A stretch of DNA of 64,000 nt from contig NIVC01000558.1 in the NCBI GenBank assembly GCA_002269645.1, forward strand, positions 248,001-312,000. Direction: 5' to 3'. This document shows positions 1 to 64,000 of this stretch, piece by piece. The DNA comes from Macrostomum lignano. Taxonomy: Eukaryota. The notes under the pieces are model-generated. The model worked only from the letters and a program-made list of their open reading frames with translations, was not told where the DNA came from and did no database searches. The position numbers were made by a program, and so were the translations under genes. The stretch's first letter is position 1. Each line of letters begins with the position of its first letter.

Positions 1-3000
1 ATCAAAAATATGAACAGCATCAGATTGTTAAACCAGCGATTGCCGACTGCGTGAGCGACACTTCCAACGGTCTGGCTTTTTTCGGCATCAGCAGATTCGA
101 AGCCAGTTCTGTCGAAGTTTGTGAACATCAAGTTCAACGGCATTGTGATGATCTGCAACGCAGCGTTCAGCTGATACTCTGTTGTGTTCGTCGAGGATGG
201 CGTTGCCGTGACAGCTGGGAACAGCAAGTTGAAGAAGAACACTCCAAATGAGTAGAAAATCACCAAGATAATCAAAAGGAAAGGAAACAGATCCTGGATG
301 ATAAGACTTCTCAGCATCGAGATCACCGGTCCGATACGCTGGAAGCGGTTGAAGAAGGAAACTGATCGGAATCCCCAGAGCAGGAACGATGAGCTCAGAA
401 TCATCTGACACGTGTATTGTACTTGTATCGGAACCAAGGGCTCGTTAGTCAGCCCCCGTGCCGCATTTGCTTGAATGAATTTGCCGCTAGAGATAACGCA
501 AAGGCCTGGAGCACGCGGATTACCGGGAAGGCAGCCCCACATAAGCAATTTCAGCACCAGGCCTGCCCACATGAACAGCAAAGCAAGACAATCGAAGAAG
601 TTGAACGTGTCTCTTACGTACACCGGACAGTGCCTGATACCGCAAGCCGTGTAAACGTTAACAACTTTGCTACGTCGAAGAAACTCGGTGAACTCCTGCA
701 TAGTGAGAGAGGCGGCATACGCTACTAGGACGAGGTCAGGCGGCCAGTATTGAAACGTCTTAGGAAAATCTGTGACGTACCAAGCGAAGTAAATCATGAA
801 GGCAATGAAAGAGGCAAAGTGAAAGCCGAAGCGCAAGTTCGCAGTAAAATTGGTGCCTCGACACCTGCGGCCACCTTTGTCCCCTCTTAGCTTACTGCTC
901 CAGTTCTTCTGAACCAGGTCGTACACGCAGTCAGTAGCGAACAGGTCGTTAATGGCAGCGTCCTCAATCATCTCCATCACGGTGCAATATTTCACTTTGC
1001 CTTCTTTAGCGGCTGGTCGGCAAGGAAATTTTGGTCCCTGCTTTTCGCGCGGCGCATCTTCACTTGGAAGTTTCCCTCTCATGTATTTCATTAGGAGGCG
1101 TTTTCCGTTCCTGTCAGCATTGTTGTAAAGGCCGTCTAGCGCGTTCACTGTGATACCCTTGACTTTGTTGTACATGTACAGCCCCAACAGTTTCTCCTGT
1201 CCAACCTTACCCTTCGATCGATACACCATTGTCTTAAGGCGAATGAGCAGACTGACGCAAGCTGGGATCAACTCAAACTGCCTGGTTAGAAGAAGGTCAG
1301 GCAATATTTCTTCTTTTATTTTGCGCTTCTCAAACTCAAAGACGGCCGCATCAATTATCGATAGCTCACAGTGGGCATCGCTTAGTTCCTCGCCACTGAA
1401 CAGTCCTTCGTACCCTGTAGAGTTCTCGAGGTGCTTCAACAGAAGCCGTTCTTCTTTGTCAGTTATTTTATTCAAACAAAACGCACTGCGAAGTACATTC
1501 GAATTGTCCATTTCAAACGCTTCAATCAGGAGCGCCAAACTTGATCCATGCCCGGCTAGCTTTGATTTTTCAGTAGTGTCCTTGCAAACCTGCCGGGCCG
1601 TGGAACGGTCAGGAAGCGCGAGTGCCCTCTTCGCCGGGTCAATGAGTCTCCAGAGTTCCGCGCCTTCAATTTTAATCTTCAAAGTACTTAGGTTTCGCTC
1701 GATTTGATCGAGACTGTAATTTTCTAACGCAAACCCAATGCAGGACCAGCCACTGTCAGTTTCGGCTGAGAGCTGCAGCCGTTCGTCAATGAGGTACTTG
1801 ATGTTGGCTTTGTGCTCCGCCTTGCAAGCAAAGTGCAGGCAGGTGGCACCTTTGTGCATGCCGCCAGGCACCGTGAGATGCAGCAGGTCGCGGCCCGGCA
1901 TTCTCAACAGCTTTTGGAGCGGGCCAATTAAGTTTTTCAGCTCGAGTTTTGCAGAAAAAATATGAATCGCGTGCAGGCCATTTGAGTTTGACAGAAGTTG
2001 CAAAAAAAGCTCTTTGTCACTGCGCGATCCTTTATCGGAGCAATGTTGTAAAATAGCTTTAATCGGTACCAAATCATTGGCTGCCATCAGGAAATTATGA
2101 CCGAAAATGTCTACAGCATGCGGATCAACATTGCATTCTTTTAGAAACCTAATGGCTGCCAAATAGCTTGCTGCTTCACTGTCCTGAAAGCGAGTGTAGG
2201 GTTGAAACAAGGAGTGCAGCAGTGTACTTTCTTCAGAGTCAACTGCACTCAAAAGCGAGCTCAGAGCACTATTCTTGGCCAATGTTGAAGCCTTCGCCTT
2301 TCCACTAATTTTTAACGCGGTCATTAGCTTTTGAAAAATCTTGACATTCTTGATTGCGAAATGAAGTACGGATTGACCTTCGTTGTTTCGCCAGAAGAGA
2401 CATTCTGCACGCTTATTCACTAATGAAAATGCATCAGCTTCCATGTCAACACTGCCGATAGCAGCGATGTGAGCCCAGGTGTTCCCCCACGACTCTCGGT
2501 GGGAAAAAGAGTCGCCACAAAGACTAAAAATGTCGGCTAAGAACGCCTTGGCCACTTCTGACTTGCATACTCGAACAGCAACTTGCAGCAGAGTTATACC
2601 ATCGCCGTTCTCCCAACTCAAACAGTTAGTACCAAACTTCTGAAAGGCAGAGCAAATCGCTCGTGATTTGTCTTTTTCTCCGTTTGTTTCGTTTCTTTCT
2701 TCATCTTGTGCAGTTTTGGTTTGCTCTGCATTGTTTTCTGTGTCCTCTTGCATTGAGTCCTGCATCACCTCCGAGGCCGGTTGCCGCTGCTGAATATGTT
2801 TCACACTTTCAGTCTCATCTGCTAAAATTTTATCATAGCATTCCGACATGCGCATCAGCTTCTTTGTCGAATCGGTCAGGTCCCAACGATAGACGGTGTA
2901 GCCTTCAGAAATCCATACAAGTCTTTCTGCTGAATTATTGGAAGACTCGGCAATGTCAAGAACAGTGCGATCCAGATTATTTTTCCACTTTAGGCATCTT

Positions 3001-4820
3001 GGTCCGCCGTACTTGCTTAAGGCGAAGATTTCCAAAGCAGCCGTGGCGTTTCTTGCTAGGCAGTGCATAACGGTGTCGCCATTGTTGTCTCTGAGCTCGA
3101 TGCTGTCTTGACCAAACCTATCAAGCAGTTGCTTCACGGTGTGCGCGCTGAAATTCTCCGCCGCCACGTGAAGCACCGTCTTCTTGTCATTGTTCGCCCA
3201 AGTCCAGAAATTAGTTGGAAATTTGCTTTCACCGAGTTTCTCGTAACACTTTGCGCTAAGCATTACAGATTCCGCTAGCCTATTCTTAGCCAAATAATGC
3301 CATAAAGTGTTTCCATTGGTATCTACGTCTTTGCGACGGTGCTCGTAGTATTTAGGCCCAGCGATTTCCTCAAGTAGTTTCTTGCTACAAGAGTTTTCCG
3401 CCAAGAAGTGTAACACTCCTTGATTCTCATTGTTCATCCAGGACATTTCAGGAACGAAATCGTCAAGTTTGCACTGTGCTCTCTTGTTCTTTGCCTGGTA
3501 GTGAATCACTGTGTTTCCATATTGGTCTTTAAGACTGACACTCGATGCTCCTACTTGACTTAAGGCTTCCTTGAGCCTTTTAAACGTGCTCTCGCTGCAG
3601 TGCTGTGCAGCTAGGTGAAGCACAGTTTGTTTCTTCTTGTTTTCCATCAGCAAAAACTTTTGATTGCAAAACCGATAGCTACTTAAAAAATTTTTAGATT
3701 TTTCATTTAAAGCCAAGCAATGCAAGGCAGTGTTGCCCTCACGATCCTTAGACACTATAACTTCGTCCGGAGCGTGTTCGAATAGTTTCCACAGAGTTCT
3801 GGGGTCATGGCAGTTAGCAGCCGCTACCTGCAGAACTGTTTCGTCTGATTGATTCCTCCAGCCAATCCAGTCGTACTTATCGTTCGGCAATTGAAGCTGT
3901 TCGCTGAGATTCTTAAAAACGTCAAATGTGGCGTTTTTATTTTTTGCCAGGCAGTGAGAGATGCATTTGATTTCGTCGTCTGAAAGCTGAATGCCCGACT
4001 TGCTCACTAGGCTCTTCAAGGTGTCTGCTCTGCAGTGCTCAGCTGCAATGTCGAACACATTCTTCGAATCATTGTTCTTATACCTCAAGCAAGCTTTCGG
4101 AGATTTACCGGCATTGCGAATGATGTCTATTGCGTCCAGCAACAATGATGAGCCTTCGACAGCGGCAGCATAGTGCAGTACTGTGTTGCGTCTCCCGTCG
4201 AGCTGGAAATCCAGTATGTACGACTTCAAGCTGTCCGCGCTCAACACTTCGGCAGCTACTTCGAAAACGGTTGCACCTGTGTTGCTCCAAAAGCGGTACA
4301 GCTGCGGCTCAGTTCGAAAGATTGAGTCAAGAATTTCGCCACCATGAGCTGCATTACATGCAGCCCAGTGCGCTATACTAAATTTATCCTTATCTACGAG
4401 TACTTTGAACAATAGCTCAGGATACACCAAGGAGAGAATGTGCTGAACATTCTTATCAAACTGTTTAGCAGAGTGGTACCGAGCAGACAGATGAAACGGA
4501 GTGACGCCGTCTTCATCCTCATCTAGGAGACAGTTGACGCCAACGCCAGTCACCAGCAGTTCAAGCAAGGCTTCTCCATCTGCACAACCTGCGGAATAGT
4601 GCACCGCCGTTCGGCCCTCAAAATCTAATCCCAAATCAACTTTCCTAAGTTGTCCGCTTCTCTTGTTGACAAACTCGATTGCTGCTGAGAACTGACGCGT
4701 CCAAGTCAGCCGCAAAAGTTCAGGGGGGTCGAGACCAAGGGGTGGCTGTGCGTCTTTAGAGCCGTACTCAAGACTGTACTCGATCAGTTTCCTCACTGAG
4801 GCATTGCTGGTTTTAGCCAT
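1..4820 (-). CDS. Ankyrin-repeat TRP-like cation channel (TRPA-like architecture), partial; one continuous ORF of >=1606 codons running off the window start
   Basis: Manual translation of the minus frame from ATG at 4820 (MAKTSNASVRKLIEYS...) found no stop down to base 1. There are about 20 ankyrin-type motifs (GRTAVHYSA, GVTPFHLSA, GNTALHCLA, KQTVLHLAA, KKTVLHVAA, GDTVMHCLA, GATCLHFAC). These are followed by TRP-like TM segments: DLVQKNW, FHFASFIAFMIYFAWYV, RDTFNFFDCLALL (S3-like), FQRIGPVISMLRSLIIQDLFPFLLIILVIFYSFGVFFFNLLFP (S4-S5 linker/S5) and the start of S6 (WFNNLMLFIFL). A splice acceptor (ttcatcctgcag) at 4859-4860 is in frame, so an upstream exon may extend the N-terminus. Confidence 0.85.
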   Translation of the reverse strand, partial: MAKTSNASVRKLIEYSLEYGSKDAQPPLGLDPPELLRLTWTRQFSAAIEFVNKRSGQLRKVDLGLDFEGRTAVHYSAGCADGEALLELLVTGVGVNCLLDEDEDGVTPFHLSARYHSAKQFDKNVQHILSLVYPELLFKVLVDKDKFSIAHWAACNAAHGGEILDSIFRTEPQLYRFWSNTGATVFEVAAEVLSADSLKSYILDFQLDGRRNTVLHYAAAVEGSSLLLDAIDIIRNAGKSPKACLRYKNNDSKNVFDIAAEHCRADTLKSLVSKSGIQLSDDEIKCISHCLAKNKNATFDVFKNLSEQLQLPNDKYDWIGWRNQSDETVLQVAAANCHDPRTLWKLFEHAPDEVIVSKDREGNTALHCLALNEKSKNFLSSYRFCNQKFLLMENKKKQTVLHLAAQHCSESTFKRLKEALSQVGASSVSLKDQYGNTVIHYQAKNKRAQCKLDDFVPEMSWMNNENQGVLHFLAENSCSKKLLEEIAGPKYYEHRRKDVDTNGNTLWHYLAKNRLAESVMLSAKCYEKLGESKFPTNFWTWANNDKKTVLHVAAENFSAHTVKQLLDRFGQDSIELRDNNGDTVMHCLARNATAALEIFALSKYGGPRCLKWKNNLDRTVLDIAESSNNSAERLVWISEGYTVYRWDLTDSTKKLMRMSECYDKILADETESVKHIQQRQPASEVMQDSMQEDTENNAEQTKTAQDEERNETNGEKDKSRAICSAFQKFGTNCLSWENGDGITLLQVAVRVCKSEVAKAFLADIFSLCGDSFSHRESWGNTWAHIAAIGSVDMEADAFSLVNKRAECLFWRNNEGQSVLHFAIKNVKIFQKLMTALKISGKAKASTLAKNSALSSLLSAVDSEESTLLHSLFQPYTRFQDSEAASYLAAIRFLKECNVDPHAVDIFGHNFLMAANDLVPIKAILQHCSDKGSRSDKELFLQLLSNSNGLHAIHIFSAKLELKNLIGPLQKLLRMPGRDLLHLTVPGGMHKGATCLHFACKAEHKANIKYLIDERLQLSAETDSGWSCIGFALENYSLDQIERNLSTLKIKIEGAELWRLIDPAKRALALPDRSTARQVCKDTTEKSKLAGHGSSLALLIEAFEMDNSNVLRSAFCLNKITDKEERLLLKHLENSTGYEGLFSGEELSDAHCELSIIDAAVFEFEKRKIKEEILPDLLLTRQFELIPACVSLLIRLKTMVYRSKGKVGQEKLLGLYMYNKVKGITVNALDGLYNNADRNGKRLLMKYMRGKLPSEDAPREKQGPKFPCRPAAKEGKVKYCTVMEMIEDAAINDLFATDCVYDLVQKNWSSKLRGDKGGRRCRGTNFTANLRFGFHFASFIAFMIYFAWYVTDFPKTFQYWPPDLVLVAYAASLTMQEFTEFLRRSKVVNVYTACGIRHCPVYVRDTFNFFDCLALLFMWAGLVLKLLMWGCLPGNPRAPGLCVISSGKFIQANAARGLTNEPLVPIQVQYTCQMILSSSFLLWGFRSVSFFNRFQRIGPVISMLRSLIIQDLFPFLLIILVIFYSFGVFFFNLLFPAVTATPSSTNTTEYQLNAALQIITMPLNLMFTNFDRTGFESADAEKSQTVGSVAHAVGNRWFNNLMLFIFL

Positions 4821-5009
4821 GCTATAGGTCAGCCCCGGTGTGAAGGCTAGGAGCTCACCTGCAGGATGAAATTGTACAACACTGCGTTAAAAACTTTCAT
4901 ACCTTAATAATAATAATGGATTATTCTTTACGGCAGCTATTTTCCATAATAAACAACTCATTTTCTTAACTTCTAATGATTACAAGGACTTCTCAAGTAA
5001 CATATATAT

Positions 5010-5657
5010 AGGACACGACACTCGAAATCTATATGGTAAATGTTTTGAAGGCCACTTTTCGCCGAAAAATACACTACAGAGATAGGTTAAATTTTTTTCC
5101 GCACAAAATAGTTTTTGCTTTCGATAGGAGAAAGACCCAATGTTCATCTTTTGATATGCTGTGCCTTCCTTATAGCTCTATTGATATTCATAAAGCTTTT
5201 AGTTCAGAGAATTAGGATTATATGCTAATTTTTTATTCTAAGAACATTTCCTGCACCCAAAAACCATAAAAGTGCATGGCACAGGTTTTATGAATCTATT
5301 TCATCATCTCTGTTACACATATTGTACACAGTCAGCTAAGAATGACAAAATAGACTCATAAAACCAATGAGCTGAGCCGTGCCATTTTAATGATTTTAGG
5401 CACAGGAGACACGCAAACATACGTATAATAATAATTGAACAGAGAATTCTATTTTTTTAAACAAAATGCTTTATCAAATATCGATAGAGGTATAAGAAAG
5501 GCACAACATATCAAAAGATGAACATTGGGTCTTTCTCTTATCGAAAGCAATAACAATCTTTGTGCTGAAAAATTAAAACCTCCTATCCCTGTAGTGTATT
5601 TTTCGGCGAAAAGTGGCCTTCAAAACATTTACCATATATTTTGGAGTGTTGCGTCCT
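5010..5657. mobile_element. MITE / foldback element with long imperfect terminal inverted repeats
   Basis: 5010-~5200 (aggacacgacactcgaaatctatatggtaaatgttttgaaggccacttttcgccgaaaaatacactac...) is the reverse complement of ~5465-5657 (...gtagtgtatttttcggcgaaaagtggccttcaaaacatttaccatatattttggagtgttgcgtcct). There is a further internal inverted pair around 5260-5400. No ORF and no clear TSD. Confidence 0.75.
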
Positions 5658-6540
5658 TCTAGTTAAGTTGTCCTTGAATTATTATTAACAGGACCGTTTG
5701 ATGAGCTTTCACTCGTTGTTAGCTACTCGTTATCACTGTGCAATCTTTTTGTGAAAAAATCGCTTCGCATTCCTTCGATGCTACTCTTAGTGAGCGATCA
5801 GGGACAACTCAAAACACGGAGACTTTTCCACTTTTTTCTGTCTACTACCAGTAGCATTATACGAAGCTAATTATTAAAGTCTATCTCAATCAGTGGGCTA
5901 GCTTTATTAACCGTAACAGCACAGTGAAAGTTAAGCACTGTTGGCACCGGTTAGGACGTTGTTAATACTTTTTGTGATCTTGCTTCTTGATTTAAAGGCA
6001 AATAAAAATTACTAGAATGAATATATGTGAATAGAAAGACATTATGAGGGGTTAGGCTTAGGGTCAGGTTATTAAAAAGTTACAAACGTTTTAACTTTAT
6101 TGTAGTGTTGGTGAGGGTAGATAGCTCGTGAATAGGCTATTGCTGCACGATGCTACAACAAGCATGCAGTTAGGGAGTGAGTGAGATTATAAAAAAGCTG
6201 ATGTGAACAAATATGTACAGATTATATAGAACTGTCTCGGGAGGCCATAATTCTCTGGTAATAAATGGGCATCAATGCAGGTATGAAGTCTGTTTGCTCT
6301 TTCAAGTATTGTTTATTTTCGTAGAGTCTAAAAATGCATTTCGTCTCGCTTCTAAAGCGTTTCCGTTTGAGAAAAAGCAGATATTAGAGAAATGGGCAGT
6401 GTGGTTGCGAGAGCCACGCATAATCACGCCATAGTGTCTCGCACTCGACAACACTTGTTAGCGTATGATAAAATTAAGGTAAGGTAGCTCAAGGTAAAGA
6501 GTCTTAATGAAAGAGTGTGAGAGTCTCAATGGAGGAGGAT

Positions 6541-8281
6541 CCACGCCTCCCCTGAAGAGAGAATTCGGTCGATACAATATGCCCTGAAAACTACTGATTT
6601 CCCATGAATCTATGACCCAGCAGAAGTCTAAAAAAGCAATCCTAGAAATCCTATCGCACTGTCTGCACAGCGCACAGGCATGCAACCAGTACAGCGACTT
6701 CAGTTCATATCGGTGCAGAATGAAACTAATCCATTCTGCCAGAGCCTCAGAAGTTGGCCTTCATGGCTGAGAATGGCCTCAGGCCAATCGCACGGAATCG
6801 AACCAACTATACATGCATAAATTTTCGCAAGAGGCAGCTGCTCAGCCTCTCAATTGCACTCTTGGGCTTCATCAGTTGTTTATTATTAAAGTGCAGCCGA
6901 GCTCTGGCAGCCCATCTCAATTCTGTCCAGCTCTCGGCCTGCCCAGGACAGTGTGGGACTCACATGTAGGCTGATTTTGGATTTCACACGGTTTATCTGT
7001 GCACTGCGGCTGCCTGGCTTTTTTATTGTATTTTGCACTTGGTGACCGGCAATTTAGCATTTCACTGCTGAGATTTGTCAACTCGACAGCTCAGCTTCTC
7101 TACTCTCTATAAGATCCCAGCTCAGATCATGCAGAATCCGCTCAATAAACGCTTGTTTTCTCATGCTTCAAGAAAGCGCTAAACTATCAAAAAAGTGCAG
7201 CTGGCTGTCAGCTCAGCCTCCGCCCGTCATCTCTGAGCACAGAAGCGAAGGTGCAGTGAGGGGGCAGGCAGGGTGCTCAAGCACAATGCAGAGTCTCCAT
7301 TGTGCGAGGCTGGGGCTGCAACTCATTCGGGAGCAGCCGCCACTGCAGCCTCAGACAGCTCAGGTTTGCGCTGCTCATCTCGGCAGCCTCATCGCTAATT
7401 AAATCTATAACCTTCATCTGGAACGGCCCCACCCAGCTCAGCACTCGCAGTGCGACAGTCTGGCGTGATAAAAGGCGGCAAAGAGAAAACTACTCGAGTT
7501 CGCAATCACCCCATACTGGCCTCTCGAACCACCCAACCCCCGGCAACTCCTGCCTGCCTGAGATAATAAACAAGTCTAGCTGGAATGCAGCTCCATCCAG
7601 CTCACTACTCAAAACAGAGACCGAGCTCTGCAGGGAGGCTGGCAGAGCGGTGCGCCGGCCTGAGAATAGCGAGCGAGCAGAGATAATTACTGCTTGAGGT
7701 TAAGCTGGCCTCTCTAAACACCCGCTCCCTACAGCTCAAGACTGCTTTTTGTCATAAATAAGGCATTGTTGCCATGCTTGAATCTCAGAATTTGATGGCT
7801 CTCAGGCCATTCAGTGCGGCTCAAGCCTGTCTGTTGCTGCTGGCTGCAGGTGGCAGGAATGCGAAATGCAGTGAGCTGCTGCGGCCGAGAGCTGGACAGA
7901 ATTGAGATGGGCTGCCAGAGCTCGGCTGCACTTTAATAATAAACAACTGATGAAGCCCGAGACTGCAATTGAGGGGCTGAGCAGCTGCCTCTTGCGAAAA
8001 TTTATGCATGTATAGTTGGTTCGATTCCGTGCGATTGGCCTGAGGCCATTCTCAGCCATGAAGGCCAACTTCTGAGGCTCTGGCAGAATGGATTAGTTTC
8101 ATTCTACACCGATATAAACTAAAGTCACTGTACTAATTGCATGCCTGTACACTGTGCAGACAATGCGATAGGATTTCTAGGATTGCTTTTTTAGACTTCT
8201 GCTGGGTCATAGATTCATGGGAAATCAGTAGCCCTCAGGGCACATTGCATCGACCGAACTCTCTCCTCAGGGGAGGCGTGG
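6541..8281. mobile_element. Non-autonomous DNA-transposon-like element with ~400-bp terminal inverted repeats
   Basis: 6541-~6939 (ccacgcctcccctg...ctctcggcc) is the reverse complement of ~7883-8281 (ggccgagagctgg...caggggaggcgtgg). The ORF track gives near-identical antisense peptides (6754+ and 8068-). Related partial copies lie at ~46130-47240 and ~49900-50180. Confidence 0.75.
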
Positions 8282-9550
8282 GAGTGTGAGAGTCTCAATG
8301 GAGGAGTGTGAGAGTCTCAATGAAGGAGTGTGAGAGTCTCAATGAAGGAGTGTGAGAGTCTCAATGAAGGAGTGTGAGAGTCTTAATGGATGAGTGTGAA
8401 AGTCTCAGTAAAGGGTTGTGAGAGTCTCAATTGAGGAGTGTGAGAGTTTCAATGAAGGAGTGTGAGATTCTCAATGAAGGAGTGTGAGATTCTCAATGAA
8501 GGAGTGTGAGATTCTCAATAAAGGGGTGTGAGATTCTCAATGAAGGAGTGTGAGAGTCTCAATGAAGGAGTGTGAGATTCTCAATGAAGGAGTGTGAGAG
8601 TCTCAATGGAGGAGTGTGAGAGTCTCAATGAAGGAGTGTGAGAGTTTCAATGAAGGAGTGTGAGAGTTTCAATGAAGGAGTGTGAGAGTTTCAATGAAGG
8701 AGTGTGAGAGTCTCAATGAAGGAGTGTGAGAGTTTCAATGAAGGAGTGTGAGATTCTCAATGAAGGAGTGTGAGATTCTCAATAAAGGGGTGTGAGATTC
8801 TCAATGAAGGAGTGTGAGAGTCTCAATGAAGGAGTGTGAGAGTCTCAATGGAGGAGTGTGAGAGTCTCAATGGAGGAGTGTGAGAGTCTCAATGAAGGAG
8901 TGTGAGAGTCTCAATGAAGGAGTGTGAGAGTCTCAATGAAGGAGTGTGAGAGTCTTAATGGATGAGTGTGAAAGTCTCAGTAAAGGGTTGTGAGAGTCTC
9001 AATTGAGGAGTGTGAGAGTTTCAATGAAGGAGTGTGAGAGTCTTAATGGATGAGTGTGAAAGTCTCAGTAAAGGGTTGTGAGAGTCTCAATTGAGGAGTG
9101 TGAGAGTTTCAATGAAGGAGTGTGAGATTCTCAATGAAGGAGTGTGAGATTCTCAATAAAGGGGTGTGAGAGTCTCAATGAAGGAGTGTGAGAGTCTCAA
9201 TGAAGGAGTGTGAGAGTCTTAATGGATGAGTGTGAAAGTCTCAGTAAAGGGTTGTGAGAGTCTCAATTGAGGAGTGTGAGAGTTTCAATGAAGGAGTGTG
9301 AGATTCTCAATGAAGGAGTGTGAGATTCTCAATAAAGGGGTGTGAGATTCTCAATGAAGGAGTGTGAGATTCTCAATAAAGGAGTGTGAAAGTCTCAATG
9401 GAGGAGTATGAGAGTCTTAATGGAAGAGTGTTAGAGTCTCAATGAAGGAAGGTGAGAGTCTCAATGAAGAAGTGTGAGTCTTAATGGATGAGTGCGAAAG
9501 TCTCAGTAAAGGGTTATGAGAGTCTTAATAGATGAGTGTGGGAGTCTCAG
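8282..9550. repeat. 22-bp minisatellite (ggagtgtgagagtctcaatgaa)n, ~57 copies
   Basis: Directly visible tandem array; one isolated unit lies on the other side of the TIR element (~6512-6537). Confidence 0.95.
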
Positions 9551-10075
9551 TCAGTGGAAGACTGTGAATTCCTCAAAAGAGTTTGTATCAAAGCAGATAT
9601 TAGAAATGAAATACGCTCGTAGGTTCCAATTAGAGCTAAATATCTATAACGAGTCGTACTTACTTCTCCACAAACCTTAGTCTTACGCGGATGCTGAAGG
9701 CTTAATTATAATTTTGAAGGCTTAATTATAATTTTCAGAAAGCCTGCCAATTTACAAACGATAGCGGCTGGGGGTCGCTGTGTGCTCAGATTTATAGCTG
9801 TAGAATAGAATCTGAGCAGAGTAGGAGTACAATGAATAGAAATGAGTAAAGAACAATCAAACAAAATACTGGGACGAAGTGTACACCTGATGAACTCGTC
9901 TAAAGGCTATCCGTCTACCCGAAGATAAGTGGCTCTCTTCCAATACAACTTCAAGCGAAGACAAATAACCAGGTATTCAATAAAAATTTATAAAAACCTT
10001 TGACTGCCGACAAGTTTTGTTAGGGTTTTCATTCGCATTCAATTCGGGGTAGTCAAATTGCGACAGTCGAAAATT

Positions 10076-10940
10076 GCGTCACTGAATCACAGATGTGTCA
10101 CTGAATCACTACAGATATCATTGCGTCACTGAATCACAGATGCGTCACTGAATCACTACAGATATCATTGCGTCACTGAATCACAGATGCGTCACTGAAT
10201 CACTACAGATATCATTGCGTCACTAAATCACAGGTGCGTCACTGAATCACTACAGATATCATTGCGTCACTAAATCACAGGTGCGTCACTGAATCACTAC
10301 AGATATCATTGCGTCACTAAATCACAGGTGCGTCACTGAATCACTACAGATATCATTGCGTCACTGAATCACAGATGTGTCACTGAATCACTACAGATAT
10401 CATTGCGTCACTGAATCACAGATGTGTCACTGAATCACTACAGATATCATTGCGTCACTAAATCACAGGTGCGTCACTGAATCACTACAGATATCATTGC
10501 GTCACTAAATCACAGGTGCGTCACTGAATCACTACAGATATCATTGCGTCACTGAGTCACAGATGTGTCACTGAATCACTACAGATATCATTTCGTCACT
10601 GGATCACCAGAGATATCAGTTCGCCACTGAATCACTACAGATATCATTTCGCCACTGAATCACTACAGATATCATTTCGCCACTGAATCACTACAGATAT
10701 CATTTCGTCACTGAATCACAGATGCGTCACTGAATCACTACAGATATCATTTCGTCACTGGATCACCAGAGATATCAGTTCGCCACTGAATCACTACAGA
10801 TATCATTTCGCCACTGAGTCACTACAGATATCATTTCGTCACTGAATCACAGATGTGTCACTGAATCACTACAGATGCGTCACTGAATCACAGGTGTGTC
10901 ACTAAATCATAAATATCATTTCGTCCCTGAATCACAGGTG
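10076..10940. repeat. Composite 47-bp tandem repeat (19-bp + 28-bp subunits: tgcgtcactgaatcacaga + tgcgtcactgaatcactacagatatcat)
   Basis: Alternating subunits that share the core gtcactgaatcac. Confidence 0.9.
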
Positions 10941-12184
10941 TAGTTCCTAAAGGAAGGCATCGGTCCCTAAATTAAGGTTCTAGAGGGGCATGCAGCCAAG
11001 AACTCTTGGTAAATACTAATCTGAAAAGAGGGATTTTAGTCCAGTGGGAGTGATATTATGAGTAATAACACTCACTTAACCTCAGTTTTAATGAGAAGAA
11101 ACTGGCCATCGACATAAACTCTAACTTTTCACACCGGGCTGTCGATGATTTGTATTGAAAGAATCCTTGAGATGCCTCTTAAAGCTGGTCTCCTTTTACA
11201 ACAAACAGCTGATTACCCGGAGCAATATGTACTTTTGACTGACCAACACCCATCTATCGATAATACATGTATAGCTAGATATATATTCATGCATATGTAA
11301 AATGGTTCAATATGGCAGGCGAAAAAAAGAAGCGTGACACCATCCTAAATTGACTCATGTTAGGCAGTCTGCATACCGAAAGAAAAAAATATGCAAAATA
11401 TTATCTGTTAAATCTTGTCTTCAATTTGAGCTGTCCTTTAAAACTTCCCGATGGCAATCCAGCCCTGCTCAAGATTTGTGTCTCTTCTCAACTCCTCTTC
11501 TCAGTTCTTTCTCATCTCCTTTTCTCCTTTCTCTTATCTTCTCTCTCATCGGTCTATATGAATTCTTTATTTAATAGACAAGTTTCTGAAAAGTACCACG
11601 GTAGCTTAGATCGTATTCGAAATTTGATTTTTTTATTTTTTGAGCATACTCTCGGGCTGTATTAGGATAGAACAGCTTGGGATGGGTTGGGGTGTTAGGT
11701 TAGTGGAGGCGAAGTCCCCAAATGTCAACCGAGAATTTCGGGAAGTTGTTTTTACAAAAAAATTAAGAAAAAATATACAAGATCTGCTTCTGACTAATTT
11801 ACAGTCTTATGGTAAAAATTGGCGACTTTTTCCATAGACTGCAAGTTCCTGGCTCAGAATAATAGAATTAAATAACCATTAAATAATCAATCCTATTTAT
11901 TATTGTCATTAATTTTACGGCGTCGAACACATGTCTATGGTCAAAGTCGACCAATCACAAGAGGCAATGGCCATAGACATTACAACTGCCATCTACAAGG
12001 TAGCGAGCCTGAAAATGCCAAGACATTGATGCCCCCGGAGAATTACGAGCGTATCTTGCCACTAATGACAATAATATTTATCCATGAATAGAACGCAAAA
12101 TGGAACAAATAGAAGCGAGTGCAAAAATGTAAAATAATGGATTTTGCATGTCGAGTGATGCTTTTTTCAGCTAATCTGAGAATA

Positions 12185-12500
12185 AATAACTAAAAGGTGT
12201 ATCTTGTTAAGCGCTGGTAAGCCGCAATTGGATCAGATGTGCAACCGACAGCTCAGCCGCAGCTATTGCGCAGTGCATCTCAAGGCTGCGTATGGCTGTT
12301 CAGTCCAAGGACTGGGGGGTCGCCACACACAACCCTTAATTATCACAGCTAATGCTGGTACCCATTTTACAGCTGGGTGAACTGAAGCAATGCAGAGTTA
12401 AATGTCTCGCTCAAGGAAGGACAAAAATTGTTCCAGTGGGATCGGCAATCAAACCTCCGACCTTTCTCTCGTGAGTCCGACGCTCTACTTGCTAGGCTAC
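12185..12500 (-). mobile_element. tRNA-derived SINE
   Basis: The minus strand begins gtagcctagcaagtagagcgtcggactc (A-box-like), then ggtttgattgcc (B-box-like), then ccttgagcgagacatttaactc and the central motif cacccagctgtaaaatgggtacc. It ends in an agcgctt...ttatttatt tail. This resembles invertebrate SINE2 layouts; the family was not verified. Confidence 0.6.
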
Positions 12501-12745
12501 AGCCCCTACTAGGCCACAGCCCCTACTAGGCTACAACCCCTACTAGGCTACAACCCCCACTAGGCTACAGCCCCCACTAGGCTACAGCCCCCACTAGGCT
12601 ACAGCCCCCACTAGGCTACAGCCCCCACTAGGCTACAGCCCCCACTAGGCTACAGCCCCCACTAGGCTACAGCCCCCATTAGGTTACAGCCCCCACTATG
12701 CTACAGCCCCCACTAGGCTACGGCCCCCACTAGGCTACAACCCTC
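12492..12745. repeat. 17-bp minisatellite (ctaggctacagccccca)n, ~15 copies
   Basis: Directly visible; the first 9 nt of the unit are the SINE 5' end. Confidence 0.9.
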
Positions 12746-12930
12746 CTAGAGGATGCAGTGCTGAAGTTTAGTGTCCTACTTCATTCAGTTGCGTCCATGG
12801 CTGACCATATTAAAGTTGTGTTTTTATCATTTAGTCTCAGATTGTTGGAAAAGCCTCTCTTACAGTAGAATGCAAATAACTATTGTGCGACATCATTTTA
12901 GTTATGTATATTCATTGAATATTGAGTGTA

Positions 12931-14719
12931 TTAAGTAGGTCCACTACTCGATGAGGATTTTGATCCTCGTTGTCGCTGCTGCTGTTGTTGCTGCTGCTCA
13001 GGTCGCCTGTATTCAATTTGAGTTGGTGACGGTTGAGACGGCGGTTCAAAGCCATCCCATCCGACAATACTCGCTGGGCCTCCGCCGACCTGACCACTGG
13101 AAGATGCCGCCGCCATTCGCTGCCTTCGTTGCTGCATTCTCTGTCGACGCCAGGTGGAAAAACCGCGGCCCGGATCGGCCCAGACCTCGGCGGGTCCGGC
13201 AGCGACAGCGGCGCATTCAACTTCTTCGCAGTCGCACTCGCTGCTGTCGCTGTCGTGTCGGTTGTCAACGACTGGACGAGGCGGCGGTGGCGGCAGTGGT
13301 GGCGGCTGCTGCTGTGGCGGAGGCGGCGGTGGGGTTCGCCGAATGACAGCGCCGCTTGGAGCTCGCGATCCAGTTTGCAGGGGTGCCTCGATTCTGGCCA
13401 GCATGGCGTTGCCGTGACTACGCGACGCCGTGTCATAGTCCCGCGGCGGATGCAGCAGAGGCGCTGCTGATCCGCCGCTTTCGCCGCCGCCACCAACGCC
13501 ATTGTCGCCGAAGTCGCGTAGCTTCCGTTTGAGCTCCTCGGTGACTGACTGAAGCTCCGGCGGCAGCCGGGAGGCGACGGAGGTGACCGCCGCAGCTCCG
13601 GGATTCGTTGGACAATTGACGAGTAAAGGCGTCCTTCGAAGCGGCTCGGCGCCAAAAAGTCCGCTCGGCTGAACCTCCCTGGTGGCCAGCAGTTCACTTT
13701 CTCGCTGCCGCACCAACTGTAAATGGTCTTTCGTTGTGAGGCACTTGTTTAGTCTGGCAACAAACTCGGAGACAACCTCGAGAGAGCGGCCGCGCCAGGC
13801 GTGTACGTGAACTGAGTGGCTGGATTCTTCGTTGAAGCCTTATTTTTGGTTAAGGGTGGGATACGTGTGCCGAATGGCGTAATTCTGTAATCGTTCTAAA
13901 TGAGATAATCAGAGAAAATACTAGTGACATGTTTGGTAGACCTACATATTACTGATAAGTATCTAGTGTATGCGCAGTACGGAGTTAGCAGGGGACGGCC
14001 GCTCAATGACTCTTTCATACTACAGTTTGATTTAATATTAATAATCATATTCGGAGGAATGGGTTGGTTGTGGGCACCCTGGCGCAACGTTTGCTGCGAC
14101 ATCGCCCCACAGCCAACGGTGAGGCAGTTAATCCCACCTATTCCGCTGACTCCTCAGCACACAGAAGCGCTCAGGTACTGTACGCAAGCGGCCTCGACTT
14201 TCTAATCGTCAGGCAGGTACACTTTCTCTGTGCCTTGAGGGTTTTAGTGTGAATCACACGATAACCTCCCCTCCTAGACACTTTTCCTGTACGAGGTAGG
14301 AAGTACAAGGCTACAAATGAACGTGGCCGTGCAGGTATCATGTGTTACCACCCAGCCAATTTTGTCACCCAGCAGTGTTCTGTACAAGAGTAAGTATTTT
14401 TACAAGCTACCAATTTACCGAGCAGTATGAGGCTGAACACCAATGGATCGGTGCGACCGTCCTCCTGCTGCACATAGGTGATGTCCGTGATCGGAATGGA
14501 CGGGTACCTCAGTGGTTTTTGAGTTCGCGGATCCGTTGGGAGCTCAGCAATCTTGAGCTTCTTCTTGTTGACAAACTCAAGGGTGTGTCGTTTTAGGCGA
14601 ATGCCTTGAATCCGGCGCTTGTCCATCAGCTCCTGCACCACCGGGTCGCAGAACTGACGTCCGTACACGCCTGCGGACGGCTTCCAGCCGAGGTAATCAG
14701 CAGCCAGGCCGAAGGACAT
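12931..14719 (-). CDS. PTB/PH-fold domain adaptor protein (~402 aa) with a Pro/Gln-rich low-complexity C-terminus; exons 14719-14419 and 13838-12931
   Basis: Exon 1 reads MSFGLAADYLGWKPSAG...CDPVVQELM...SIPITDITYVQQED...VFSLILL. Donor gtaaat at 14418 (phase 1) and acceptor aaaataag at 13839-13840 join it in frame to GFNEESSHSVHVHAWRGRSLEVVSEFVARLNKCL, which completes the last strands and C-terminal helix of a PTB fold. Exon lengths 301 + 908 nt make a whole number of codons. The YLG motif is PTB-like. Upstream exons are possible. Confidence 0.6.
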
Positions 14720-15155
14720 CCTTCAAATTGGCTTATGCCAAGGCTTTGCAGCCTCCTTAATTTCTGCAAGTCTTCAGCAATGGACGCTCTATGAAGCCAG
14801 TTGGGTTTGTTTAGAAATGTGAGAACAAGTCCAGGAAGTGCAGCAGGCCTCTTCGCTCTCTCACTGTCTCTCTTTACATTTCCCTGTCTCCCCCTGTGGC
14901 ACACACGGGTGGGCAAATTGGAACTGCTGGCCTGGGGCTTTGGCTCTCTTTAGTTGGCAATATCAACCTTACCTGTGAGTTTGATTGCGAGAGGCTCTTA
15001 CCCTCCCCCCACCCACCTCCAAGCCCAACGCTATTTCCTTCCCAACCAACTAAGCACTGACTATGGCTGGATCTGCAGGCCCGTTTACCGTATGCATCAC
15101 TGCTCAAGCATGTCGTGTAAGCCCTCTAGGCGATCTGTGGATGAGGGGTGGGTAA

Positions 15156-15156
<1 letters not shown>

Positions 15157-15191
<35 letters not shown>
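15157..15191. repeat. (GT)n(GA)n microsatellite
   Basis: Directly visible. Confidence 0.85.
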
Positions 15192-17044
15192 TCCCATGAA
15201 TTTCACCGGCACAGTCGGTGCCTTGAGTTGCTCTTCTGACTGTCGGCCCCCCTATGTGCGCAGGTGAGGCGCCGCTGCATTGATTAATTCCAAAGGCAGA
15301 GGACGTACCTGTGTAATGTATAATTATGCGAGCATTTTTATGCCGTACCTTTCTGAAGGTCGCAATATTGAGATACCTTTTACCGCAAGGTAGTTAAATT
15401 TGAACGTCAAAAGTGCGCTAAAACACCTTCAAAGATAGATAGAGTATTAAATGTGCTTAGGAAACTTCGAATACGTTTGTATTATTGTACAAATACTCCG
15501 TTTGAGATTGATTATAACCTCCTATTGAGGTCCTGGTCATGTAAACACAATTACATGAAAAATGGAAAATTCTTGCGAGAGTTTCGTCATTTTAAAAGGA
15601 ACAAAGGAAAAACCAAATTTAGTATTAAAAATTATAACAAACGATGTGGTCTACTTTTAGTAACGCTCCAAGGAGCGAGTGCCGTTGAAAAATTGGCTGT
15701 TGTTGATTTCCGATTAAACGTACTTTTGACCACTTAATCAGGTAAACTTGACAGAACAGGAATTGAAGTTTCAAAATGCGAGAAATTGTCAATAATTTCG
15801 TGCTAAAATGATTGTATTTCTCACATAAAGCTTTTCAAGCAACCATGAGCGCCACACCCAAAACATGTTTCTGGCATGATCTCCTTCCTGCATGGACCTT
15901 TCCTCCTTGACTTCTTTGTCAGAGGAGAAGCGGTGAAGACACCCGTCGTTTCCTGGACGTGGGCGTCGACGTCCAGGATCAGTTCGCTTTCAGAAAGCGG
16001 CGATCTCAGCCTGCGAGACCTGTAAACAGCGGGAGGCCTGCTAGCCCGAGGACGGAGTCCTTTTCATGCTCTGCTCATCGATCAAATACAAAACCAAATT
16101 CAAAATCAAATTCTACTACTCCACGAAGCAAGGGACAACTGGCAACCCCGTGAAATCCACTGCTCCACTGACGGGTCCAAAATCAACTCCCGCCTCTCGA
16201 ATTCGGGGGGAGAACTTTGGCGACCTTCTCCCAGCGCACCGGCACCTGCTCTGCCGCCTTCCAGAACGAAGTGCTTTCGGCATCAGCTCCTGCGCCATGA
16301 AGCTGGACAATCAGCGAGTCTGGTTAAAGAAGATTACCCTCCGATCCACTCAGACAGTCAATCGGCGATCTAAACCCATATACGGAGCACCACCTGCTCG
16401 CGCGTAGAGTCCTCATCTGAATTGCGCTACTCAAACGCTCCCGAGACGTCTAAAACTAGGTATCCCTAAAGTGGATTCTCGGGTCTTGGATCACCCTGGC
16501 ACCTAAAGTTTGGCTGATCGTCTGACTTTCTGGCCTTGGCATTCTCCTCCCCTCTCCACATGCCGTTATTGGACTCAACTGAAGAAACATCGGAACACCT
16601 GGGCCCTCTCAGGTTTTGGCGAGACGTGGCTAATTCGCGCATGGAGCATTTTATCTGTGAATTCCCCGTCCAAGGACCACTAGAAGTTACCGTGGTAACA
16701 GTCGTGAATATTACAAAATTATTTGAAGGCTCGCTTGTTTACGTGTATTTAGCGGTACTTGTCTTCGAAAAAGCACTCTACTCGACTGTTGTAAATAAGC
16801 TTGCACTACATTTAAGCCTCAGAAGCTCCAGAATAGGTGTATTTAAAATTTATTAAGGCTTTAATCTGTTGAATCTAGAGATTTAAAGTATTTAAATTAC
16901 TTTAAATATATTCCGTTATATGCAACCTTTGCAACTTGTTTAAAACTTTAAATATGTAGGTTTAAAGTTTTTGAATCTGTACTGTTGGTTCAAAAACGCT
17001 TAAGAAAATTATCAGATGGGCTTCTAACTAGTTGGTTAGACTTT

Positions 17045-17610
17045 TTCAAGGACAATTGACACAGGCAGAAGCAATCCTGCCAGCTTCTCAAGGACAATTG
17101 ACACAGGCAGAAGCAATCCTGCCAGGTTCTCAAGGACAATTGACACAGGCAGAAGCAATCCTGCCATGTTCTCAAGGACAATTGACACAGGCAGAAGCAA
17201 TCCTGCCATGTTCTCAAGGACAATTGACACAGGCAGAAGCAATCCTGCCATGTTCTCAAGGACAATTGACACAGGCAGAAGCAATCCTGCCATGGTCTCA
17301 AGCACAACTGACACAGGCAGAAGCAATCCTGCCAGGTTCTCAAGGACAATTGACACAGGCAGAAGCAATCCTGCCATGTTCTCAAGGACAATTGACACAG
17401 GCAGAAGCAATCCTGCCAAGTTCTCAAGGACAATTGACACAGGCAGAAGCAATCCTGCCATGGTCTCAAGCACAACTGACTCAGGCAGAAGCAATCCTGC
17501 CATGGTCTCAAGCACAATTGACACACGCAGAAGCAATCCTGCCAGCTTCTCAAGGACAATTTACACAGGCAGAAGCAATCCTGCCATGGTCTCAAGCACA
17601 ATTGACACAG
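17045..17610. repeat. 42-bp minisatellite (ttctcaaggacaattgacacaggcagaagcaatcctgccatg)n, ~13 copies
   Basis: Directly visible; the ORFs over it are repeat artefacts. Confidence 0.95.
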
Positions 17611-17960
17611 GCGCACTACACTCAGACTTAGCCAATGAGCAATGCAGTGAAAGTAGGCGGCCTCTAAATGTGTGCAGCAACTCCAACTGTCTCACTGGCC
17701 ACAGCAGAGGCAGTCACAGCACTGAGAGGTCCGAGCACCTCCAATCATTGAACAATCGCTACGGCAATACTCGCACCACTTAGTCCAGCATCTCTCCCGT
17801 GAGTTGCAGCTGCCAGTGATGTCGGAAACGATTGCTCCAGAATCTCTGCTGGGTCCTCATTCTGCAGCACTGAGCAGTCAGCAGCCTCTGACTGCACTCT
17901 CTTCATCAGAACAGTGCTAATGATTGATATTAGACCTGGCTGATTTTTCTTGATTTCCAG
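17610..17960 (-). pseudogene. Decayed hAT transposase fragment (second copy)
   Basis: The minus strand contains SVLQNEDP (paralogous to SVQRNEDP at ~18830) and AYFHCIAHWLSLSVV, which matches the hAT HCxAHxLNL motif; frames are disrupted. Confidence 0.55.
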
Positions 17961-17983
17961 CTGCCTTGCGATTTCTAGCAGAA

Positions 17984-18300
17984 TGGGCGCCGTCACCAGC
18001 AGAGTGGGCGCCGTCACCAGCAGAATGGGCGCCATCACCAGCAGAATGGCGCCGTCACCAGCAGACTGGGCGCCGTCACCAGCAGACTGGGCGCCATCAC
18101 CAGCAGAATGGGCGCCATCACCAGCAGAATGGGCGCTGTCACCAGCAGAATGGGCACAGTCACCAGCAGACTGGGCGCCGTCACCAGCAGAATGGGCACA
18201 ATCACCAGCAGACTGGGCGCCGTCACCAGCAGAATGGGCGCCATCTCCAGCAGAATGGGCGCCATCACAAGCAGAATGGGCTGGGCGCCGTCATCAGCAG
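17984..18300. repeat. 21-bp repeat (gggcgccatcaccagcagaat)n; also at 24327-24510 (hAT subterminal repeat)
   Basis: The same unit in the same orientation lies next to transposase remnants at both sites. Confidence 0.85.
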
Positions 18301-19483
18301 AGTACAATTAGGGGCTTGTAAAAATATTGTATCTCAACGCAGTAGTGGCGTAGCCATGATTTTTTTTTTGGGGGGGGGCGGCTCTGGGGGGCGCCATTAT
18401 TCGCGAGAAGGGCGCCATTACCAGGGGCACCAACTTTGTATGACTCTCAAAACTAGCTTGTATTTACCGATAGATCACATTTTTTTCTGGTTTAAGGGGT
18501 ACTCCACCACGGAAGCCACCAAAATTTAATTGATCAGCCTGCACTTTAAGCTCAAATAGTCGACATTTCTCGCACAGAAAACTATACGAGCGAATGTTGG
18601 CCGTTCGAATCAGGTGCCTCTTACAGGAGCAATTTTAATCGACGAGGCGCCATCAAAGCACCGAGCCACGCATCGCGTTAGGTCAAGTCCAATCGCCTCC
18701 AACCGACGAAAAATTGCAGCGGCAATCTTCTCACCACTAAGCCGAACATCTTCCCATGAGTCGGTGCTGCCAGTAATTTCAGACACAAGCTCTAGCTTTA
18801 AGACGGGGTCCTCATTCCGCTGCACAGAGCCGTCAGCGGCGACGGACAGGTTTATGAACTCGCAGGATGATATTCTCTGTCAGCAGCTTTAAGGCTACAT
18901 CATCTTGTCTCGCAGCAGCTTCAAGGCTACATCGGGGACTTCGTTCTGGTTCTGTGGCGAAAGATAAGAAGCATTGGCAGCTGCATGACTCACATGGTTT
19001 ACAAGATCAGCATCCCCACCTCGAGCTTGGTAACGCAACAGCGCGCGAAAGTTCCCATCGTTCATTTCAGGCTGGCCACCATCTAACAGAAGTGGCTGAT
19101 TCTCCCCGCGATGACCTCGGAGTGCGATGTTCTGGCGAGCACATGTCAGGATGGAGTCAATATAAATTGGTATTAGACCTGCACGATTTCTTCGTGATCT
19201 CCTGCTGCCTTGCGGTTATAAGCTGCGATCGGATGTCCTGGTCTTTTTCTCCATTGTGAACGCGTCTTTCAAACTGCTTCATTTTATTCATAGTTTGCAA
19301 TATGGTATGCGCTTTTTTCATGCAGTGAGAGTACACCGTGTTTCCCTGTTAAATCATCAAACCTCTGCAGAGGCATCGAAACAAGTGCACGGGCTTTCTG
19401 TCCACAACCGACCACCAACTCCAGTGCCCAAGGACAAAAGAACACAAGATGTACAGCATGCACCTTCTAATCCAGAAATTTTG

Positions 19484-22400
19484 TGTGGTGTATCGCACAC
19501 TGAGATGCACTATAGTTTATATAAATTCAAGTTCGTTATTCATTGTCGGCTGATTTTCCATGCAAGAATGACATTCTTGCACTCTTTTGCGTGCAGGAAT
19601 GGATGTCTATGGTAAAATCTCACTGAAAAAGCATTAGGCGCAGAAATGCATTCCTGCACGGTTTTGTGCATTCCTGCACGATAAATCATCCGACAATGGA
19701 ATTCCTTCACGTTCACTCGTGCGTGAAGGACATCGTGCACTCGTGCGCTAGCGCGCACTCGTGCAGATGTCATTCCCGCACTCGTGACCGTGCAGGAATA
19801 TATCAATGCCGTTTGTTTGCACTAATCGCCTCTAAGCATTCTATCGCTACAGTTTCTTCTATGGTAATTAACCCAACCCAAAGTTTCTAGAGCTCACCCT
19901 TCTGATCTCTTTCAAATAAGAAATATAAAGAATCTTAAGCTCATGAGTTAAATACTTCAGCCGGAGTTCAATTCACAACAATGGCGTCGCAGCTCGGCGA
20001 ACTGCCGCTGGATAAACCTGACCGAGCACAGGTTTGGCTGACTGCCTTTCAAGCGCTGGCCAGAGCGAAAGGCTGGTCTGATTCAACCGAAAAAAAAACG
20101 ATCGCTGACAACTTTCTCGCTATCTGTGGACTCACCGCGCTTGAAAAGCTGCAGAGTCTGGTGTCGCCACGCCCACTCACGGAGCTCTCATTCGAGGATA
20201 TTCAGACGACATTTGTCACGTATCTGCGCCCCAAAGAGAAACTGATAATCGCTGAGCGCGCGCGATTCTTCAAGACGCAACAACTGCAAGGAGAAAGCAT
20301 TTCTGATTTCGTCAGTCGTCTCCGCCAGGCGGCCACTGACTGCAAGTTCGACGACCTCAAGGCATGCAGAAGCCCTTCCGAGGAGCTAATCAGTACGGCA
20401 CTCATCGCAGGACTGCGCGATAGCCGGGAGCAGCAGCGCGTACTCGAAGCAATGCAGCTGAAACTGATGTCCGTCTCAGAAATCACGGACTTCATACGCA
20501 ACCTAGAGCAAGTCGATGGCTTCGTCGCCAGGCAGATGGACAAGGCAACCGGCCAATCTAAATCACCATGCACCTACGAAGCCACCCTTCATTACGCTCA
20601 ATCCGGTCGGCCTGAGACATCGCAGCATGCAAGCTCTCGTCGCACAATCAGCGCCTGTCGGTACTGTGGCAAGTCACACCCTGAAGGCAGATGCCCGGCT
20701 TTCGGAAAAAGCTGCTCCAAGTGTGGAAAGAAAAACCACTTCAGTACTGTTTGTAAGTCTCGATCCATGCACTACACGACTACTGGTGAGGAGGATTCAG
20801 ATTCCGCCCAACAAAAAACAGACGTACTGCATCTCATCGATGCGCTCAATTCGATTGAAGTATCCATGGAGACTGTGCGCATCAACGATAAGCCCTTCAA
20901 AATGCAGATCGACACGGGAGCATCAGTCTCCGTGCTCTCCAGTGCGCAGTGGGCTCTGCTGGGTAAGCCATCACTCATGCGTTCCAATCGGCGCTTGGAG
21001 GCCTTCGACGGGCACGTCATGAAATCGCTTGGCAAAGTGACTGCAACTGTGGAGCTACGAGGACGCCTTCAACCAGTGGAACTGATTGTAGTCTCTTCGG
21101 AAAAGACGTACGGGTTGCTTGGCCGCGACCTCCTCGAATCTGACGGTGTCTTCCATGCCAGCGATGTTCAAGCAGAAAAAACTGCCGTCGAACCTCTGCC
21201 CTGTATCCGAGGCGTTAAGGCCCGAATGGAACTGGTGGACGGTGCTAAACCACAATTTTGCCGCGCTCGTGCTGTGCCACTCGCCCTAGAAAGCCAAATC
21301 AGCGCAGAACTGGATCGCCTCCACCAACTTGGTGTCATCGAGCCAACAGAGGGTCCGGTTAGTAACGCTTCACCCGTAGTGTGGGTAAAGAAGAAGGATG
21401 GAACTCTCCGCATGTGCGCGGACTACAGCGTGCACGTCAATTCGAAGATCAAATCAGACTCATATCCCATTCCACACATCGAGACCATGTTCTCCAAGCT
21501 AAAGAACGCCAAAACTTTCGCCACAGTCGATCTACGTTCGGCGTACTGGCAGATCGAGCTTGATGAAGCTGCGAGAGACCTATCGGTAATAAACACGTCC
21601 CGCGGGCTCTATCGTGTCAATCGGCTGCAAATGGGGATGAAGAACGCCTCCTTCATCTTCCAACGCACCATGGAATCCATTCTAGGAGACATCAAAGGGC
21701 TGCTTATCTACCAAGACGACATTCTCATTCACGCGCCAGACAAACCCACGCTGGAGAAGCGCCTCGCTGCTGTGCGAACGCGTCTATCTGAGAAGCGCGT
21801 GACTATCAACGAAGCGAAAAGCATCAGCTATTGCGATTCGGTTTCGTTCTTGGGCTTCCGAATATCCGCGGCTGGTATTCAGCCCGATGATCGCCTAGTG
21901 GAGAAAATTCGCCATGTGTGCCCGCCAGCAAATAAATCAGAGCTCGCTCACTTTCTTGGCTTGGTAAACTTCTTCGGCCGCCTCATCCCAAACTTTGCAG
22001 GCAAAACTGCACCGCTTAATAGACTACGACAAGCAAGCGTTCCGTTCGTGTGGTCGGAGGAGTGTTCCAAAGCGTTCGAGAGCCTAAAGCTGGAAATCGC
22101 TTCAGCGCCTGTGGTCCAGCCCTACAGCTTGACAAAGGAACTGACGCTGACCACTGATGCTTCCAAAGGAGCCCTCGCCGCCGTGGCAACACAAGATGGC
22201 CATCCCGTGATATACGTGTCACGTAGCCTGTCCTCCGCTGAATCCAATTATTCTAACATCGAGCGGGAGGCCTTGGCTATTGTTTGGGCCATCGCACGCT
22301 TGAAGCACTACTTCCATGGCCGACCATTCACAATACGCACAGACCATCAACCGCTCATCCGACTTTTTGGCTCCGGATCCGGCGTCCCAGTGGATGCCTC

Positions 22401-24088
22401 AGCCCGAATCGGACGCTGGGCCTTGTACCTGATGCAGTTTGATTACCGAATTCAGTATGCACGTGGCAGTAGCATTCCACACGTAGATGCCTTATCCAGA
22501 CTCAGATTCGATGACAGCTCATCAGACGACAAGGCCACATTCGAGACGATTAATTCAATCGCATTTGAATCACCTGTGATCGACGCTAAACGAATCACAG
22601 CGGAGATGGAGTTAGACGCGCTCACCCAGAGAATTCCCAATCGCGTCCGCCAAGGCGATTGGCGAAACTGCAGCCAGGCAGAAGCGCAGTTCAAAAAAGT
22701 CTCAAACAAACTAACGCTAGAAAATGGACTACTCTACATGCAAAGAAGAGTCTTCATTCCACCAAGACTGCGCAAGGCCGCGTTCGATGCCATTCACGAC
22801 ACGCACACGGGCATGCATGCAGCGCACAGTCTAATGTCTACTAGCTGCTGGTGGCCCGGAATGCAACAGGACGTTGCCCAGTTTGTTCGACGCTGTCCAG
22901 ACTGCTGCAGGCTTCGGCCTCAGCTCGGCCACGACAGGGATCGCTGGCCTCCATCAACGTATCCGTTCCAGCGCGTACACATGGACTGGGCATACGTAAA
23001 AGGCGCTGGAAACATCCTGGTCATCGTGGATTCCTTTTCCGGCTGGATAGAAGCCTTTCCTTGCCGCGATCGCACAGCTGATTCAGTCATTCAGTGCCTG
23101 CGTGCCGTATTCACACGGTTCGGCGTCCCCGAGCTGGTGGTTTCGGACAACGCCCCAGAGTTCACCACTGAAGTGCTCACATCGTGGCTCCGCGCCAATG
23201 GTGCCAAGAAGCTCGAGTCACCCACCTATTACCCGCAGGCGAATGGAGCCGCAGAAAGGGCCGTTCAGACCGTCAAGTCCGCACTAAGGGCCTGGTCTGA
23301 AAAAGTTACGCACATGGAGTTTAGCCGCTTCTTGCAAAAGGTCCTCCTGCACCACAGAAACTCAGTCTCTTCGCGGGGCTGCTGCCCAGCCGAAATTCTT
23401 TTTGGACGGCGACTCAGAGTCCCGGTGGTGACCAACTTCGAACAGGGTGACAGCGTGATCTATGCGCCAAGCAGCTCCTCAGTCGGCAACCCGGCAAAGT
23501 TCGTGATGACGGCAGGTCAAAACACGGCATGGATCCTCGCTGACGATGGGCTTCGCCTTGCAAGCACGAATCAACTTGCCCCAATGGCCACCCGGCCATC
23601 GGAATTCGAGATGGAGGACGAAGATGAGACTAACAGCGTGCCAGAAACCGGAAACGAGCCAGTCGCAGGGATTCAGACACCCGTGCCTGAAGAAGCCGTT
23701 CAGCTGAGAAGGAGCCTCAGAAACCGATCCGCTCCTGAGCGCTTTGTGCCTTAAACTGGTATCCGAGGAGGGTTGAAAAAAACGCGAAACTAATGAAACG
23801 ACATGAAACGACTTCACTGTTCCAATTGACATCTTCTGAATATAGGGAGGGGCATGTGGTGTATCGCACACTGAGATGCACTATAGTTTATATAAATTCA
23901 AGTTCGTTATTCAATGCCGTTTGTTTGCACTAATCGCCTCTAAGCATTCTATCGCTACAGTTTCTTCTATGGTAATTAACCCAACCCAAAGTTTCTAGAG
24001 CTCACCCTTCTGATCTCTTTCAAATAAGAAATATAAAGAATCTTAAGCTCATGAGTTAAATACTTCAGCCGGAGTTCAATTCACAACA
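19484..24088 (+). mobile_element. Full-length Ty3/Gypsy LTR retrotransposon (Mag/K02A2.6-like)
   Basis: 5' LTR 19484-19980 and 3' LTR 23855-24088, both TG...CA. 5-bp TSD ttttg on both sides. PBS tggcgtcgc directly after the 5' LTR; PPT agggagggg before the 3' LTR. Confidence 0.95.
19981..23754 (+). CDS. Gag-Pol polyprotein (1257 aa), apparently intact
   Basis: CCHC knuckles (CRYCGKSHPEGRC, CSKCGKKNHFSTVC), protease IDTGAS, RT YQDD, RNase H (TDAS...NYSNIEREALA), integrase HHCC plus D,D35E (HMDW, SDNAPEF, NGAAERAV). The PR-RT-RH-IN order is Ty3/Gypsy. Confidence 0.95.
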   Translation: MASQLGELPLDKPDRAQVWLTAFQALARAKGWSDSTEKKTIADNFLAICGLTALEKLQSLVSPRPLTELSFEDIQTTFVTYLRPKEKLIIAERARFFKTQQLQGESISDFVSRLRQAATDCKFDDLKACRSPSEELISTALIAGLRDSREQQRVLEAMQLKLMSVSEITDFIRNLEQVDGFVARQMDKATGQSKSPCTYEATLHYAQSGRPETSQHASSRRTISACRYCGKSHPEGRCPAFGKSCSKCGKKNHFSTVCKSRSMHYTTTGEEDSDSAQQKTDVLHLIDALNSIEVSMETVRINDKPFKMQIDTGASVSVLSSAQWALLGKPSLMRSNRRLEAFDGHVMKSLGKVTATVELRGRLQPVELIVVSSEKTYGLLGRDLLESDGVFHASDVQAEKTAVEPLPCIRGVKARMELVDGAKPQFCRARAVPLALESQISAELDRLHQLGVIEPTEGPVSNASPVVWVKKKDGTLRMCADYSVHVNSKIKSDSYPIPHIETMFSKLKNAKTFATVDLRSAYWQIELDEAARDLSVINTSRGLYRVNRLQMGMKNASFIFQRTMESILGDIKGLLIYQDDILIHAPDKPTLEKRLAAVRTRLSEKRVTINEAKSISYCDSVSFLGFRISAAGIQPDDRLVEKIRHVCPPANKSELAHFLGLVNFFGRLIPNFAGKTAPLNRLRQASVPFVWSEECSKAFESLKLEIASAPVVQPYSLTKELTLTTDASKGALAAVATQDGHPVIYVSRSLSSAESNYSNIEREALAIVWAIARLKHYFHGRPFTIRTDHQPLIRLFGSGSGVPVDASARIGRWALYLMQFDYRIQYARGSSIPHVDALSRLRFDDSSSDDKATFETINSIAFESPVIDAKRITAEMELDALTQRIPNRVRQGDWRNCSQAEAQFKKVSNKLTLENGLLYMQRRVFIPPRLRKAAFDAIHDTHTGMHAAHSLMSTSCWWPGMQQDVAQFVRRCPDCCRLRPQLGHDRDRWPPSTYPFQRVHMDWAYVKGAGNILVIVDSFSGWIEAFPCRDRTADSVIQCLRAVFTRFGVPELVVSDNAPEFTTEVLTSWLRANGAKKLESPTYYPQANGAAERAVQTVKSALRAWSEKVTHMEFSRFLQKVLLHHRNSVSSRGCCPAEILFGRRLRVPVVTNFEQGDSVIYAPSSSSVGNPAKFVMTAGQNTAWILADDGLRLASTNQLAPMATRPSEFEMEDEDETNSVPETGNEPVAGIQTPVPEEAVQLRRSLRNRSAPERFVP

Positions 24089-25210
24089 TTTTGCTTACCG
24101 ACAGTCACGGAAAGCAGCTTTCTTTTACATGAATGCCCTTGAACATGGTGAATAGAAAATAAGTAATTCTTTTCATGAATGGGTCTCCAAGGCTGCAAAA
24201 AATAACTTCGTTCCTCACTTGAAAGGATACGCGATTTCTGCACCGCAAGGCCGATATCTCTCACAGCAGATGCTGAATGACAGCTTGATGACAAAAGTAA
24301 GCATGTAGAAGTAGAACCCGCGGCTTGGTCACCAGCAGAATGGGCGCCGTCACCAGCAGAATGGGCGCCGTCACCAGCAGAATGGCCGCCATCACTGGCA
24401 GAATGGGCGCCATCACTGGCAGAATGGCCGCCATCACTGGCAGAATGGCCGCCATCACTGGCAGAATGGGCGCCGTCACTGGCAGAATGGCCGCCATCAC
24501 TGGCAGAATGGCGCTGAGCTCCCCGTCAACTTAGTAACGGCCAAGACCCGCTGATAAGGGAGGGGGTGCTGCATAGTTTTGTCAGCCGATTTGGGGGGGG
24601 GGGGGCGCGGCCCTCCTTGCCCCCCTCTGGCTACGCCCCTGATAAAACTCCATAGTGCTTTTAGGCATTGTGAAAGTTAAGGTTTATGAAAAGAGCTTGT
24701 GAAAGTTTGTGTCTTGCGACATTGTGAAATTTAGGGTTTGTGGAAGCGACCCCTTATATTCGTGCTTGGAATTGGTTACTAGTGTCAGTCTATTAAATTT
24801 AGTAGATAAGGCTAAAGTGGTACATGACAGTTAAGTATTAACAGTATATATATTGACAATTGTAAGACTCACATTTTAAACTATTTTTACATTCTCTGTA
24901 TAACATGTAGTTTAATGTAGTTTATCAGAGCCTAGTCCAGTTTATTAGGTCCGTTTTTCCAAACCTCTTTGCTGGGGTAATATTTGATACCTCTTGGCAA
25001 GCAACAGAAAAGTAAGAAAAGAAATTCTCAAGAAATTGTTCCACTGCTAAATGAGTGCCAACACCTGTGGCAGCAGGAGTTCTGCAGTGTGGTTGTGCTG
25101 GACACCGGACCGGACTGCGCGAGCGTGCTGGCCGGTGACCGAGCTCAACAGCTCAGCCTGGGCCGATGCGTTGTTGCCAAGCGTTGCCGGGCTGTTGCTG
25201 GGCGAATCCT

Positions 25211-26955
25211 GCTGGCTGTAGCTTATCCCCAGGCTGTGGCTCTCATGCTGACGGAGCTGGCCACTTGCTGGCTGTAGCTTATCCCCAGGCTGTGGCTCTC
25301 ATGCTGACGGAGCTGGGCACTTGCTGGCTGTAGCTTATCCCCAGACTGTGGCTCTCATGCTGACGGAGCTGGGCACTTGCTGGCTGTAGCTTATCCCCAG
25401 GCTGTGGCTCTCATGCTGACGGAGCTGGGCACTTGCTGGCTGTAGCTTATCCCCAGGCTGTGGCTCTCATGCTGACGGAGCTGGGCACTTGCTGGCTGTA
25501 GCTTATCCATAGGCTGTGGCTCTCATGCTGACGGAGCTGGGCACTTGCTGGCTGTAGCTTATCCCCAGGCTGTGGCTCTCATGCTGACGGAGCTGGGCAC
25601 CTGCTGTCTGTAGCTTATCCCCAGGCTGTGGCTCTCATGCTGACGGAGCTGGGCACTTGCTGTCTGTAGCTTATCCCCAGGCTGTGGCTCTCATGCTGAC
25701 GGAGCTGGGCACCTGCTGGCTGTAGCTTATCCCCAGGCTGTGGCTCTCATGCTGACGGAGCTGGGCACCTGCTGGCTGTAGCTTATCCCCAGGCTGTGGC
25801 TCTCATGCTGACGGAGCTGGGCATCTGCTGTCTGTAGCTTATCCCAAGGCTGTGGCTCTCATGCTGACGGAGCTGGGCACCTGCTGGCTGTAGCTTATCC
25901 CCAGGCTGTGGCTCTCATGCTGACGGAGCTGGGCACCTGCTGGCTGTAGCTTATCCCCAGACTGTGGCTCTCATGCTGACGGAGCTGGGCACTTGCTGTC
26001 TGTAGCTTATCCCCAGGCTGTGGCTCTCATGCTGACGGAGCTGGGCACCTGCTGGCTGTAGCTTATCCCCAGGCTGTGGCTCTCATGCTGACGGAGCTGG
26101 GCACCTGCTGGCTGTAGCTTATCCCCAGGCTGTGGCTCTCATGCTGACGGAGCTGGGCATCTGCTGTCTGTAGCTTATCCCAAGGCTGTGGCTCTCATGC
26201 TGACGGAGCTGGGCACCTGCTGGCTGTAGCTTATCCCAAGGCTGTGGCTCTCATGCTGACGGAGCTGGGTACTTGCTGGCTGTAGCTTATCCCCAGGCTG
26301 TGGCTCTCATGCTGACGGAGCTGGGCACCTGCTGGCTGTAGCTTATCCCCAGGCTGTGGCTCTCATGCTGACGGAGCTGGGCACCTGCTGGCTGTAGCTT
26401 ATCCCCAGGCTGTGGCTCTCATGCTGACGGAGCTGGGCACCTGCTGGCTGTAGCTTATCCCCAGGCTGTGGCTCTCATGCTGACGGAGCTGGGCATCTGC
26501 TGTCTGTAGCTTATCCCAAGGCTGTGGCTCTCATGCTGACGGAGCTGGGCACCTGCTGGCTGTAGCTTATCCCAAGGCTGTGGCTCTCATGCTGACGGAG
26601 CTGGGTACTTGCTGGCTGTAGCTTATCCCCAGGCTGTGGCTCTCATGCTGACGGAGCTGGGCACTTGCTGTCTGTAGCTTATCCCCAGGCTGTGGCTCTC
26701 ATGCTGACGGAGCTGGGCACCTGCTGGCTGTAGCTTATCCCCAGGCTGTGGCTCTCATGCTGACGGAGCTGGGCACTTGCTGTCTGTAGCTTATCCCCAG
26801 GCTGTGGCTCTCATACTGACGGAGCTGGGCACTTGCTGTCTGTAGCTTATCCTCAGGCTGTGGCTCTCATACTGACGGAGCTGGGCACCTGCTGGCTGTA
26901 GCTTATCCCCAGGCTGTGGCTGTGGCTCTCATGCTGACGGAGCTGGGCACTTGCG
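25211..26955. repeat. 56-bp minisatellite (gctgtagcttatccccaggctgtggctctcatgctgacggagctgggcacttgctg)n, ~31 copies
   Basis: Directly visible; period measured 25215 to 25271. Confidence 0.95.
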
Positions 26956-27040
26956 ACAGCGCTGGCGACTAATATTGGCCTCATTGGCAGCTGATGGGGG
27001 AGCTGCAGCCGCCAAAACCAGATCAACTGTAGCCTAAGCT

Positions 27041-27265
27041 TAAGATTAAGCTACCAGCCTCCCAGATACCAGATTAAGCTACCAGCCTCCCAGATTCCCA
27101 GATTAGGCTACCAGCCTCCCAGATCCCCAGATTAAGCTACCAGCCTCCCAGATCCTCAGATTAAGCTACCAGCCTCCCAGATCCCCGATTAAGCTGCCGG
27201 CCTCCCAAATCATCATATTAAGATACCAGCCTCATAGATCCCCATATTAAGCTACCACAATGCCA
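27041..27265. repeat. ~28-bp degenerate tandem repeat (agattaagctaccagcctcccagatccc)
   Basis: Directly visible. Confidence 0.8.
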
Positions 27266-28080
27266 GATCCCCACTATATTCTCCCATAATTAACAATGCA
27301 CCATTTGCCCCACCCATCCGCAGTCGCGCTTCCCTGGTCAGGTGGCAGCAGCTTCTACGGTTATTTCTGCATCCTCAAGCGGACTGGGCTGGCTCGTGGG
27401 CGATGGAGAGGCGGTGCTGCTGGACGCGAGCTGCAGCTTGGTTGAGCGAAGGCTGCTGAACTGCCAGATCAGCTGTGCGGTGTCGAGCAGAGCCGATGGC
27501 ATCCAAGGCGATCCCAGCAGGCACAGAGGTTTGAAAATTGCGGGACTCGAGTCCAGCATTGCCTGGCTGTGCTGTTGCTGCCATCAAATCCACTGCTGCC
27601 TGACTGCCCCAGCTGAAGTCCAGTCAGTGCCGGACACAGCTATTAATATTTATTGCTAGGAATTCAGCAGTGAGCAGCACATTGCTGACTGCTGTCTCAT
27701 TTGAGTTCAGACTCAAGGACCGATTGTTGCTATGCCAATCAAAAATCAGTACTGATCATAAATCATTACCGTCTGGCACCTGTGTGATCAGCCGGTTCCG
27801 CTTGAGTCGAGAGTCTGAGCCGCTGCATCGGTGGGCAGATGTGGTTTGTCTCAGACCCGGCCGACTCTTGGCCATAGACAGCGGCTGGCTGCATCAGTTG
27901 GAGTACGGCAGCTGGGGCTTCCAGTGCGCCTGACTGTCCGATTGCTGCAACTGGAGACTGGCGTCTCAGCTTCATCGGTTGCTGGTGAACCATTGCCCCA
28001 TGCAGCTGTGCCTGCTGCCGTGTGCTTCGGGTGACAGCGGCTTGTGTCTCTGCATTGACTTACTGCAGCTGTTGATCAAG

Positions 28081-28945
28081 TGCTCAATAAGCCTGAGTTG
28101 GTTAAACTGTGCTCAGTAAGCCTGAGTTGGTTAAACTGTGCTCAATAAGCCTGAGTTGGTTAAACTGTGCTCAGTAAGCCTGAGTTGGTTAAACTGTGCT
28201 CAGTAAGCCTGAGTTGGTTAAACTGTGCTCAGTAAGCCTGAGTTGGTTAAACTGTGCTCAGTAAGCGTGAGTTGGTTAAACTGTGCTCACAGGTTGTAAT
28301 TCTGAGTTGGTATCGATTTTTAATCAGAATGGAATCTGGAGACTGTGCAGCATGTGAGGCGATTCTGCGAATATGAGATCATGAGGTCCATGTTTATTGT
28401 TTATTTACTTGGATGTCTTTGATAAATTTATAACAAATCGTTCGTTTAGCATTTAGGCATTGATTTAGGTCATAGACAATTGCGGTCATCCTCAGTAGGT
28501 CATAGACAATTGCGGTCATACTCAGTAGGTCATCATACAATTGCGGTCATGCTCAGTAGGTCATCAGACAATTGCGGTCACACCCAGCAGGTCATAGACA
28601 ATTGCGGTCATGCTCAGTAGGTCATAGGCAATTGCGGTCATGCTCAGTAGATCATAGACAATTGCGGTCATGCTCAGTAGGTCATAGGCAATTGCGGTCA
28701 TGCTCAGTAGGTCATAGACAATTTCGGTCATGCTCAGTAGGTCATAGACAATTGCGGTCATGCTCAGTAGGTCATAGACAATTGCGGTCATGCTCAGTAG
28801 GTCATAGACAATTGCGGTCATGCACAGTAGGTCATAGACAATTGCGGTCATGCTCAGTAGGTCATAGACAATTGCGGTCATCCTCAGTAGGTCATAGACA
28901 ATTGCGGTCATGCTCAGTGGGTCATAGACAATTAGGGTCATACTC
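28081..28945. repeat. 29-bp array (gagttggttaaactgtgctcagtaagcct, ~7x, 28081-28290) and 30-bp array (gtcatagacaattgcggtcatgctcagtag, ~16x, 28468-28945)
   Basis: Directly visible. Confidence 0.9.
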
Positions 28946-29287
28946 AGTACATGTAGATCATAGACAATCATGATCACAACTCGTACATGTAGGGTAGCTG
29001 TGAAGAATCGGTCATAAACAGTAAATGAATTCAACGATCAAAATTAACAATAGCATGAAACCTACGACCCCCTTTTACCTTCTATTTTACGCCCTTTCCC
29101 CTGATCTTACCCTCACCAGAATCTCACCCGAGTTTCACCAGAATCTCACAAAGATGGGGACAAAGCGACATGACATATGCATGAATTATTAATTCACCGA
29201 TGCACGCCTGCATGCAGCCTACCAGAAAATTATGATAACTGCTGGATATGAGAGGGTAGAGAGAAGAGTAAAGAAGACTGTCATATC

Positions 29288-31720
29288 AAACAGGAAATTC
29301 CCATGTCTAACAGGAGACTCCCATGTCTAACAGGAGACTCCCATGTCTAACAGGAGACTCCCATGTCTAACAGGAGACTCCCATGTCTAACAGGAGACTG
29401 CCATGTCTAACAGGAGACTCCCATGTCTAACAGGAGACTCCCATGTCTAACAGGAGACTCCCATGTCTAACAGGAGACTCCCATGTCTAACAGGAGACTC
29501 CCATGTCTAACAGGACACCATGTCTAACAGCAAAAGTGTGCATTCATTTTAAAACCATACTCTGCTATCTAGAGTAGTCTCAAAAGCTTTTCCCACCAAA
29601 TTCGGTCCAAATAAAAGCAGAAATGCGGTTCTATTCTCATTTTCCTGCTCAAAACAGCGGCTGAGGTGGCTGTGCAGCCCCTCAGGCCCCGCCATTGTCT
29701 CAGTTCAATGCAATGCGAAGCCACTGCAAACACTTATTTATGCAAATTTCACAGTGCACTGAGTGAGCACAGACTCAAGTGTCTGCCAGCATCATTGATG
29801 CAGCATCAGCTGTTCAAATGAGATGCACAGAATGGCTGATGCTCGTTCGAACACACTTTTGTGCAGATGAAGAAACAAGCAGCACCACCCAGCCTCCAGG
29901 TGAGCACATTGCTCAGCTGTCCACTGACTCTCTCCGAGCTCGAGTCTCCCCCATCGCCATGGCAACTGGAGAAGCTCTGCAGCGTCTGTGCAGTTAAGGG
30001 CTCTGCACATCTCTTTGCTCACTGCGTGAGGGGCCGAGCCGTGAGGCAGCCTCAGACCTCATGACACTCTGCAAGCCCTTTGAAAACAATGGCCAGCTTC
30101 ATTGCATGCCAGCTTCATCAGCTCTGCCTTCCCCGCACTGTTGTGTGCATTGCACTGAGTGAGGCTCAGAAATGACGCTGCGAAATATTGAAATATGAAA
30201 TGGGACACAGCGGGTCACGGCAAGTCAGGACACAGCGGGTCACGGCAAGTCAGGACACAGCGGGTCACGGCAAGTCAGGACACAGCGGGTCACGGCAAGT
30301 CAGGACACAGCGGGTCACGGCAAGTCAGGACACAGCGGGTCACGGCAAGTCAGGACACAGCGGGTCACGGCAAGTCAGGACACAGCGGGTCACGGCAAGT
30401 CAGGACACAGCGGGTCACGGCAAGTCAGGACACAGCGGGTCACGGCAAGTCAGGACACAGCGGGTCACGCCAAGTCAGGACACAGCGGGTCACGCCAAGT
30501 CAGGACACAGCGGGTCACGGCAAGTCAGGACACAGCGGGTCACCGCAAGTCAGGACACAGCGGGTCACGGCAAGTCAGGACACAGCGGGTCACGGCAAGT
30601 CAGGACACAGCGGGTCACGGCAAGCCAAGCGGTGGCTGTATATTTAACTGAGAAGTCTTGAGTAAGCACTGGACTTCCTGCTCCAACAGTTGCTAATAAA
30701 AAGTCAGTCCAAAAATCAAATACAAAAATCAGTGCCGGAAAAAGCGCCAAACCGGTGGCTGAAAAATGTGAAAAATTCTCGGCAACACAAAATCTGGAGT
30801 AGGCATTGAGCAGTCTGAGCAGATTGGGGAAATTGTGATTGGCTCTGTGCCAGAGTTTCAAAATCAACATTGATCAGCTTGAAACTGGAATGGCACTCGA
30901 GTCAGCTCAAAAATGTCTCATTAATTGAAAGGAGCAACCGGTAAAACAAACCCGGCAGTCAAATAAACAAAATTTGAATTCCGAATCGCAGACGAATAAA
31001 CAAAACTGTGATTGGATAATTGATCCGGGAATCGGGTAGCAGCAGGGTGATCGATAGACAAAACGATAATTCAAAATTTAAAATCTGAATGAGCAGTTCG
31101 AACAAACAAAGCAGCCGGATAAACAAAATGCCCAATCGGATAAACAAAATGGGCAATCGGATAAACAAAATGGGCAATCAGATGAACAAAAACGGCAATC
31201 GGATAAACAAAAAGGGCAATCGGATAAACAAAAAGGGTAATCAAATAAACAAAAAGGTCAATCGGATAAACAAAAAGGACAATCGGATAAACAAAAAAGG
31301 GCAATCAGATAAAAAAAAGTTCAATCGGATAAACAAAAAGGGCAATCAAATAAACAAAAAGGGCAATCAGATAAACAAAAAAGGGCAATCAGATAAACAA
31401 AAAGGTCAATCGGATAAACAAAAAGGGCAATCAAATAAACAAAAAGGGCAATCAGATAAACAAAAAAGGGCAATCAGATAAACAAAAAGGTCAATCGGAT
31501 AAACAAAAAGGGCAATCAAATAAACAAAAAGGGCAATCAGATAAACAAAAAAGGGCAATCAGATAAACAAAAAGGTCAATCGGATAAACAAAAAGAGCAA
31601 TCGGATAAACAAAAAGAGCAATCGAATAAACAAAAAGGTCAATCAGATAAACAGAAAGGGCAATCGAATAAACAAAAAGGCAATCAGATAAACAAAAAGA
31701 GCAATCAGATAAACAAAAAA
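29288..31720. repeat. Three arrays in the 3' flank of kinase gene A: 20-bp ccatgtctaacaggagactc (29288-29530), 25-bp caggacacagcgggtcacggcaagt (30203-30625), ~21-bp A-rich ggataaacaaaaagggcaatc (31115-31720)
   Basis: Directly visible. Confidence 0.9.
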
Positions 31721-31786
31721 CATCACCAAGCAAAACCGGCCGCTCCAAGAGCCGCTCCGCTCCCTCACAGCCCATCGCTCTCGCAG

Positions 31787-34700
31787 TCAGGATGAGGCAC
31801 TCAGGAAGCTGTGCCGCAGCAGCTCCGCGGTGTCCGCTCGCTTCCTCGGGTCATAGTCTACGCACCTGAGGTAGAAGTCCTTCAGGCCGGCTGAGAACCC
31901 GTCCGCAATCCGAGGCATCTTCTGCTTTCTAAACCGCAGAATGCCAATATTTTCAATTGGCTGGTCTCCATCAGGAGGCTGCATGGCCGTCAGCTCATAC
32001 ACGGTGCAGCCGAAGGCCCACACGTCGGTCTTGGCTGAGTACAGAAGTGATTTCAATTTTGTGTCGAACAGCTCCGGAGCCATGAAGTACATGGTACCTT
32101 TTGGTCCGAAGCCTGTGCTAAGACCGCAGGTCTTCTCAATCTCCTTGGCCAGACCGAAGTCGATCAGCTTGATGACGCCCTCGTTGGTGAGCATAATATT
32201 GGAGCTCTTAATGTCACGGTGCAAGATAGCGCCCTCCGGCTGGCAGTGCAGAAAGTTCAGGCCTGAGCAGATCTGCAGGAGCAGTTTTGAGCAGTCATGA
32301 GACCCCATACCTGCTCCCACCCACACTGATCCCACACTAATCCCACACTGATCCCACACTGATCCCACACTGATCCCACACTGATCCCACACTGATCCCA
32401 CACTGATCCCACACTGATCCCACGCTGATCCCACACTGATCCCACACTAATCCCACATCCCACCCATGCCAGGCAATGCCAGAGAACTCAGAGACACACC
32501 TGTCTGGAGAAGTCCCTGACCCCGGACTCCTTGAACGGCTTTTTTTGACGCTGCATCAGCTCAAAGAGGCTGTGACCCGAGACCAGCTCGGTGAAGATGT
32601 ACAGCCCATCCGACTTCTGCTCGCACTTGAGGAACTGCAGGATGTTGGGATGCGAGAGTCGCTTGAGGATCTCAACTCCCCGCTTCTCCATCTCGACGGC
32701 TCTCTGCAGCTTCCCCGATTGGCCGGTGCCGCTCAGGGGCAGCACCTTGACAGCCACCGTCTGGTTGCGGTCTGTGAGGGCCTTGTACACCTTGCCGAAT
32801 CCACCACGGCCGATGAGCTGCTTCTTGTCGTCCTGCAGAATGAAGTCCCAGTCGGTGAAGCTGGGGTCCAGCTGCTTCTTGGCGCTGAAACATGAAATGA
32901 AGGAATTGATGAATTTTGTGTTGCTTGGGGCTTTCTGAGTACTTTGGAGTCACTCAGCCTTCTGCGTCACTACTCTTATGCGTCACCATCCTTATGCGTC
33001 ACCACCCTTCTGCGTCACCAGCCTTCTGCGTCAACCACCCTTCTGCGTCACCACCCTTCTGCGTCACCAACCTTCTGCGTCACCAGCCTTCTGCGTCACC
33101 ACCCTTCTGCGTCACCACCCTTCTGCGTCACCACCCTTCTGCGTCACCACCCTTCTGCGTCACCACCCTTCTGCGTCACCACCCTTCTGCGTCACCACCC
33201 TTCTGCGTCACCGCCCTTCTGCGTCACCACCCTTCTGCGTCACCACCCTTCTGCGTCACCGCCCTTCTGCGTCACCACCCTTCTGCGTCACCAGCCTTCT
33301 GCGTCACCAGCCTTCTGCGTCACCGCCCTTCTGCGTCACCACCCTTCTGCGTCACCACCCTTCTGCGTCACCACCCTTCTGCGTCACCACCCTTCTGCGT
33401 CACAACCCTTCTGCGTCACCACCCTTCTGCGTCACCACCCTTCTGCGTCACCACCCTTCTGCGTCACCACCCTTCTGTCATGAGCATCCTCGGGCGCCGT
33501 GAAGAGCCAGGTTCCTTTTGGCTGGTTGCCTGCGCTCAGACTGCAGGTTCTGATGAGTTCACTAACTGTCGCCTCATCATTTCTCACCGAGTCTTTTCAG
33601 GCAGTCCGACCGGAGTCGGCCCAGGCGGCTGGACGCTCTGTCGAGCTCGTGGGCGGGGACGCGGAGCTGCAGCGCTGTAGGAAGAGTTTTACGAGTGAGC
33701 CCGTTAAACATGTCTGGGTCGCCAACTCTGCTAATGCTTCGTGTATAAAAAGCCCTTGCAGATTGAGCTTTGGGTGGCGCTATATGGACATTGGGGGCGC
33801 GATCGGGAGATTGCGGCGCCACGAAGAGATTGGAGGCTCTCAAATCATTCAAGTGCCAATATTTTGAACATCACACCAAGTACATTCCTACTAAAATCGG
33901 AGAGTTTGAAACTTCGGAGAGTTTGATGGCACTTGCACTCGCTGATGCTTTGTGTTTAGAAACTGCAGATTGAGCTGTGGGTGGGGGTTGTGGGCCCATA
34001 GGGAGGTTGGAGGCGCCATGGGGAGATTGGAGACGCCGTTGGGAGGTTGGAGGCGCCATGAAGAGGTTTAAGGCGCCATGGGGAGGTTGGGGGCGCCATG
34101 GGGAGGTTGGAGGCGCCATGAGGAGGTTGGAGGCGCCATGGGGAGGTTGGGGGCGCCATGGGGAGGTTGGGGCACCATGGGGAGGTTGGAGGCGCCATGT
34201 AGAGGTTGGGGGCGCCATGAGGAGCTGTACTGACAGATTCATGACACCCTCGCTTGACTGCGGCGCTGCTGAGAATTTCAGGGCGCCGATCATCAAAGCA
34301 ATGAATTTCAATGAATTTTCGCCAAAAAACATTTTCAGAATTTTCAGTGTCAGGCAGCAGCTCTCAGTCAGGACTCACCCAGCTGAGGCGGCAGTCGGCG
34401 CTGAGCTGCCAGCGGGAGGCCGAGAGGCTTCGAGCTGCCGCTGCGTGGAGGAAATCCAGGCCCGCTTTGCTGACTCGTCTGTGAGGCACCGCCGACTCGC
34501 AACAACATCAGCCGGTGTTTCGCCCCTGTTGTTCTTCAAGCTGAGCATTTCGGCTCCGATTTGGTCAAAAATGAACTGAAGAGAGTCGACTGGCTGCCAC
34601 TGAGCGGCCAAATGGACGGCCGTGTTACCGTCTTTGCCAGGAACTGTGAGACAGTCGCTGCCGAGCTCCTTCACCAGCCACTTCAGATTTGAATTGTCAG

Positions 34701-36153
34701 ACTTCCCAGCAGCAATGTGAAATGCTGTTTTATCACATTCTCCCTTCAGCCGAAAGCAGTCAGTTCCGATCTGTCTCTTGATCCACTCCAGCGACTCGAT
34801 GCCCTGATACAGAGCGGCCAAATGGACGGCCGTGTCACCGTCTTTGTCAGGAACTGTGAGACAGTCGCTGCCGAGCTCCTTCACCAGCCACTTCAGATTT
34901 GAATTGTCAGACTTCTGAGCAGCAGAGTGAAATGCCGTTCTCTTCCAGAACCCTCCGTTTAGCCGAAAGCAGTCAGTTCCGATCTGTCTCTTGATCCACT
35001 CCAGCGACTCGATGCCCTGATGCTTAGCGGCCAAATGGATGGCCGTGTCACCGTCTTTGTCAGGAACTGTGAGACAGTCGCTGCCGAGCTCCTTCACCAG
35101 CCACTTCAGATTTGAATTGTCAGACTTCTTAGCAGCAATGTGAAATGCTGTTCTATCCCACCATCCCTTCAGCCGAAAGCAGTCAGTTCCGATCTGTCTC
35201 TTGATCCACTCCAGCGACTCGATGCCCTGATGCTCAGCGGCCAAATGGACGGCCGTGTCACCGAGTATGTCAGGAACTGTGAGACAGTCGCTGCCGAGCT
35301 CCTTCACCAGCCACTTCAGATTTGAATTGTCAGACTTCTCAGCAGCAAAGTGAAATGGTCTTCTATCACCATCTCCCTTCAGCCGAAAGCAGTCAGTTCC
35401 GATCTGTCTCTTGATCCACTCCAGCGACTCGATGCCCTGATGCTGAGCGGCCAAATGGACGGCCGTGTCACCGTCTTTGTCAGGAACTGTGAGACAGTCG
35501 CTGCCGAGCTCCTTCACCAGCCACTTCAGATTTGAATTGTCAGACTTCCCAGCAGCAATGTGAAATGCTGTTTTATCACATTTTCCCTTCAGCCGAAAGC
35601 AGTCAGTTCCGATCTGTCTCTTGATCCACTCCAGCGACTCGATGCCCTGATACAGAGCGGCCAAATGGACGGCCGTGTAACCGTCTTCGTCAGGAACTGT
35701 GAGACAGTCGCTGCCGAGCTCCTTCACCAGCCTCTTCAGACAAGAGTTGCTTTTTCTGTTCATAGCGGCAAAGTGAGCGACTGTCTGTTTCAATCTATCG
35801 ACAATTCTCAAGCAGCCTCTGCCTCCCTTCTCTTTAACCAGCTTCATCCAAGATTCGTCCTGATGCTGGGCAGCCAAGTGCACTGGAGTCTCGTCCCTAT
35901 CATTTCCAAGTGTCAGACAGTCGGGTCCGAATCTGTCAATCAGCAGCTCCAGGCACGACGAGCTCACCGGCTTGCAGGCCACGTGGTGGGCCAGCGGCAT
36001 TTTGCGAAGCTCTTCAAAGGGATAGTCTTGCTTGTCGAACCCGCCCACCTCCAGCTCGATGTTGCTGCCGACCTCACCGCACAGTCGCTGCAGCTGCTCG
36101 CTGTCTCCAGCCTCCAGCGCCGCTCTCAGCTTCCGCTCCATCTCCGTTGCCAT
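31787..36153 (-). CDS. Ankyrin-repeat / Ser-Thr protein kinase (STE/MAP3K-like), paralogue A, ~910 aa; exons 36153-34379, 33674-33588, 32884-32500, 32272-31787
   Basis: ATG in a gccATGg context with an in-frame stop upstream. GT-AG introns with matching phases (2, 2, 0); the total of 2733 nt equals 911 codons. Structure: N-cap, then 5 x 70-aa double-ankyrin units, then C-cap, a Pro/Arg linker exon and a kinase with [24 protein letters not shown] and DVWAFG intact. Confidence 0.9.
32315..34215. repeat. Intronic arrays of kinase gene A: 11-bp cccacactgat (32315-32455), 16-bp ttctgcgtcaccaccc (32955-33478), ~21-bp gggaggttggaggcgccatgg (33985-34215)
   Basis: Each intron carries its own array. 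Confidence 0.88.
34636..35688 (-). repeat. Coding 210-bp tandem repeat (two ankyrin repeats per unit), 5 units, paralogue A
   Basis: Unit consensus [70 protein letters not shown]; one unit is 71 aa. Confidence 0.95.
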
Positions 36154-36769
36154 GGCTACACGGCTTCTCCTAGCAGCGCTTCTCTGCCGATCTGCTGTCT
36201 GCCGCAGCTGTTCCACACGGCTTCAAACTGAGTGCTTTGCTCTTCTTCAAGCGAATTCGCCTGCCAGCTCAGCAGCAGCAGCAAAAGTCCCGCTGTCACG
36301 GACTGAAATCTCTGAGCTCTCCCTGTGCAGAGAAATTTGTTTAAATGGACTGAGGCCGATTCTCTTCTCTGACCCAGCGGCTGTGTTTGAGGCCTGATTG
36401 GGTGCCAGGGGGCCCGGCAGCTGCTCTGCTCAGCGGGGTGAGAGATGCAGGAGCAGTGAGATGCTGCGAGCTCTGCTGAGTTAAACAATGAGAGCTGACT
36501 GTGGCTGCGTGCTCGGCATAGCAAGTGCATTGCCAGTGGGCAGGGGTGAAGGGGCGGCAGCTGAGACACGAGGGGAGAGAGATGGAGAGGGGAGAGAGGG
36601 CAGGGCTGAGGCCTGGAAACCAAGCGGACCTCTCTGACGATTTTCAATTTAGTTTGCAATTGTATGGCAAATATTTTGCAGAAAAATGCTTATAACTGAG
36701 GATTTTCTGTTGCTGAAGTCGAAATAGATGGAGAATGGTCGTTTGGGTTTGCCAGCGACACTTTACATC

Positions 36770-37150
36770 AGTATCTAACAGATTACACCAGTATCTAACA
36801 GGTTCTCGTGACATCAGTATCTAACAGCTGACATCAGTATCTAAGAGGTGACATCGGTATCTAACAGGTGACATCAGTATCTAACAGGTGACATTGGTAT
36901 CTAACAGGTGACATCAGTATCTAGCAGGTGACATTAGTATCTAACAGGGGACACCAGTATCTAACAGGTACTCGTAACATCAGTATCTAACAGGTGACAT
37001 CAGTATCTAACAGGTGACATCAATATCTAACAGCTGACATTAGTATCTAACAGGTGACATCAGTATCTAACAGGTGACACCTGTATCTAACCGGTGACAT
37101 CAGTATCTAACGGGTGACATCAGTATCTAACAGGTGACATTAGTATCTGA
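36770..37150. repeat. 20-bp minisatellite (gacatcagtatctaacaggt)n
   Basis: Directly visible. Confidence 0.9.
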
Positions 37151-37425
37151 TCTGGCTTTGAAAAAATTACCTGATCAAAGAAATGATCCATTAAAATTGC
37201 TATTTTTTAATTGCTTGGTTTAGAGGACTGCTGACTTTAACCATACATCCAGGGTGTCCTAGTAGCTTGACTACGGGCTACTGTGGTATATTTCATATTT
37301 CATAAATATTTCATGTAACATAATATCCGCTAACATCCGCATAGAGGAGCTATCATTTGTAGATGGGCTAATTGGGGAATTAAAGCAAGCTTACGTGCAA
37401 ATAGTTAATGTTTTTAGCATAGATA

Positions 37426-37811
37426 TCAACGCTTGACTTCAAACTTGACGTCTTTGCACTCGTTGATTGTTTCGCAAGAATCTGAAATAGAAAAAAATAT
37501 CAGTAAAGATATATGGATGCTGAAATATTTTATATTTTCTATTTGGTAAAGAAGGAACAGCTTCTTACCAGCAGTGCAGCAGATGCCTCTGGAAGCGCAG
37601 CGACCCTTGCCTCCCAGACAGGCGGTGGCGATGCGACCGCAGCCCAGGACTTTCGCTGGCAGACGGCGACACGCGGCGGTGTCCGGGCCGAAGCCGACGC
37701 GACATCCGCCGTGGGGGTGACAGCAGATGGCGCGGCCGAAACAGCGGCCCCAGCCGTGGGAGCAGCTCAGGCAGGAACCGTTGATGGTATTGGTTGCCGG
37801 TACATGACTGC
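37426..37811 (-). CDS. Neurophysin domain of a vasopressin/oxytocin-type precursor; exons 37811-37569 and 37481-37426 (first coding exon not confidently located)
   Basis: Spliced translation: SHVPATNTINGSCLSCSHGWGRCFGRAICCHPHGGCRVGFGPDTAACRRLPAKVLGCGRIATACLGGKGRCASRGICCTA|DSCETINECKDVKFEVKR*. It has 14 Cys in neurophysin spacing, with GRCFG-x-x-ICC and GRCA-x-x-GICC. Strong donor gtaag (37568) and acceptor tttttttctatttcag (37482-37483). The phase-1 intron falls after the second CC, as in vertebrate AVP/OXT genes. Confidence 0.88.
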
Positions 37812-38024
37812 CTGCGGGTTTGAAGTTATGGTAGACTTTAAAATACCTGTGTTTGGATTCGGCGTGCCGTTACATTAATTTGAGGTTCAAGGCCCAGGGC
37901 TGGCTGGCCATCTCAAAATGCCCACAGTGTGCATACTGTTGTAGCACAGTGGTACAGCGTCGGACTATCGAAAAAAGCCACAGAACTCTTAACGGTTCCT
38001 GGATATTGAAAAGCTCGGTGCAGC

Positions 38025-38640
38025 CAGCTGTGCTACTGCAAGTACTGAATATGGCTCGCTTGACTGCAATCTGCATGAATTTGTGTCTGACTTTGCTGCC
38101 TTCACTTCACCCAGCTGTGCTACTGCAAGTACTGAATATGGCTCGCTTGACTGCAATCTGCATGAATTTGTGTCTGACTTTGCTGCCTTCACTTCACCCT
38201 GCTGTGCTACTGCAAGTACTGAATATGGCTCGCTTGACTGCAATCTGCATGAATTTGTGTCTGACTTTGCTGCCTTCACTTCACCCTGCTGTGCTACTGC
38301 AAGTACTGAATATGGCTCGCTTGACTGCAATCTGCATGAATTTGTGTCTGACTTTGCTGCCTTCACTTCACCCTGCTGTGCTACTGCAAGTACTGAATAT
38401 GGCTCGCTTGACTGCAATCTGCATGAATTTGTGTCTGACTTTGCTGCCTTCACTTTACCCAGCTGTGCTATTGCAAGTACTGAATATGGCTCGCTTGACT
38501 GCAATCTGCATGAATTTGTGTCTGACTTTGCTGCCTTCACTTCACCCTGCTGTGCTACTGCAAGTACTGAATATGGCTCGCTTGACTGCAATCTGCATGA
38601 ATTTGTGTCTGACTTTGCTGCCTTCACTTCACCCTGCTGT
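38025..38640. repeat. 87-bp tandem repeat, ~7 copies, upstream (probably intronic) of the neurophysin exon
   Basis: 29-aa periodicity in the overlapping ORFs; no dibasic sites, so probably non-coding. Confidence 0.9.
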
Positions 38641-39169
38641 GGCACCTCATCAATGGCGCTTTGTGCTCAAATGCAGTTTAGTTATATATTAGTTATTATA
38701 ATAATTTTGCATTTTGTACTCACGGTTTATTTTGCTAATCTTTATACACAGTTCAGGTGTGCATTTTGTAATCCAGCTTTGATAATCTTTGGATTTATTT
38801 ATCCGGTGCAACAGACTGACCCTGCTTCTACTCGCCCCGACCCTAGCCATCCAAGCAGCTCCAGACCAGCCGAGCTCAATGCCCAGAGGACAATGGCGAA
38901 GCTGAGGTTTAAGGGCCGAGCCGGCAGCCTGCGAACGCGTGTCAAAAGAAGGCTCGCTGCAAATGCTTTTTTAGGAGGGGGGAGGGGGTTGATGGCTGCC
39001 TAAAAGCGGCACAGAGACAAAATGCGTGAGCGCTAACCCTGACCCGCTCAGACAATTCACTGCTTTGCATTGCGCCTGTGCGCTCTCGGCTAAAATTTAC
39101 TACCTTTGATATTCGGCACTTCGGGTTTTCAGATGCGAGCCTCGCACTCATATTGGGCGTCTAGAATTA

Positions 39170-41915
39170 GGGTGAGGGGCAGGGAGGGAGACAGGCTGGG
39201 ATGTAGGGTGAGGAGCAGGGAGAGAGACAGGCTGGGATGTAGGGTGAGGGGCAGGGAGAGAAACAGGCTGGGATGTAGGGTGAGGAGCAGGGAGAGAGAC
39301 AGGCTGGGATGTAGGGTGAGGGGCAGGGAGAGAGACAGGCTGGGATGTAGGGTAAGGAGCAGGGAGAGAGACAGGCTGGGATGTAGGGTGAGGGGCAGGG
39401 AGAGAGACAGGCTGTGATGTAGGGTGAGGGGCAGGGAGAGAGACAGGCTGGGATGTAGGGTGAGGGGCAGGGAGAGAGACAGGCTGTGATGTAGGGTGAG
39501 GGGCAGTATGAGCGACAGGCTGGGATGTAGGGTGAGGGGCAGGGAGAGAGACAGGCTGGGATGTAGGGTGAGGGGCAGGGAGAGAGACAGGCTGGGATGT
39601 AGGGTGAGGGGCAGGGAGAGACAGGCTGGGATGTAGGGTGAGGGGCAGGGAGAGAGACAGGCTGTGATGTAGGGTGAGGGGCAGTATGAGCGACAGGCTG
39701 GGATGTAGGGTGAGGGGCAGAGAGGGAGACAGGCTGGGACGTAGGGTGAGGCGCGGGGAGATACAGGCTGGGATGTAGGGTGAGGGGCGGCGAGATACAG
39801 GCTGGGATCTAGGGTGAGGGGCAGGGAGAGAGACAGGCTAGGATGTAGGGTGAGGGGCAGGGAGAGAGACAGGCTGGGATGTAGGGTGAGGGGCAGGGAG
39901 AGACAGGCTGGGATGTAGGGTGAGGGGCAGGGAGAGAGACAGGCTGTGATGTAGGGTGAGGGGCAGTATGAGCGACAGGCTGGGATGTAGGGTGAGGGGC
40001 AGGGAGGGAGACAGGCTGGGATGTAGGGTGAGGCGCGGGGAGAGAAAGGCTGGGATGTAGGGTGAGGGGCGGGGAGATACAGGCTGGGATGTAGGGTGAG
40101 GGGCAGGGAGAGAGACCGGCTGGGATGTAGGGTGAGGGGCAGGGAGAGAGACAGGCTGGGATGCAGGGTGAGGGACAAGAAGAGATAGGCTGCGATGTAG
40201 GGTGAGGGGCAGGGAGGGAGACAGGCTGGGATGTAGGGTGAGGGGCAGGGAGAGAGACAGGCTGGGATGTAGGGTGAGGGGCAGGGAGAGAGACAGGCTG
40301 GGATGTAGGGTGAGGGGCAGGGAGGGAGAAAGGCTGGGATGTAAGGTGAGGGGCAGGGAGAGAGACAGGCTGGGATGTAGGGTGAGGGGCAGGGAGAGAG
40401 ACAGGCTAGGATGTAGGGTGAGGGGCAGGGAGAGAGACAGGCTGGGATGTAGGGTGAGGGGCGGGGAGATACAGGCTGGGATGTAGGGTGAGGGGCAGGG
40501 AGAGAGACAGGCTGTGATGTAGGGTGAGGGGCAGTATGAGCGACAGGCTGGGATGTAGGGTGAGGGGCAGGGAGGGAGACAGGCTGGGATGTAGGGTGAG
40601 GCGCGGGGAGATACAGGCTGGGATGTAGGGTGAGGGGCGGGGAGATACAGGCTGGGATGTAGGGTGAGGGGCAGGAAGAGAGACCGGCTGGGATGTAGGG
40701 TGAGGGGCAGGGAGAGAGACAGGCTGGGATGCAGGGTGAGGGACAAGAAGAGATAGGCTGGGATGCAGGGTGAGGGACAAGAAGAGATAGGCTGGGATGT
40801 AGGGTGAGGGGCAGGGAGGGAGACAGGCTGGGATGTAGGGTGAGGGGCAGGGAGAGAGACAGGCTGGGATGTAGGGTGAGGGGCAGGGAGAGAGACAGGC
40901 TGGGATGTAGGGTGAAGGGCAGGGAGAGAGACCGGCTGGGATGTAGGGTGAGGGGCAGGGAGAGAGACAGGCTGGGATGCAGGGTGAGGGACAAGAAGAG
41001 ATAGGCTGGGATGCAGGGTGAGGGACAAGAAGAGATAGGCTGGGATGTAGGGTGAGGGGCAGGGAGGGAGACAGGCTGGGATGTAGGGTGAGGGGCAGGG
41101 AGAGAGACAGGCTGGGATGTAGGGTGAGGGGCAGGGAGAGAGACAGGCTGGGATGTAGGGTGAGGGGCAGGGAGAGAGAAAGGCTGTGATGTAGGGTGAG
41201 GGGCAGTATGAGCGACAGGCTGGGATGTAGGGTGAGGGGCAGGGAGAGACAGGCTGGGATGTAGGGTGAGGCGCGGGGAGATACAGGCTGGGATGTAGGG
41301 TGAGGGGCGGGGAGATACAGGCTGGGATGTAGGGTGAGGGGCAGGGAGAGAGACAGGCTGGGATGTAGGGTGAGGGGCAGGGAGGGAGAAAGGCTGGGAT
41401 GTAGGGTGAGGGGCAGGGAGAGAGACAGGCTGGGATGTAGGGTGAGGGGCAGGGAGAGAGACAGGCTGGGATGTAGGGTGAGGGACAAGAAGAGATAGGC
41501 TGGGATGTAGGGTGAGAGGCAGGGAGGGAGACAGGCTGGGATGTAGGGTGAGAGGCAGGGAGAGAGACAGGCTGGGATGCAGGGTGAGGGACAAGAAGAG
41601 ATAGGCTGGGATGCAGGGTGAAGGACAAGAAGAGATAGGCTCGGATGTAGGGTGAGGGGCAGGGAGGGAGAAAGGCTGGGATGTAGGGTGAGGGGCAGGG
41701 AGAGAGACAGGCTGGGATGTAGGGTGAGGGGCAGGGAGAGAGACAGGCTGGGATGTAGGGTGAGGGGCAGGGAGAGAGACAGGCTGGGATGTAGGGTGAG
41801 GGACAAGAAGAGATAGGCTGGGATGTAGGGTGAGAGGCAGGGAGGGAGACAGGCTGGGATTTAGGGTGAGGGGCAGGGAGAGAGACAGGCTGGGATTTAG
41901 GGTGAGAGGCAGGGC
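39170..41915. repeat. 36-bp G-rich minisatellite (ggctgggatgtagggtgaggggcagggagagagaca)n, ~76 copies
   Basis: Directly visible; the long minus-strand ORFs (934, 596 and 466 aa) are artefacts of it. The same unit occurs at 50588-51303. Confidence 0.95.
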
Positions 41916-42306
41916 TGGCAAAATACCTTCCAAAATACCTCCGAAATCGCGAATAAAACAGCTGCCATCAATCCAATCACTTCATGACTTCATAACTTGC
42001 ATCATTTCTTGGCCCTCGTGGGTATATAGTCGTTCAGTTCAAAAATAGTTTTAAATCTCCGCAAACAATATCGCTTACAATACGCTACTCATAGTACTCA
42101 TAAGAATATCATTTGCCGTTAAAGAGAAGAACGGCTGCATGGAATTTTTCCAGAAATTCGTTTGCACCTGAAGATTCGCTATGCTGGAGTTTTTTACTCA
42201 AAAGGAATGACAAAACTCTTACACTGCCGTGAGTCGTGCCTCGGCTCTCGGGGGTGGGCGCTCAGTTTTGGAATTTTCCAGCGTCTCCGATGCACCTCAC
42301 TCTGCA

Positions 42307-42468
<162 letters not shown>

Positions 42469-43216
42469 CAGCTTGTGTTGTGTTGCGCACCTGTAAGAAT
42501 TCAATTTTATTGCACATTCGAGTCCGCCTCTCCATCGGTTTCATTGTCCCGCATTTGGCTTGTAAAAAACTGGCTTCTCAAGCAGCTGATTGCATTTTAT
42601 AACAAATGCTCGCTCAGCTCGAGTTTTGTTTAGCTGCGAGCTTGAGCAGTCCTGCTCACAGGGCTCTCTTCGCCAGCTACATGAGCACGCATATCAACTG
42701 ACAGAATTCAGCAATCCACCCTCGCTTTGGCCCACTGATGTTCCACACTTCTTTATATTTTTGCCTCCAAGAAGTCCAAAAGCAACAGCCAATCAGATTT
42801 TGCTTTCGATGCGCAGATTTTTAGTGGCGATAAAAGTGAAAATTGAATACTGATTTCTTATTTCGAAAACGTTGGACTAACCTTAGAAAATGAGAAACAG
42901 TCCATCACAGGCGCGTGTGGTTGGTGCTGACTCACACAGCCATCCTTCAGGTAGCTGACTGCTCACACAGCCAGTGCAATTACATGTACATTATTTATCC
43001 GGTGCAACACACTGACTCAGCAGTTCAGCATTAATAATCTAGTTTTTCACCTGCATTGCTCAAATAAAAGTATTGCTGTTTCAATGTTTCTGTCAGATCA
43101 CCAATGGATGACAATGCAGAGCAGCACATGTAAAGTATGTGCATTTGAGCATAAAGTTCTCGGCTGGTGTTTGTCTTTGCTATTTTGTTCGTGGTTTGGA
43201 ATCTCAGATTCGTGCT

Positions 43217-45830
43217 CATGTGCCATGACTAATATCTCATGCACACAGCCATTTCTCATGTGCAATGACCCATATCTCATGCACACAGCCATTGCTCATG
43301 TGCAATGACCCATATCTCATGCACACAGCCATTGCTCATGTGCCATGACCCATATCTCATGCACACAGCCATTGCTCATGTGCAATGACCCATATCTCAT
43401 GCACACAGCCATTGCTCATGTGCCATGACCCATATCTCATGCACACAGCCATTGCTCATGTGCCATGACCCATATCTCATGCACACAGCCATTGCTCATG
43501 TGCCATGACACATATCTCATGCACACAGCCATTGCTCATGTGCCATGACCCATATCTCATGCACACAGCCATTGCTCATGTGCCATAACTAATATCTCAT
43601 GCACACAGCCATTGCTCATGTGCTATGACTAATATCTCATGCACACAGCCATTGCTCATGTGCAATGACCCATATCTCATGCACACAGCCATTGCTCATG
43701 TGCAATGACCCATATCTCATGCATACAGCCATTGCTCATGTGCTATGACCCATATCTCATGCACACAGCCATTGCTCATGTGCAATGACCCATATCTCAT
43801 GCACACAGCCATTGCTCATGTGCCATGACCCATATCTCATGCACACAGCCATTGCTCATGTGCAATGACCCATATCTCATGCACACAGCCATTGCTCATG
43901 TGCAATGACACATATCTCATGCACACAGCCATTGCTCATGTGCAATGACCCATATCTCATGCACACAGCCATTGCTCATGTGCCATGACTAATATCTCAT
44001 GCACACAGCCATTGCTCATGTGCTATGACCCATATCTCATGCACACAGCCATTGCTCATGTGCAATGACCCATATCTCATGCACACAGCCATTGCTCATG
44101 TGCAATGACTAATATCTCATGCACACAGCCATTGCTCATGTGCTATGACCCATATCTCATGCACACAGCCATTGCTCATGTGCTATGACCCATATCTCAT
44201 GCACACAGCCATTGCTCATGTGCAATGACCCATATCTCATGCACACAGCCATTGCTCATGTGCCATGACCCATATCTCATGCACACAGCCATTGCTCATG
44301 TGCAATGACCCATATCTCATGCACACAGCCATTGCTCATGTGCCATGACCCATATCTCATGCACACAGCCATTGCTCATGTGCAATGATCCACATCTCAT
44401 GCACACAGCCATTGCTCATGTGCCATGACCCATATCTCATGCACACAGCCATTGCTCATGTGCAATGATCCACATCTCATGCACACAGCCATTGCTCATG
44501 TGCCATGACCCATATCTCATGCACACAGCCATTGCTCATGTGCTATGACCCATATCTCATGCACACAGCCATTGCTCATGTGCAATGACCCATATCTCAT
44601 GCACACAGCCATTGCTCATGTGCCATGACCCATATCTCATGCACACAGCCATTGCTCATGTGCAATGACCCATATCTCATGCACACAGCCATTGCTCATG
44701 TGCCATGACCCATATCTCATGCACACAGCCATTGCTCATGTGCCATGACCCATATCTCATGCACACAGCCATTGCTCATGTGCTATGACCCATATCTCAT
44801 GCACACAGCCATTGCTCATGTGCCATGACCCATATCTCATGCACACAGCCATTGCTCATGTGCTATGACCCATATCTCATGCACACAGCCATTGCTCATG
44901 TGCCATGACCCATATCTCATGCACACAGCCATTGCTCATGTGCCATAACTAATATCTCATGCACACAGCCATTGCTCATGTGCCATGACCCATATCTCAT
45001 GCACACAGCCATTGCTCATGTGCCATGACCCATATCTCATGCACACAGCCATTGCTCATGTGCTATGACCCATATCTCATGCACACAGCCATTGCTCATG
45101 TGCCATGACCCATATCTCATGCACACAGCCATTGCTCATGTGCCATGACCCATATCTCATGCACACAGCCATTGCTCATGTGCTATGACCCATATCTCAT
45201 GCACACAGCCATTGCTCATGTGCCATGACCCATATCTCATGCACACAGTCATTGCTCATGTGCCATGACCCATATCTCATGCACACAGCCATTGCTCATG
45301 TGCAATGATCCACATCTCATGCACACAGCCATTGCTCATGTGCCATAACTAATATCTCATGCACACAGCCATTGCTCATGTGCCATGACCCATATCTCAT
45401 GCACACAGCCATTGCTCATGTGCCATAACTAATATCTCATGCACACAGCCATTGCTCATGTGCAATGATCCACATCTCATGCACACAGCCATTGCTCATG
45501 TGCCATAACTAATATCTCATGCACACAGCCATTGCTCATGTGCCATAACTAATATCTCATGCACACAGCCATTGCTCATGTGCCATAACTAATATCTCAT
45601 GCACACAGCCATTGCTCATGTGCCATGACCCATATCTCATGCACACAGCCATTGCTCATGTGCCATGACCCATATCTCATGCACACAGCCATTGCTCATG
45701 TGCCATGACACATATCTCATGCACACAGCCATTGCTCATGTGCCATGACCCATATCTGATGCACACAGCCATTGCTCATGTGCCATGACCCATATCTCAT
45801 GCACACAGCCATTGCTCATGTGCCATGACC
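43217..45830. repeat. 40-bp minisatellite (catatctcatgcacacagccattgctcatgtgccatgacc)n, ~65 copies
   Basis: The 120-nt phase is visible across lines. Confidence 0.97.
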
Positions 45831-45864
45831 ATCTGATTGTCTCTATTGTGTTTCTCCGACCATC

Positions 45865-46132
45865 TCCCTTTTACACACCCCTCCCACCCATCCCCCTCTC
45901 ACCTATCCCCCTCTCACCCATCCCCCTCTCACCCATCCCCCTCTCACCCATCCCCCTCTCATCCTCCCCCTCTCGCCAGCTTCTCTATTCTCCATCAGAT
46001 CCCAGCTCAGTTTCTCTATTCTCCATCAGATCCCAGCTCAGCTTCTCTATTCTCCATCAGATCCCAGCTCAGCTTCTCTATTCTCCATCAGATCCCAGCT
46101 CAGCTTCTCCATTCTCCATCAGATCCCAGCTC
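45865..46132. repeat. 15-bp (cccatccccctctca) and 31-bp (cagcttctctattctccatcagatcccagct) short arrays
   Basis: Directly visible. Confidence 0.85.
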
Positions 46133-47240
46133 AGACTCAAAAAACGCTTGTTTTCTCCTGTTTCGAGAAAGCTAAAAAAGCTAAAAGTGCAGCTGGCCGC
46201 CAGCTCAGCCAGCGGGGGGGGGCAGGCAGGGTGCTCAAGCACAATGCAGACTCTCCATTGTGCGAGGCTGGGGCTGCAACTCATTCGGGAGCAGCCGCCA
46301 CTGCAGCCTCAGACAGCTCAGGTTTGCGCTGCTCATCTCAGCAGCCTCATCGCTAATTGAATCTCCAACCTTCATCGTTAGCGGCCCCACCCAGCTCAGC
46401 ACTCGCAGTGCGACAGTCTGGCGTGATAAAAGCAGCCGGCAAAGAGAAAACTGCTCGAGTTCGCAATCACCCCATACTGGCCTCCCGAACCACCCAACCC
46501 CCCCGCAACCCCTGCCTGAGACAATAAGCAAGTCCAGCTACAATGCAACTCCACCCAGCTCACTGCTCAAAACAGAGACCGAGCGCTGCACTGCTGGTTG
46601 CCCCCCAGAGTCTGCCAAACTGCAGGGAGGCTGGCAGAGCGGTGCGTGGCCTGAGAATAGCGAGCGAGCAGAGATAATTGCTGCTTGAGGTTGAGCTGGC
46701 CTCTCTAACCACCCGCTCTCTACGGCTCAAGACTGCGTTTTGTCATAAATAAGGCATTGTTGCCATGCTCGAATCTCAGAATTTGATGGCTCTCAGGCCA
46801 TTCAGTGCGGCTCAAAGCCTGTCTGTTGCTGCTGGCTGCAGGTGGCAGGAGTGCAAAATGCAGTGAGTTGCTGCGGCCGAGAGCTGGACAGAATTGAGAT
46901 GGGCTGCCAGAGCTCAGCTGCACTTTAATAATAAACAACTGATGAAGCCCGAGACTGCAATTGAGGGGCTGAGCAGCTGCCTCTTGCGAAAAGTTATACA
47001 TGTACTGTGGTTCGATTCTGTGCGATTGGCCTGAGGTGATTCCCAGCCCAGCCATGAAGGCCAACTTCTTAGGCACTCTGGTACAATGGGTTGGTTTTTA
47101 ATGGAGCTGAACCAATATCAACTAAAATCACTGTACTAATCAGCATACCTGTACACTATGCAGACAATGCGATAGAATTTCAAGGATTGCTTTTTGGACT
47201 TCTGCTGGGTCACAGATTCATGGGAAATCAGTAGTTTCCA
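46130..47240. mobile_element. Partial second copy of the 6541-8281 TIR element (internal region plus right TIR)
   Basis: Colinear similarity to ~7150-8240 (for example gggctgcaactcattcgggagcagccgccactgcagcctcagacagctcagg). Confidence 0.75.
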
Positions 47241-48975
47241 GGGCATATCAGTAGTCTTCACAAGATGCGTGGGCCCACAGGTAAGCAAATTCAGCAGGTA
47301 TCGAGTAGGCTGAGCAATGGCTGGAGTTGCGATCATGCGCTTCCGGCTGGTTGCAGTGATGAGCAATGGTACAGTAGAAAATATTTTAAACTCTGTTGCT
47401 TGCTCCATTTTCAGCAGGGCTTATTGATCCTCGCTGCTCTCCGTGCCTGCTTATCTACACAACCGAGCTTCAAACTCGGTGACCGCGTGCCTGCCCAGAG
47501 CTGAGCAAAACTATTTGAGCGGGAAAAGTGAGCAACAACTGCATCGGTCCCTGCACACCAGTGCCTCACCTCCAGTCAGCCGGGTTTGCCATCCCAACAG
47601 ACTGCACTCAAAACAGGGCGGCTCACACCTCAGGCCCGTGCACTGGTCCCTCCTACCGGGGTACCGGGTGCCTGTGCCGCCTACGGCCCCTCGGTCTCTC
47701 CTCCAGCCTTCTGTCACTAGCGGACACAAAAGTTGCAGCCAACAAGGGGGTCGCACCCACCTTCCTGCCGCTGCCGTGACGCGAACTTGAGTCGAGTTCC
47801 AACATTCGGATAGCAGAGTGGCGTTCCATGGTCGCCGCAGTGCTGCTCCGTCTGCCGCCTCCTCACCTCGAGGTGGCTTTTCCCAAGGGCGAACGGATTC
47901 CGCCCCCAAGAGCCGTGGTGTCGGGTTGCTGACGCCTGCGGGGGTACTCTCAAAGGGGTAGCCATGGTCTTACGCTTGACCAGCATGCTTGACTCCCCTA
48001 AGAGCTGGCATGCTTCGCCTTCTAAGGTGACTGTCTAACACTAGCAAGCAACTTTAATTAAGCAAACAGTTTTTAACTTTACTCTTTTTTGTTTATTTAC
48101 TGAATTTTTCTGAATAGAGCAGTTTTAATGCCATCAGTCGGTGCACATGGCTGGATTTGGTAGGCCTTTTTGCCTTAATTTTAGCGGACAGCACCTGGGA
48201 TCAAGTCAACAGGTCGTTTGCTGTGTCACATGACAAGGCTGATTCCTATAGCCGAGCCACAACGTCTCAAACATCTGGTTCTGTTGACGCCAGCACCCTA
48301 CTAGCCCTGCGTGATGCTGTCTAGTCCGCTCTCTCACACTGTATGACTGCCTCGCAGACATCGCAGTCCAGAGTTTTCATCGTGGACTCCGTCTGACGAG
48401 GCAACCAGACAGCGGTTGAAACTGACATCGCCTGCATGTGCACCGGTCTGTCTACATAAGTCAATATTTTACAATTTTTATTTAAACTAATGAATACAGT
48501 AATCGATAAATTTTACTGCAACTCAGCCTCTGCCGCATGTCATCCTCCAGCTCTTGTCTTTTGCCGCTCATGTCCTCTTGGTTGGAAAAACTGGTGTTTT
48601 CTAAGAAATGCTTGTCCAGACTCCGGAAAGTCAGGCAACCAGCATGTATAGGCGGTTTTCGTGGGTCGGAATGGGCGGTGATCGTTGCACCTCCTTTTAC
48701 TTTCAGTATGTGCAGACCAAGTCTTATAACTGCAATGGCTCCATTGTTCGGGCGCAAGTTGAAAGTTTCTCTTCTTTTCCGCGCTCATATTTGTGCTCAG
48801 TCGCATTATTCGAAACCTGCACAATAGCAAGAGGGTTAGAGAACTAAGCAATAGCAACTACTTGAGTGAAAAAATGAACGCCTGTACGCCAGTTCCACGT
48901 GAACACGGCTAGATCAGACCTGGCCGTTGTGCATCATCGTTGATGCTGCTGCTGATGGTTGTGTGAGTCGAGCTA

Positions 48976-49885
48976 CGTTGGGTGCCTTAGACAGAGGCAG
49001 CGTCCGCAGCGTTGGGTGCCTTAGACAGAGGCAGCGTCCGCAGCGTTGGGTGCCTTAGACAGAGGCAGCGTCCGCAGCGTTGGGGCCTACTTCTTAGCTT
49101 TGGTCCCCTTCGCTCCAGGCTCACATTGGGTCTGGGACTCGGGCTGGGACTGGGGCTGGGACTGGGACTTGGACTGGGACTGGGACTGGGGCTGGGACTG
49201 GGGCTGGGACTGGGACTTGGACTGGGACTGGGACTGGGGCTGGGAATGGGGCTGGGACTGGGGCTGGGAATGGAGCTGGGACTGGGACTTGGACTGGGAC
49301 TGGGACTTGGACTGGGACTGGGACTAGGGCTGGGAATGGGGCTGGGACTGGGGCTGGGAATGGGGCTGGGACTGGGACTTGGACTGGGACTAGGACTGGG
49401 GCTGGGAATGGGGCTGGGAATGGGGCTTGGACTGGGGCTGGAAATGGGGCTGGGAATGGGGCTGGGACTGGGCTTGGACTGGGGCTGGGACTAGGGCTGG
49501 GAATGGGACTGGGAATGGGGCTTGGACTGGGGCTGGGACTGGGGCTGGGAATGGGGCTGGGAATGGGGCTGGGAATGGGGCTGGGACTGGGACTTGAACT
49601 GGGACTGGGACTGGGGCTGGGACTGGGGCTGGGAATTGGGCTTGGACTGGGGCTGGAAATGGGGCTGGGAATGGGGCTGGGACTGGGGCTTGGACTGGGG
49701 CTGGGACTAGGGCTGGGAATGGGACTGGGAATGGGGCTTGGACTGGGGCTGGACTGGGGCTGGGAATGGGGCTGGGAATGGGTCTGGGACTGGGACTTGA
49801 ACTGGGACTGGGACTGGGGCTGGGACTGGGGCTGGGAATTGGGCTGGGACTGAGGCTGGGACTGGGGCTGGGAATGGGGCTGAGG
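48976..49885. repeat. 34-bp triplicate (48976-49085) followed by a G-rich hexamer array (GGGACT/GGGGCT/GGGAAT)n (49128-49885)
   Basis: Directly visible; the GL/WD ORFs are artefacts. Confidence 0.9.
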
Positions 49886-50587
49886 CCGGGGCTAATAAAG
49901 ACTTGTTTTCTCCAGTTTCTAGAAAGCTAAATAGGCTAAAAGTGCAGCTGGCCGGCAGCCCAGCCTCCGCCCGTCATCTCTGAGCACAAAAGCGAAGGTG
50001 CAGTGAGGGGAAGGCAGGGTGCTCAAGCACAATGCAGAGTCTCCATTGTGCAAGGCTGGGGCTGAAAATCATTCGGGAGCAGCCGCCAGTGCAGCCTCAG
50101 ACAGCTCAGGTTTGCGCTGCTCATCTCTGCAGCCTCAGACAGCTCAGGTTTGCGCTGCTCATCTCTGCAGCCTCATCGCTAATTAAATCTTGCTTTTGCA
50201 ATGACCTTGATTCTCAGTGCCCCTGATATGTCATGCTGTCAAGAGCTGCATTTTCTGAACAGCTGCTGTGTACTGCTGGGATTCGACAGCTCAGCCCCAT
50301 CTCATTCTGCATCATTTAGAGCTGCTAGCCTCCTCTCTGCAGAGGCCCTGAGCAGCTCATTGTGCCACCGTACTGACCGCCTTTGGCTCTCATGAGATGC
50401 TGAATTTCTTGGCAACTCCTTTGCACCTCATCTTCTCAGCTGCCCGCTTCGGACTGCCTCAGGCTTGGGGTGGGCGCTCAGCCTCGAGTCTCTCAGCATC
50501 TCCGCAAAGCACTGCTCACTGGCCTCTCAGCTCTTGGGTGGTCTGACTTTCACCTGCATGCACAAGCTCTGTTTATCAGCCACCTGA

Positions 50588-51303
50588 AAGAGACAGGCTG
50601 GGATGAAGGGTGAGGGGCAGGGAGAGAGACAGGCTGGGATGAAGGGTGAGGGGCAGGGAGGGAGACAGGCTGGGATGTAGGGTGAGGGGCAGGGAGGGAG
50701 ACAGGCTGGGATGTAGGGTGAGGGGCAGGGAGAGAGACAAGCTGGGATGTAGGGTGAGGGACAGTATGAGAGACAGGCTGGGATGTAGGGTGAGGGACAG
50801 GGAGAGAGACAGGCTGGGATGTAGGGTGAGGGGGCGGGGAGATACAGGCTGGGATGTAGGGTGAGGGGCAGGGAGAGAGACAGGCTGGGATGTAGGGTGA
50901 GGGGCAGGGAGAGAGACAGGCTGGGATGTAGGGTGAGGGACAGTATGAGAGACAGGCTGGGATGTAGGGTGAGGGACAGTATGAGAGACAGGCTGGGATG
51001 TAGGGTGAGGGGCGGGGAGATACAGGCTGGGATGTAGGGTGAGGGGCAGGGAGAGAGACAGGCTGGGATGTAGGGTGAGGGGCAGGGAGAGAGACAGGCT
51101 CGGATGTAGGGTGAGGGGCGGGGAGATAGACAGGCTGGGATGTAGGGTGAGGGGCAGGGAGGGAGACAGGCTGGGATGTAGGGTGAGGGGCAGGGAGAGA
51201 GACAGGCTGGGATGTAGGGTGAGGGGCAGGAAGGGAGACAGGCTGGGATGTAGGGTGAGGGGCAGGGAGAGAGACAGGCTGGGATGCAGGGTGAGGGACA
51301 GGG
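50588..51303. repeat. Second array of the 36-bp G-rich unit, ~20 copies
   Basis: Same unit as 39170-41915; the right flanks share aatctccgcaaacaatatcgcttaca. Confidence 0.92.
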
Positions 51304-51991
51304 TTGGTCGCCGGCCCATGGGAGGGGCCAATATCGATACTGCATGGTTGGACACCCACAACAACTCCAAGAAACATGAAAAAGCGCATAAAACCCGGTA
51401 CGGCAGCCGCCATCAATCTCTATGCATCGCTTCTTTGGCTCTCGCGGATATACGAGTATAATCTGCCAATCTAAAAATATTTTTAATCTCCGCAAACAAT
51501 ATCGCTTACAGTAAGCTACTCATAAGACTGGTGCGGCAAGCATATCCTTGTTGTAGAAGAGAATACCCGTATAGCCTATTAGGAAAATGTATTGCCAACT
51601 GCTCATCAAGGAGTCACCAAGCAACAATCAATCCGAATTGGTTTGCGATGTGAAGTTTTTCAGTGGCGATAAAACTGTAATAAATAGTAATTTATTATTT
51701 AGAAAACTTTCGAATAATCACAGGGTAAAAAACTGAACGGAAAGAAAAAATATTATAAAAACAAAAGTTCACATTAATTGAGTAAGGTTAAACAAATCAA
51801 CTTGAGTAGACATGGGAGCCGATTAACAATTAGATTAAAGTGCACTTGAGCAGAAGGGGCCAAAAATTAACGTAATTGAGAATGGTACAGCAGATCCACT
51901 TTAGTAAGCCTCGGAGCCGAATACCAGCTACCAGCATACGGTGGGTTTGAGCTGAAGGCCATGGAAACACAGCAGTCAAGAGAAGCAAAAT

Positions 51992-54900
51992 ACTGAGTTG
52001 GTTAAACTGTGCTCAGTAAGCCTGAGTTGGTTAAACTGTGCTCAGTGAGCCTGAGTTGGTTAAACTGTGCTCAGTAAGCGTGAGTTGGTTAAACTGTGCT
52101 CAGTAAGCCTGAGTTGGTTAAACTGTGCTCAGTAAGCGTGAGTTGGTTAAACTGTGCTCAGTAAGCCTGAGTTGGTTAAACTGTGCTCAGTAAGCCTGAG
52201 TTGGTTAAACTGTGCTCAGTAAGCCTGAGTTGGTTAAACTGTGCTCAGTAAGCCTGAGTTGGTTAAACTGTGCTCAGTAAGCGTGAGTTGGTTAAACTGT
52301 GCTCACAGGTTGTAATTCTGAGTTGGTATCGATTTTTAATCAGAATGGAATCTGGAGACTGTGCAGCATGTGAGGCGATTCTGCGAATATGAGATCATGA
52401 GGTCCATGTTTATTGTTTATTTACTTGGATGCCTTTGATTAATTTATAACAAATCGTTCGTTTAGCATTTAGGCATTGATTTAGGTCATAGACAATTGCG
52501 GTCATACCCAGTAGGTCATAGACAATTGCGGTCATGCTCAGTAGGTCATAGACAATTGCGGTCATACCCAGTAGGTCATAGACAATTGCGGTCATGCTCA
52601 GTAGGTCATAGACAATTGCGGTCCTACCCAGTAGGTCATAGACAATTGCGGTCATGCTCAGTAGGTCATAGACAATTGGGTCATGCTCAGTAGGTCATAG
52701 ACAATTGCGGTCATGCTCAGTAGGTCATAGACAATTGCGGTCATACCCAGTAGGTCATAGGCAATTGCGGTCATGCTCAATAGGTCATAGACAATTGCGG
52801 TCATGCTCAGTAGGTCATAGACAATTGCGGTCATACCCAGTAGGTCATAGACAATTGCGGTCATGCTCAGTAGGTCATAGACAATTGGGTCATGCTCAGT
52901 AGGTCATAGACAATTGCGGTCATGCTCAGTAGGTCATAGCCAATTGCGGTCATACCCAGTAGGTCATAGGCAATTGCGGTCATGCTCAATAGGTCATAGA
53001 CAATTGCGGTCATGCTCAGTAGGTCATAGACAATTGCGGTCATACCCAGTAGGTCATAGACAATTGCGGTCATGCTCAGTAGGTCATAGACAATTGCGGT
53101 CATACCCAGTAGGTCATAGACAATTGCGGTCATGCTCAGTAGGTCATAGACAATTGCGGTCATACCCAGTAGGTCATAGACAATTGCGGTCATGCTCAGT
53201 AGGTCATAGACAATTGGGTCATGCTCAGTAGGTCATAGACAATTGCGGTCATGCTCAGTAGGTCATAGACAATTGCGGTCATACCCAGTAGGTCATAGGC
53301 AATTGCGGTCATGCTCAATAGGTCATAGACAATTGCGGTCATGCTCAGTAGGTCATAGACAATTGCGGTCATACCCAGTAGGTCATAGACAATTGCGGTC
53401 ATGCTCAGTAGGTCATAGACAATTGGGTCATGCTCAATAGGTCATAGACAATTGCGGTCATGCTCAGTAGGTCATAGACAATTGCGGTCATGCTCAGTAG
53501 GTCATAGACAATTGCGGTCATACCCAGTAGGTCATAGACAATTGCGGTCATGCTCAGTAGGTCATAGACAATTGCGGTCATGCTCAGTAGGTCATAGACA
53601 ATTGCGGTCATACCCAGTAGGTCATAGGCAATTGCGGTCATGCTCAGTAGGTCATAGACAATTGCGGTCATGCTCAGTAGGTCATAGACAATTGCGGTCA
53701 TACCCAGTAGGTCATAGACAATTGCGGTCATACCCAGTAGGTCATAGACAATTGCGGTCATACCCAGTAGGTCATAGACAATTGCGGTCATGCTCAGTAG
53801 GTCATAGACAATTGCGGTCATACCCAGTAGGTCATAGGCAATTGCGGTCATGCTCAGTAGGTCATAGACAATTGCGGTCATGCTCAGTAGGTCATAGACA
53901 ATTGCGGTCATACCCAGTAGGTCATAGGCAATTGCGGTCATGCTCAGTAGGTCATAGACAATTGCGGTCATGCTCAGTAGGTCATAGACAATTGCGGTCA
54001 TACTCAGTAGGCCATAGACAATTGGGTCATGCTCAATAGGTCATAGACAATTGGGTCATGCTCAGTAGGTCATAGACAATTGGGTCATGCTCAGTAGGTC
54101 ATAGACAATTGGGTCATGCTCAGTAGGTCATAGACAATTGGGTCATGCTCAGTAGGTCATAGACAATTGGGTCATGCTCAGTAGGTCATAGACAATTGCG
54201 GTCATGCTCAGTAGGTCATAGACAATTGCGGTCATACCCAGTAGGTCATAGACAATTGCGGTCATGCTCAGTAGGTCATAGACAATTGCGGTCATACTCA
54301 GTAGGTCATAGACAATTGCGGTCATGCTCAGTAGGTCATAGACAATTGCGGTCATACCCAGTAGGTCATAGACAATTGCGGTCATGCTCAGTAGGTCATA
54401 GGCAATTGCGGTCATGCTCAGTAGATCATAGACAATTGCGGTCATGCTCAGTAGATCATAGACAATTGCGGTCATGCTCAGTAGGTCATAGGCAATTGCG
54501 GTCATGCTCAGTAGGTCATAGACAATTGCGGTCATGCTCAGTAGGTCATAGACAATTGCGGTCATGCTCAGTAGGTCATAGACAATTGCGGTCATGCACA
54601 GTAGGTCATAGACAATTGCGGTCATGCTCAGTAGGTCATAGACAATTGCGGTCATGCTCAGTGGGTCATAGACAATTAGGGTCATACTCAGTACATGTAG
54701 ATCATAGACAATCATGATCACAACTCGTACATGTAGGGTAGCTGTGAAGAATCGGTCATAAACAGTAAATGAATTCAACGATCAAAATTAACAATAGCAT
54801 GAAACCTACGACCCCCTTTTACCTTCTATTCTACGCCCTTTCCCCTGATCTTACCCTCACCACAATCTCACCCGAGTTTCACCAGAATCTCACAAAGATG

Positions 54901-57740
54901 GGGACTAAGCGACATGACATATGCATGAATTAATAATTCTCCGATATACGCCTGCATGCAGCCTACCAGAAAATTATGATAACTGCTGGATATGAGAGGG
55001 TAGAGAGAGAAGAGTAAAGAAGACTGTCATATCAAACAGGAGACTCCCATGTCTAACAGGAGACTGCCATGTCTAACAGGAGACTCCCATGTCTAACAGG
55101 AGACTCCCATGTCTAACAGGAGACTCCCATGTCTAACAGGAGACTGCCATGTCTAACAGGAGACTCCCATGTCTAACAGGAGACTCCCATGTCTAACAGG
55201 AGACTCCCATGTCTAACAGGAGACTCCCATGTCTAACAGGAGACTCCCATGTCTAACAGGAGACTCCCATGTCTAACAGGAGACTCCCATGTCTAACAGG
55301 AGACTCCCATGTCTAACAGGAGACTCCCATGTCTAACAGGAGACTCCCATGTCTAACAGGAGACTCCCATGTCTAACAGGAGACTCCCATGTCTAACAGG
55401 AGACTCCCATGTCTAACAGAAGACTCCCATGTCTAACAGGAGACTCCCATGTCTAACAGGAGACTCCCATGTCTAACAGGAGACTGCCATGTCTAACAGG
55501 AGACTCCCATGTCTAACAGGAGACTCCCATGTCTAACAGGACACCATGTCTAACAGCAAAAGTGTGCTATCAGTTTAAAACCATACTCTGCTATCTAGAG
55601 TAGTCTCAAAAGCTTTTCCCACCAAATTCGGTCCAAATAAAAGCAGAAATACGGTTCGATTCTCATTTTCCTGCTCAAAACAGCGGCTGAGTTGGCTGAG
55701 CAGCCCTCATGCCCCGCCATTGTCTCAGTTCAATGCAATGCGAAGCCACTGCAAGCACTTATTTATGTACATTGCACAGTGCACTGAGTGAGCACAGACT
55801 CAAGTGTCTGCCAGCATCATTGATGCAGCATCAGCGGTTCAAATGAGATGCACAGAATGGCTGATGCTCGTTCGAACACACTTTTGTGCAGATGAAGCAA
55901 CAAGCCGCACCACCCAGCCTCCAGCATAGCACATTGCTCATCTGTCCACTGACTCTCTCCGAGCTCGAGTCTCCCCCATCGCCATGGCAACTGGAGAAGC
56001 TCTGCAGCGTCTGTGCAGTTAAGGGCTCTGCACATCTCTTTGCTCACTGCGTGAGGGGCCGAGCCGTGAGGCAGCCTCAGACCTCCTGACACTCTGCAAG
56101 CCCTTTGAAAACAATGGCCAGCTTCATTGCATGCCTGCTTCATCAGCTCTGCCCTCCCCGCACTGTTGTGTGCACTGCACTAAGTGAGGCTCACAAATGA
56201 CGCTGCGAAATATTGAAATATGAAATGGGACACAGCGGGTCACGCCAAGTCAGGACACAGCGGGTCACGGCAAGTCAGGACACAGCGGGTCACGGCAAGT
56301 CAGGACACAGCGGGTCACGGCAAGTCAGGACACAGTGGGTCACGGCAAGTCAGGACACAGCGGGTCACGGCAAGTCAGGACACAGCGGGTCACGGCAAGT
56401 CAGGACACAGCGGGTCACGGCAAGTCAGGACACAGCGGGTCACCGCAAGTCAGGACACAGCGGGTCACGGCAAGTCAGGACACAGCGGGTCACGGCAAGT
56501 CAGGACACAGCGGGTCACGGCAAGTCAGGACACAGCGGGTCACGGCAAGTCAGGACACAGCGGGTCACGGCAAGTCAGGACACAGTGGGTCACGGCAAGT
56601 CAGGACACAGCGGGTCACGGCAAGTCAGGACACAGCGGGTCACCGCAAGTCAGGACACAGCGGGTCACGGCAAGTCAGGACACAGCGGGTCACGGCAAGT
56701 CAGGACACAGCGGGTCACGGCAAGTCAGGACACAGCGGGTCACGGCAAGCCAAGCGGTGGCTGTATATTTAACTGAGAAGTCTTGAGTAAGCACTGGACT
56801 TCCTGCTCCAACAGTTGCTAATAAAAAGTCAGTCCAAAAATCAAATACAAAAATCAGTGCCGGAAAAAGCGCCAAACCGGTGGCTGAAAAATGTGAAAAA
56901 TTCTCGGCAACACAAAATCTGGAGTAGGCATTGAGCAGTCTGAGCAGATTGGGGAAATTGTGATTGGCTCTGTGCCAGAGTTTCAAAATCAACATTGATC
57001 AGCTTGAAACTGAAAGGGCACTCGAGTTAGCACAAAAATGTCTCATTAATTGAAAGGAGCAACCGGTAAAACAAACCCGGCAGTCAAATAAATAAAATTT
57101 GAATTCCGAATCGCAGCCGAATAAGCGAAACTGTGATTGGATAATTGATCCGGGCATCGGGAAGCAGCAGGTGATCAATAGACAAAACGATAATTCAAAA
57201 TTCAAAATCTGAATGAGCAGAATGAGCAGTTCGAACAAACAAAGCAGCCGGATAAACAAAAAGAAAATTGGATAAACAAAAAGGTCAATTGGATAAACAA
57301 AATGGGCAATCAGATAAACAAAAAGAGCAATCAGATAAACAAAAAGAGCAATCAGATAAACAAAAAGGGCAATTGGATAAACAAAAAGGCAATCAGATAA
57401 ACAAAAAAGGCAATCGGATAGACAGAAAGAGCAATCGAATAAACAAAAAACGCAATCAGATAAACCAAAAGAGCAATCGGATGAACAAACAAAGCAGCCG
57501 GATAAACAAAAAGGGCCATCGGATAAACAAAAAGAGCAATCGGATAAACAAAACGGGCGATCAAATAAACAAAATGGGCAAAAAATAAGCCAAACGGGTA
57601 ATCGAATAAACAAGAAGGTCAATCGAATAAACAAAAAAGGCAATCGGATAAACAAAAGGTCAATCGGATAAACAAAAACGGAAATCGGATAAACAAAAAG
57701 GGCAATCGGATAAACAAAAAGGTCAATCGGATAAACAAAA
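51992..57740. repeat. Copy-B minisatellites: 29-bp (~11x, 51992-52306), 30-bp (~74x, 52484-54690), 20-bp (~26x, 55033-55555), 25-bp (~21x, 56229-56750), ~21-bp A-rich (57245-57740)
   Basis: Directly visible; same units as in copy A. Confidence 0.92.
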
Positions 57741-57814
57741 GCAGACAACGTCAGCAATCAAAACCGCCCGCTCCAAGAGCCGCTCCGCTCCCTCACAGCC
57801 CAGCGCTCTCGCAG

Positions 57815-60800
57815 TCACGATGAGGCACTCAGGAAGCTGTGCCGCAGCAGCTCCGCGGTGTCCGCTCGCTTCCTCGGGTCATAGTCTACGCACCTGAGGT
57901 AGAAGTCCTTCAGGCCGGCTGAGAACCCGTCCGCAATCCGAGGCATCGCCCGCCCTCCGCACCTCAGCACGGCGATCCGGAAGTGCTGAACGTTCGCGTC
58001 AGGAGGCTGCATGGCCGTCAGCTCATACACGGTGCAGCCGAAGGCCCACACGTCGGTCTTGGCTGAGTACGGAATCGAATCGCCCTCGCCCATGAACAGC
58101 TCGGGCGCCATGAAGTAGGGGGTGCCTTTGGGATCAACGCCTGTGCTCAGGCCGCAGGTGCCGACAATCTCCTTGGCGAGGCCGAAGTCGATCAGCTTGA
58201 TGACGCCCTCGTTGGTGAGCATCACATTGGAGCTCTTGATGTCACGGTGCAAAATGGCGCCCTCCGGCTGGCAGTGCAGGAAGTTCAGGCCTGAGCAGAT
58301 CTGCAGGTCGAGCAGTTTTGGGTACTCAAAAAGTGCATGAATTCATTTTAAATCCCACCCTGATGCCACACTGATCCCACACTGACCCCACACTGATACC
58401 ACACTGATCTCACACTGATCCCACACTGATCCCACACTGATCCCACACTGATCCCACAATGATCCCACACTGATCCCACACTGATCCCACACTGATCCCA
58501 CAATGATCCCACACTGATCCCACACTGATCCCACACTGATCCCACACTAATCCCACACTGATTCCACCCTGATTCCACCCTGATCCCACCCTTACCAGAA
58601 AATTAATATGCCAGAGAACTCAGAGACGCACCTGTCTGGAGAAGTCCCTGACCCCGGACTCCTTGAACGGCTTGTTCTGACGCTGCATCAGCTCAAAGAG
58701 GCTGTGACCCGAGACCAGCTCGGTGAAGATGTACAGCCCGTCCGACTTCTGCTCGCACTTGAGGAACTGCAGAATGTTGGGATGCGAGAGTCGCTTGAGG
58801 ATCTCAACTCCCCGCTTCTCCATCTCGACGGCTTTCTGCAGCTTCCTCGATTGGCCGGTGCCGCTCAGGGGCAGCACCTTGACAGCCACCGTCTGGTTGC
58901 GGTCTGTGAGGGCCTTGTACACCTCACCGAATCCGCCACGGCCGATGAGCTGCTTCTTGTTGTCCTGCAGGATGAAGTCCCAGTCGGTAAAGCTGGGGTC
59001 CAGCTGCTTCTTGGCGCTGAAACATGAAATGAAGGAATTGATGAATTTTGTGTTGCTTGGAGCTTTCTGAGTACTTTGGAGTCACTCAGCCTTCTGCGTC
59101 ACCACCCTTCTGCGTCACCACCCTTCTGCGTCACCACCCTTCTGCGTCACCACCCTTCTGCGTCACCACCCTTCTGCGTCAACACCCTTCTGCGTCACCA
59201 GCCTTCTGCGTCACCAGCCTTCTGCGTCACCAGCCTTCTGCGTCACCAGCCTTCTGCGTCACCAGCCTTCTGCGTCACCAGCCTTCTGCGTCACCAGCCT
59301 TCTGCGTCACCAGCCTTCTGCGTCACTAGCCTTCTGCGTCACCAGCCTTCTGCGTCACCAGCCTTCTGCGTCACCAGCCTTCTGCGTCACCACCCTTCTG
59401 CGTCACCACCCTTCTGCGTCACCAGCCTTCTGCGTCACCACCCTTCTGCGTCACCATCCCTCTGCCATGAGCATCCTCGGGCGCCGTGAAGAGCCAGGTG
59501 CCTTTTGGCTGGTTGCCTGCGCTCAGACTGCAGGTTCTGATGAGTTCACTAACTGTCGCCTCATCATTTCTCACCGTGTCTCCTCAGGCAGTCCGACCGG
59601 AGTCGGCCCAGGCGGCTGGACGCTCTGTCGAGCTCGTGGGCGGGGACGCGGAGCTGCAGCGCTGTAGGAAGAGTTTTACGAGTGAGCCGTTAAACATGTC
59701 TGGGTCGCCAAGGCGGCACTTGAACTCTGCTAATGCTTCGTGTATAAGAAGCCCTGCAGATTGGGCTTTGGTGGCGCTATATGGACATTGGGGATGCGAT
59801 CGGGAGATTGCGGCGCCACGAAGAGATTTTGAACATATTATATTTAACATATTACATATTACAACATATTACATATTATATTATATTTTGAACATCACAC
59901 CAAGTACATTCCTACTAAAATCGGAGAGTTTGAAACTTCGGAGAGTTTGATGGCACTTGAACTCGCTGATGCTTTGTGTTAAAAAACTCCTGCAGATTGA
60001 GCTGTGGGTGGGGGTTGTGGGCCCATGGGGAGGTTGGAGGCACCATGGGGAGGTTAGAGGCGCCATGGGGAGGTTGGAGGCGCCATGGGGAGATTGGAGA
60101 CGCCATTGGGAGGTTGGAGGCGCCAAAGGGAGATTGGAGACACCATGGGGAGATTGGAGACGCCATTGGGAGGTTGGAGGCGCCACAGTAAGATTGGAGG
60201 CGCCATGGGGAGATTAGGGGCGCCATGAGGAGCTGCGCTGACAGATTCATGCCGCCATCGCTTGGCTGCGGCGCTGCTGAGAATATCAGGGCGCAGATCA
60301 TCAAAGCGCAATGAATTTTCTACAATGAATATTCTCAGTATTTTCACCTTCAGGCAGCAGTTCTCAGTCAGGACTCACCCAGATGAGGCGGCAGTCGGCG
60401 CTGAGCTGCCAGCGGGAGGCCGAGAGGCTTTGAGCCGCAGATGCGTGGAGGAAATCCAGGCCCGCTTTGCTGACTTGTCTGCGTCCCGCCGCGGACTCTC
60501 AACAACATCAGCCAGTGTTTTCCCCATGATGTTCTTCAAGCTGAACATTTCGGCTCCGATTTGGTTAAAAATGAACTGAAGAGAGCCGACTGGCTGATGC
60601 TGAGCGGCCAAATGGACGGCCGTGTCACCGCCTTCGTCAGGAACTGTGAGACAGTCGCTGCCGAGCTCCTTCACCAGCCACTTCAGATTTGAATTGTCAG
60701 ACTTCTCAGCAGCAAAGTGAAATGCCGTTTTATCCAACCATCCCTTCAGCCGAAAGCAGTCAGTTCCGATCTGTCCCTTGATCCACTCCAGCGACTCGAT

Positions 60801-63800
60801 GCCCTGATGCTGAGCGGCCAAATGGACGGCCGTGTCACCTCTAGAGTCAGGAACTGTGAGACAGTCGCTGCCGAGCTCCTTCACCAGCCACTTCAGATTT
60901 GAATTGTCAGACTTCCGAGCAGCAATGTGAAATGCCGTTTTATCCAACCATCTCTTCAGCCGAAAGCAGTCAGCTCCGATCTGTCTCTTGATCCACTCCA
61001 GCGACTCGATGCCCTGATGCTCAGCGGCCAAATGGACGGCCGTGTCACCGAGTATGTCAGGAACTGTGAGACAGTCGCTGCCGAGCTCCTTCACCAGCCA
61101 CTTCAGATTTGAATTGTCAGACTTCTCAGCAGCAATGTGAAATGCTGTTCTATCATCATCTCTCTTCAGCCGAAAGCAGTCAGTTCCGATCTGTCTCTTG
61201 ATCCACTCCAGCGACTCGATGCCCTGATGCTGAGCGGCCAAATGGACGGCCGTGGTACCGTATTTGTCAGGAACTGTGAGACAGTCGCTGCCGAGCTCCT
61301 TCACCAGCCACTTCAGCTTTGAATGGTCAGACTTCTTAGCAGCAATGTGAAATGCTGTTCTCTCACCATCTCCCTTCAGCTGAAAGCAGTCAGTTCCGAT
61401 CTGTCCCTTGATCCACTCCAGCGACTCGATGCCCTGATGCTGAGCGGCCAAATGGACGGCCGTGTCACCTCTAGAGTCAGGAACTGTGAGACAGTCGCTG
61501 CCGAGCTCCTTCACCAGCCACTTCAGCATTGAATTGTCAGACTTCTCAGCAGCAAAGTGAAATGCTGTTCTATCCCAGCATCCTCCCTTCAGCCGAAAGC
61601 AGTCAGTTCCGATCTGTCTCTTGATCGACTCCAGCGACTCGATGCCCTGATGCTGAGCGGCCAAATGGACGGCCGTGGTACCGTATTTGTCAGGAACTGT
61701 GAGACAGTCGCTGCCGAGCTCCTTCACCAGCCACTTCAGATTTGAATTGTCAGACTTCTCAGCAGCAATGTGAAATGCTGTTTTATCCCACCGTCCCTTC
61801 AGCCGAAAGCAGTCAGTTCCGATCTGTCCCTTGATCCACTCCAGCGACTCGATGCCCTGATGCTGAGCCGCCAAATGGACGGCCGTGTCACCGACTTTGT
61901 CAGGAACTGTGAGACAGTCGCTGCCGAGCTCCTTCACCAGCCACTTCAGATTTGAATTGTCAGACTTCTTAGCAGCAAAGTGAAATGCTGTTCTATCATC
62001 ATCTCCCTTCAGCTGAAAGCAGTCAGTTCCGATCTGTCCCTTGATCCACTCCAGCGACTCGATGCCCTGATGCTGAGCGGCCAAATGGACGGCCGTGTCA
62101 CCTCTAGAGTCAGGAACTGTGAGACAGTCGCTGCCGAGCTCCTTCACCAGCCACTTCAGATTTGAATTGTCAGACTTCTCAGCAGCAATGTGAAATGCTG
62201 TTCTATCCAACAATCCCTTCAGCCGAAAGCAGTCAGTTCCGATCTGTCTCTTGATCCACTCCAGCGACTCGATGCCCTGAAGCCAAGCAGCCAAATGGAC
62301 GGCCGTGTAACCGTCTTTGTCAGGAACTGTGAGACAGTCGCTGCCGAGCTCCTTCACCAGCCACTTCAGATTTGAATTGTCAGACTTCTCAGCAGCAAAG
62401 TGAAATGCCGTTTTATCCAACCATCCCTTCAGCCGAAAGCAGTCAGCTCCGATCTGTCTCTTGATCCACTCCAGCGACTCGATGCCCTGATGCTCAGCGG
62501 CCAAATGGACGGCCGTGTCACCGAGTATGTCAGGAACTGTGAGACAGTCGCTGCCGAGCTCCTTCACCAGCCACTTCAGATTTGAATTGTCAGACTTCTT
62601 AGCAGCAAAGTGAAATGCTGTTCTATCCAATAATCCCTTCAGCCGAAAGCAGTCAGTTCCGATCTGTCCCTTGATCCACTCCAGCGACTCGATGCCCTGA
62701 TGCTGAGCGGCCAAATGGACGGCCGTGGTACCGTATTTGTCAGGAACTGTGAGACAGTCGCTGCCGAGCTCCTTCACCAGCCACTTCAGATTTGAATTGT
62801 CAGACTTCTTAGCAGCAAAGTGAAATGCTGTTCTATCATCATCTCCCTTCAGCTGAAAGCAGTCAGTTCCGATCTGTCCCTTGATCCACTCCAGCGACTC
62901 GATGCCCTGATGCTGAGCGGCCAAATGGACGGCCGTGTCACCTCTAGAGTCAGGAACTGTGAGACAGTCGCTGCCGAGCTCCTTCACCAGCCACTTCAGA
63001 TTTGAATTGTCAGACTTCTTAGCAGCAAAGTGAAATGCTGTTCTATCATCATCTCCCTTCAGCCGAAAGCAGTCAGTTCCGATCTGTCTCTTGATCCACT
63101 CCAGCGACTCGATGCCCTGATGCTCAGCGGCCAAATGGACGGCCGTGTTACCGCATTTGTCAGGAACTGTGAGACAGTCGCTGCCGAGCTCCTTCACCAG
63201 CCACTTCAGATTTGAATTGTCAGACTTCCGAGCAGCAAAGTGAAATGCCGTTCTCTTCCAGAACCCTCCGTTCAGCCGAAAGCAGTCAGTTCCGATCTGT
63301 CTCTTGATCCACTCCAGCGACTCGATGCCCTGATGCTGAGCGGCCAAATGGACGGCCGTGTCACCGACTTTGTCAGGAACTGTGAGACAGTCGCTGCCGA
63401 GCTCCTTCACCAGCCTCTTCAGACAAGAGTTGCTTTTTCTGTTCATAGCGGCAAAGTGAGCGACTGTCTGTTTCAATCTATCGACAATTCTCAAGCAGCC
63501 TCTGCCTCCCTTCTCTTTAACCAGCTTCATCCAAGATTCGTCCTGATGCTGGGCAGCCAAGTGCACTGGAGTCTCGTCCCTATCATTTCCAAGTGTCAGA
63601 CAGTCGGGTCCGAATCTGTCAATCAGCAGCTCCAGGCACGACGAGCTCACCGGCTTGCAGGCCACGTGGTGGGCCAGCGGCATTTTGCGAAGCTCTTCAA
63701 AGGGATAGTCTTGCTTGTCGAACCCGCCCACCTCCAGCTCGATGTTGCTGCCGACCTCACCGCACAGTCGCTGCAGCTGCTCGCTGTCTCCAGCCTCCAG

Positions 63801-63836
63801 CGCCGCTCTCAGCTTCCGCTCCATCTCCGTTGCCAT
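57815..63836 (-). CDS. Ankyrin-repeat / Ser-Thr protein kinase (STE/MAP3K-like), paralogue B, ~1471 aa; exons 63836-60379, 59661-59575, 59016-58632, 58300-57815
   Basis: Same splice sites and phases as paralogue A; 4416 nt equals 1472 codons. 13 double-ankyrin units. Kinase motifs [30 protein letters not shown] and DVWAFG are intact. Confidence 0.9.
60636..63371 (-). repeat. Coding 210-bp tandem repeat (two ankyrin repeats per unit), 13 units, paralogue B
   Basis: Near-identical units with hypervariable codon patches; two units are 71 aa. Confidence 0.95.
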
Positions 63837-64000
63837 GGCTACACGGCTTCTCCTAGCAGCGCTTCTCTGCCGATCTGCTGTCTGCCGCAGCTGTTCCACA
63901 CGGCTTCAAACTGAGTGCTTTGCTCTTCTTCAAGCGAATTCGCCTGCCAGCTCAGCAGCAGCAGCAAAAGTCCCGCTGTCACGGACTGAAATCTCTGAGC

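What the first reader, a model, noticed from the sequence alone, without database searches (positions are those of the whole stretch)
31787..63836. Candidate variable-receptor system: tandem ankyrin-array / MAP3K-like kinase genes whose binding surface behaves like a natural DARPin library
Seen: two intact paralogues (31787-36153 and 57815-63836) fuse a 210-bp coding tandem array (5 vs 13 double-ANK units) to an active-looking STE-type kinase. The scaffold is almost invariant at DNA level, while a few codon positions are hypervariable. Established: fungal NLRs (such as HET-E/D WD40 and ANK/TPR arrays) use highly internally conserved repeats with diversified surface residues for non-self recognition. 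Inference: this is an analogous animal intracellular sensor-kinase family, possibly for pathogen or allorecognition, that I do not recognise as described.
Basis: partly seen in the sequence, partly recalled or inferred. Interest (0 to 1): 0.93.

Follow-up and report, generated by a model that had tools for sequence, protein, structure and literature searches.

The report
Flatworm hypervariable ankyrin-array kinase genes
Two neighbouring genes of the flatworm Macrostomum lignano join a long run of near-identical ankyrin repeats, which differ almost only at the residues ankyrin proteins use to grip their partners, to an intact-looking signalling kinase; this looks like a natural, fast-evolving recognition module, but what it recognises is unknown.

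Summary
The window is Macrostomum lignano (assembly Mlig_3_7, contig NIVC01000558.1). Minus-strand genes at 31787-36153 and 57815-63836 are intact. Each has one long exon encoding an ankyrin solenoid with 5 or 13 units of 210 bp (two ANK repeats per unit), an optional 87-nt cassette exon, and two exons encoding a STE-group kinase with all catalytic motifs.

Units are 93% identical in DNA. Of 41 variable nucleotides, 22 fall in the 12 codons matching the positions randomised in designed ankyrin libraries (P=4.5e-10). Non-synonymous divergence at those codons is 0.42, against a scaffold synonymous divergence of 0.019. An independent array fused to a caspase at another locus shows the same pattern (P=5e-13).

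Single-repeat modules are reshuffled within and between arrays. The two genes are mosaics: the 5' 626 nt are identical, while the kinase C-lobe exon has dS 0.31. The family is large in M. lignano and modular, with the array fused to one of two kinase types or to a caspase. I found no published description.

The proteins have no NOD module, so they are not NLRs. An immune or allorecognition role is untested.

The parts
31787..36153 (-). Copy A gene, first ATG to stop: 881 aa, or 910 aa with the cassette exon
   Evidence: ORFs, splice junctions read from the DNA, conceptual translation
35692..36153 (-). Copy A N-terminal capping region plus a divergent first double ANK unit (aa 1-154)
   Evidence: AF2 models it as part of the solenoid. 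It is 100% identical in nucleotides to copy B
34639..35691 (-). Copy A array: 5 units of 210/213 bp, i.e. 10 ANK repeats (aa 155-505)
   Evidence: TRF; unit split; codon statistics
34379..34638 (-). Copy A C-terminal capping ANK repeat plus linker, ending at the GTGAGT donor
   Evidence: A versus B here: dN 0.148, dS 0.027. In the AF2 model the last ~20 residues have low pLDDT
33588..33674 (-). Copy A optional 87-nt cassette exon encoding [30 protein letters not shown]; it keeps the reading frame
   Evidence: It is included in the annotated paralogue models P0002, P0003, P0009, P0010, P0012 and absent from P0001, P0004
32500..32884 (-). Copy A kinase N-lobe exon (G-loop, VAVK, alpha-C helix)
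31787..32272 (-). Copy A kinase C-lobe exon ([14 protein letters not shown], stop codon); 'A-type' haplotype
57815..63836 (-). Copy B gene: 1442 aa, or 1471 aa with the cassette exon. It is the annotated gene BOX15_Mlig011736g1, whose 835-aa model omits 9 of the 13 array units
63375..63836 (-). Copy B N-terminal capping region (aa 1-154)
60639..63374 (-). Copy B array: 13 units, i.e. 26 ANK repeats (aa 155-1066)
60379..60638 (-). Copy B C-terminal capping ANK repeat plus linker
59575..59661 (-). Copy B optional cassette exon
   Evidence: included in the annotated model P0003
58632..59016 (-). Copy B kinase N-lobe exon
57815..58300 (-). Copy B kinase C-lobe exon, 'B-type' haplotype
28080..37966 (.). 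First copy of the tandem segmental duplication that carries the genes. Its partner is 52096-64000 and continues beyond the window
   Evidence: Self-BLAST; L001 against the window; upstream flank 98.5% identical
52096..64000 (.). Second copy of the segmental duplication

Best explanation
These are two tandemly duplicated members of a large multigene family, so far seen almost only in Macrostomum lignano. The proteins are soluble and lack a signal peptide.

Architecture. Each protein is one continuous ankyrin solenoid of roughly 16 repeats in A and 32 in B. It consists of an N-terminal cap, n double-ANK units and a C-terminal cap. A flexible linker joins it to a catalytically competent STE-group Ser/Thr kinase.

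How the array evolves. Unequal recombination and gene conversion act among units and among paralogues. This keeps the scaffold almost identical and reshuffles single-ANK modules. About five residues per repeat stay hyperdiverse. They sit on the beta-turn tip and the groove face of helix 1, the canonical ANK ligand-binding surface.

Inferred function. The array is a variable recognition surface, and each gene has its own combination of modules. Binding of a still unknown protein or peptide ligand along the groove recruits or activates the attached kinase. In sister genes the attached effector is a caspase. The proteins would therefore be one-piece sensor-effectors. Surveillance of non-self or of a genetic-conflict partner is the leading, unproven, candidate role.

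Shown: gene structure, fold, intact catalytic motifs, location and excess of non-synonymous change, module shuffling, family modularity, and transcription of copy B.

Inferred: ligand binding, coupling of binding to kinase activity, and the physiological role.
For: - Organism and locus.
- Intact gene models with GT-AG junctions.
- ANK fold: PDB sequence hits to NOMPC, Espin, TRPA1 and DARPins. The AF2 model has pLDDT 92.4 and pTM 0.81. Foldseek top hits are ankyrin-1, AnkB 24 repeats, NOMPC, DARPins and Espin1-AR with target-normalised TM-score 0.80.
- Kinase: full-length alignment to STK25 with all catalytic motifs.
- Window arrays, 18 units: 22 of 41 variable nucleotides lie in the 12 a-priori binding-surface codons (P=4.5e-10). 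Surface dN is 0.42; scaffold dS is 0.019 and dN 0.024.
- 26 units from 4 loci, conservative minimum-change count: 44 non-synonymous changes on 30 surface sites against 8 synonymous changes on 42 scaffold sites. That is a 7.6-fold rate excess, binomial P=3e-10.
- Independent array (caspase-linked, L002): 23 of 36 variable nucleotides lie in the same codons (P=5e-13). Surface dN is 0.40; scaffold dS is 0.052 and dN 0.015.
- 45 unique family units show the same hypervariable positions.
- Module shuffling: identical half-units occur in different combinations, for example B2/B3/B7, B3/B7/B10, B5/B12 and B5/B13. Module types are shared between loci.
- Scaffold dS is the same within and between arrays, about 0.019.
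- Unit number is 3, 5, 5 and 13 in paralogous segments that are about 90-98% identical outside the divergent kinase C-lobe exon.
- Effector swapping: the same unit type is fused to a kinase in L003 and to a caspase with QACRG in L002. A group-1 array is fused to a different kinase type in P0016.
- The C-cap plus linker has dN/dS 5.4 between A and B.
- The Mlig_3_7 annotation is built only from RNA-seq (PMC5730564), so copy B is transcribed.
- No transmembrane segment or signal peptide.
Against: - There is no functional, expression-pattern, induction or population data, and the ligand is unknown.
- Units are not independent samples and recombine, so my counting tests are not a substitute for recombination-aware codon models.
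- Scaffold dN/dS is about 1 in the window arrays (small counts). The scaffold's invariance therefore reflects recent homogenisation rather than demonstrated purifying selection.
- A Fisher test on the N:S ratio, surface against scaffold, is not significant (P=0.14). The signal lies in the rate excess, not in the ratio.
- The assembly was polished with short reads (PMC5730564), which can mis-correct inside repeats.
- Full-length 13-unit transcripts have not been seen; the annotated model has 4 units.
- I did not find an annotated model for copy A.
- Diversity at the surface could be old and merely shuffled rather than newly generated.
Confidence: 0.68

Rival explanations
1. The family is a variable adaptor-kinase family serving a fast-evolving endogenous process, for example reproduction or sexual conflict in this hermaphrodite, or regulation of lineage-specific partners. 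In that case the hypervariable groove tracks rapidly evolving self proteins, not pathogens.
For: The sequence evidence shows diversifying selection but not its cause. Reproduction-related genes evolve rapidly in Macrostomum (PMC7336406). ANK domains commonly act as substrate or partner adaptors for enzymes; PP6 regulatory ANK subunits and TNNI3K appear among the weak hits.
Against: Fusion of the same array type to a caspase, together with tandem clusters undergoing gene conversion, is more typical of defence or cell-death sensors. PMC7336406 mentions neither ankyrin nor kinase genes. There are no expression data either way.
Confidence: 0.2
2. The array is a neutral coding minisatellite. The genome is prone to tandem-repeat expansion, so the 210-bp array is just another unstable repeat that happens to lie in an ORF. 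On this reading the variable codons are simply unconstrained surface positions.
For: The window has 57 TRF rows, including minisatellites in every intron of these genes. Simple and tandem repeats make up 15% of the genome (PMC5730564). Scaffold dN/dS is about 1 in the window arrays.
Against: Unconstrained sites cannot evolve faster than synonymous sites, yet surface non-synonymous change is 7.6 to 22 times the scaffold synonymous rate. The same positions are hypervariable in an independent array whose scaffold is under purifying selection (dN/dS 0.29). All five arrays examined keep long open reading frames. Adjacent codons differ at up to 6 of 6 bases while their flanks are identical.
Confidence: 0.06
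3. The long ANK solenoid has a structural or mechanical role as a spring or scaffold, as in NOMPC or ankyrin, and repeat number matters more than surface identity.
For: Foldseek's best matches are long solenoids: ankyrin-1, AnkB and NOMPC. Copy B has about 32 repeats.
Against: Repeat number ranges from 3 to 13 units between close paralogues. A mechanical role does not predict hypervariability confined to the ligand groove. There is no membrane or channel domain.
Confidence: 0.03
4. The unit number or the variants are an assembly or annotation artefact, produced by mis-assembly or short-read polishing.
For: The genome was hard to assemble, is redundant, and was Pilon-polished (PMC5730564). The public models disagree with the genomic ORFs: 835 aa against 1442-1471 aa for copy B.
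Against: The assembly used 130x PacBio data, and reads exceed the 2.8-kb array. The ORFs are intact across 1.8 and 3.5 kb. The codon-structured pattern recurs on four other contigs or loci. The discrepancy is explained by transcript models built from short reads collapsing the repeats.
Confidence: 0.03

Closest known systems
[quoted passage not shown] 2014, PMC4986451)
   Same: Repeats are near-identical and unit number varies. Evolution is concerted, with shuffling. Positive or diversifying change is confined to the concave ANK surface (inner helices and beta-hairpin). Alternative effector domains are assorted combinatorially.
   Different: There is no NACHT or NB-ARC NTPase. The order is repeat domain at the N-terminus and effector at the C-terminus. 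The effector is a STE-group kinase, or a caspase in sister genes. The organism is an animal, and the unit is a 70-aa pair of two different ANK repeats. Dyrka et al. report such repeats in only 0.8% of metazoan ANK, TPR and WD proteins.
Designed ankyrin-repeat libraries (DARPins; ANK-N5C, PMC4308713)
   Same: An invariant consensus-like scaffold ([12 protein letters not shown] against DKDGYTPLHLAA), with diversity at positions 2, 3, 5, 10, 13, 14 and 33, which form one continuous binding surface.
   Different: This is natural, not designed. Repeats are 35 aa rather than 33 and alternate between two types. Arrays hold 10-26 variable repeats rather than 2-5. The residue alphabet is limited and reused. 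The array is fused to an enzyme.
Platyhelminth ANK-caspases (Genome Biol Evol 2024, PMC11463336)
   Same: An ANK pro-domain is joined directly to an effector enzyme, in flatworms. M. lignano sister genes (P0020, P0031, P0033, P0034) carry a homologous array (41-49% identical to copy A) on a caspase.
   Different: The genes studied here carry a kinase, not a caspase. That paper does not report hypervariable tandem arrays, and it describes ANK-caspases as a feature of parasitic species.
Known ANK plus kinase proteins: TNNI3K, ILK, RIPK4/ANKK1, Giardia NEK-ANK
   Same: Ankyrin repeats and a protein kinase domain lie in one polypeptide. In TNNI3K and ILK the ANK domain is also N-terminal.
   Different: Identity is only 23-31%. 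RIPK4, ANKK1 and the NEKs have the kinase first. ILK is a pseudokinase. TNNI3K is a TKL kinase with 10 ordinary repeats. None has a tandem near-identical array.
PRDM9 and KRAB zinc-finger arrays, and TAL-effector repeats (own knowledge)
   Same: Coding minisatellites with an invariant scaffold and a few hypervariable specificity residues per unit, which evolve by unequal exchange.
   Different: The fold is different and the ligand is DNA. There is no attached kinase or caspase.

Membership tests
Ankyrin-repeat proteins | 33-35-aa helix-turn-helix-loop repeats with the TPLH/AA signature, stacked into a solenoid | tested here: met
   PDB sequence hits to NOMPC (E=2e-28), Espin and DARPins. AF2 model with pLDDT 92.4 and paired helices every ~35 aa. 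Foldseek hits to ankyrin, NOMPC and DARPins.
Eukaryotic protein kinases, catalytically competent | G-loop, VAIK Lys, alpha-C Glu, HRD..N, DFG, APE, DxWxxG, subdomain XI Arg | tested here: met
   All motifs are present and aligned with STK25. Enzymatic activity itself is not testable here.
STE group / MAP3K | Closest similarity, or orthology, to STE20, STE11 or MAP3K kinases | tested here: inconclusive
   Best PDB hits are STK25, SLK and MST4 (2e-34), ASK1/MAP3K5 (3e-33) and NEK1 (9e-33). A plant MAPKKK (37% identical) and a bird 'PAK3-like' protein (34% identical) are among the non-Macrostomum relatives. This is STE-like, with no orthologue assignable.
NLR / STAND receptors | Central NACHT or NB-ARC P-loop NTPase between effector and repeats | tested here: not met
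   The whole protein is accounted for by ANK solenoid, linker and kinase. No NACHT or NB-ARC Pfam hit occurs in any of the 37 paralogues.
Highly internally conserved, diversity-enhancing repeat domains (as defined for fungal NLRs) | At least ~85% identity between repeats | tested here: met
   Mean 87% amino-acid and 93% nucleotide identity between units.
Highly internally conserved, diversity-enhancing repeat domains (as defined for fungal NLRs) | Excess non-synonymous change at the binding surface | tested here: met
   using counting methods. Recombination-aware codon models were not available.
Highly internally conserved, diversity-enhancing repeat domains (as defined for fungal NLRs) | Repeat-number polymorphism between individuals | not testable with these tools
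   Only paralogues and duplicated segments of one inbred line could be compared: 3, 5, 5 and 13 units.
Platyhelminth ANK-caspases | Caspase p20/p10 domain C-terminal to the ANK repeats | tested here: not met
   Copies A and B end in a kinase. The sister genes P0020 and P0033 do have a caspase with QACRG.
TNNI3K / ILK / RIPK4-ANKK1 | Orthology of the kinase domain and matching domain order | tested here: not met
   Identity is 23-31%. Domain order is reversed in RIPK4 and ANKK1. The kinase here groups with STE, not TKL.
Somatically diversified repeat receptors (lamprey VLR type) | Incomplete germline gene assembled somatically from flanking cassettes | tested here: not met
   The germline genes are complete ORFs. 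No cassette bank is present in the window. Somatic change itself is not testable here.

The most novel reading that the evidence does not exclude
Macrostomum lignano may carry a germline-encoded repertoire of NOD-less 'one-piece' intracellular immune or conflict sensors, diversified by recombination. A DARPin-like hypervariable ankyrin groove would recognise non-self proteins from a pathogen, virus or transposon, and would directly activate a fused kinase (signalling) or caspase (cell death). This would be convergent with fungal and plant NLR logic and a new class of animal innate receptor.
Probability: 0.3. Interest if true: 0.9.

Novelty: new variant of a known kind. Interest (0 to 1): 0.75.

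Why it matters
Near-identical repeat arrays with hypervariable binding residues are a hallmark of fungal NLRs. Dyrka et al. find them in only 0.8% of animal ANK, TPR and WD proteins.

Here an animal has built a whole family on that principle. It uses the ankyrin fold at the very positions protein engineers randomise, and it plugs the array directly into a kinase or a caspase with no nucleotide-binding switch.

If the arrays are recognition modules, this gives three things. It gives flatworm biology a candidate variable receptor system. It gives a natural test of how many specificities an ANK scaffold can encode. It also gives a tractable model, because M. lignano has transgenesis and RNAi.

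It also has a practical consequence. The public gene models for this family collapse the arrays, so proteome-based surveys under-describe it.

Tried and rejected
- Rfam scan of the window: no hit.
- Literature searches by gene identifiers, by Macrostomum plus ankyrin, by highly conserved ANK repeats in animals, and by flatworm ANK-kinase expansions: none describes the family.
- Fisher test of the N:S ratio, surface against scaffold: not significant (P=0.14). I rely on the rate excess instead.
- A-specific (DGR-like) mutagenesis: rejected, because all four bases vary at hypervariable codons.
- The ANK-only gene next to P0002 (L004 31072-33050) is an ordinary ANK protein, not a family member.
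- The annotated 'Hormone_5' gene between the copies could not be verified from simple ORFs.
- The organism of the one clear non-Macrostomum relative (P0134, Logan runs SRR28338163 and SRR28338164, 38% identical, ordinary non-identical ANK repeats) could not be identified.
- I did not look for an annotated model of copy A.
- AF2 coordinates are not returned. The mapping of variable sites to the groove therefore rests on ungapped motif alignment to the ANK consensus and on published library designs, not on computed solvent exposure.


Full report
**What is there.** Tandem Repeats Finder reports 210-bp arrays at 34600-35740 (5.4 copies) and 60594-63423 (13.4 copies), each with 92% matches. Both lie inside long minus-strand ORFs of 613 and 1174 codons. 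I read the junctions from the DNA and assembled the exons. This gives two intact genes.
- Copy A has exons 36153..34379, 32884..32500 and 32272..31787, and encodes 881 aa.
- Copy B has exons 63836..60379, 59016..58632 and 58300..57815, and encodes 1442 aa.
- All junctions are GT-AG and the phases fit.
- An additional 87-nt exon (A 33674..33588, B 59661..59575) has good splice sites and keeps the frame. It is present in some annotated paralogue models and absent from others, so it is probably a cassette exon. With it the proteins are 910 and 1471 aa.
- Every intron is packed with minisatellites.

**Where it comes from.** The proteins match about 37 Macrostomum lignano proteins at up to about 80% identity. 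Everything else matches only at the level of generic ANK or kinase similarity. The contig carrying the annotated gene Mlig011736g1 (P0003) is 100% identical to window 47815-64000. The window is therefore assembly Mlig_3_7 (GCA_002269645.1), contig NIVC01000558.1, roughly positions 248001-312000.
- P0003 is the public model of copy B. It has only 4 units and 835 aa, whereas the genomic ORF is continuous across 13 units.
- The P0010 model has 2 units where the genome has 3.
- The Mlig_3_7 annotation is built purely from RNA-seq (StringTie/TACO plus mapped de novo transcripts; PMC5730564). The existence of a model therefore shows that copy B is transcribed. The collapsed arrays are what short-read transcript assembly would produce.

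**Protein anatomy.** Splitting at the CLTVP boundary gives 5 (A) and 13 (B) units of 70-71 aa. Each unit is two 35-aa ANK repeats of different type:
- odd repeat: D[34 protein letters not shown]
- even repeat: G[34 protein letters not shown]

The arrays are flanked by a 154-aa N-terminal cap region, a C-terminal capping repeat and a linker of about 50-80 aa.
- Sequence search of the PDB hits NOMPC, Espin, TRPA1 and many DARPins.
- AlphaFold2 on the exon-1 product of copy A gives pLDDT 92.4 and pTM 0.81, with paired helices every ~35 residues and a low-confidence tail.
- Foldseek's best matches are long solenoids (ankyrin-1, AnkB 24 repeats, NOMPC, TRPA1), DARPins and Espin1-AR.
- The kinase aligns end to end with STK25 and other STE20 kinases (E about 2e-34). 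ASK1/MAP3K5 and NEK1 are close behind. It has every catalytic motif.
- Among relatives outside Macrostomum are a plant MAPKKK and a bird 'PAK3-like' protein. 'STE-type' is fair; 'MAP3K' is not established.
- There is no hydrophobic segment or signal peptide.

**Is the variability real and non-random?** The 18 units are on average 93.1% identical in DNA and 87.2% in protein.
- Of 213 aligned nucleotide columns, 41 vary. Only 5 codon columns carry a synonymous variant.
- I defined a test set in advance: the 12 codons equivalent to the positions randomised in DARPins (2, 3, 5, 13, 14, 33; my own knowledge of Binz et al. 2003). The DxxGxT..H.AA motif aligns to this set without gaps. Twenty-two of the 41 variable nucleotides fall in these 36 nucleotides (hypergeometric P=4.5e-10).
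- Adding position 10, which the independent ANK-N5C library randomised together with 2, 3, 5, 13 and 33 (PMC4308713), gives 24 of 41 (P=3e-10).
- By Nei-Gojobori counting, surface codons have dN 0.42, while the scaffold has dS 0.019 and dN 0.024. That is a 22-fold excess of surface replacement over the neutral yardstick.
- Adjacent codons can differ at all six bases (AAA GAC against TCT AGA) while the flanks are identical.
- I pooled 26 units from four loci (A, B, L004, L005) and counted only the minimum number of changes per column. This gives 44 non-synonymous changes on 30.2 surface sites, against 8 synonymous changes on 41.7 scaffold sites. The rate excess is 7.6-fold, binomial P=3e-10.

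**Independent replication.** A different array lies on another contig (L002, unit ending CLSVR). It is fused to a caspase, and its scaffold differs substantially from that of the window arrays while sharing the same 70-aa double-repeat layout (consensus units). It shows the same pattern:
- 23 of 36 variable nucleotides fall in the same 12 codons (P=5e-13).
- Surface dN is 0.40.
- Scaffold dS is 0.052 and dN 0.015, so here the scaffold is clearly under purifying selection.

At protein level, 45 unique units from 15 family members are hypervariable at the same positions. This pattern cannot come from sequencing or polishing errors, and relaxed constraint alone cannot produce it.

**How the arrays change.**
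- Identical half-units recur in different combinations. The even repeats of B2, B3 and B7 are identical, but B2's odd repeat differs from theirs. The odd repeats of B3, B7 and B10 are identical, but B10's even repeat differs. B5 shares its odd repeat with B12 and its even repeat with B13.
- Module types such as SR-D-QH or GFWKR recur in A, B, L004 and L005.
- Scaffold dS is the same within A, within B and between A and B, about 0.019.
- Related duplicated segments carry 3, 5, 5 and 13 units.

This is concerted evolution with module shuffling. It is the regime described for fungal NLR repeats (PMC4986451).

**The two genes are mosaics.**
- The N-cap and 5' flank are 100% identical over 626 nt, and the next 1.65 kb upstream is 98.5% identical.
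- The C-cap and linker differ by 26 non-synonymous and about 2 synonymous changes (dN/dS 5.4).
- The kinase N-lobe exon has dS 0.086 and omega 0.2.
- The kinase C-lobe exon has dS 0.31 and only 84.7% nucleotide identity. It sits inside a segmental duplication that is otherwise mostly about 90-97% identical.
- The A-type C-lobe is identical in protein to that of P0010, which lies on another contig. Different parts of the gene therefore have different histories, which points to gene conversion between family members.
- Across paralogues, kinase differences cluster in three places: the activation loop, the loop after APE, and the segment before the conserved MPRIADGF motif, roughly the alpha-G region.

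**The family.**
- Besides the close group that shares the 210-bp unit, M. lignano has a second group with near-identical units of its own. That array is fused to a kinase (P0018, L003, 7.5 units) or to a caspase with intact His and QACRG (P0020, P0031, P0033, P0034).
- P0016 joins a group-1 array to a different kinase type.
- Tandem gene pairs also occur at L002 and L003, and P0002 lies on the same contig as the window.
- An exhaustive HMMER search against 1.8 billion representative proteins, followed by name look-ups for 20 of the top clusters, found 15 that are M. lignano.
- One relative comes from unidentified RNA-seq runs. It is 38% identical, has the same kinase subfamily and has ordinary, non-identical ANK repeats. 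The ANK-kinase architecture is therefore older than the hypervariable arrays.
- ANK-caspases of flatworms are published (PMC11463336), but not their hypervariable arrays, and not the kinase genes.

**Interpretation.** The best-supported reading is a variable recognition module coupled to an effector enzyme. The ANK groove carries a gene-specific combination of diversified modules, selection keeps those modules diverse, and the C-terminal domain is a live kinase or, in sister genes, a live caspase. By analogy with long ANK solenoids that bind extended peptides in the inner groove (the AnkB structures among the Foldseek hits), the ligand is probably a protein or peptide. Binding would recruit or activate the enzyme.

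Nothing here shows that the ligand is non-self. Effector swapping with a caspase, tandem clustering and gene conversion favour a defence or conflict role. Allorecognition seems less likely than pathogen, virus or transposon sensing in a solitary worm. A role in a fast-evolving endogenous process such as reproduction cannot be excluded.

The proteins are not NLRs, because they have no NOD module. They work like the repeat domain of fungal NLRs and like a natural DARPin library.

**Caveats.**
- Units are related and recombine, so my tests are counts, not phylogenetic codon models.
- The scaffold in the window arrays shows dN/dS near 1 on small counts.
- The assembly is redundant and was polished with short reads.
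- There are no population, expression-pattern or biochemical data.

**Verdict.** I rate this a new variant of a known kind of system and, as far as the searchable literature shows, an undescribed one. Interest is 0.75.

Noticed in passing
window 19981-23754 (+): An uninterrupted 1257-aa Gag-Pol ORF of an LTR retrotransposon, with zinc knuckle, DTGAS protease, YQDDIL reverse transcriptase and integrase motifs. It lies a few kb beyond the 3' flank of copy A.
   Followed up: no
window 1-64000, e.g. 28466-28949 vs 52482-54693, and 29289-29530 vs 55035-55556: Much of the window is minisatellite (57 TRF rows). The two copies of the segmental duplication share the same minisatellites but with very different copy numbers: 16 against 74 copies, and 12 against 26.
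   Followed up: partly
window 31787-32272 vs 57815-58300: The kinase C-lobe exon is a divergent island (84.7% identity, dS 0.31) inside a duplication that is otherwise mostly 90-97% identical. The A-type exon product is identical to that of P0010 on another contig. Amino-acid differences cluster in the activation loop, the loop after APE and roughly the alpha-G region.
   Followed up: partly
window 35692-36317 vs 63375-64000: The N-cap coding sequence plus 164 nt of 5' flank are 100% identical between the two genes. This suggests very recent gene conversion at the 5' end.
   Followed up: partly
window 34379-34638 vs 60379-60638: The C-terminal capping repeat and linker differ by about 26 non-synonymous and about 2 synonymous changes (dN/dS 5.4). 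Several of these changes are at ANK positions 1-5 and 14 of the cap.
   Followed up: partly
window ~47986 downwards (-): The public annotation places a 174-aa gene with a Pfam Hormone_5 (neurophysin) hit between the two copies. I could not recognise it in simple ORFs.
   Followed up: partly
L002 3-3728 and 12455-13728; L003 10001-14262 and 23646-24262: The same near-identical ANK unit (ending CLSVR) is fused to a caspase in L002 and to a kinase in L003. Each locus also holds a second family gene about 9-10 kb downstream.
   Followed up: partly
L005 (contig NIVC01001041.1) vs window 28000-46000: A third copy of the duplicated segment, with the same order of flanking minisatellites. Its array has only 3 units and its N-cap is different. 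It may be the copy on the duplicated DV1 chromosome.
   Followed up: partly
window 7628-8231 vs 46620-47234: A dispersed repeat, 91% identical between the two places, containing a ~130-aa ORF of unknown nature.
   Followed up: no
L006/L007 (Logan SRR28338164, SRR28338163): An intronless 877-aa relative from an unidentified RNA-seq sample. It has 38% identity, the same kinase subfamily, and ordinary 33-aa ANK repeats that are not internally conserved.
   Followed up: partly

Follow-up and report, generated by a model that had tools for sequence, protein, structure and literature searches.

An ankyrin-repeat kinase gene and its paralogues

The window analysed here, 64,000 nucleotides of Macrostomum lignano DNA that match contig NIVC01000558.1 of a single assembly (Mlig_3_7) at 100% identity, carries two tandem paralogues, genes A and B (Table 1). 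Gene B contains a single open reading frame of 1174 codons (60375-63899, minus strand) that is entirely ankyrin (ANK) by Pfam (Ank_2, E=1.9e-97; Ank_4, E=2.1e-96), placing it in the ankyrin repeat superfamily. Between the ATG and the first repeat pair lie 76 codons. The ANK exon closes on the donor GG/GTGAGT and is spliced in frame to the kinase exons through GT-AG junctions, as read from the genomic sequence and the annotated protein P0001; the annotated ANK and Pkinase proteins P0001-P0016 confirm this exon linkage. An 87-nt cassette exon is kept in P0001, P0003 and P0121 and skipped in P0002 and P0008. The first kinase exon is bordered by the acceptor tttcag/C and the donor CAG/GTGCGT. The encoded protein is predicted to be cytoplasmic, with about 30 ankyrin repeats in one solenoid followed by a kinase domain.

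Table 1. Features of genes A and B, in window coordinates
Feature	Position	Strand	Evidence
Gene B (BOX15_Mlig011736g1), ANK-repeat and MAP3K-like kinase gene, ATG to stop	57815..63836	-	Locus L001, gene 10001-16022 = window 63836-57815, 100% identity
Exon 1, uninterrupted ANK-repeat exon, ~1152 codons from ATG	60379..63836	-	ORF; Pfam Ank_2 E=2e-97; ATG
N-terminal family-specific region: N-cap helices and first ANK-like repeat	63609..63836	-	Model helices and strands
Degenerate first double unit	63396..63608	-	Repeat split
Array of 13 double units of 210/213 bp with high internal conservation, amounting to 26 ANK repeats each 35 aa long	60660..63395	-	TRF, repeat split
Terminal segment: final a-type repeat, C-terminal cap repeat, tail	60379..60659	-	Hypervariable among paralogues
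87-nt in-frame cassette exon (29 residues)	59575..59661	-	Bordering sequences cag/ and /gtgaga
Kinase exon 1: G-loop GRGGFG, VAVK lysine, alpha-C Glu	58632..59016	-	tblastn, Pfam Pkinase
Kinase exon 2 and stop codon	57815..58300	-	Pfam Pkinase E=8e-28
Gene A, tandem paralogue, 5 double units	31787..36153	-	Exons 36153-34379, 33674-33588, 32884-32500, 32272-31787

The catalytic motifs of the gene B kinase, including APE, are complete. Its best PDB matches are the STE20-type kinases STK25 and SLK, and MAP3K5 (~1e-36), and its best named matches outside Macrostomum are MEKK/STE11 proteins at 33-37% identity. Judged by motifs and by sequence similarity rather than kinase phylogeny, it is apparently an active STE11/MAP3K-like Ser/Thr kinase.

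Within the ANK exon, TRF detected a 210-bp period repeated 13.4 times (60594-63423, 92% matches). The array comprises 13 complete double units of 70/71 residues, each pairing an a repeat (D-x-x-G-x-TAVHLAA-x-x-Q) with a b repeat (KG-x-x-D-x-TAFH-x-AA-x). Mean pairwise identity among these units is 87.8% for amino acids and 93.1% for nucleotides over 910 residues, and 51 of the 70 amino acid columns and 49 of the 70 codon columns are invariant.

Seven loci on five contigs share this architecture and the same variable positions, with 2 to 13 double units in each paralogue and complete open reading frames at all seven. The public model for gene A (P0121) is without the ANK array. Noncoding flanks of genes A and B diverge by just 1.6-7%. 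Sequence comparison shows the paralogues to be mosaics. The 36 double units comprise 22 a-types and 28 b-types, with types shared across genes and recombined both inside single genes and from one gene to another. When residues 1-147 were compared with 1.84 billion representative sequences, matches below 1e-30 were nearly all from M. lignano; as far as found, the family appears to be confined to this species. The window also holds a Ty3/gypsy reverse transcriptase ORF at 19981-23754, 40 kb off, accompanied by protease, RNase H and integrase.

Variable codons and the concave face

The variable codons of gene B are 9, 10, 12 and 20 (and weakly 21) in the a repeat and 45, 46, 47, 48, 53 and 56 in the b repeat. 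Codon 11, a Gly between hypervariable codons 10 and 12, is identical in all 13 units, with rare variants among the 36 units of the family. To place these codons on the ankyrin fold, we set the register by equating TAVH/TAFH with the TPLH motif and by Pfam Ank profile coordinates (residues 777-802 correspond to profile positions 3-27). DARPin libraries randomise six positions per repeat (PMC6590788), and the first-pass annotation had proposed that the hypervariable codons fall on them. This proposal is correct for positions 2, 3, 5 and 13, which, together with b-repeat positions 4 and 10, both outside the DARPin library, account for the ten most variable codons. It fails for positions 14 and 33, at which hypervariability was absent across 36 units from seven paralogues; position 14 is H, rarely L or Y, in the a repeat and an invariant K in the b repeat.

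The residues listed in that annotation all occur, several of them outside the array to which they had been assigned: ED, LY, KH, WW, EC and the KC of the b repeat belong to the array of the paralogue (34.6-35.7 kb), and EG and QW to the C-terminal cap repeats. Similarly, its 18 units exist as 13 plus 5 double units over two arrays, which together hold 36 single ANK repeats; they do not all lie in the array for which they were counted. The suggested paratope-like enrichment in W, Y, R and D holds for D (19% of residues at the hypervariable sites) and W (6%), which stand out, and not for Y (4%) or R (7%).

Per-codon entropy was calculated over the 36 double units. The concave face of ankyrin repeats corresponds to Pfam positions 1, 2, 3, 8, 11, 12, 32 and 33 (PMC8415598, Table 1). 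The ten columns of highest entropy are all among the 16 assigned to the concave face (hypergeometric P=2e-8, which is optimistic because duplication and conversion make the pooled units non-independent). The concave-face columns make up 23% of the total and hold 72% of the entropy; their mean entropy is 1.26, compared with 0.17 for core and 0.14 for convex/basal columns, both of which are nearly fixed. The variable sites thus cluster on the concave face, as had been anticipated. The hairpin positions of the degenerate first double unit also vary among the seven paralogues, and in a second subfamily (L007, ~48% identical) with an independent array, b-repeat positions 33, 1, 3, 8 and 11 vary likewise.

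An AlphaFold model (pLDDT 92.4) forms a paired-helix solenoid. Its top Foldseek matches are ankyrin-1, NOMPC, the AnkB 24-repeat structure, DARPins and Espin1-AR (TM 0.79), with a probability of 1.00 for ankyrin-1, AnkB and DARPins. DSSP of the model assigns the variable sites to the loop preceding helix 1, to the helix itself and to the C-terminal end of that helix. On the basis of the register, the published classification of positions and this secondary structure, rather than measured three-dimensional geometry, the variable residues are predicted to line the concave target-binding groove, at the beta-hairpin tips and along the first helix.

Probable selection at the variable codons

We compared substitution rates at ten DARPin-type codons chosen a priori with those of the framework, again over 36 units from seven paralogues. 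At the ten codons dN was 0.51, whereas the framework gave a dS of 0.034 and a dN of 0.032, so that hypervariable dN exceeds framework dS 15-fold (bootstrap 11-21). Within the ten codons dN/dS was 2.3, above 1 as the first-pass annotation had expected. Variation at synonymous sites is lower than at non-synonymous sites; equal variation in the two was the outcome that it had named as contrary to diversifying selection. Some multi-nucleotide differences, such as the change from TTA TTG to GAT GAT, could each stem from the exchange of one cassette rather than from several substitutions, in which case dN at the hypervariable codons is inflated.

Other comparisons gave the same picture: the great majority of the nucleotide differences that persist alter the encoded residue. 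In gene B alone, minimum-change counting yielded 30.7 non-synonymous changes over 25.4 sites, compared with 3 synonymous changes over 42.1 framework sites (P=1e-10, likewise optimistic as a pooled-unit value), and amino acid identity between units (88%) is below nucleotide identity (93%). A duplicated block (u3-u5 and u10-u12) differs at 14 codons, with no synonymous differences. Positionally homologous N-terminal and C-terminal segments of the seven genes had omega values of 1.27 and 2.47, and the kinase of the same genes 0.39. For the C-terminal segment of gene A versus gene B, Nd was 26.3 and Sd 1.75 (pN 12.4%, pS 2.5%). Framework omega is near 1 and divergence very low, so that on this time scale the scaffold is presumed to be under purifying selection solely from the family-wide consensus. 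Taken together, the concave location and the dN/dS values support the earlier proposal of diversifying selection on the ligand-binding surface, to which we assign a probability of roughly 0.75.

A structural or mechanical role could be envisaged instead, in which the solenoid acts as a spring, spacer or scaffold and the variable residues tune self-association or the binding of one conserved endogenous partner. The large repeat number and the long solenoids among the best sequence and fold matches (NOMPC, TRPA1, ankyrin-1/B) fit such a role. However, a conserved partner or a mechanical function predicts purifying selection in the groove, as on the concave faces of human ANK repeats (PMC8415598), and does not predict an omega above 1, a range of 2-13 units among paralogues or shuffled cassettes. 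We consider this explanation unlikely.

We also considered whether the 13 units could have been stitched together from paralogues or haplotypes of a polyploid, repeat-rich genome during assembly or annotation. Close paralogues are numerous in M. lignano, one assembly was examined, and the public transcript-derived protein model for gene B has 4 double units rather than 13, including a KY-N-EH unit missing from the genomic copy. Yet the frame is open over its full length with an exact 210/213-bp periodicity, and architecture and variable positions recur at the other loci, making such an artefact quite improbable. Mis-joined units would still reflect real variation within the family at these codons; the conclusion of selection would hold, and just the number of units and their order would be altered.

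Relaxed constraint, with exposed positions drifting on a scaffold under purifying selection and no selection for diversity, is very unlikely to account for the pattern. In its favour, the variable sites occupy surface loops and helix ends, where ankyrin repeats in general are least conserved (PMC8415598), and the hypervariable codons, with 5 synonymous and 50 non-synonymous minimum changes, nearly match the 15:85 ratio of sites. Neutral sites, however, cannot outpace silent and noncoding ones, as the hypervariable dN does relative to both framework dS and the divergence of the flanks. Concerted evolution that homogenises the units would homogenise neutral codons as well, and codon 11 is nearly invariant at all three of its positions between two hypervariable neighbours.

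Targeted hypermutation without selection, whether by DGR-like retro-mutagenesis, through deaminase hotspots or in the error-prone repair of the array, could be suspected from the multi-nucleotide changes within single and adjacent codons, the minisatellite-like array in a genome where minisatellites abound and the reverse transcriptase ORF in the window, but it is scarcely credible given that the variable positions follow codon and structure rather than sequence context, that intervening codons and third positions are untouched and that the same structural positions vary in the subfamily of different nucleotide sequence. A diversity-generating retroelement target specifically was rejected: majority bases at the variable columns have no adenine bias (A 14, G 15, C 5, T 7), the sole reverse transcriptase is the distant Ty3/gypsy pol, and many units exist instead of a single template/variable repeat pair.

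Possible function and related systems

Diversifying selection on the binding face could operate as follows. Unequal crossing-over and short-patch conversion would copy and shuffle units, keeping framework and silent sites homogeneous, while selection would favour new or different residues at contact positions; the outcome would be a set of germline-encoded binding surfaces carried on one unchanging scaffold. The variable groove may bind ligands that change rapidly, with non-self or selfish-element proteins the likeliest, and such binding might regulate the attached MAP3K and through it start a MAPK stress or immune cascade. An array of nearly identical repeats that vary almost exclusively at presumed target-contact residues suggests a rapidly evolving recognition protein inside the cell, of a type so far undescribed in animals. 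By analogy, a sensor or immune function is possible, though we hold it with clear reservation. Still more tentatively, the M. lignano genes may represent an unrecognised class of animal intracellular sensors of non-self or pathogens, in which germline DARPin-like ankyrin grooves, diversified by repeat duplication and shuffling, are wired directly to a MAP3K, where a MAP kinase cascade begins, and not to a NOD domain.

The closest known case is that of fungal NLRs such as Podospora HNWD, whose HiC ANK, TPR and WD repeats have internal identity of 85% or more, vary in number and are reshuffled within and between paralogues (Paoletti 2007 PMC1805685; Dyrka 2014 PMC4986451). In fungal HiC ANK repeats, positive selection acts on a few positions of the concave face, in the inner helix and beta-hairpin (PMC1805685; PMC4986451). 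HiC repeats, which by definition share 85% identity or more with one another across 100 aa or more, occur in only 0.8% of metazoan ANK/TPR/WD proteins (Dyrka 2014 PMC4986451), and the gene B array lies within this identity range. The M. lignano genes resemble the fungal ones in their variable repeat number, in the exchange of units within and between loci (among paralogues of one assembly) and in selection on the concave face (rate ratio of 15, omega of 2.3, and 2.47 in the C-cap). They differ in their animal host, in a repeating unit that is a 70-aa pair of two ANK subtypes and in an effector that is a C-terminal MAP3K-like kinase rather than an N-terminal death/effector domain. If the proposed sensor role is correct, gene B would be a metazoan, kinase-coupled counterpart of the fungal HiC-repeat NLRs. 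It is not itself a NOD-like receptor or other STAND protein: Pfam scans of the ORF and Pfam lists of the family proteins contained only Ank and Pkinase, with no NACHT or NB-ARC domain.

Ankyrin and kinase domains also share one polypeptide in ILK, TNNI3K, RIPK4/ANKK1 and DAPK1, and Giardia reportedly has a lineage-specific expansion of ANK-Nek kinases. The gene B kinase differs in being STE11/MAP3K-like, not TKL, RIPK, CAMK or Nek, and we know of no report of near-identical repeats with hypervariable groove residues in any of these families. PRDM9 zinc fingers and TAL-effector repeats, whose specificity codes are known, are tandem repeats in coding sequence that are nearly identical to one another and have hypervariable residues at the points of contact. 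Like gene B, they form minisatellite-like coding arrays of variable copy number, in which framework and silent sites are homogenised and ligand-contact residues differ; unlike it, they have other folds and bind DNA.

In lamprey VLRs, an incomplete germline gene receives flanking donor cassettes somatically, an assembly mode that we rejected here since the germline genes are complete at every locus. Somatic rearrangement of minisatellite-like arrays would be a bolder version of the proposal and drew no support from this analysis.

The synthetic DARPin consensus of Binz and Plückthun is a 33-aa module (DxxGxTPLHLAAxxGHLEIVEVLLKxGADVNA) flanked by N and C caps that are likewise synthetic. Gene B shares with DARPins a constant, consensus-like scaffold, variable residues at positions 2, 3 and 5 of the beta-turn and 13 of helix 1, and N- and C-terminal capping repeats, and its array would in effect be a natural counterpart of a DARPin library. 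In contrast to DARPins, gene B is natural and intron-containing, is fused to a kinase, has up to ~30 repeats rather than 4-5, and diversifies b-repeat positions 4 and 10 in place of 14 and 33. With 35-aa repeats, a different consensus (TAVHLAA/TAFHFAA) and membership of a genomic flatworm family, it is not itself a DARPin, and phmmer matched it to DARPins and NI3C at just E 1e-6 to 1e-10.

Structure of gene B and its tandem paralogue

Gene B (BOX15_Mlig011736g1) carries ankyrin repeats along the whole length of its first large ORF (Pfam; Ank_2 E=1.9e-97), and Tandem Repeats Finder detects repetition at 60594-63423 with a period of 210 bp (13.4 copies, 92% matches). Splitting the protein at the repeat boundary yields double units of 70 aa, or 71 aa in two cases, each consisting of two 35-aa repeats, a (SDCLTVP-D[34 protein letters not shown]) then b (G[27 protein letters not shown]). 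Before the array come an N-terminal region specific to the family and a degenerate double unit, and the ORF ends exactly at a GG|GTGAGT donor. The exons are listed in the table below. The resulting ANK-linker-kinase architecture is confirmed by the annotated M. lignano proteins P0001-P0016. Introns are mostly microsatellite/minisatellite arrays (11-, 16- and 20-bp units) at 58352-58589, 59081-59465 and 60023-60232; matching arrays with different copy numbers occupy the equivalent positions of gene A (32320-32457, 32949-33477, 33996-34224).

Coordinates of ankyrin-kinase gene features and of large minisatellite arrays in the window
Feature	Position	Strand	Description
Gene B ANK ORF	60375..63899	minus	single ORF, 1174 aa
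Gene B, 13 complete double units	63395..60660	minus	protein split at repeat boundary; 70 aa, two units 71 aa
Gene B optional cassette exon	59661-59575	minus	87-nt, in frame
Gene B kinase exons	59016-58632 and 58300-57815	minus	canonical acceptors/donors, in frame
Gene A ANK exon	36153-34379	minus	5 double units
Minisatellite array	39168-41914		36 bp x77, GC skew up to 0.69
Minisatellite array	43213-45830		40 bp x65
Minisatellite array	25208-26954		56 bp x31
Minisatellite array	8281-9549		22 bp x58
Minisatellite array	52482-54693		30 bp x74

The catalytic motifs of the gene B kinase are complete ([24 protein letters not shown]). Its nearest solved structures are STE-group kinases and MAP3K5, and the nearest named proteins outside Macrostomum are MEKK/STE11 MAP3Ks, with 33-37% identity to the kinase. 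The gene B protein is presumably cytoplasmic, because no signal peptide or hydrophobic segment was seen in its sequence. Pfam matches to Cmr2_N, BiPBP_C, ParB-CE, Exop_C and YutD-like on 60375-63899 were discarded as artefacts, in which sub-threshold repeat matches are summed and zero stretches pass alone; the 61-aa ORFs that recur at regular intervals on the + strand opposite the array were likewise set aside as antisense by-products of its periodicity.

Gene A lies in a region (~28.0-36.2 kb) that is a tandem duplicate of ~52.0-63.9 kb. Each copy of this segmental duplication (28000-36200 and 52000-63900; ~26 kb) holds one ANK-MAP3K gene, and both show an identical order of minisatellites (29-, 30-, 20-, 25-, 21-, 11-, 16- and 20-bp units) with differing copy numbers. 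The first 510 coding nt of genes A and B are identical, but kinase exon 2 (31790-32272 in gene A, 57818-58300 in gene B) has only 83% protein identity between them, and that of gene A is identical in protein to the exon of P0016 on another contig (L006 13821-14303). The paralogues are mosaics, a pattern that suggests exchange between family members.

The public gene models give a different picture of these loci. P0001, the gene B model (835 aa), contains 4 of the 13 double units, and P0121, the gene A model, starts in the C-cap (the last a-type repeat, the capping repeat and the tail) without any ANK array. P0001 also carries a KY-N-EH unit not present in the genomic gene B and is probably the product of a collapsed transcript assembly. 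Because the public models collapse or omit the arrays, the family is largely hidden from annotation-based surveys.

Placement of the variable codons

Most columns of the gene B double unit are invariant among its 13 units (51/70 by amino acid, 49/70 by codon). Differences cluster at codons 9, 10, 12 and 20 in the a repeat and at 45-48, 53 and 56 in the b repeat, and these hypervariable codons frequently show two or three nucleotide changes each. Codon 11, a Gly codon flanked by the hypervariable codons 10 and 12, shows no difference among the 13 units even at its third position. Every residue combination listed in the first-pass annotation exists; ED, LY, KH, WW, EC, KC (b), QW and EG, however, come from gene A or from cap repeats. 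Its count of 18 units is reached as 13 + 5 double units over both arrays, and not within gene B, the only array covered by the interval it assigned to them; what it described is thus confirmed and holds true of both arrays taken together.

We pooled 36 double units from seven genes (A, B and five paralogues from four other contigs, loci L002-L006) and obtained an entropy profile with the same peaks as in gene B alone. The units were placed in register with the canonical ankyrin repeat by equating TAVH/TAFH with TPLH and by aligning residues 777-802 to positions 3-27 of the Pfam Ank profile. On the Pfam scale, entropy peaks at 33, 1, 3 and 11 in both the a and b repeats, and additionally at 2 and 8 in b. 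The equivalent DARPin positions are 2, 3, 5 and 13, plus 4 and 10. The proposal that the hypervariable codons coincide with the positions randomised in DARPins holds for the first four, which are hypervariable, but not for 14 and 33, which are not; b-repeat positions 4 and 10 vary too, although they lie outside the DARPin library.

Ankyrin positions 1, 2, 3, 8, 11, 12, 32 and 33 have been classified as the concave, substrate-binding surface (Utgés et al.; PMC8415598, Table 1). The ten most variable columns all lie within the 16 concave columns (hypergeometric P=2e-8, for units that are non-independent). Concave columns hold 72% of the total entropy, and their mean entropy is 1.26, compared with 0.17 for the core and 0.14 for the rest. 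With a 22-sequence family alignment, AlphaFold gave a confident model of the ANK exon of gene A (pLDDT 92.4, pTM 0.82); this run replaced a single-sequence prediction that was unusable (pLDDT 49). The best fold matches of the model are ankyrin-1, NOMPC, AnkB, DARPins and Espin1-AR, and DSSP assigns the variable residues to the loop preceding helix 1, to the helix itself and to its C-terminal end. Taken together, the Pfam register, the published surface table and the DSSP secondary structure support assignment of the hypervariable residues to the predicted concave face, which agrees, for all ten top-entropy columns, with the earlier placement of the variable codons on the binding face.

Selection on the predicted binding face

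Rates were estimated by the Nei-Gojobori method over all unit pairs for ten codons chosen a priori (DARPin-type positions 2, 3, 5, 13 and 14 of a and b). These codons gave dN=0.51 and dS=0.22, an omega of 2.3 and thus the value above 1 anticipated for variable sites, and the remaining 60 framework codons gave dS=0.034 and dN=0.032. The ratio of hypervariable dN to framework dS is 15 (bootstrap over units 11-21), with units that are non-independent in these pooled pairs. Framework omega is ~1 at 3% divergence, so these rates do not reveal constraint on the scaffold over this time scale. In gene B alone, minimum-change counting gave 30.7 non-synonymous changes over 25.4 sites versus 3 synonymous changes over 42.1 framework sites (ratio 17, P=1e-10), and inter-unit identity is lower in protein (88%) than in DNA (93%).

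The same pattern was found in segments that are positionally homologous among the seven genes, on which unit shuffling has no effect: omega is 1.27 in the N-terminal and 2.47 in the C-terminal segments, with changes again at hairpin and helix-1-end positions. Between genes A and B, the C-cap differs by 26 non-synonymous versus 1.75 synonymous differences; identity is 98.35% over 1.8 kb upstream and 92.5-97% in introns and the 3' flank. Within gene B, units 3-5 (62343-62972; SR, KY and IL types) recur as units 10-12 (60870-61499) in a higher-order duplication, with 14 codon differences between the blocks, all of them non-synonymous. The kinase domain has an omega of 0.39 among the seven genes. 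Because the synonymous/non-synonymous MST split within the hypervariable codons is, alone, not different from neutral, the evidence for selection comes from comparison with silent sites of the framework, with the noncoding flanks and with the kinase. Against these references, the data support diversifying selection on the ANK binding face, the reading proposed in the first-pass annotation.

Shuffling of existing cassettes would account for part of this diversity. Some multi-nucleotide differences resemble exchanges of entire hairpin cassettes, for example a six-nucleotide change in the duplicated block of gene B, TTA TTG to GAT GAT, and the 36 units comprise 22 a-types and 28 b-types, some common to several genes and re-paired. 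Part of the diversity therefore appears to come from shuffling rather than new mutation. Whatever its source, selection is needed to keep diversity at precisely these codons while the background is homogenised. Relaxed constraint at exposed positions cannot produce the variation, because it is unable to exceed the rate at silent and noncoding sites. A mutational hotspot is rejected, since it would ignore codon boundaries and structural positions. Mutagenesis of the array like that of diversity-generating retroelements was ruled out, with no adenine bias and no template/variable repeat pair.

Spread of the family and related systems

The M. lignano annotation includes at least 23 such ANK+kinase proteins, and many kinase-only fragments exist. 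The P0017 subfamily (locus L007), ~48% identical, has its own near-identical 70-aa double units in an array at ~6430-7911 of L007 (M. lignano contig NIVC01000934.1). These units vary at b-repeat positions 33, 1, 3, 8 and 11, more weakly at a-repeat positions 1, 3 and 12, and most strongly at b-repeat helix-1 position 8 (C/W/K/R/H/F); the array is an independent replicate of the variation pattern. The subfamilies P0006, P0009 and P0020 have ordinary divergent repeats.

When the N-terminal 147 aa were compared with 1.84 billion representative proteins, 19 of the 20 matches below 1e-30 were from M. lignano, and the sole exception was a generic ANK protein from a bacterial MAG. On the data searched, the family is therefore lineage-specific. 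The one strong match from outside Macrostomum, P0024 (Kangiellaceae bacterium MAG, 1537 aa, contig of 5106 bp), matches the array at E=4e-67 and the N-terminal part at 4e-39, with 33-34% identity, and may be a bacterial ANK protein or reflect contamination of the MAG with eukaryotic sequence. Literature searches (Macrostomum with ankyrin; the Macrostomum kinome; highly internally conserved (HiC) repeats in Metazoa) found no description of an ANK-MAP3K family.

The analysis establishes that these genes join an ANK solenoid to a complete MAP3K-like kinase, that their units are near-identical and vary in number, that groove positions are hypervariable with omega above 1, and that paralogues have cassettes in common. 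We propose that unequal crossing-over and short-tract conversion would amplify and shuffle units, while selection for new binding specificities would keep changes at contact residues. The groove may bind fast-evolving ligands, either proteins of pathogens, symbionts or selfish elements or an endogenous partner that itself evolves rapidly, and ligand binding would control the kinase and hence a MAPK cascade.

In fungal NLRs, HiC ANK, TPR or WD repeats are polymorphic in number, evolve in concert and are under positive selection on their concave face (PMC4986451; PMC1805685), and HiC repeats occur in only 0.8% of metazoan ANK/TPR/WD proteins (PMC4986451). These fungal repeats are the closest known phenomenon, and the flatworm genes also classify as HiC; in contrast to NLRs, however, they have no NOD domain and are therefore not NLRs. 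We read the gene B family as an animal case of HiC-repeat diversification in which the repeats are coupled to a MAP3K, with arrays that would operate like DARPin libraries yet are not DARPins. Near-identical ankyrin arrays are rare in animals. Fungal NLRs are a known case of recognition repeats shaped by concerted evolution combined with diversifying selection; plant NLR LRRs, lamprey VLRs, PRDM9 and TALEs are cases with other folds, and the zinc fingers of PRDM9 and the repeats of TALEs follow an analogous array logic.

If this reading is true, a regenerating flatworm model has natural DARPin-like binders that form a lineage-specific repertoire and are linked to a MAP3K, and the family is a candidate for a new receptor architecture in immunity or surveillance in Lophotrochozoa, a group in which little is known of innate recognition. 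It would also provide a natural experiment in which evolution has randomised ANK positions 2, 3, 5 and 13, plus 4 and 10, and not 14 or 33. Because RNAi and transgenesis exist for M. lignano, the idea of a binder repertoire is directly testable.

Elsewhere, the window contains dozens of minisatellites, and the very large arrays yield long spurious ORFs (e.g. 39129-41933, 934 aa, no Pfam match). An uninterrupted 1257-aa Ty3/gypsy-type pol ORF at 19981-23754 (+), with aspartyl protease, RT, RNase H and integrase, may be part of a recently active retrotransposon. The window is eukaryotic: a prokaryotic or phage origin was rejected on account of the spliceosomal introns, this Ty3/gypsy element, the minisatellites and 100% identity with contig NIVC01000558.1 of the M. 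lignano assembly GCA_002269645.1. Downstream of gene B, at ~47815-47986 (-) (25851-26022 of locus L001), the public annotation has the start of a gene that bears a Hormone_5 (neurophysin-type) Pfam match.

Follow-up and report, generated by a model that had tools for sequence, protein, structure and literature searches.

Tandem ankyrin-kinase genes of Macrostomum lignano differ mainly in two short, anciently diverged tracts of the kinase C-lobe

Results

The window analysed, a stretch of 64,000 nucleotides on contig NIVC01000558.1 of Macrostomum lignano, contains two tandem genes on the minus strand, designated A and B. Gene models with GT-AG introns and continuous frames give products of 881 amino acids for A and 1442 amino acids for B, in both of which an intact ASK1/STE-like kinase follows a hypervariable array of ankyrin repeats. 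Exon 1 of gene A (34379..36153; this and all features below are on the minus strand), delimited by its open reading frame and splice donor, carries the start codon and the N-terminal ankyrin region, which is built of 70-aa (210-bp) double-ankyrin units; the array itself lies at 34600-35740 (TRF period 210). Exon 1 of gene B (60379..63836) encodes the same N-terminus and a longer array (60594-63423), and its first 413 nt are identical to those of A. The kinase N-lobe, with the Gly-rich loop, VAVK and alphaC, is encoded by exon 2 (32500..32884 in A, 58632..59016 in B), and the C-lobe with the stop codon by exon 3 (31787..32272 in A, 57815..58300 in B). The NCBI model of gene A (P0001) includes an optional 87-nt linker exon 1b (33588..33674), which most other models skip and which has a counterpart in B (59575..59661).

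The kinase region of A matched Pkinase (PF00069) over residues 612-877 with an E value of 8.5e-56, and both genes retain the hallmarks of a eukaryotic kinase: the Gly-rich loop, the VAIK Lys, HRD, DFG, APE and the alphaF Asp. An AlphaFold model gave a confident kinase fold (pLDDT 85.7). The top PDB sequence matches were STK25, SLK, MST3/4 and ASK1 (E ~1e-34 to 1e-33, ~30% identity), and the closest structures were ASK1, MST3 and STK10, with ASK1 as the best fold match (TM 0.89-0.91). Outside flatworms, the top database matches were plant STE11 MAP3Ks (36-38% identity). Judged by these closest relatives in sequence and fold, the kinase probably belongs to the STE group (ASK1/MST-like), as a candidate member of either the STE11 or the STE20 subfamily.

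We compared the two kinase domains, which a first-pass annotation of this DNA had described as near-identical in N-lobe and catalytic motifs and divergent in dense replacement blocks at 57940-58180 and ~31915-32145. The six block peptides that it cited were all found exactly on the minus strand, and its two ranges span the variable tracts. Exon 2 (385 nt) differs at 12 nucleotides and 5 amino acids, and the catalytic motifs, including DVWAFG, are the same and intact in both genes. Exon 3 (486 nt) differs at 74 nucleotides, in three blocks. The 41 codons (out of 289) that make up the activation segment/P+1 loop, the alphaEF-alphaF loop and alphaG hold 26 of the 32 amino acid differences and 62 of the 86 nucleotide differences of the kinase. 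Divergence within the blocks amounts to 62/123 nt (50%), against 24/747 (3.2%) in the rest of the kinase coding sequence (Fisher p~2e-40) and 92/2657 (3.5%) in non-coding DNA (p~1e-49). Blocks 2 and 3 are separated by 70 nt without a single difference, and the ~127 nt on the 3' side of block 3 are free of differences until one silent change in the last codon.

Placing the blocks on the structure by the AlphaFold model and an alignment with STK25 assigned block 1 to the activation loop and P+1 loop, block 2 to the alphaEF-alphaF loop, and block 3 to the alphaF-alphaG loop and alphaG helix. These elements together form a recognised protein-docking face of kinases, which agrees with their earlier description as substrate-recognition segments. 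On the DNA they fall into two tracts. Tract 1, of ~113 nt, begins just past DFG, takes in the activation loop, the P+1 loop and APE, and reaches the alphaEF-alphaF loop (32041..32153 in A, 58069..58181 in B), and tract 2, of ~54 nt, covers the alphaF-alphaG loop and alphaG helix (31917..31970 in A, 57945..57998 in B).

The silent sites of the blocks proved to be saturated as well. The proportion of silent differences (pS) was 0.60 in the blocks and 0.10 elsewhere, and among codons with unchanged amino acids silent changes were found in 12/31 of the variable zones as against 12/218 elsewhere (p=1.6e-6). The block dN/dS was about 0.6 and the framework dS ~0.1; in block 3, pN (0.57) and pS (0.63) were both near saturation. 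With this degree of saturation, the dN/dS of the blocks says nothing about positive selection in the past. The divergence is neither mostly synonymous nor as low as that of introns, and the blocks are real, but they did not arise as replacement hot spots since the duplication. The dN/dS scan that had been proposed for these genes implies another mechanism, namely that ordinary positive selection fixed point substitutions once A and B had duplicated. This would account for replacements that are dense in functionally meaningful loops. It is, however, contradicted by the saturated silent sites of the same tracts, and it could not have left identical flanks of 70-127 nt since a duplication that has diverged by ~3%. 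We therefore reject it as extremely improbable. The DNA of the blocks is old and is embedded in a framework that is young or homogenised; rapid adaptive substitution in the recent past did not produce these blocks. The framework could have been duplicated recently, with cassettes imported afterwards, or it could belong to old paralogues that gene conversion has kept alike.

Patchwork divergence extends beyond the kinase exons. Non-coding DNA of the duplicated unit differs between A and B by ~3.5% on average, ranging from 0 to 14%: the 5' end is identical over its 577 nt (0/577), and the surroundings of the exon 1/intron 1 junction have diverged by 10-14%. The heterogeneity across non-coding segments is pronounced (chi-square p=1.6e-13). 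Divergence thus shifts abruptly from tract to tract, silent sites included, as in mosaic gene families, and the kinase C-lobe is itself a mosaic that contains the two anciently diverged tracts. The tracts also differ in composition: at 37 differences a G/C in B corresponds to an A/T in A, whereas the reverse holds at 9, and GC3 of the tracts is 0.49 in A and 0.83 in B.

Two technical or mechanistic candidates were discarded. Both versions of the tracts recur in protein models from a different assembly, the A type in P0007, P0011 and P0014 and the B type in P0024, which argues against an assembly artefact. Adenine-directed mutagenesis of the DGR style was rejected by eye, as all four bases show differences.

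To extend the comparison beyond A and B, the two copies for which kinase DNA was compared, we used protein models of paralogues from a fragmented assembly, some of them truncated or mis-spliced. The same blocks are hypervariable over 14 close paralogues, with a column entropy of 0.81 in the blocks and 0.26 outside them in the paralogue proteins (p=5e-9). The variation falls into a few discrete types of cassette: A carries T1, B and most paralogues carry T2, and others carry T3. T2 recurs near-unchanged in at least 9 paralogues. Within the T2 subset, variable columns numbered 14/35 in the blocks and 56/205 in the framework (p=0.16); T2 blocks are therefore no more variable than the framework, and the cassettes are constrained and discrete. 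Some models combine types: in P0013 a T1-like loop is paired with a post-APE loop of type T2, and in P0003 the loop is T2 while alphaG starts like T3. Two variants of the N-lobe beta3-alphaC region and two activation cassettes occur in all four combinations among the draft protein models P0002, P0008, P0013 and P0022. The same four-combination test among the three C-lobe blocks revealed three of the four, a pattern explicable by a tree without recombination.

These data bear on whether the tracts could be neutral islands, in which the least constrained loops drifted, mismatch rejection halted conversion at their edges, and the framework was homogenised without any selection on specificity. The block dN/dS below 1 is in line with this, no elements of kinases in general are less conserved than alphaG and the activation loop, and the AT shift of the A tracts is what would be expected after long escape from GC-biased conversion. 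Against it, the block lengths are exactly conserved, and structural residues within the blocks (TCGLSTG, PKG and the I..LR pattern of alphaG) are retained. Moreover, within a type the blocks are conserved like the framework, which indicates purifying selection and not drift. We consider such neutral islands improbable.

A copy of the T3 activation-segment cassette, ~80 nt long, was found within intron 1 of both genes (33470..33548 in A, 59457..59535 in B). The two are the same copy, with few base differences between them over this length, and the fragment matches the cassette of P0002 and P0008 at 18/20 amino acids (tblastn E 4e-14). Its 3' part carries a +1 frameshift, followed by six more codons (MLMTEG) and then a minisatellite, with a 16-bp unit in gene A. 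The sequence upstream of the fragment has no kinase homology (11/30 nt by eye), and in gene A its flanks are not kinase-like. When 18 block peptides were searched against the non-coding DNA of the window, only this intron-1 copy was significant, and a DNA donor for the T1 tracts of A was not found. The presence of a tract-sized copy in intron 1 of both genes indicates that patches of this length do get copied. A more far-reaching interpretation is a cassette diversification system, in which silent tract-sized donors such as the T3 fragment would be pasted into exon 3 at a high rate in the germ line, or even somatically, so that paralogues or cells would pair a hypervariable ankyrin sensor with interchangeable 'lock and key' kinase modules. 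If true, this would be an immune-receptor-like strategy so far undescribed for protein kinases or flatworms; we regard it as a long shot.

The ankyrin arrays matched the Ank_2, Ank_4 and Ank families with E values from 1e-31 to 6e-45. The anchor motif of the unit is matched 13 times in the B array and 5 times in that of A. Variation is concentrated in six hypervariable codons per 70-aa unit, with pN 0.49 and pS 0.24, compared with pN 0.03 and pS 0.02 in the other codons. The six positions lie on either side of the G-x-TA-x-H hairpin and after the AA motif, and we take them to be the canonical ankyrin binding positions, those randomised in designed ankyrin proteins. The profile matches and the variation at these presumed binding positions characterise the array as an ankyrin recognition domain, and the excess of pN over pS at the six codons bears out the earlier view that the sensor is diversifying.

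Array and kinase do not behave as a fixed pair. In P0123, P0124 and P0126, the same ankyrin tail is joined to a different kinase clade, and near-identical tails accompany quite different kinase domains in P0123/P0126 versus P0003/P0004. An NCBI-annotated relative reached via its ankyrin region, P0121 (locus L002), is ankyrin-only, with the kinase deleted. Together with the gap in unit number between A and B, these cases indicate that the ankyrin and kinase modules are separable. They weigh against the idea that the array docks on the variable C-lobe face to autoinhibit the kinase, with each cassette matched to its own array. Such co-evolution would explain why array and kinase face both differ between A and B, and regulators do dock on alphaG in other kinases, but the shared tails, the very different unit numbers and the ankyrin-only copy make it very unlikely.

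Discussion

We propose that short-tract gene conversion, together with selection keeping alternative versions of one docking face, has shaped the kinase C-lobe of this family, and that this face sets partner or substrate specificity (probability roughly 0.6). Gene conversion or recombination between paralogues over short tracts would either shift cassettes or homogenise the DNA around them, while selection would hold the alternative cassettes distinct. From kinase structural biology, the two tracts may represent two halves of one docking face. In kinases that activate by exchange, the activation segment that is swapped starts at DFG, ends at the alphaEF/alphaF loop and docks into the alphaF/alphaG cleft of the partner (PMC2239268). 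Tract 1 would then encode the half that is shown to the partner kinase in trans-autophosphorylation and that also provides the P+1/substrate groove, and tract 2 the alphaF/alphaG cleft that takes in the segment of the partner or a protein substrate. Alternative cassettes could in this way give each paralogue its own partner specificity, for an activating kinase domain, a docked substrate, or both, and receptors with differing ankyrin arrays may signal without cross-talk or to differing outputs.

An alternative of some weight, though on balance unlikely, is an arms race with a pathogen or parasite, in which the variable face is bound by an antagonist (a pseudosubstrate or inhibitor), as alphaG of PKR is, or serves as a guarded target or decoy, with old cassettes maintained by balancing selection. 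AlphaG is a known battleground in PKR (EIF2AK2), where it has diversified under viral pseudosubstrate pressure, including in duplicated bat PKRs (PMC9683710). The ankyrin array, with its hypervariable binding positions (pN/pS ~2) and its differing copy number, has features typical of a recognition receptor, the deep and discrete cassette lineages resemble long-lived immune alleles, and the family is lineage-specific to Macrostomum and expanded. However, the block dN/dS does not exceed 1, and the persistence of T2 in so many paralogues runs against the prediction of a fast-moving target. The first-pass annotation had suggested a pathogen-effector target or a decoy; its dead-kinase version, a pseudokinase decoy, finds no support, as the catalytic motifs are all intact in A, in B and in the close paralogues.

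Few protein modules are normally as conserved as the catalytic domains of kinases, and where their surfaces do diversify, as in PKR, this proceeds via scattered substitutions. The A and B kinases resemble PKR in that variation centres on alphaG and the neighbouring C-lobe surface of an active kinase and that duplicated copies differ there. They depart from it in that PKR shows scattered single residues with dN/dS >1, whereas A and B differ by whole tracts of 50-110 nt with saturated silent sites. The sensor of PKR consists of dsRNA-binding domains and that of A and B of an ankyrin array, and PKR has a viral antagonist, whereas one of A and B would be hypothetical. The nearest relatives in sequence and fold, SLK, LOK/STK10 and ASK1, are activated by activation-segment exchange or alphaG-mediated dimerisation (PMC2239268, PMC13232308). 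Their exchanged segment and the alphaF/alphaG cleft that receives it match variable tracts 1 and 2 by position only; they are single-copy, conserved and devoid of N-terminal ankyrin arrays, in contrast to the cassette-variable family of A and B.

The pattern of divergence has its closest parallels elsewhere. Patchwork families shaped by (micro)conversion include MHC, KIR genes, plant R-gene clusters and the pseudo-V donors of chicken immunoglobulin genes. As in those, short motifs that have diverged deeply, at silent sites too, are set in a conserved framework and appear to be shared and recombined among paralogues. The target here differs, being the catalytic domain of a presumably cytoplasmic kinase and not an extracellular binding domain, and there is no sign of somatic conversion. 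The Toxoplasma ROP5/ROP18 loci and the Pto-type and tandem-kinase resistance proteins of plants are polymorphic kinase or pseudokinase arrays, which share with A and B tandem kinase-fold genes and polymorphism on one interaction surface, in their case in host-pathogen recognition. Those proteins are secreted effectors or plant resistance components, many of them pseudokinases. A and B, in contrast, are animal proteins with ankyrin arrays, presumably located in the cytoplasm, and neither has lost a catalytic residue. Ankyrin repeats are combined with a kinase in ILK, TNNI3K, RIPK4/ANKK1 and DAPK1, and in ILK and TNNI3K they are N-terminal, the same order as in A and B. These kinases are all members of the TKL or CAMK groups, encoded by conserved single genes in which the repeats are fixed at 4-10. 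The STE-like family of A and B, by contrast, has near-identical tandem 70-aa units, a variable unit number and hypervariable binding positions. A literature search for a description of the Macrostomum ankyrin-kinase family found nothing specific.

For analyses of such families, dN/dS scans mislead unless recombination tracts are separated beforehand. The A and B genes represent an animal gene family in which the activation segment and alphaG appear as exchangeable cassettes in a homogenised kinase, beside a diversifying ankyrin array. Should the cassettes prove to determine partner specificity, the family would be a natural experiment in the insulation of paralogous kinases, would offer ready-made swaps to probe the general part that alphaG has been proposed to play in trans-autophosphorylation, and would be a candidate lineage-specific family of recognition or immune receptors.

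The duplicated unit and its two ankyrin-kinase genes

The window is eukaryotic in character, has a G+C content of about 50%, and is rich in minisatellites. Comparison of the window with itself revealed a duplicated unit (28.1-36.4 kb versus 52.0-64.0 kb, offset about 26 kb), each copy of which contains a single gene on the minus strand, with canonical GT-AG introns and uninterrupted reading frames. Gene A (exons 36153-34379, 32884-32500, and 32272-31787) encodes 881 aa, and gene B (exons 63836-60379, 59016-58632, and 58300-57815) encodes 1442 aa. Gene A's C-terminal product matches Macrostomum lignano BOX15_Mlig009647g1, encoded on NIVC01000558.1 (GCA_002269645.1), with 100% identity. An optional 87-nt exon 1b within intron 1 (A 33588-33674, B 59575-59661, minus strand) preserves the frame and encodes a Pro/Arg-rich linker; NCBI includes it in its model for gene A, whereas most other family models skip it.

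Exon 1 encodes ankyrin repeats in near-identical double units of 70 aa (210 bp), 92-95% identical to one another, which form minus-strand arrays at 34600-35740 in A and 60594-63423 in B. A has 5 occurrences of the anchor motif of the unit, and B has 13. Among 14 units from both genes, six codons per unit are hypervariable (pN 0.49, pS 0.24, pN/pS about 2), compared with pN 0.03 and pS 0.02 in the other codons. The hypervariable codons adjoin the hairpin glycine or directly follow the AA motif, positions that we take to be the canonical target-binding positions of ankyrin repeats, and they therefore support the proposal of the first-pass annotation that the sensor is diversifying.

Between A and B, the source annotation places a called gene (about 37426 to past 44508, minus strand) with a Pfam Hormone_5 match (neurophysin-type hormone precursor). 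Very long minisatellite arrays with periods of 36, 40, 30, and 56 nt occupy 39168-41914, 50589-51303, 43213-45830, 52482-54693, and 25208-26954. A 36-nt G-rich array flanks the inter-gene region on both sides, and arrays that match between A and B, in unequal copy numbers, are present in the introns and flanks of both genes. An LTR retrotransposon at 19799-24088 on the plus strand has a single gag-pol-type ORF of 1257 aa with protease, RT, RNase H, and integrase domains, and looks recently inserted, since its 182-bp LTRs are 99.5% identical. An inverted repeat pair (6541-6939 and 7883-8281, 95%) around about 1 kb, with related copies 39 kb off at 46218-47248, is probably a dispersed repeat or transposon remnant.

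Clustered differences between the two kinase domains

The protein kinase domain (Pkinase, E 8.5e-56), encoded by exons 2 and 3, had been proposed to differ between A and B almost only in the substrate-recognition loops. The peptides quoted for this proposal are all present in the window. There are 12 differences in the 385 nt of exon 2 and 74 in the 486 nt of exon 3, the latter grouped in three blocks; no difference lies in the 70 nt that separate blocks 2 and 3, and the sole difference in the roughly 127 nt after block 3 is one silent change in the last codon. The blocks comprise 41 of the 289 codons and hold 26 of the 32 amino-acid differences. Nucleotide differences amount to 62/123 in the blocks, against 24/747 in the remaining kinase coding sequence (Fisher p ~2e-40) and 92/2657 (3.5%) in the unique non-coding DNA of the duplicated unit (Fisher p ~1e-49). 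According to alignment with STK25 and an AlphaFold model (mean pLDDT 85.7), block 1 is the activation loop and P+1 loop, block 2 the alphaEF-alphaF loop, and block 3 the alphaF-alphaG loop with the alphaG helix. The proposed clustering of replacements in otherwise near-identical kinases is real, rightly placed, and far beyond chance, and block divergence is neither mostly synonymous nor as low as that of the introns. The catalytic motifs are intact and identical in A and B; the further suggestion of a decoy, in the sense of a dead kinase, is not supported, since every catalytic residue is present.

Silent sites and the origin of the variable tracts

At the DNA level the kinase comparison covers two copies, A and B. 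By the Nei-Gojobori method, the blocks gave pS 0.60 and pN 0.47 (dS about 1.2, saturated; dN/dS about 0.6), and the framework, that is, the rest of the kinase coding sequence, gave dS 0.11 and dN 0.011. Codons that specify the same residue in A and B carry a synonymous change in 12 of 31 cases in the variable zones versus 12 of 218 elsewhere (p=1.6e-6), so that the result is independent of how multiply hit codons are counted. Because silent changes span blocks 1 and 2, both fall within a single tract of about 113 nt, tract 1, which runs from just past DFG into the alphaEF-alphaF loop. Tract 2, about 54 nt, is block 3. Point substitution since the duplication was rejected, as an intron divergence of about 3% cannot yield 50-63% divergence bordered by perfect identity; positive selection acting by substitution after the A/B duplication is contradicted by the silent-site data and scarcely credible. 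The tracts are old DNA within a young or homogenised framework.

The duplicated unit outside the tracts is likewise a patchwork of divergence. A and B are identical over the initial 413 nt of exon 1 and over 164 nt upstream (the extent present in the window for both genes). Divergence reaches 10-14% in intron 2 and near the boundary of exon 1 with intron 1, and amounts to 1-4% in the remaining parts, with significant heterogeneity among the non-coding segments (p=1.6e-13).

The tracts of A are AT-shifted: 37 differences are G/C in B and A/T in A, and 9 are the opposite. GC3 is 0.49 in the A tracts, 0.80 in the B tracts, and 0.83-0.86 in the framework. This shift suggests that T1, the cassette type carried by A, was long outside the GC-rich, often-exchanged pool, or came from a source of different composition.

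Discrete cassette types in the kinase family

About 30 related proteins were found in M. lignano. The best matches beyond the genus are plant STE11 MAP3Ks (36-38% identity), and the nearest solved fold is that of the kinase domain of ASK1 (TM 0.89-0.91), with TNIK, MST3, TAO3, and STK10 next. In a set of 14 distinct close paralogues, hypervariability falls in these same blocks, with a column entropy of 0.81 inside them versus 0.26 outside (p=5e-9). The N-lobe beta3-alphaC loop (kinase residues 52-64; about 32695-32733 in A) is a fourth variable zone; it is nearly identical in A and B and has alternative versions in the family protein models P0008 and P0022.

Cassette type T2 is found in B and in eight or more further paralogues, and T3 in models P0002 and P0008; T1-like block variants are also present among the paralogues. 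Within the T2 subset, 14 of 35 block columns and 56 of 205 framework columns are variable, a difference that is not significant (p=0.16), which argues that each cassette is constrained. The block pattern, as judged from these sequences, appears to consist of alternative stable versions and not of continuous hypermutation. Neutral islands of divergence that block conversion would account for a dN/dS below 1 and for the AT shift, but they are quite improbable given the exactly conserved block lengths and the constraint inside cassette types. An arms race, or a kinase that serves as a guarded target, would fit the deep cassette lineages and the receptor-like character of the ankyrin array; we consider it unlikely, as there is no dN/dS excess and T2 lacks fast turnover.

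The cassettes also occur in mixed combinations among the draft protein models. In P0013 a T1-like activation loop is followed by a T2 post-APE loop, and in P0003 T2 loops precede a T3-like alphaG start. N-lobe variants and activation cassettes are found in 4 of 4 combinations, and the three C-lobe blocks alone in 3 of 4 possible combinations. In P0123, P0124, and P0126 (the last with GFG in place of DFG) a near-identical ankyrin tail and linker is joined to a much more divergent kinase clade, which suggests exon- or module-level shuffling between subfamilies. That the kinase face co-evolves with the protein's own ankyrin array is very improbable, the modules being evidently separable.

Paralogue C (BOX15_Mlig010227g1; locus 9754-13177, contig NIVC01000369.1) is a natural ankyrin-only deletion derivative. 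It retains the ankyrin exon, about 160 nt of intron 1, the final 15 nt or so of exon 3, and the 3' flank, with the whole kinase replaced by about 470 nt of unrelated DNA. Many draft models (P0004-P0010 and P0016) stop at one shared point inside block 3 (...RIAVL/RIGVL), which in B-type DNA reads CTGAG|GTGCGG and is donor-like; this may be gene-prediction behaviour or a genuine alternative 3' end.

Intron 1 of both genes contains a T3-cassette fragment of about 80 nt (A 33548-33470, B 59535-59457, minus strand), some 40 nt downstream of exon 1b. It encodes a 20-residue peptide, followed by a +1 frameshift and MLM(T/A)EG; 18 of the 20 peptide residues agree with the T3 cassette of P0002/P0008 (E 4e-14), and the fragment fits the unusual APE-MLMGEG continuation of P0002. 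Homology starts abruptly at the variable part, with neither the conserved DFGLAKE flank nor any kinase-like sequence upstream, and stops at a 16-bp minisatellite. The fragment shows that patches of exactly this tract get copied to new sites, and could be a relic of such copying or a silent donor.

A probable cassette process and its possible function

The kinase C-lobe is mosaic in structure, and we assign a probability of about 0.8 to a mosaic, cassette-like process behind it. Short-tract gene conversion or recombination among paralogues would import cassettes or homogenise all the DNA around them, and selection would hold the cassettes distinct. Diversifying kinase surfaces and conversion mosaics are already known in kind. 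The combination of cassette-like replacement of activation segment and alphaG, in predicted active animal kinases with hypervariable ankyrin arrays, appears to be new; a literature search for a description of the Macrostomum ankyrin-kinase family found none.

Protomers of STE-group and other kinases can swap a segment that runs from DFG to the alphaEF/alphaF loop and docks into the partner's alphaF/alphaG cleft in autophosphorylation (PMC2239268), and alphaG also docks substrates and antagonists, as in PKR (PMC9683710). On this structural ground, tracts 1 and 2 would be two halves of one docking face. Whether partner specificity is the selected function of the cassettes seems to us evenly poised. 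If it is, alternative cassettes would give each paralogue its own partner, be it an activating kinase domain, a docked substrate, or both, and this could let ankyrin receptors of different tuning avoid cross-talk or feed separate outputs.
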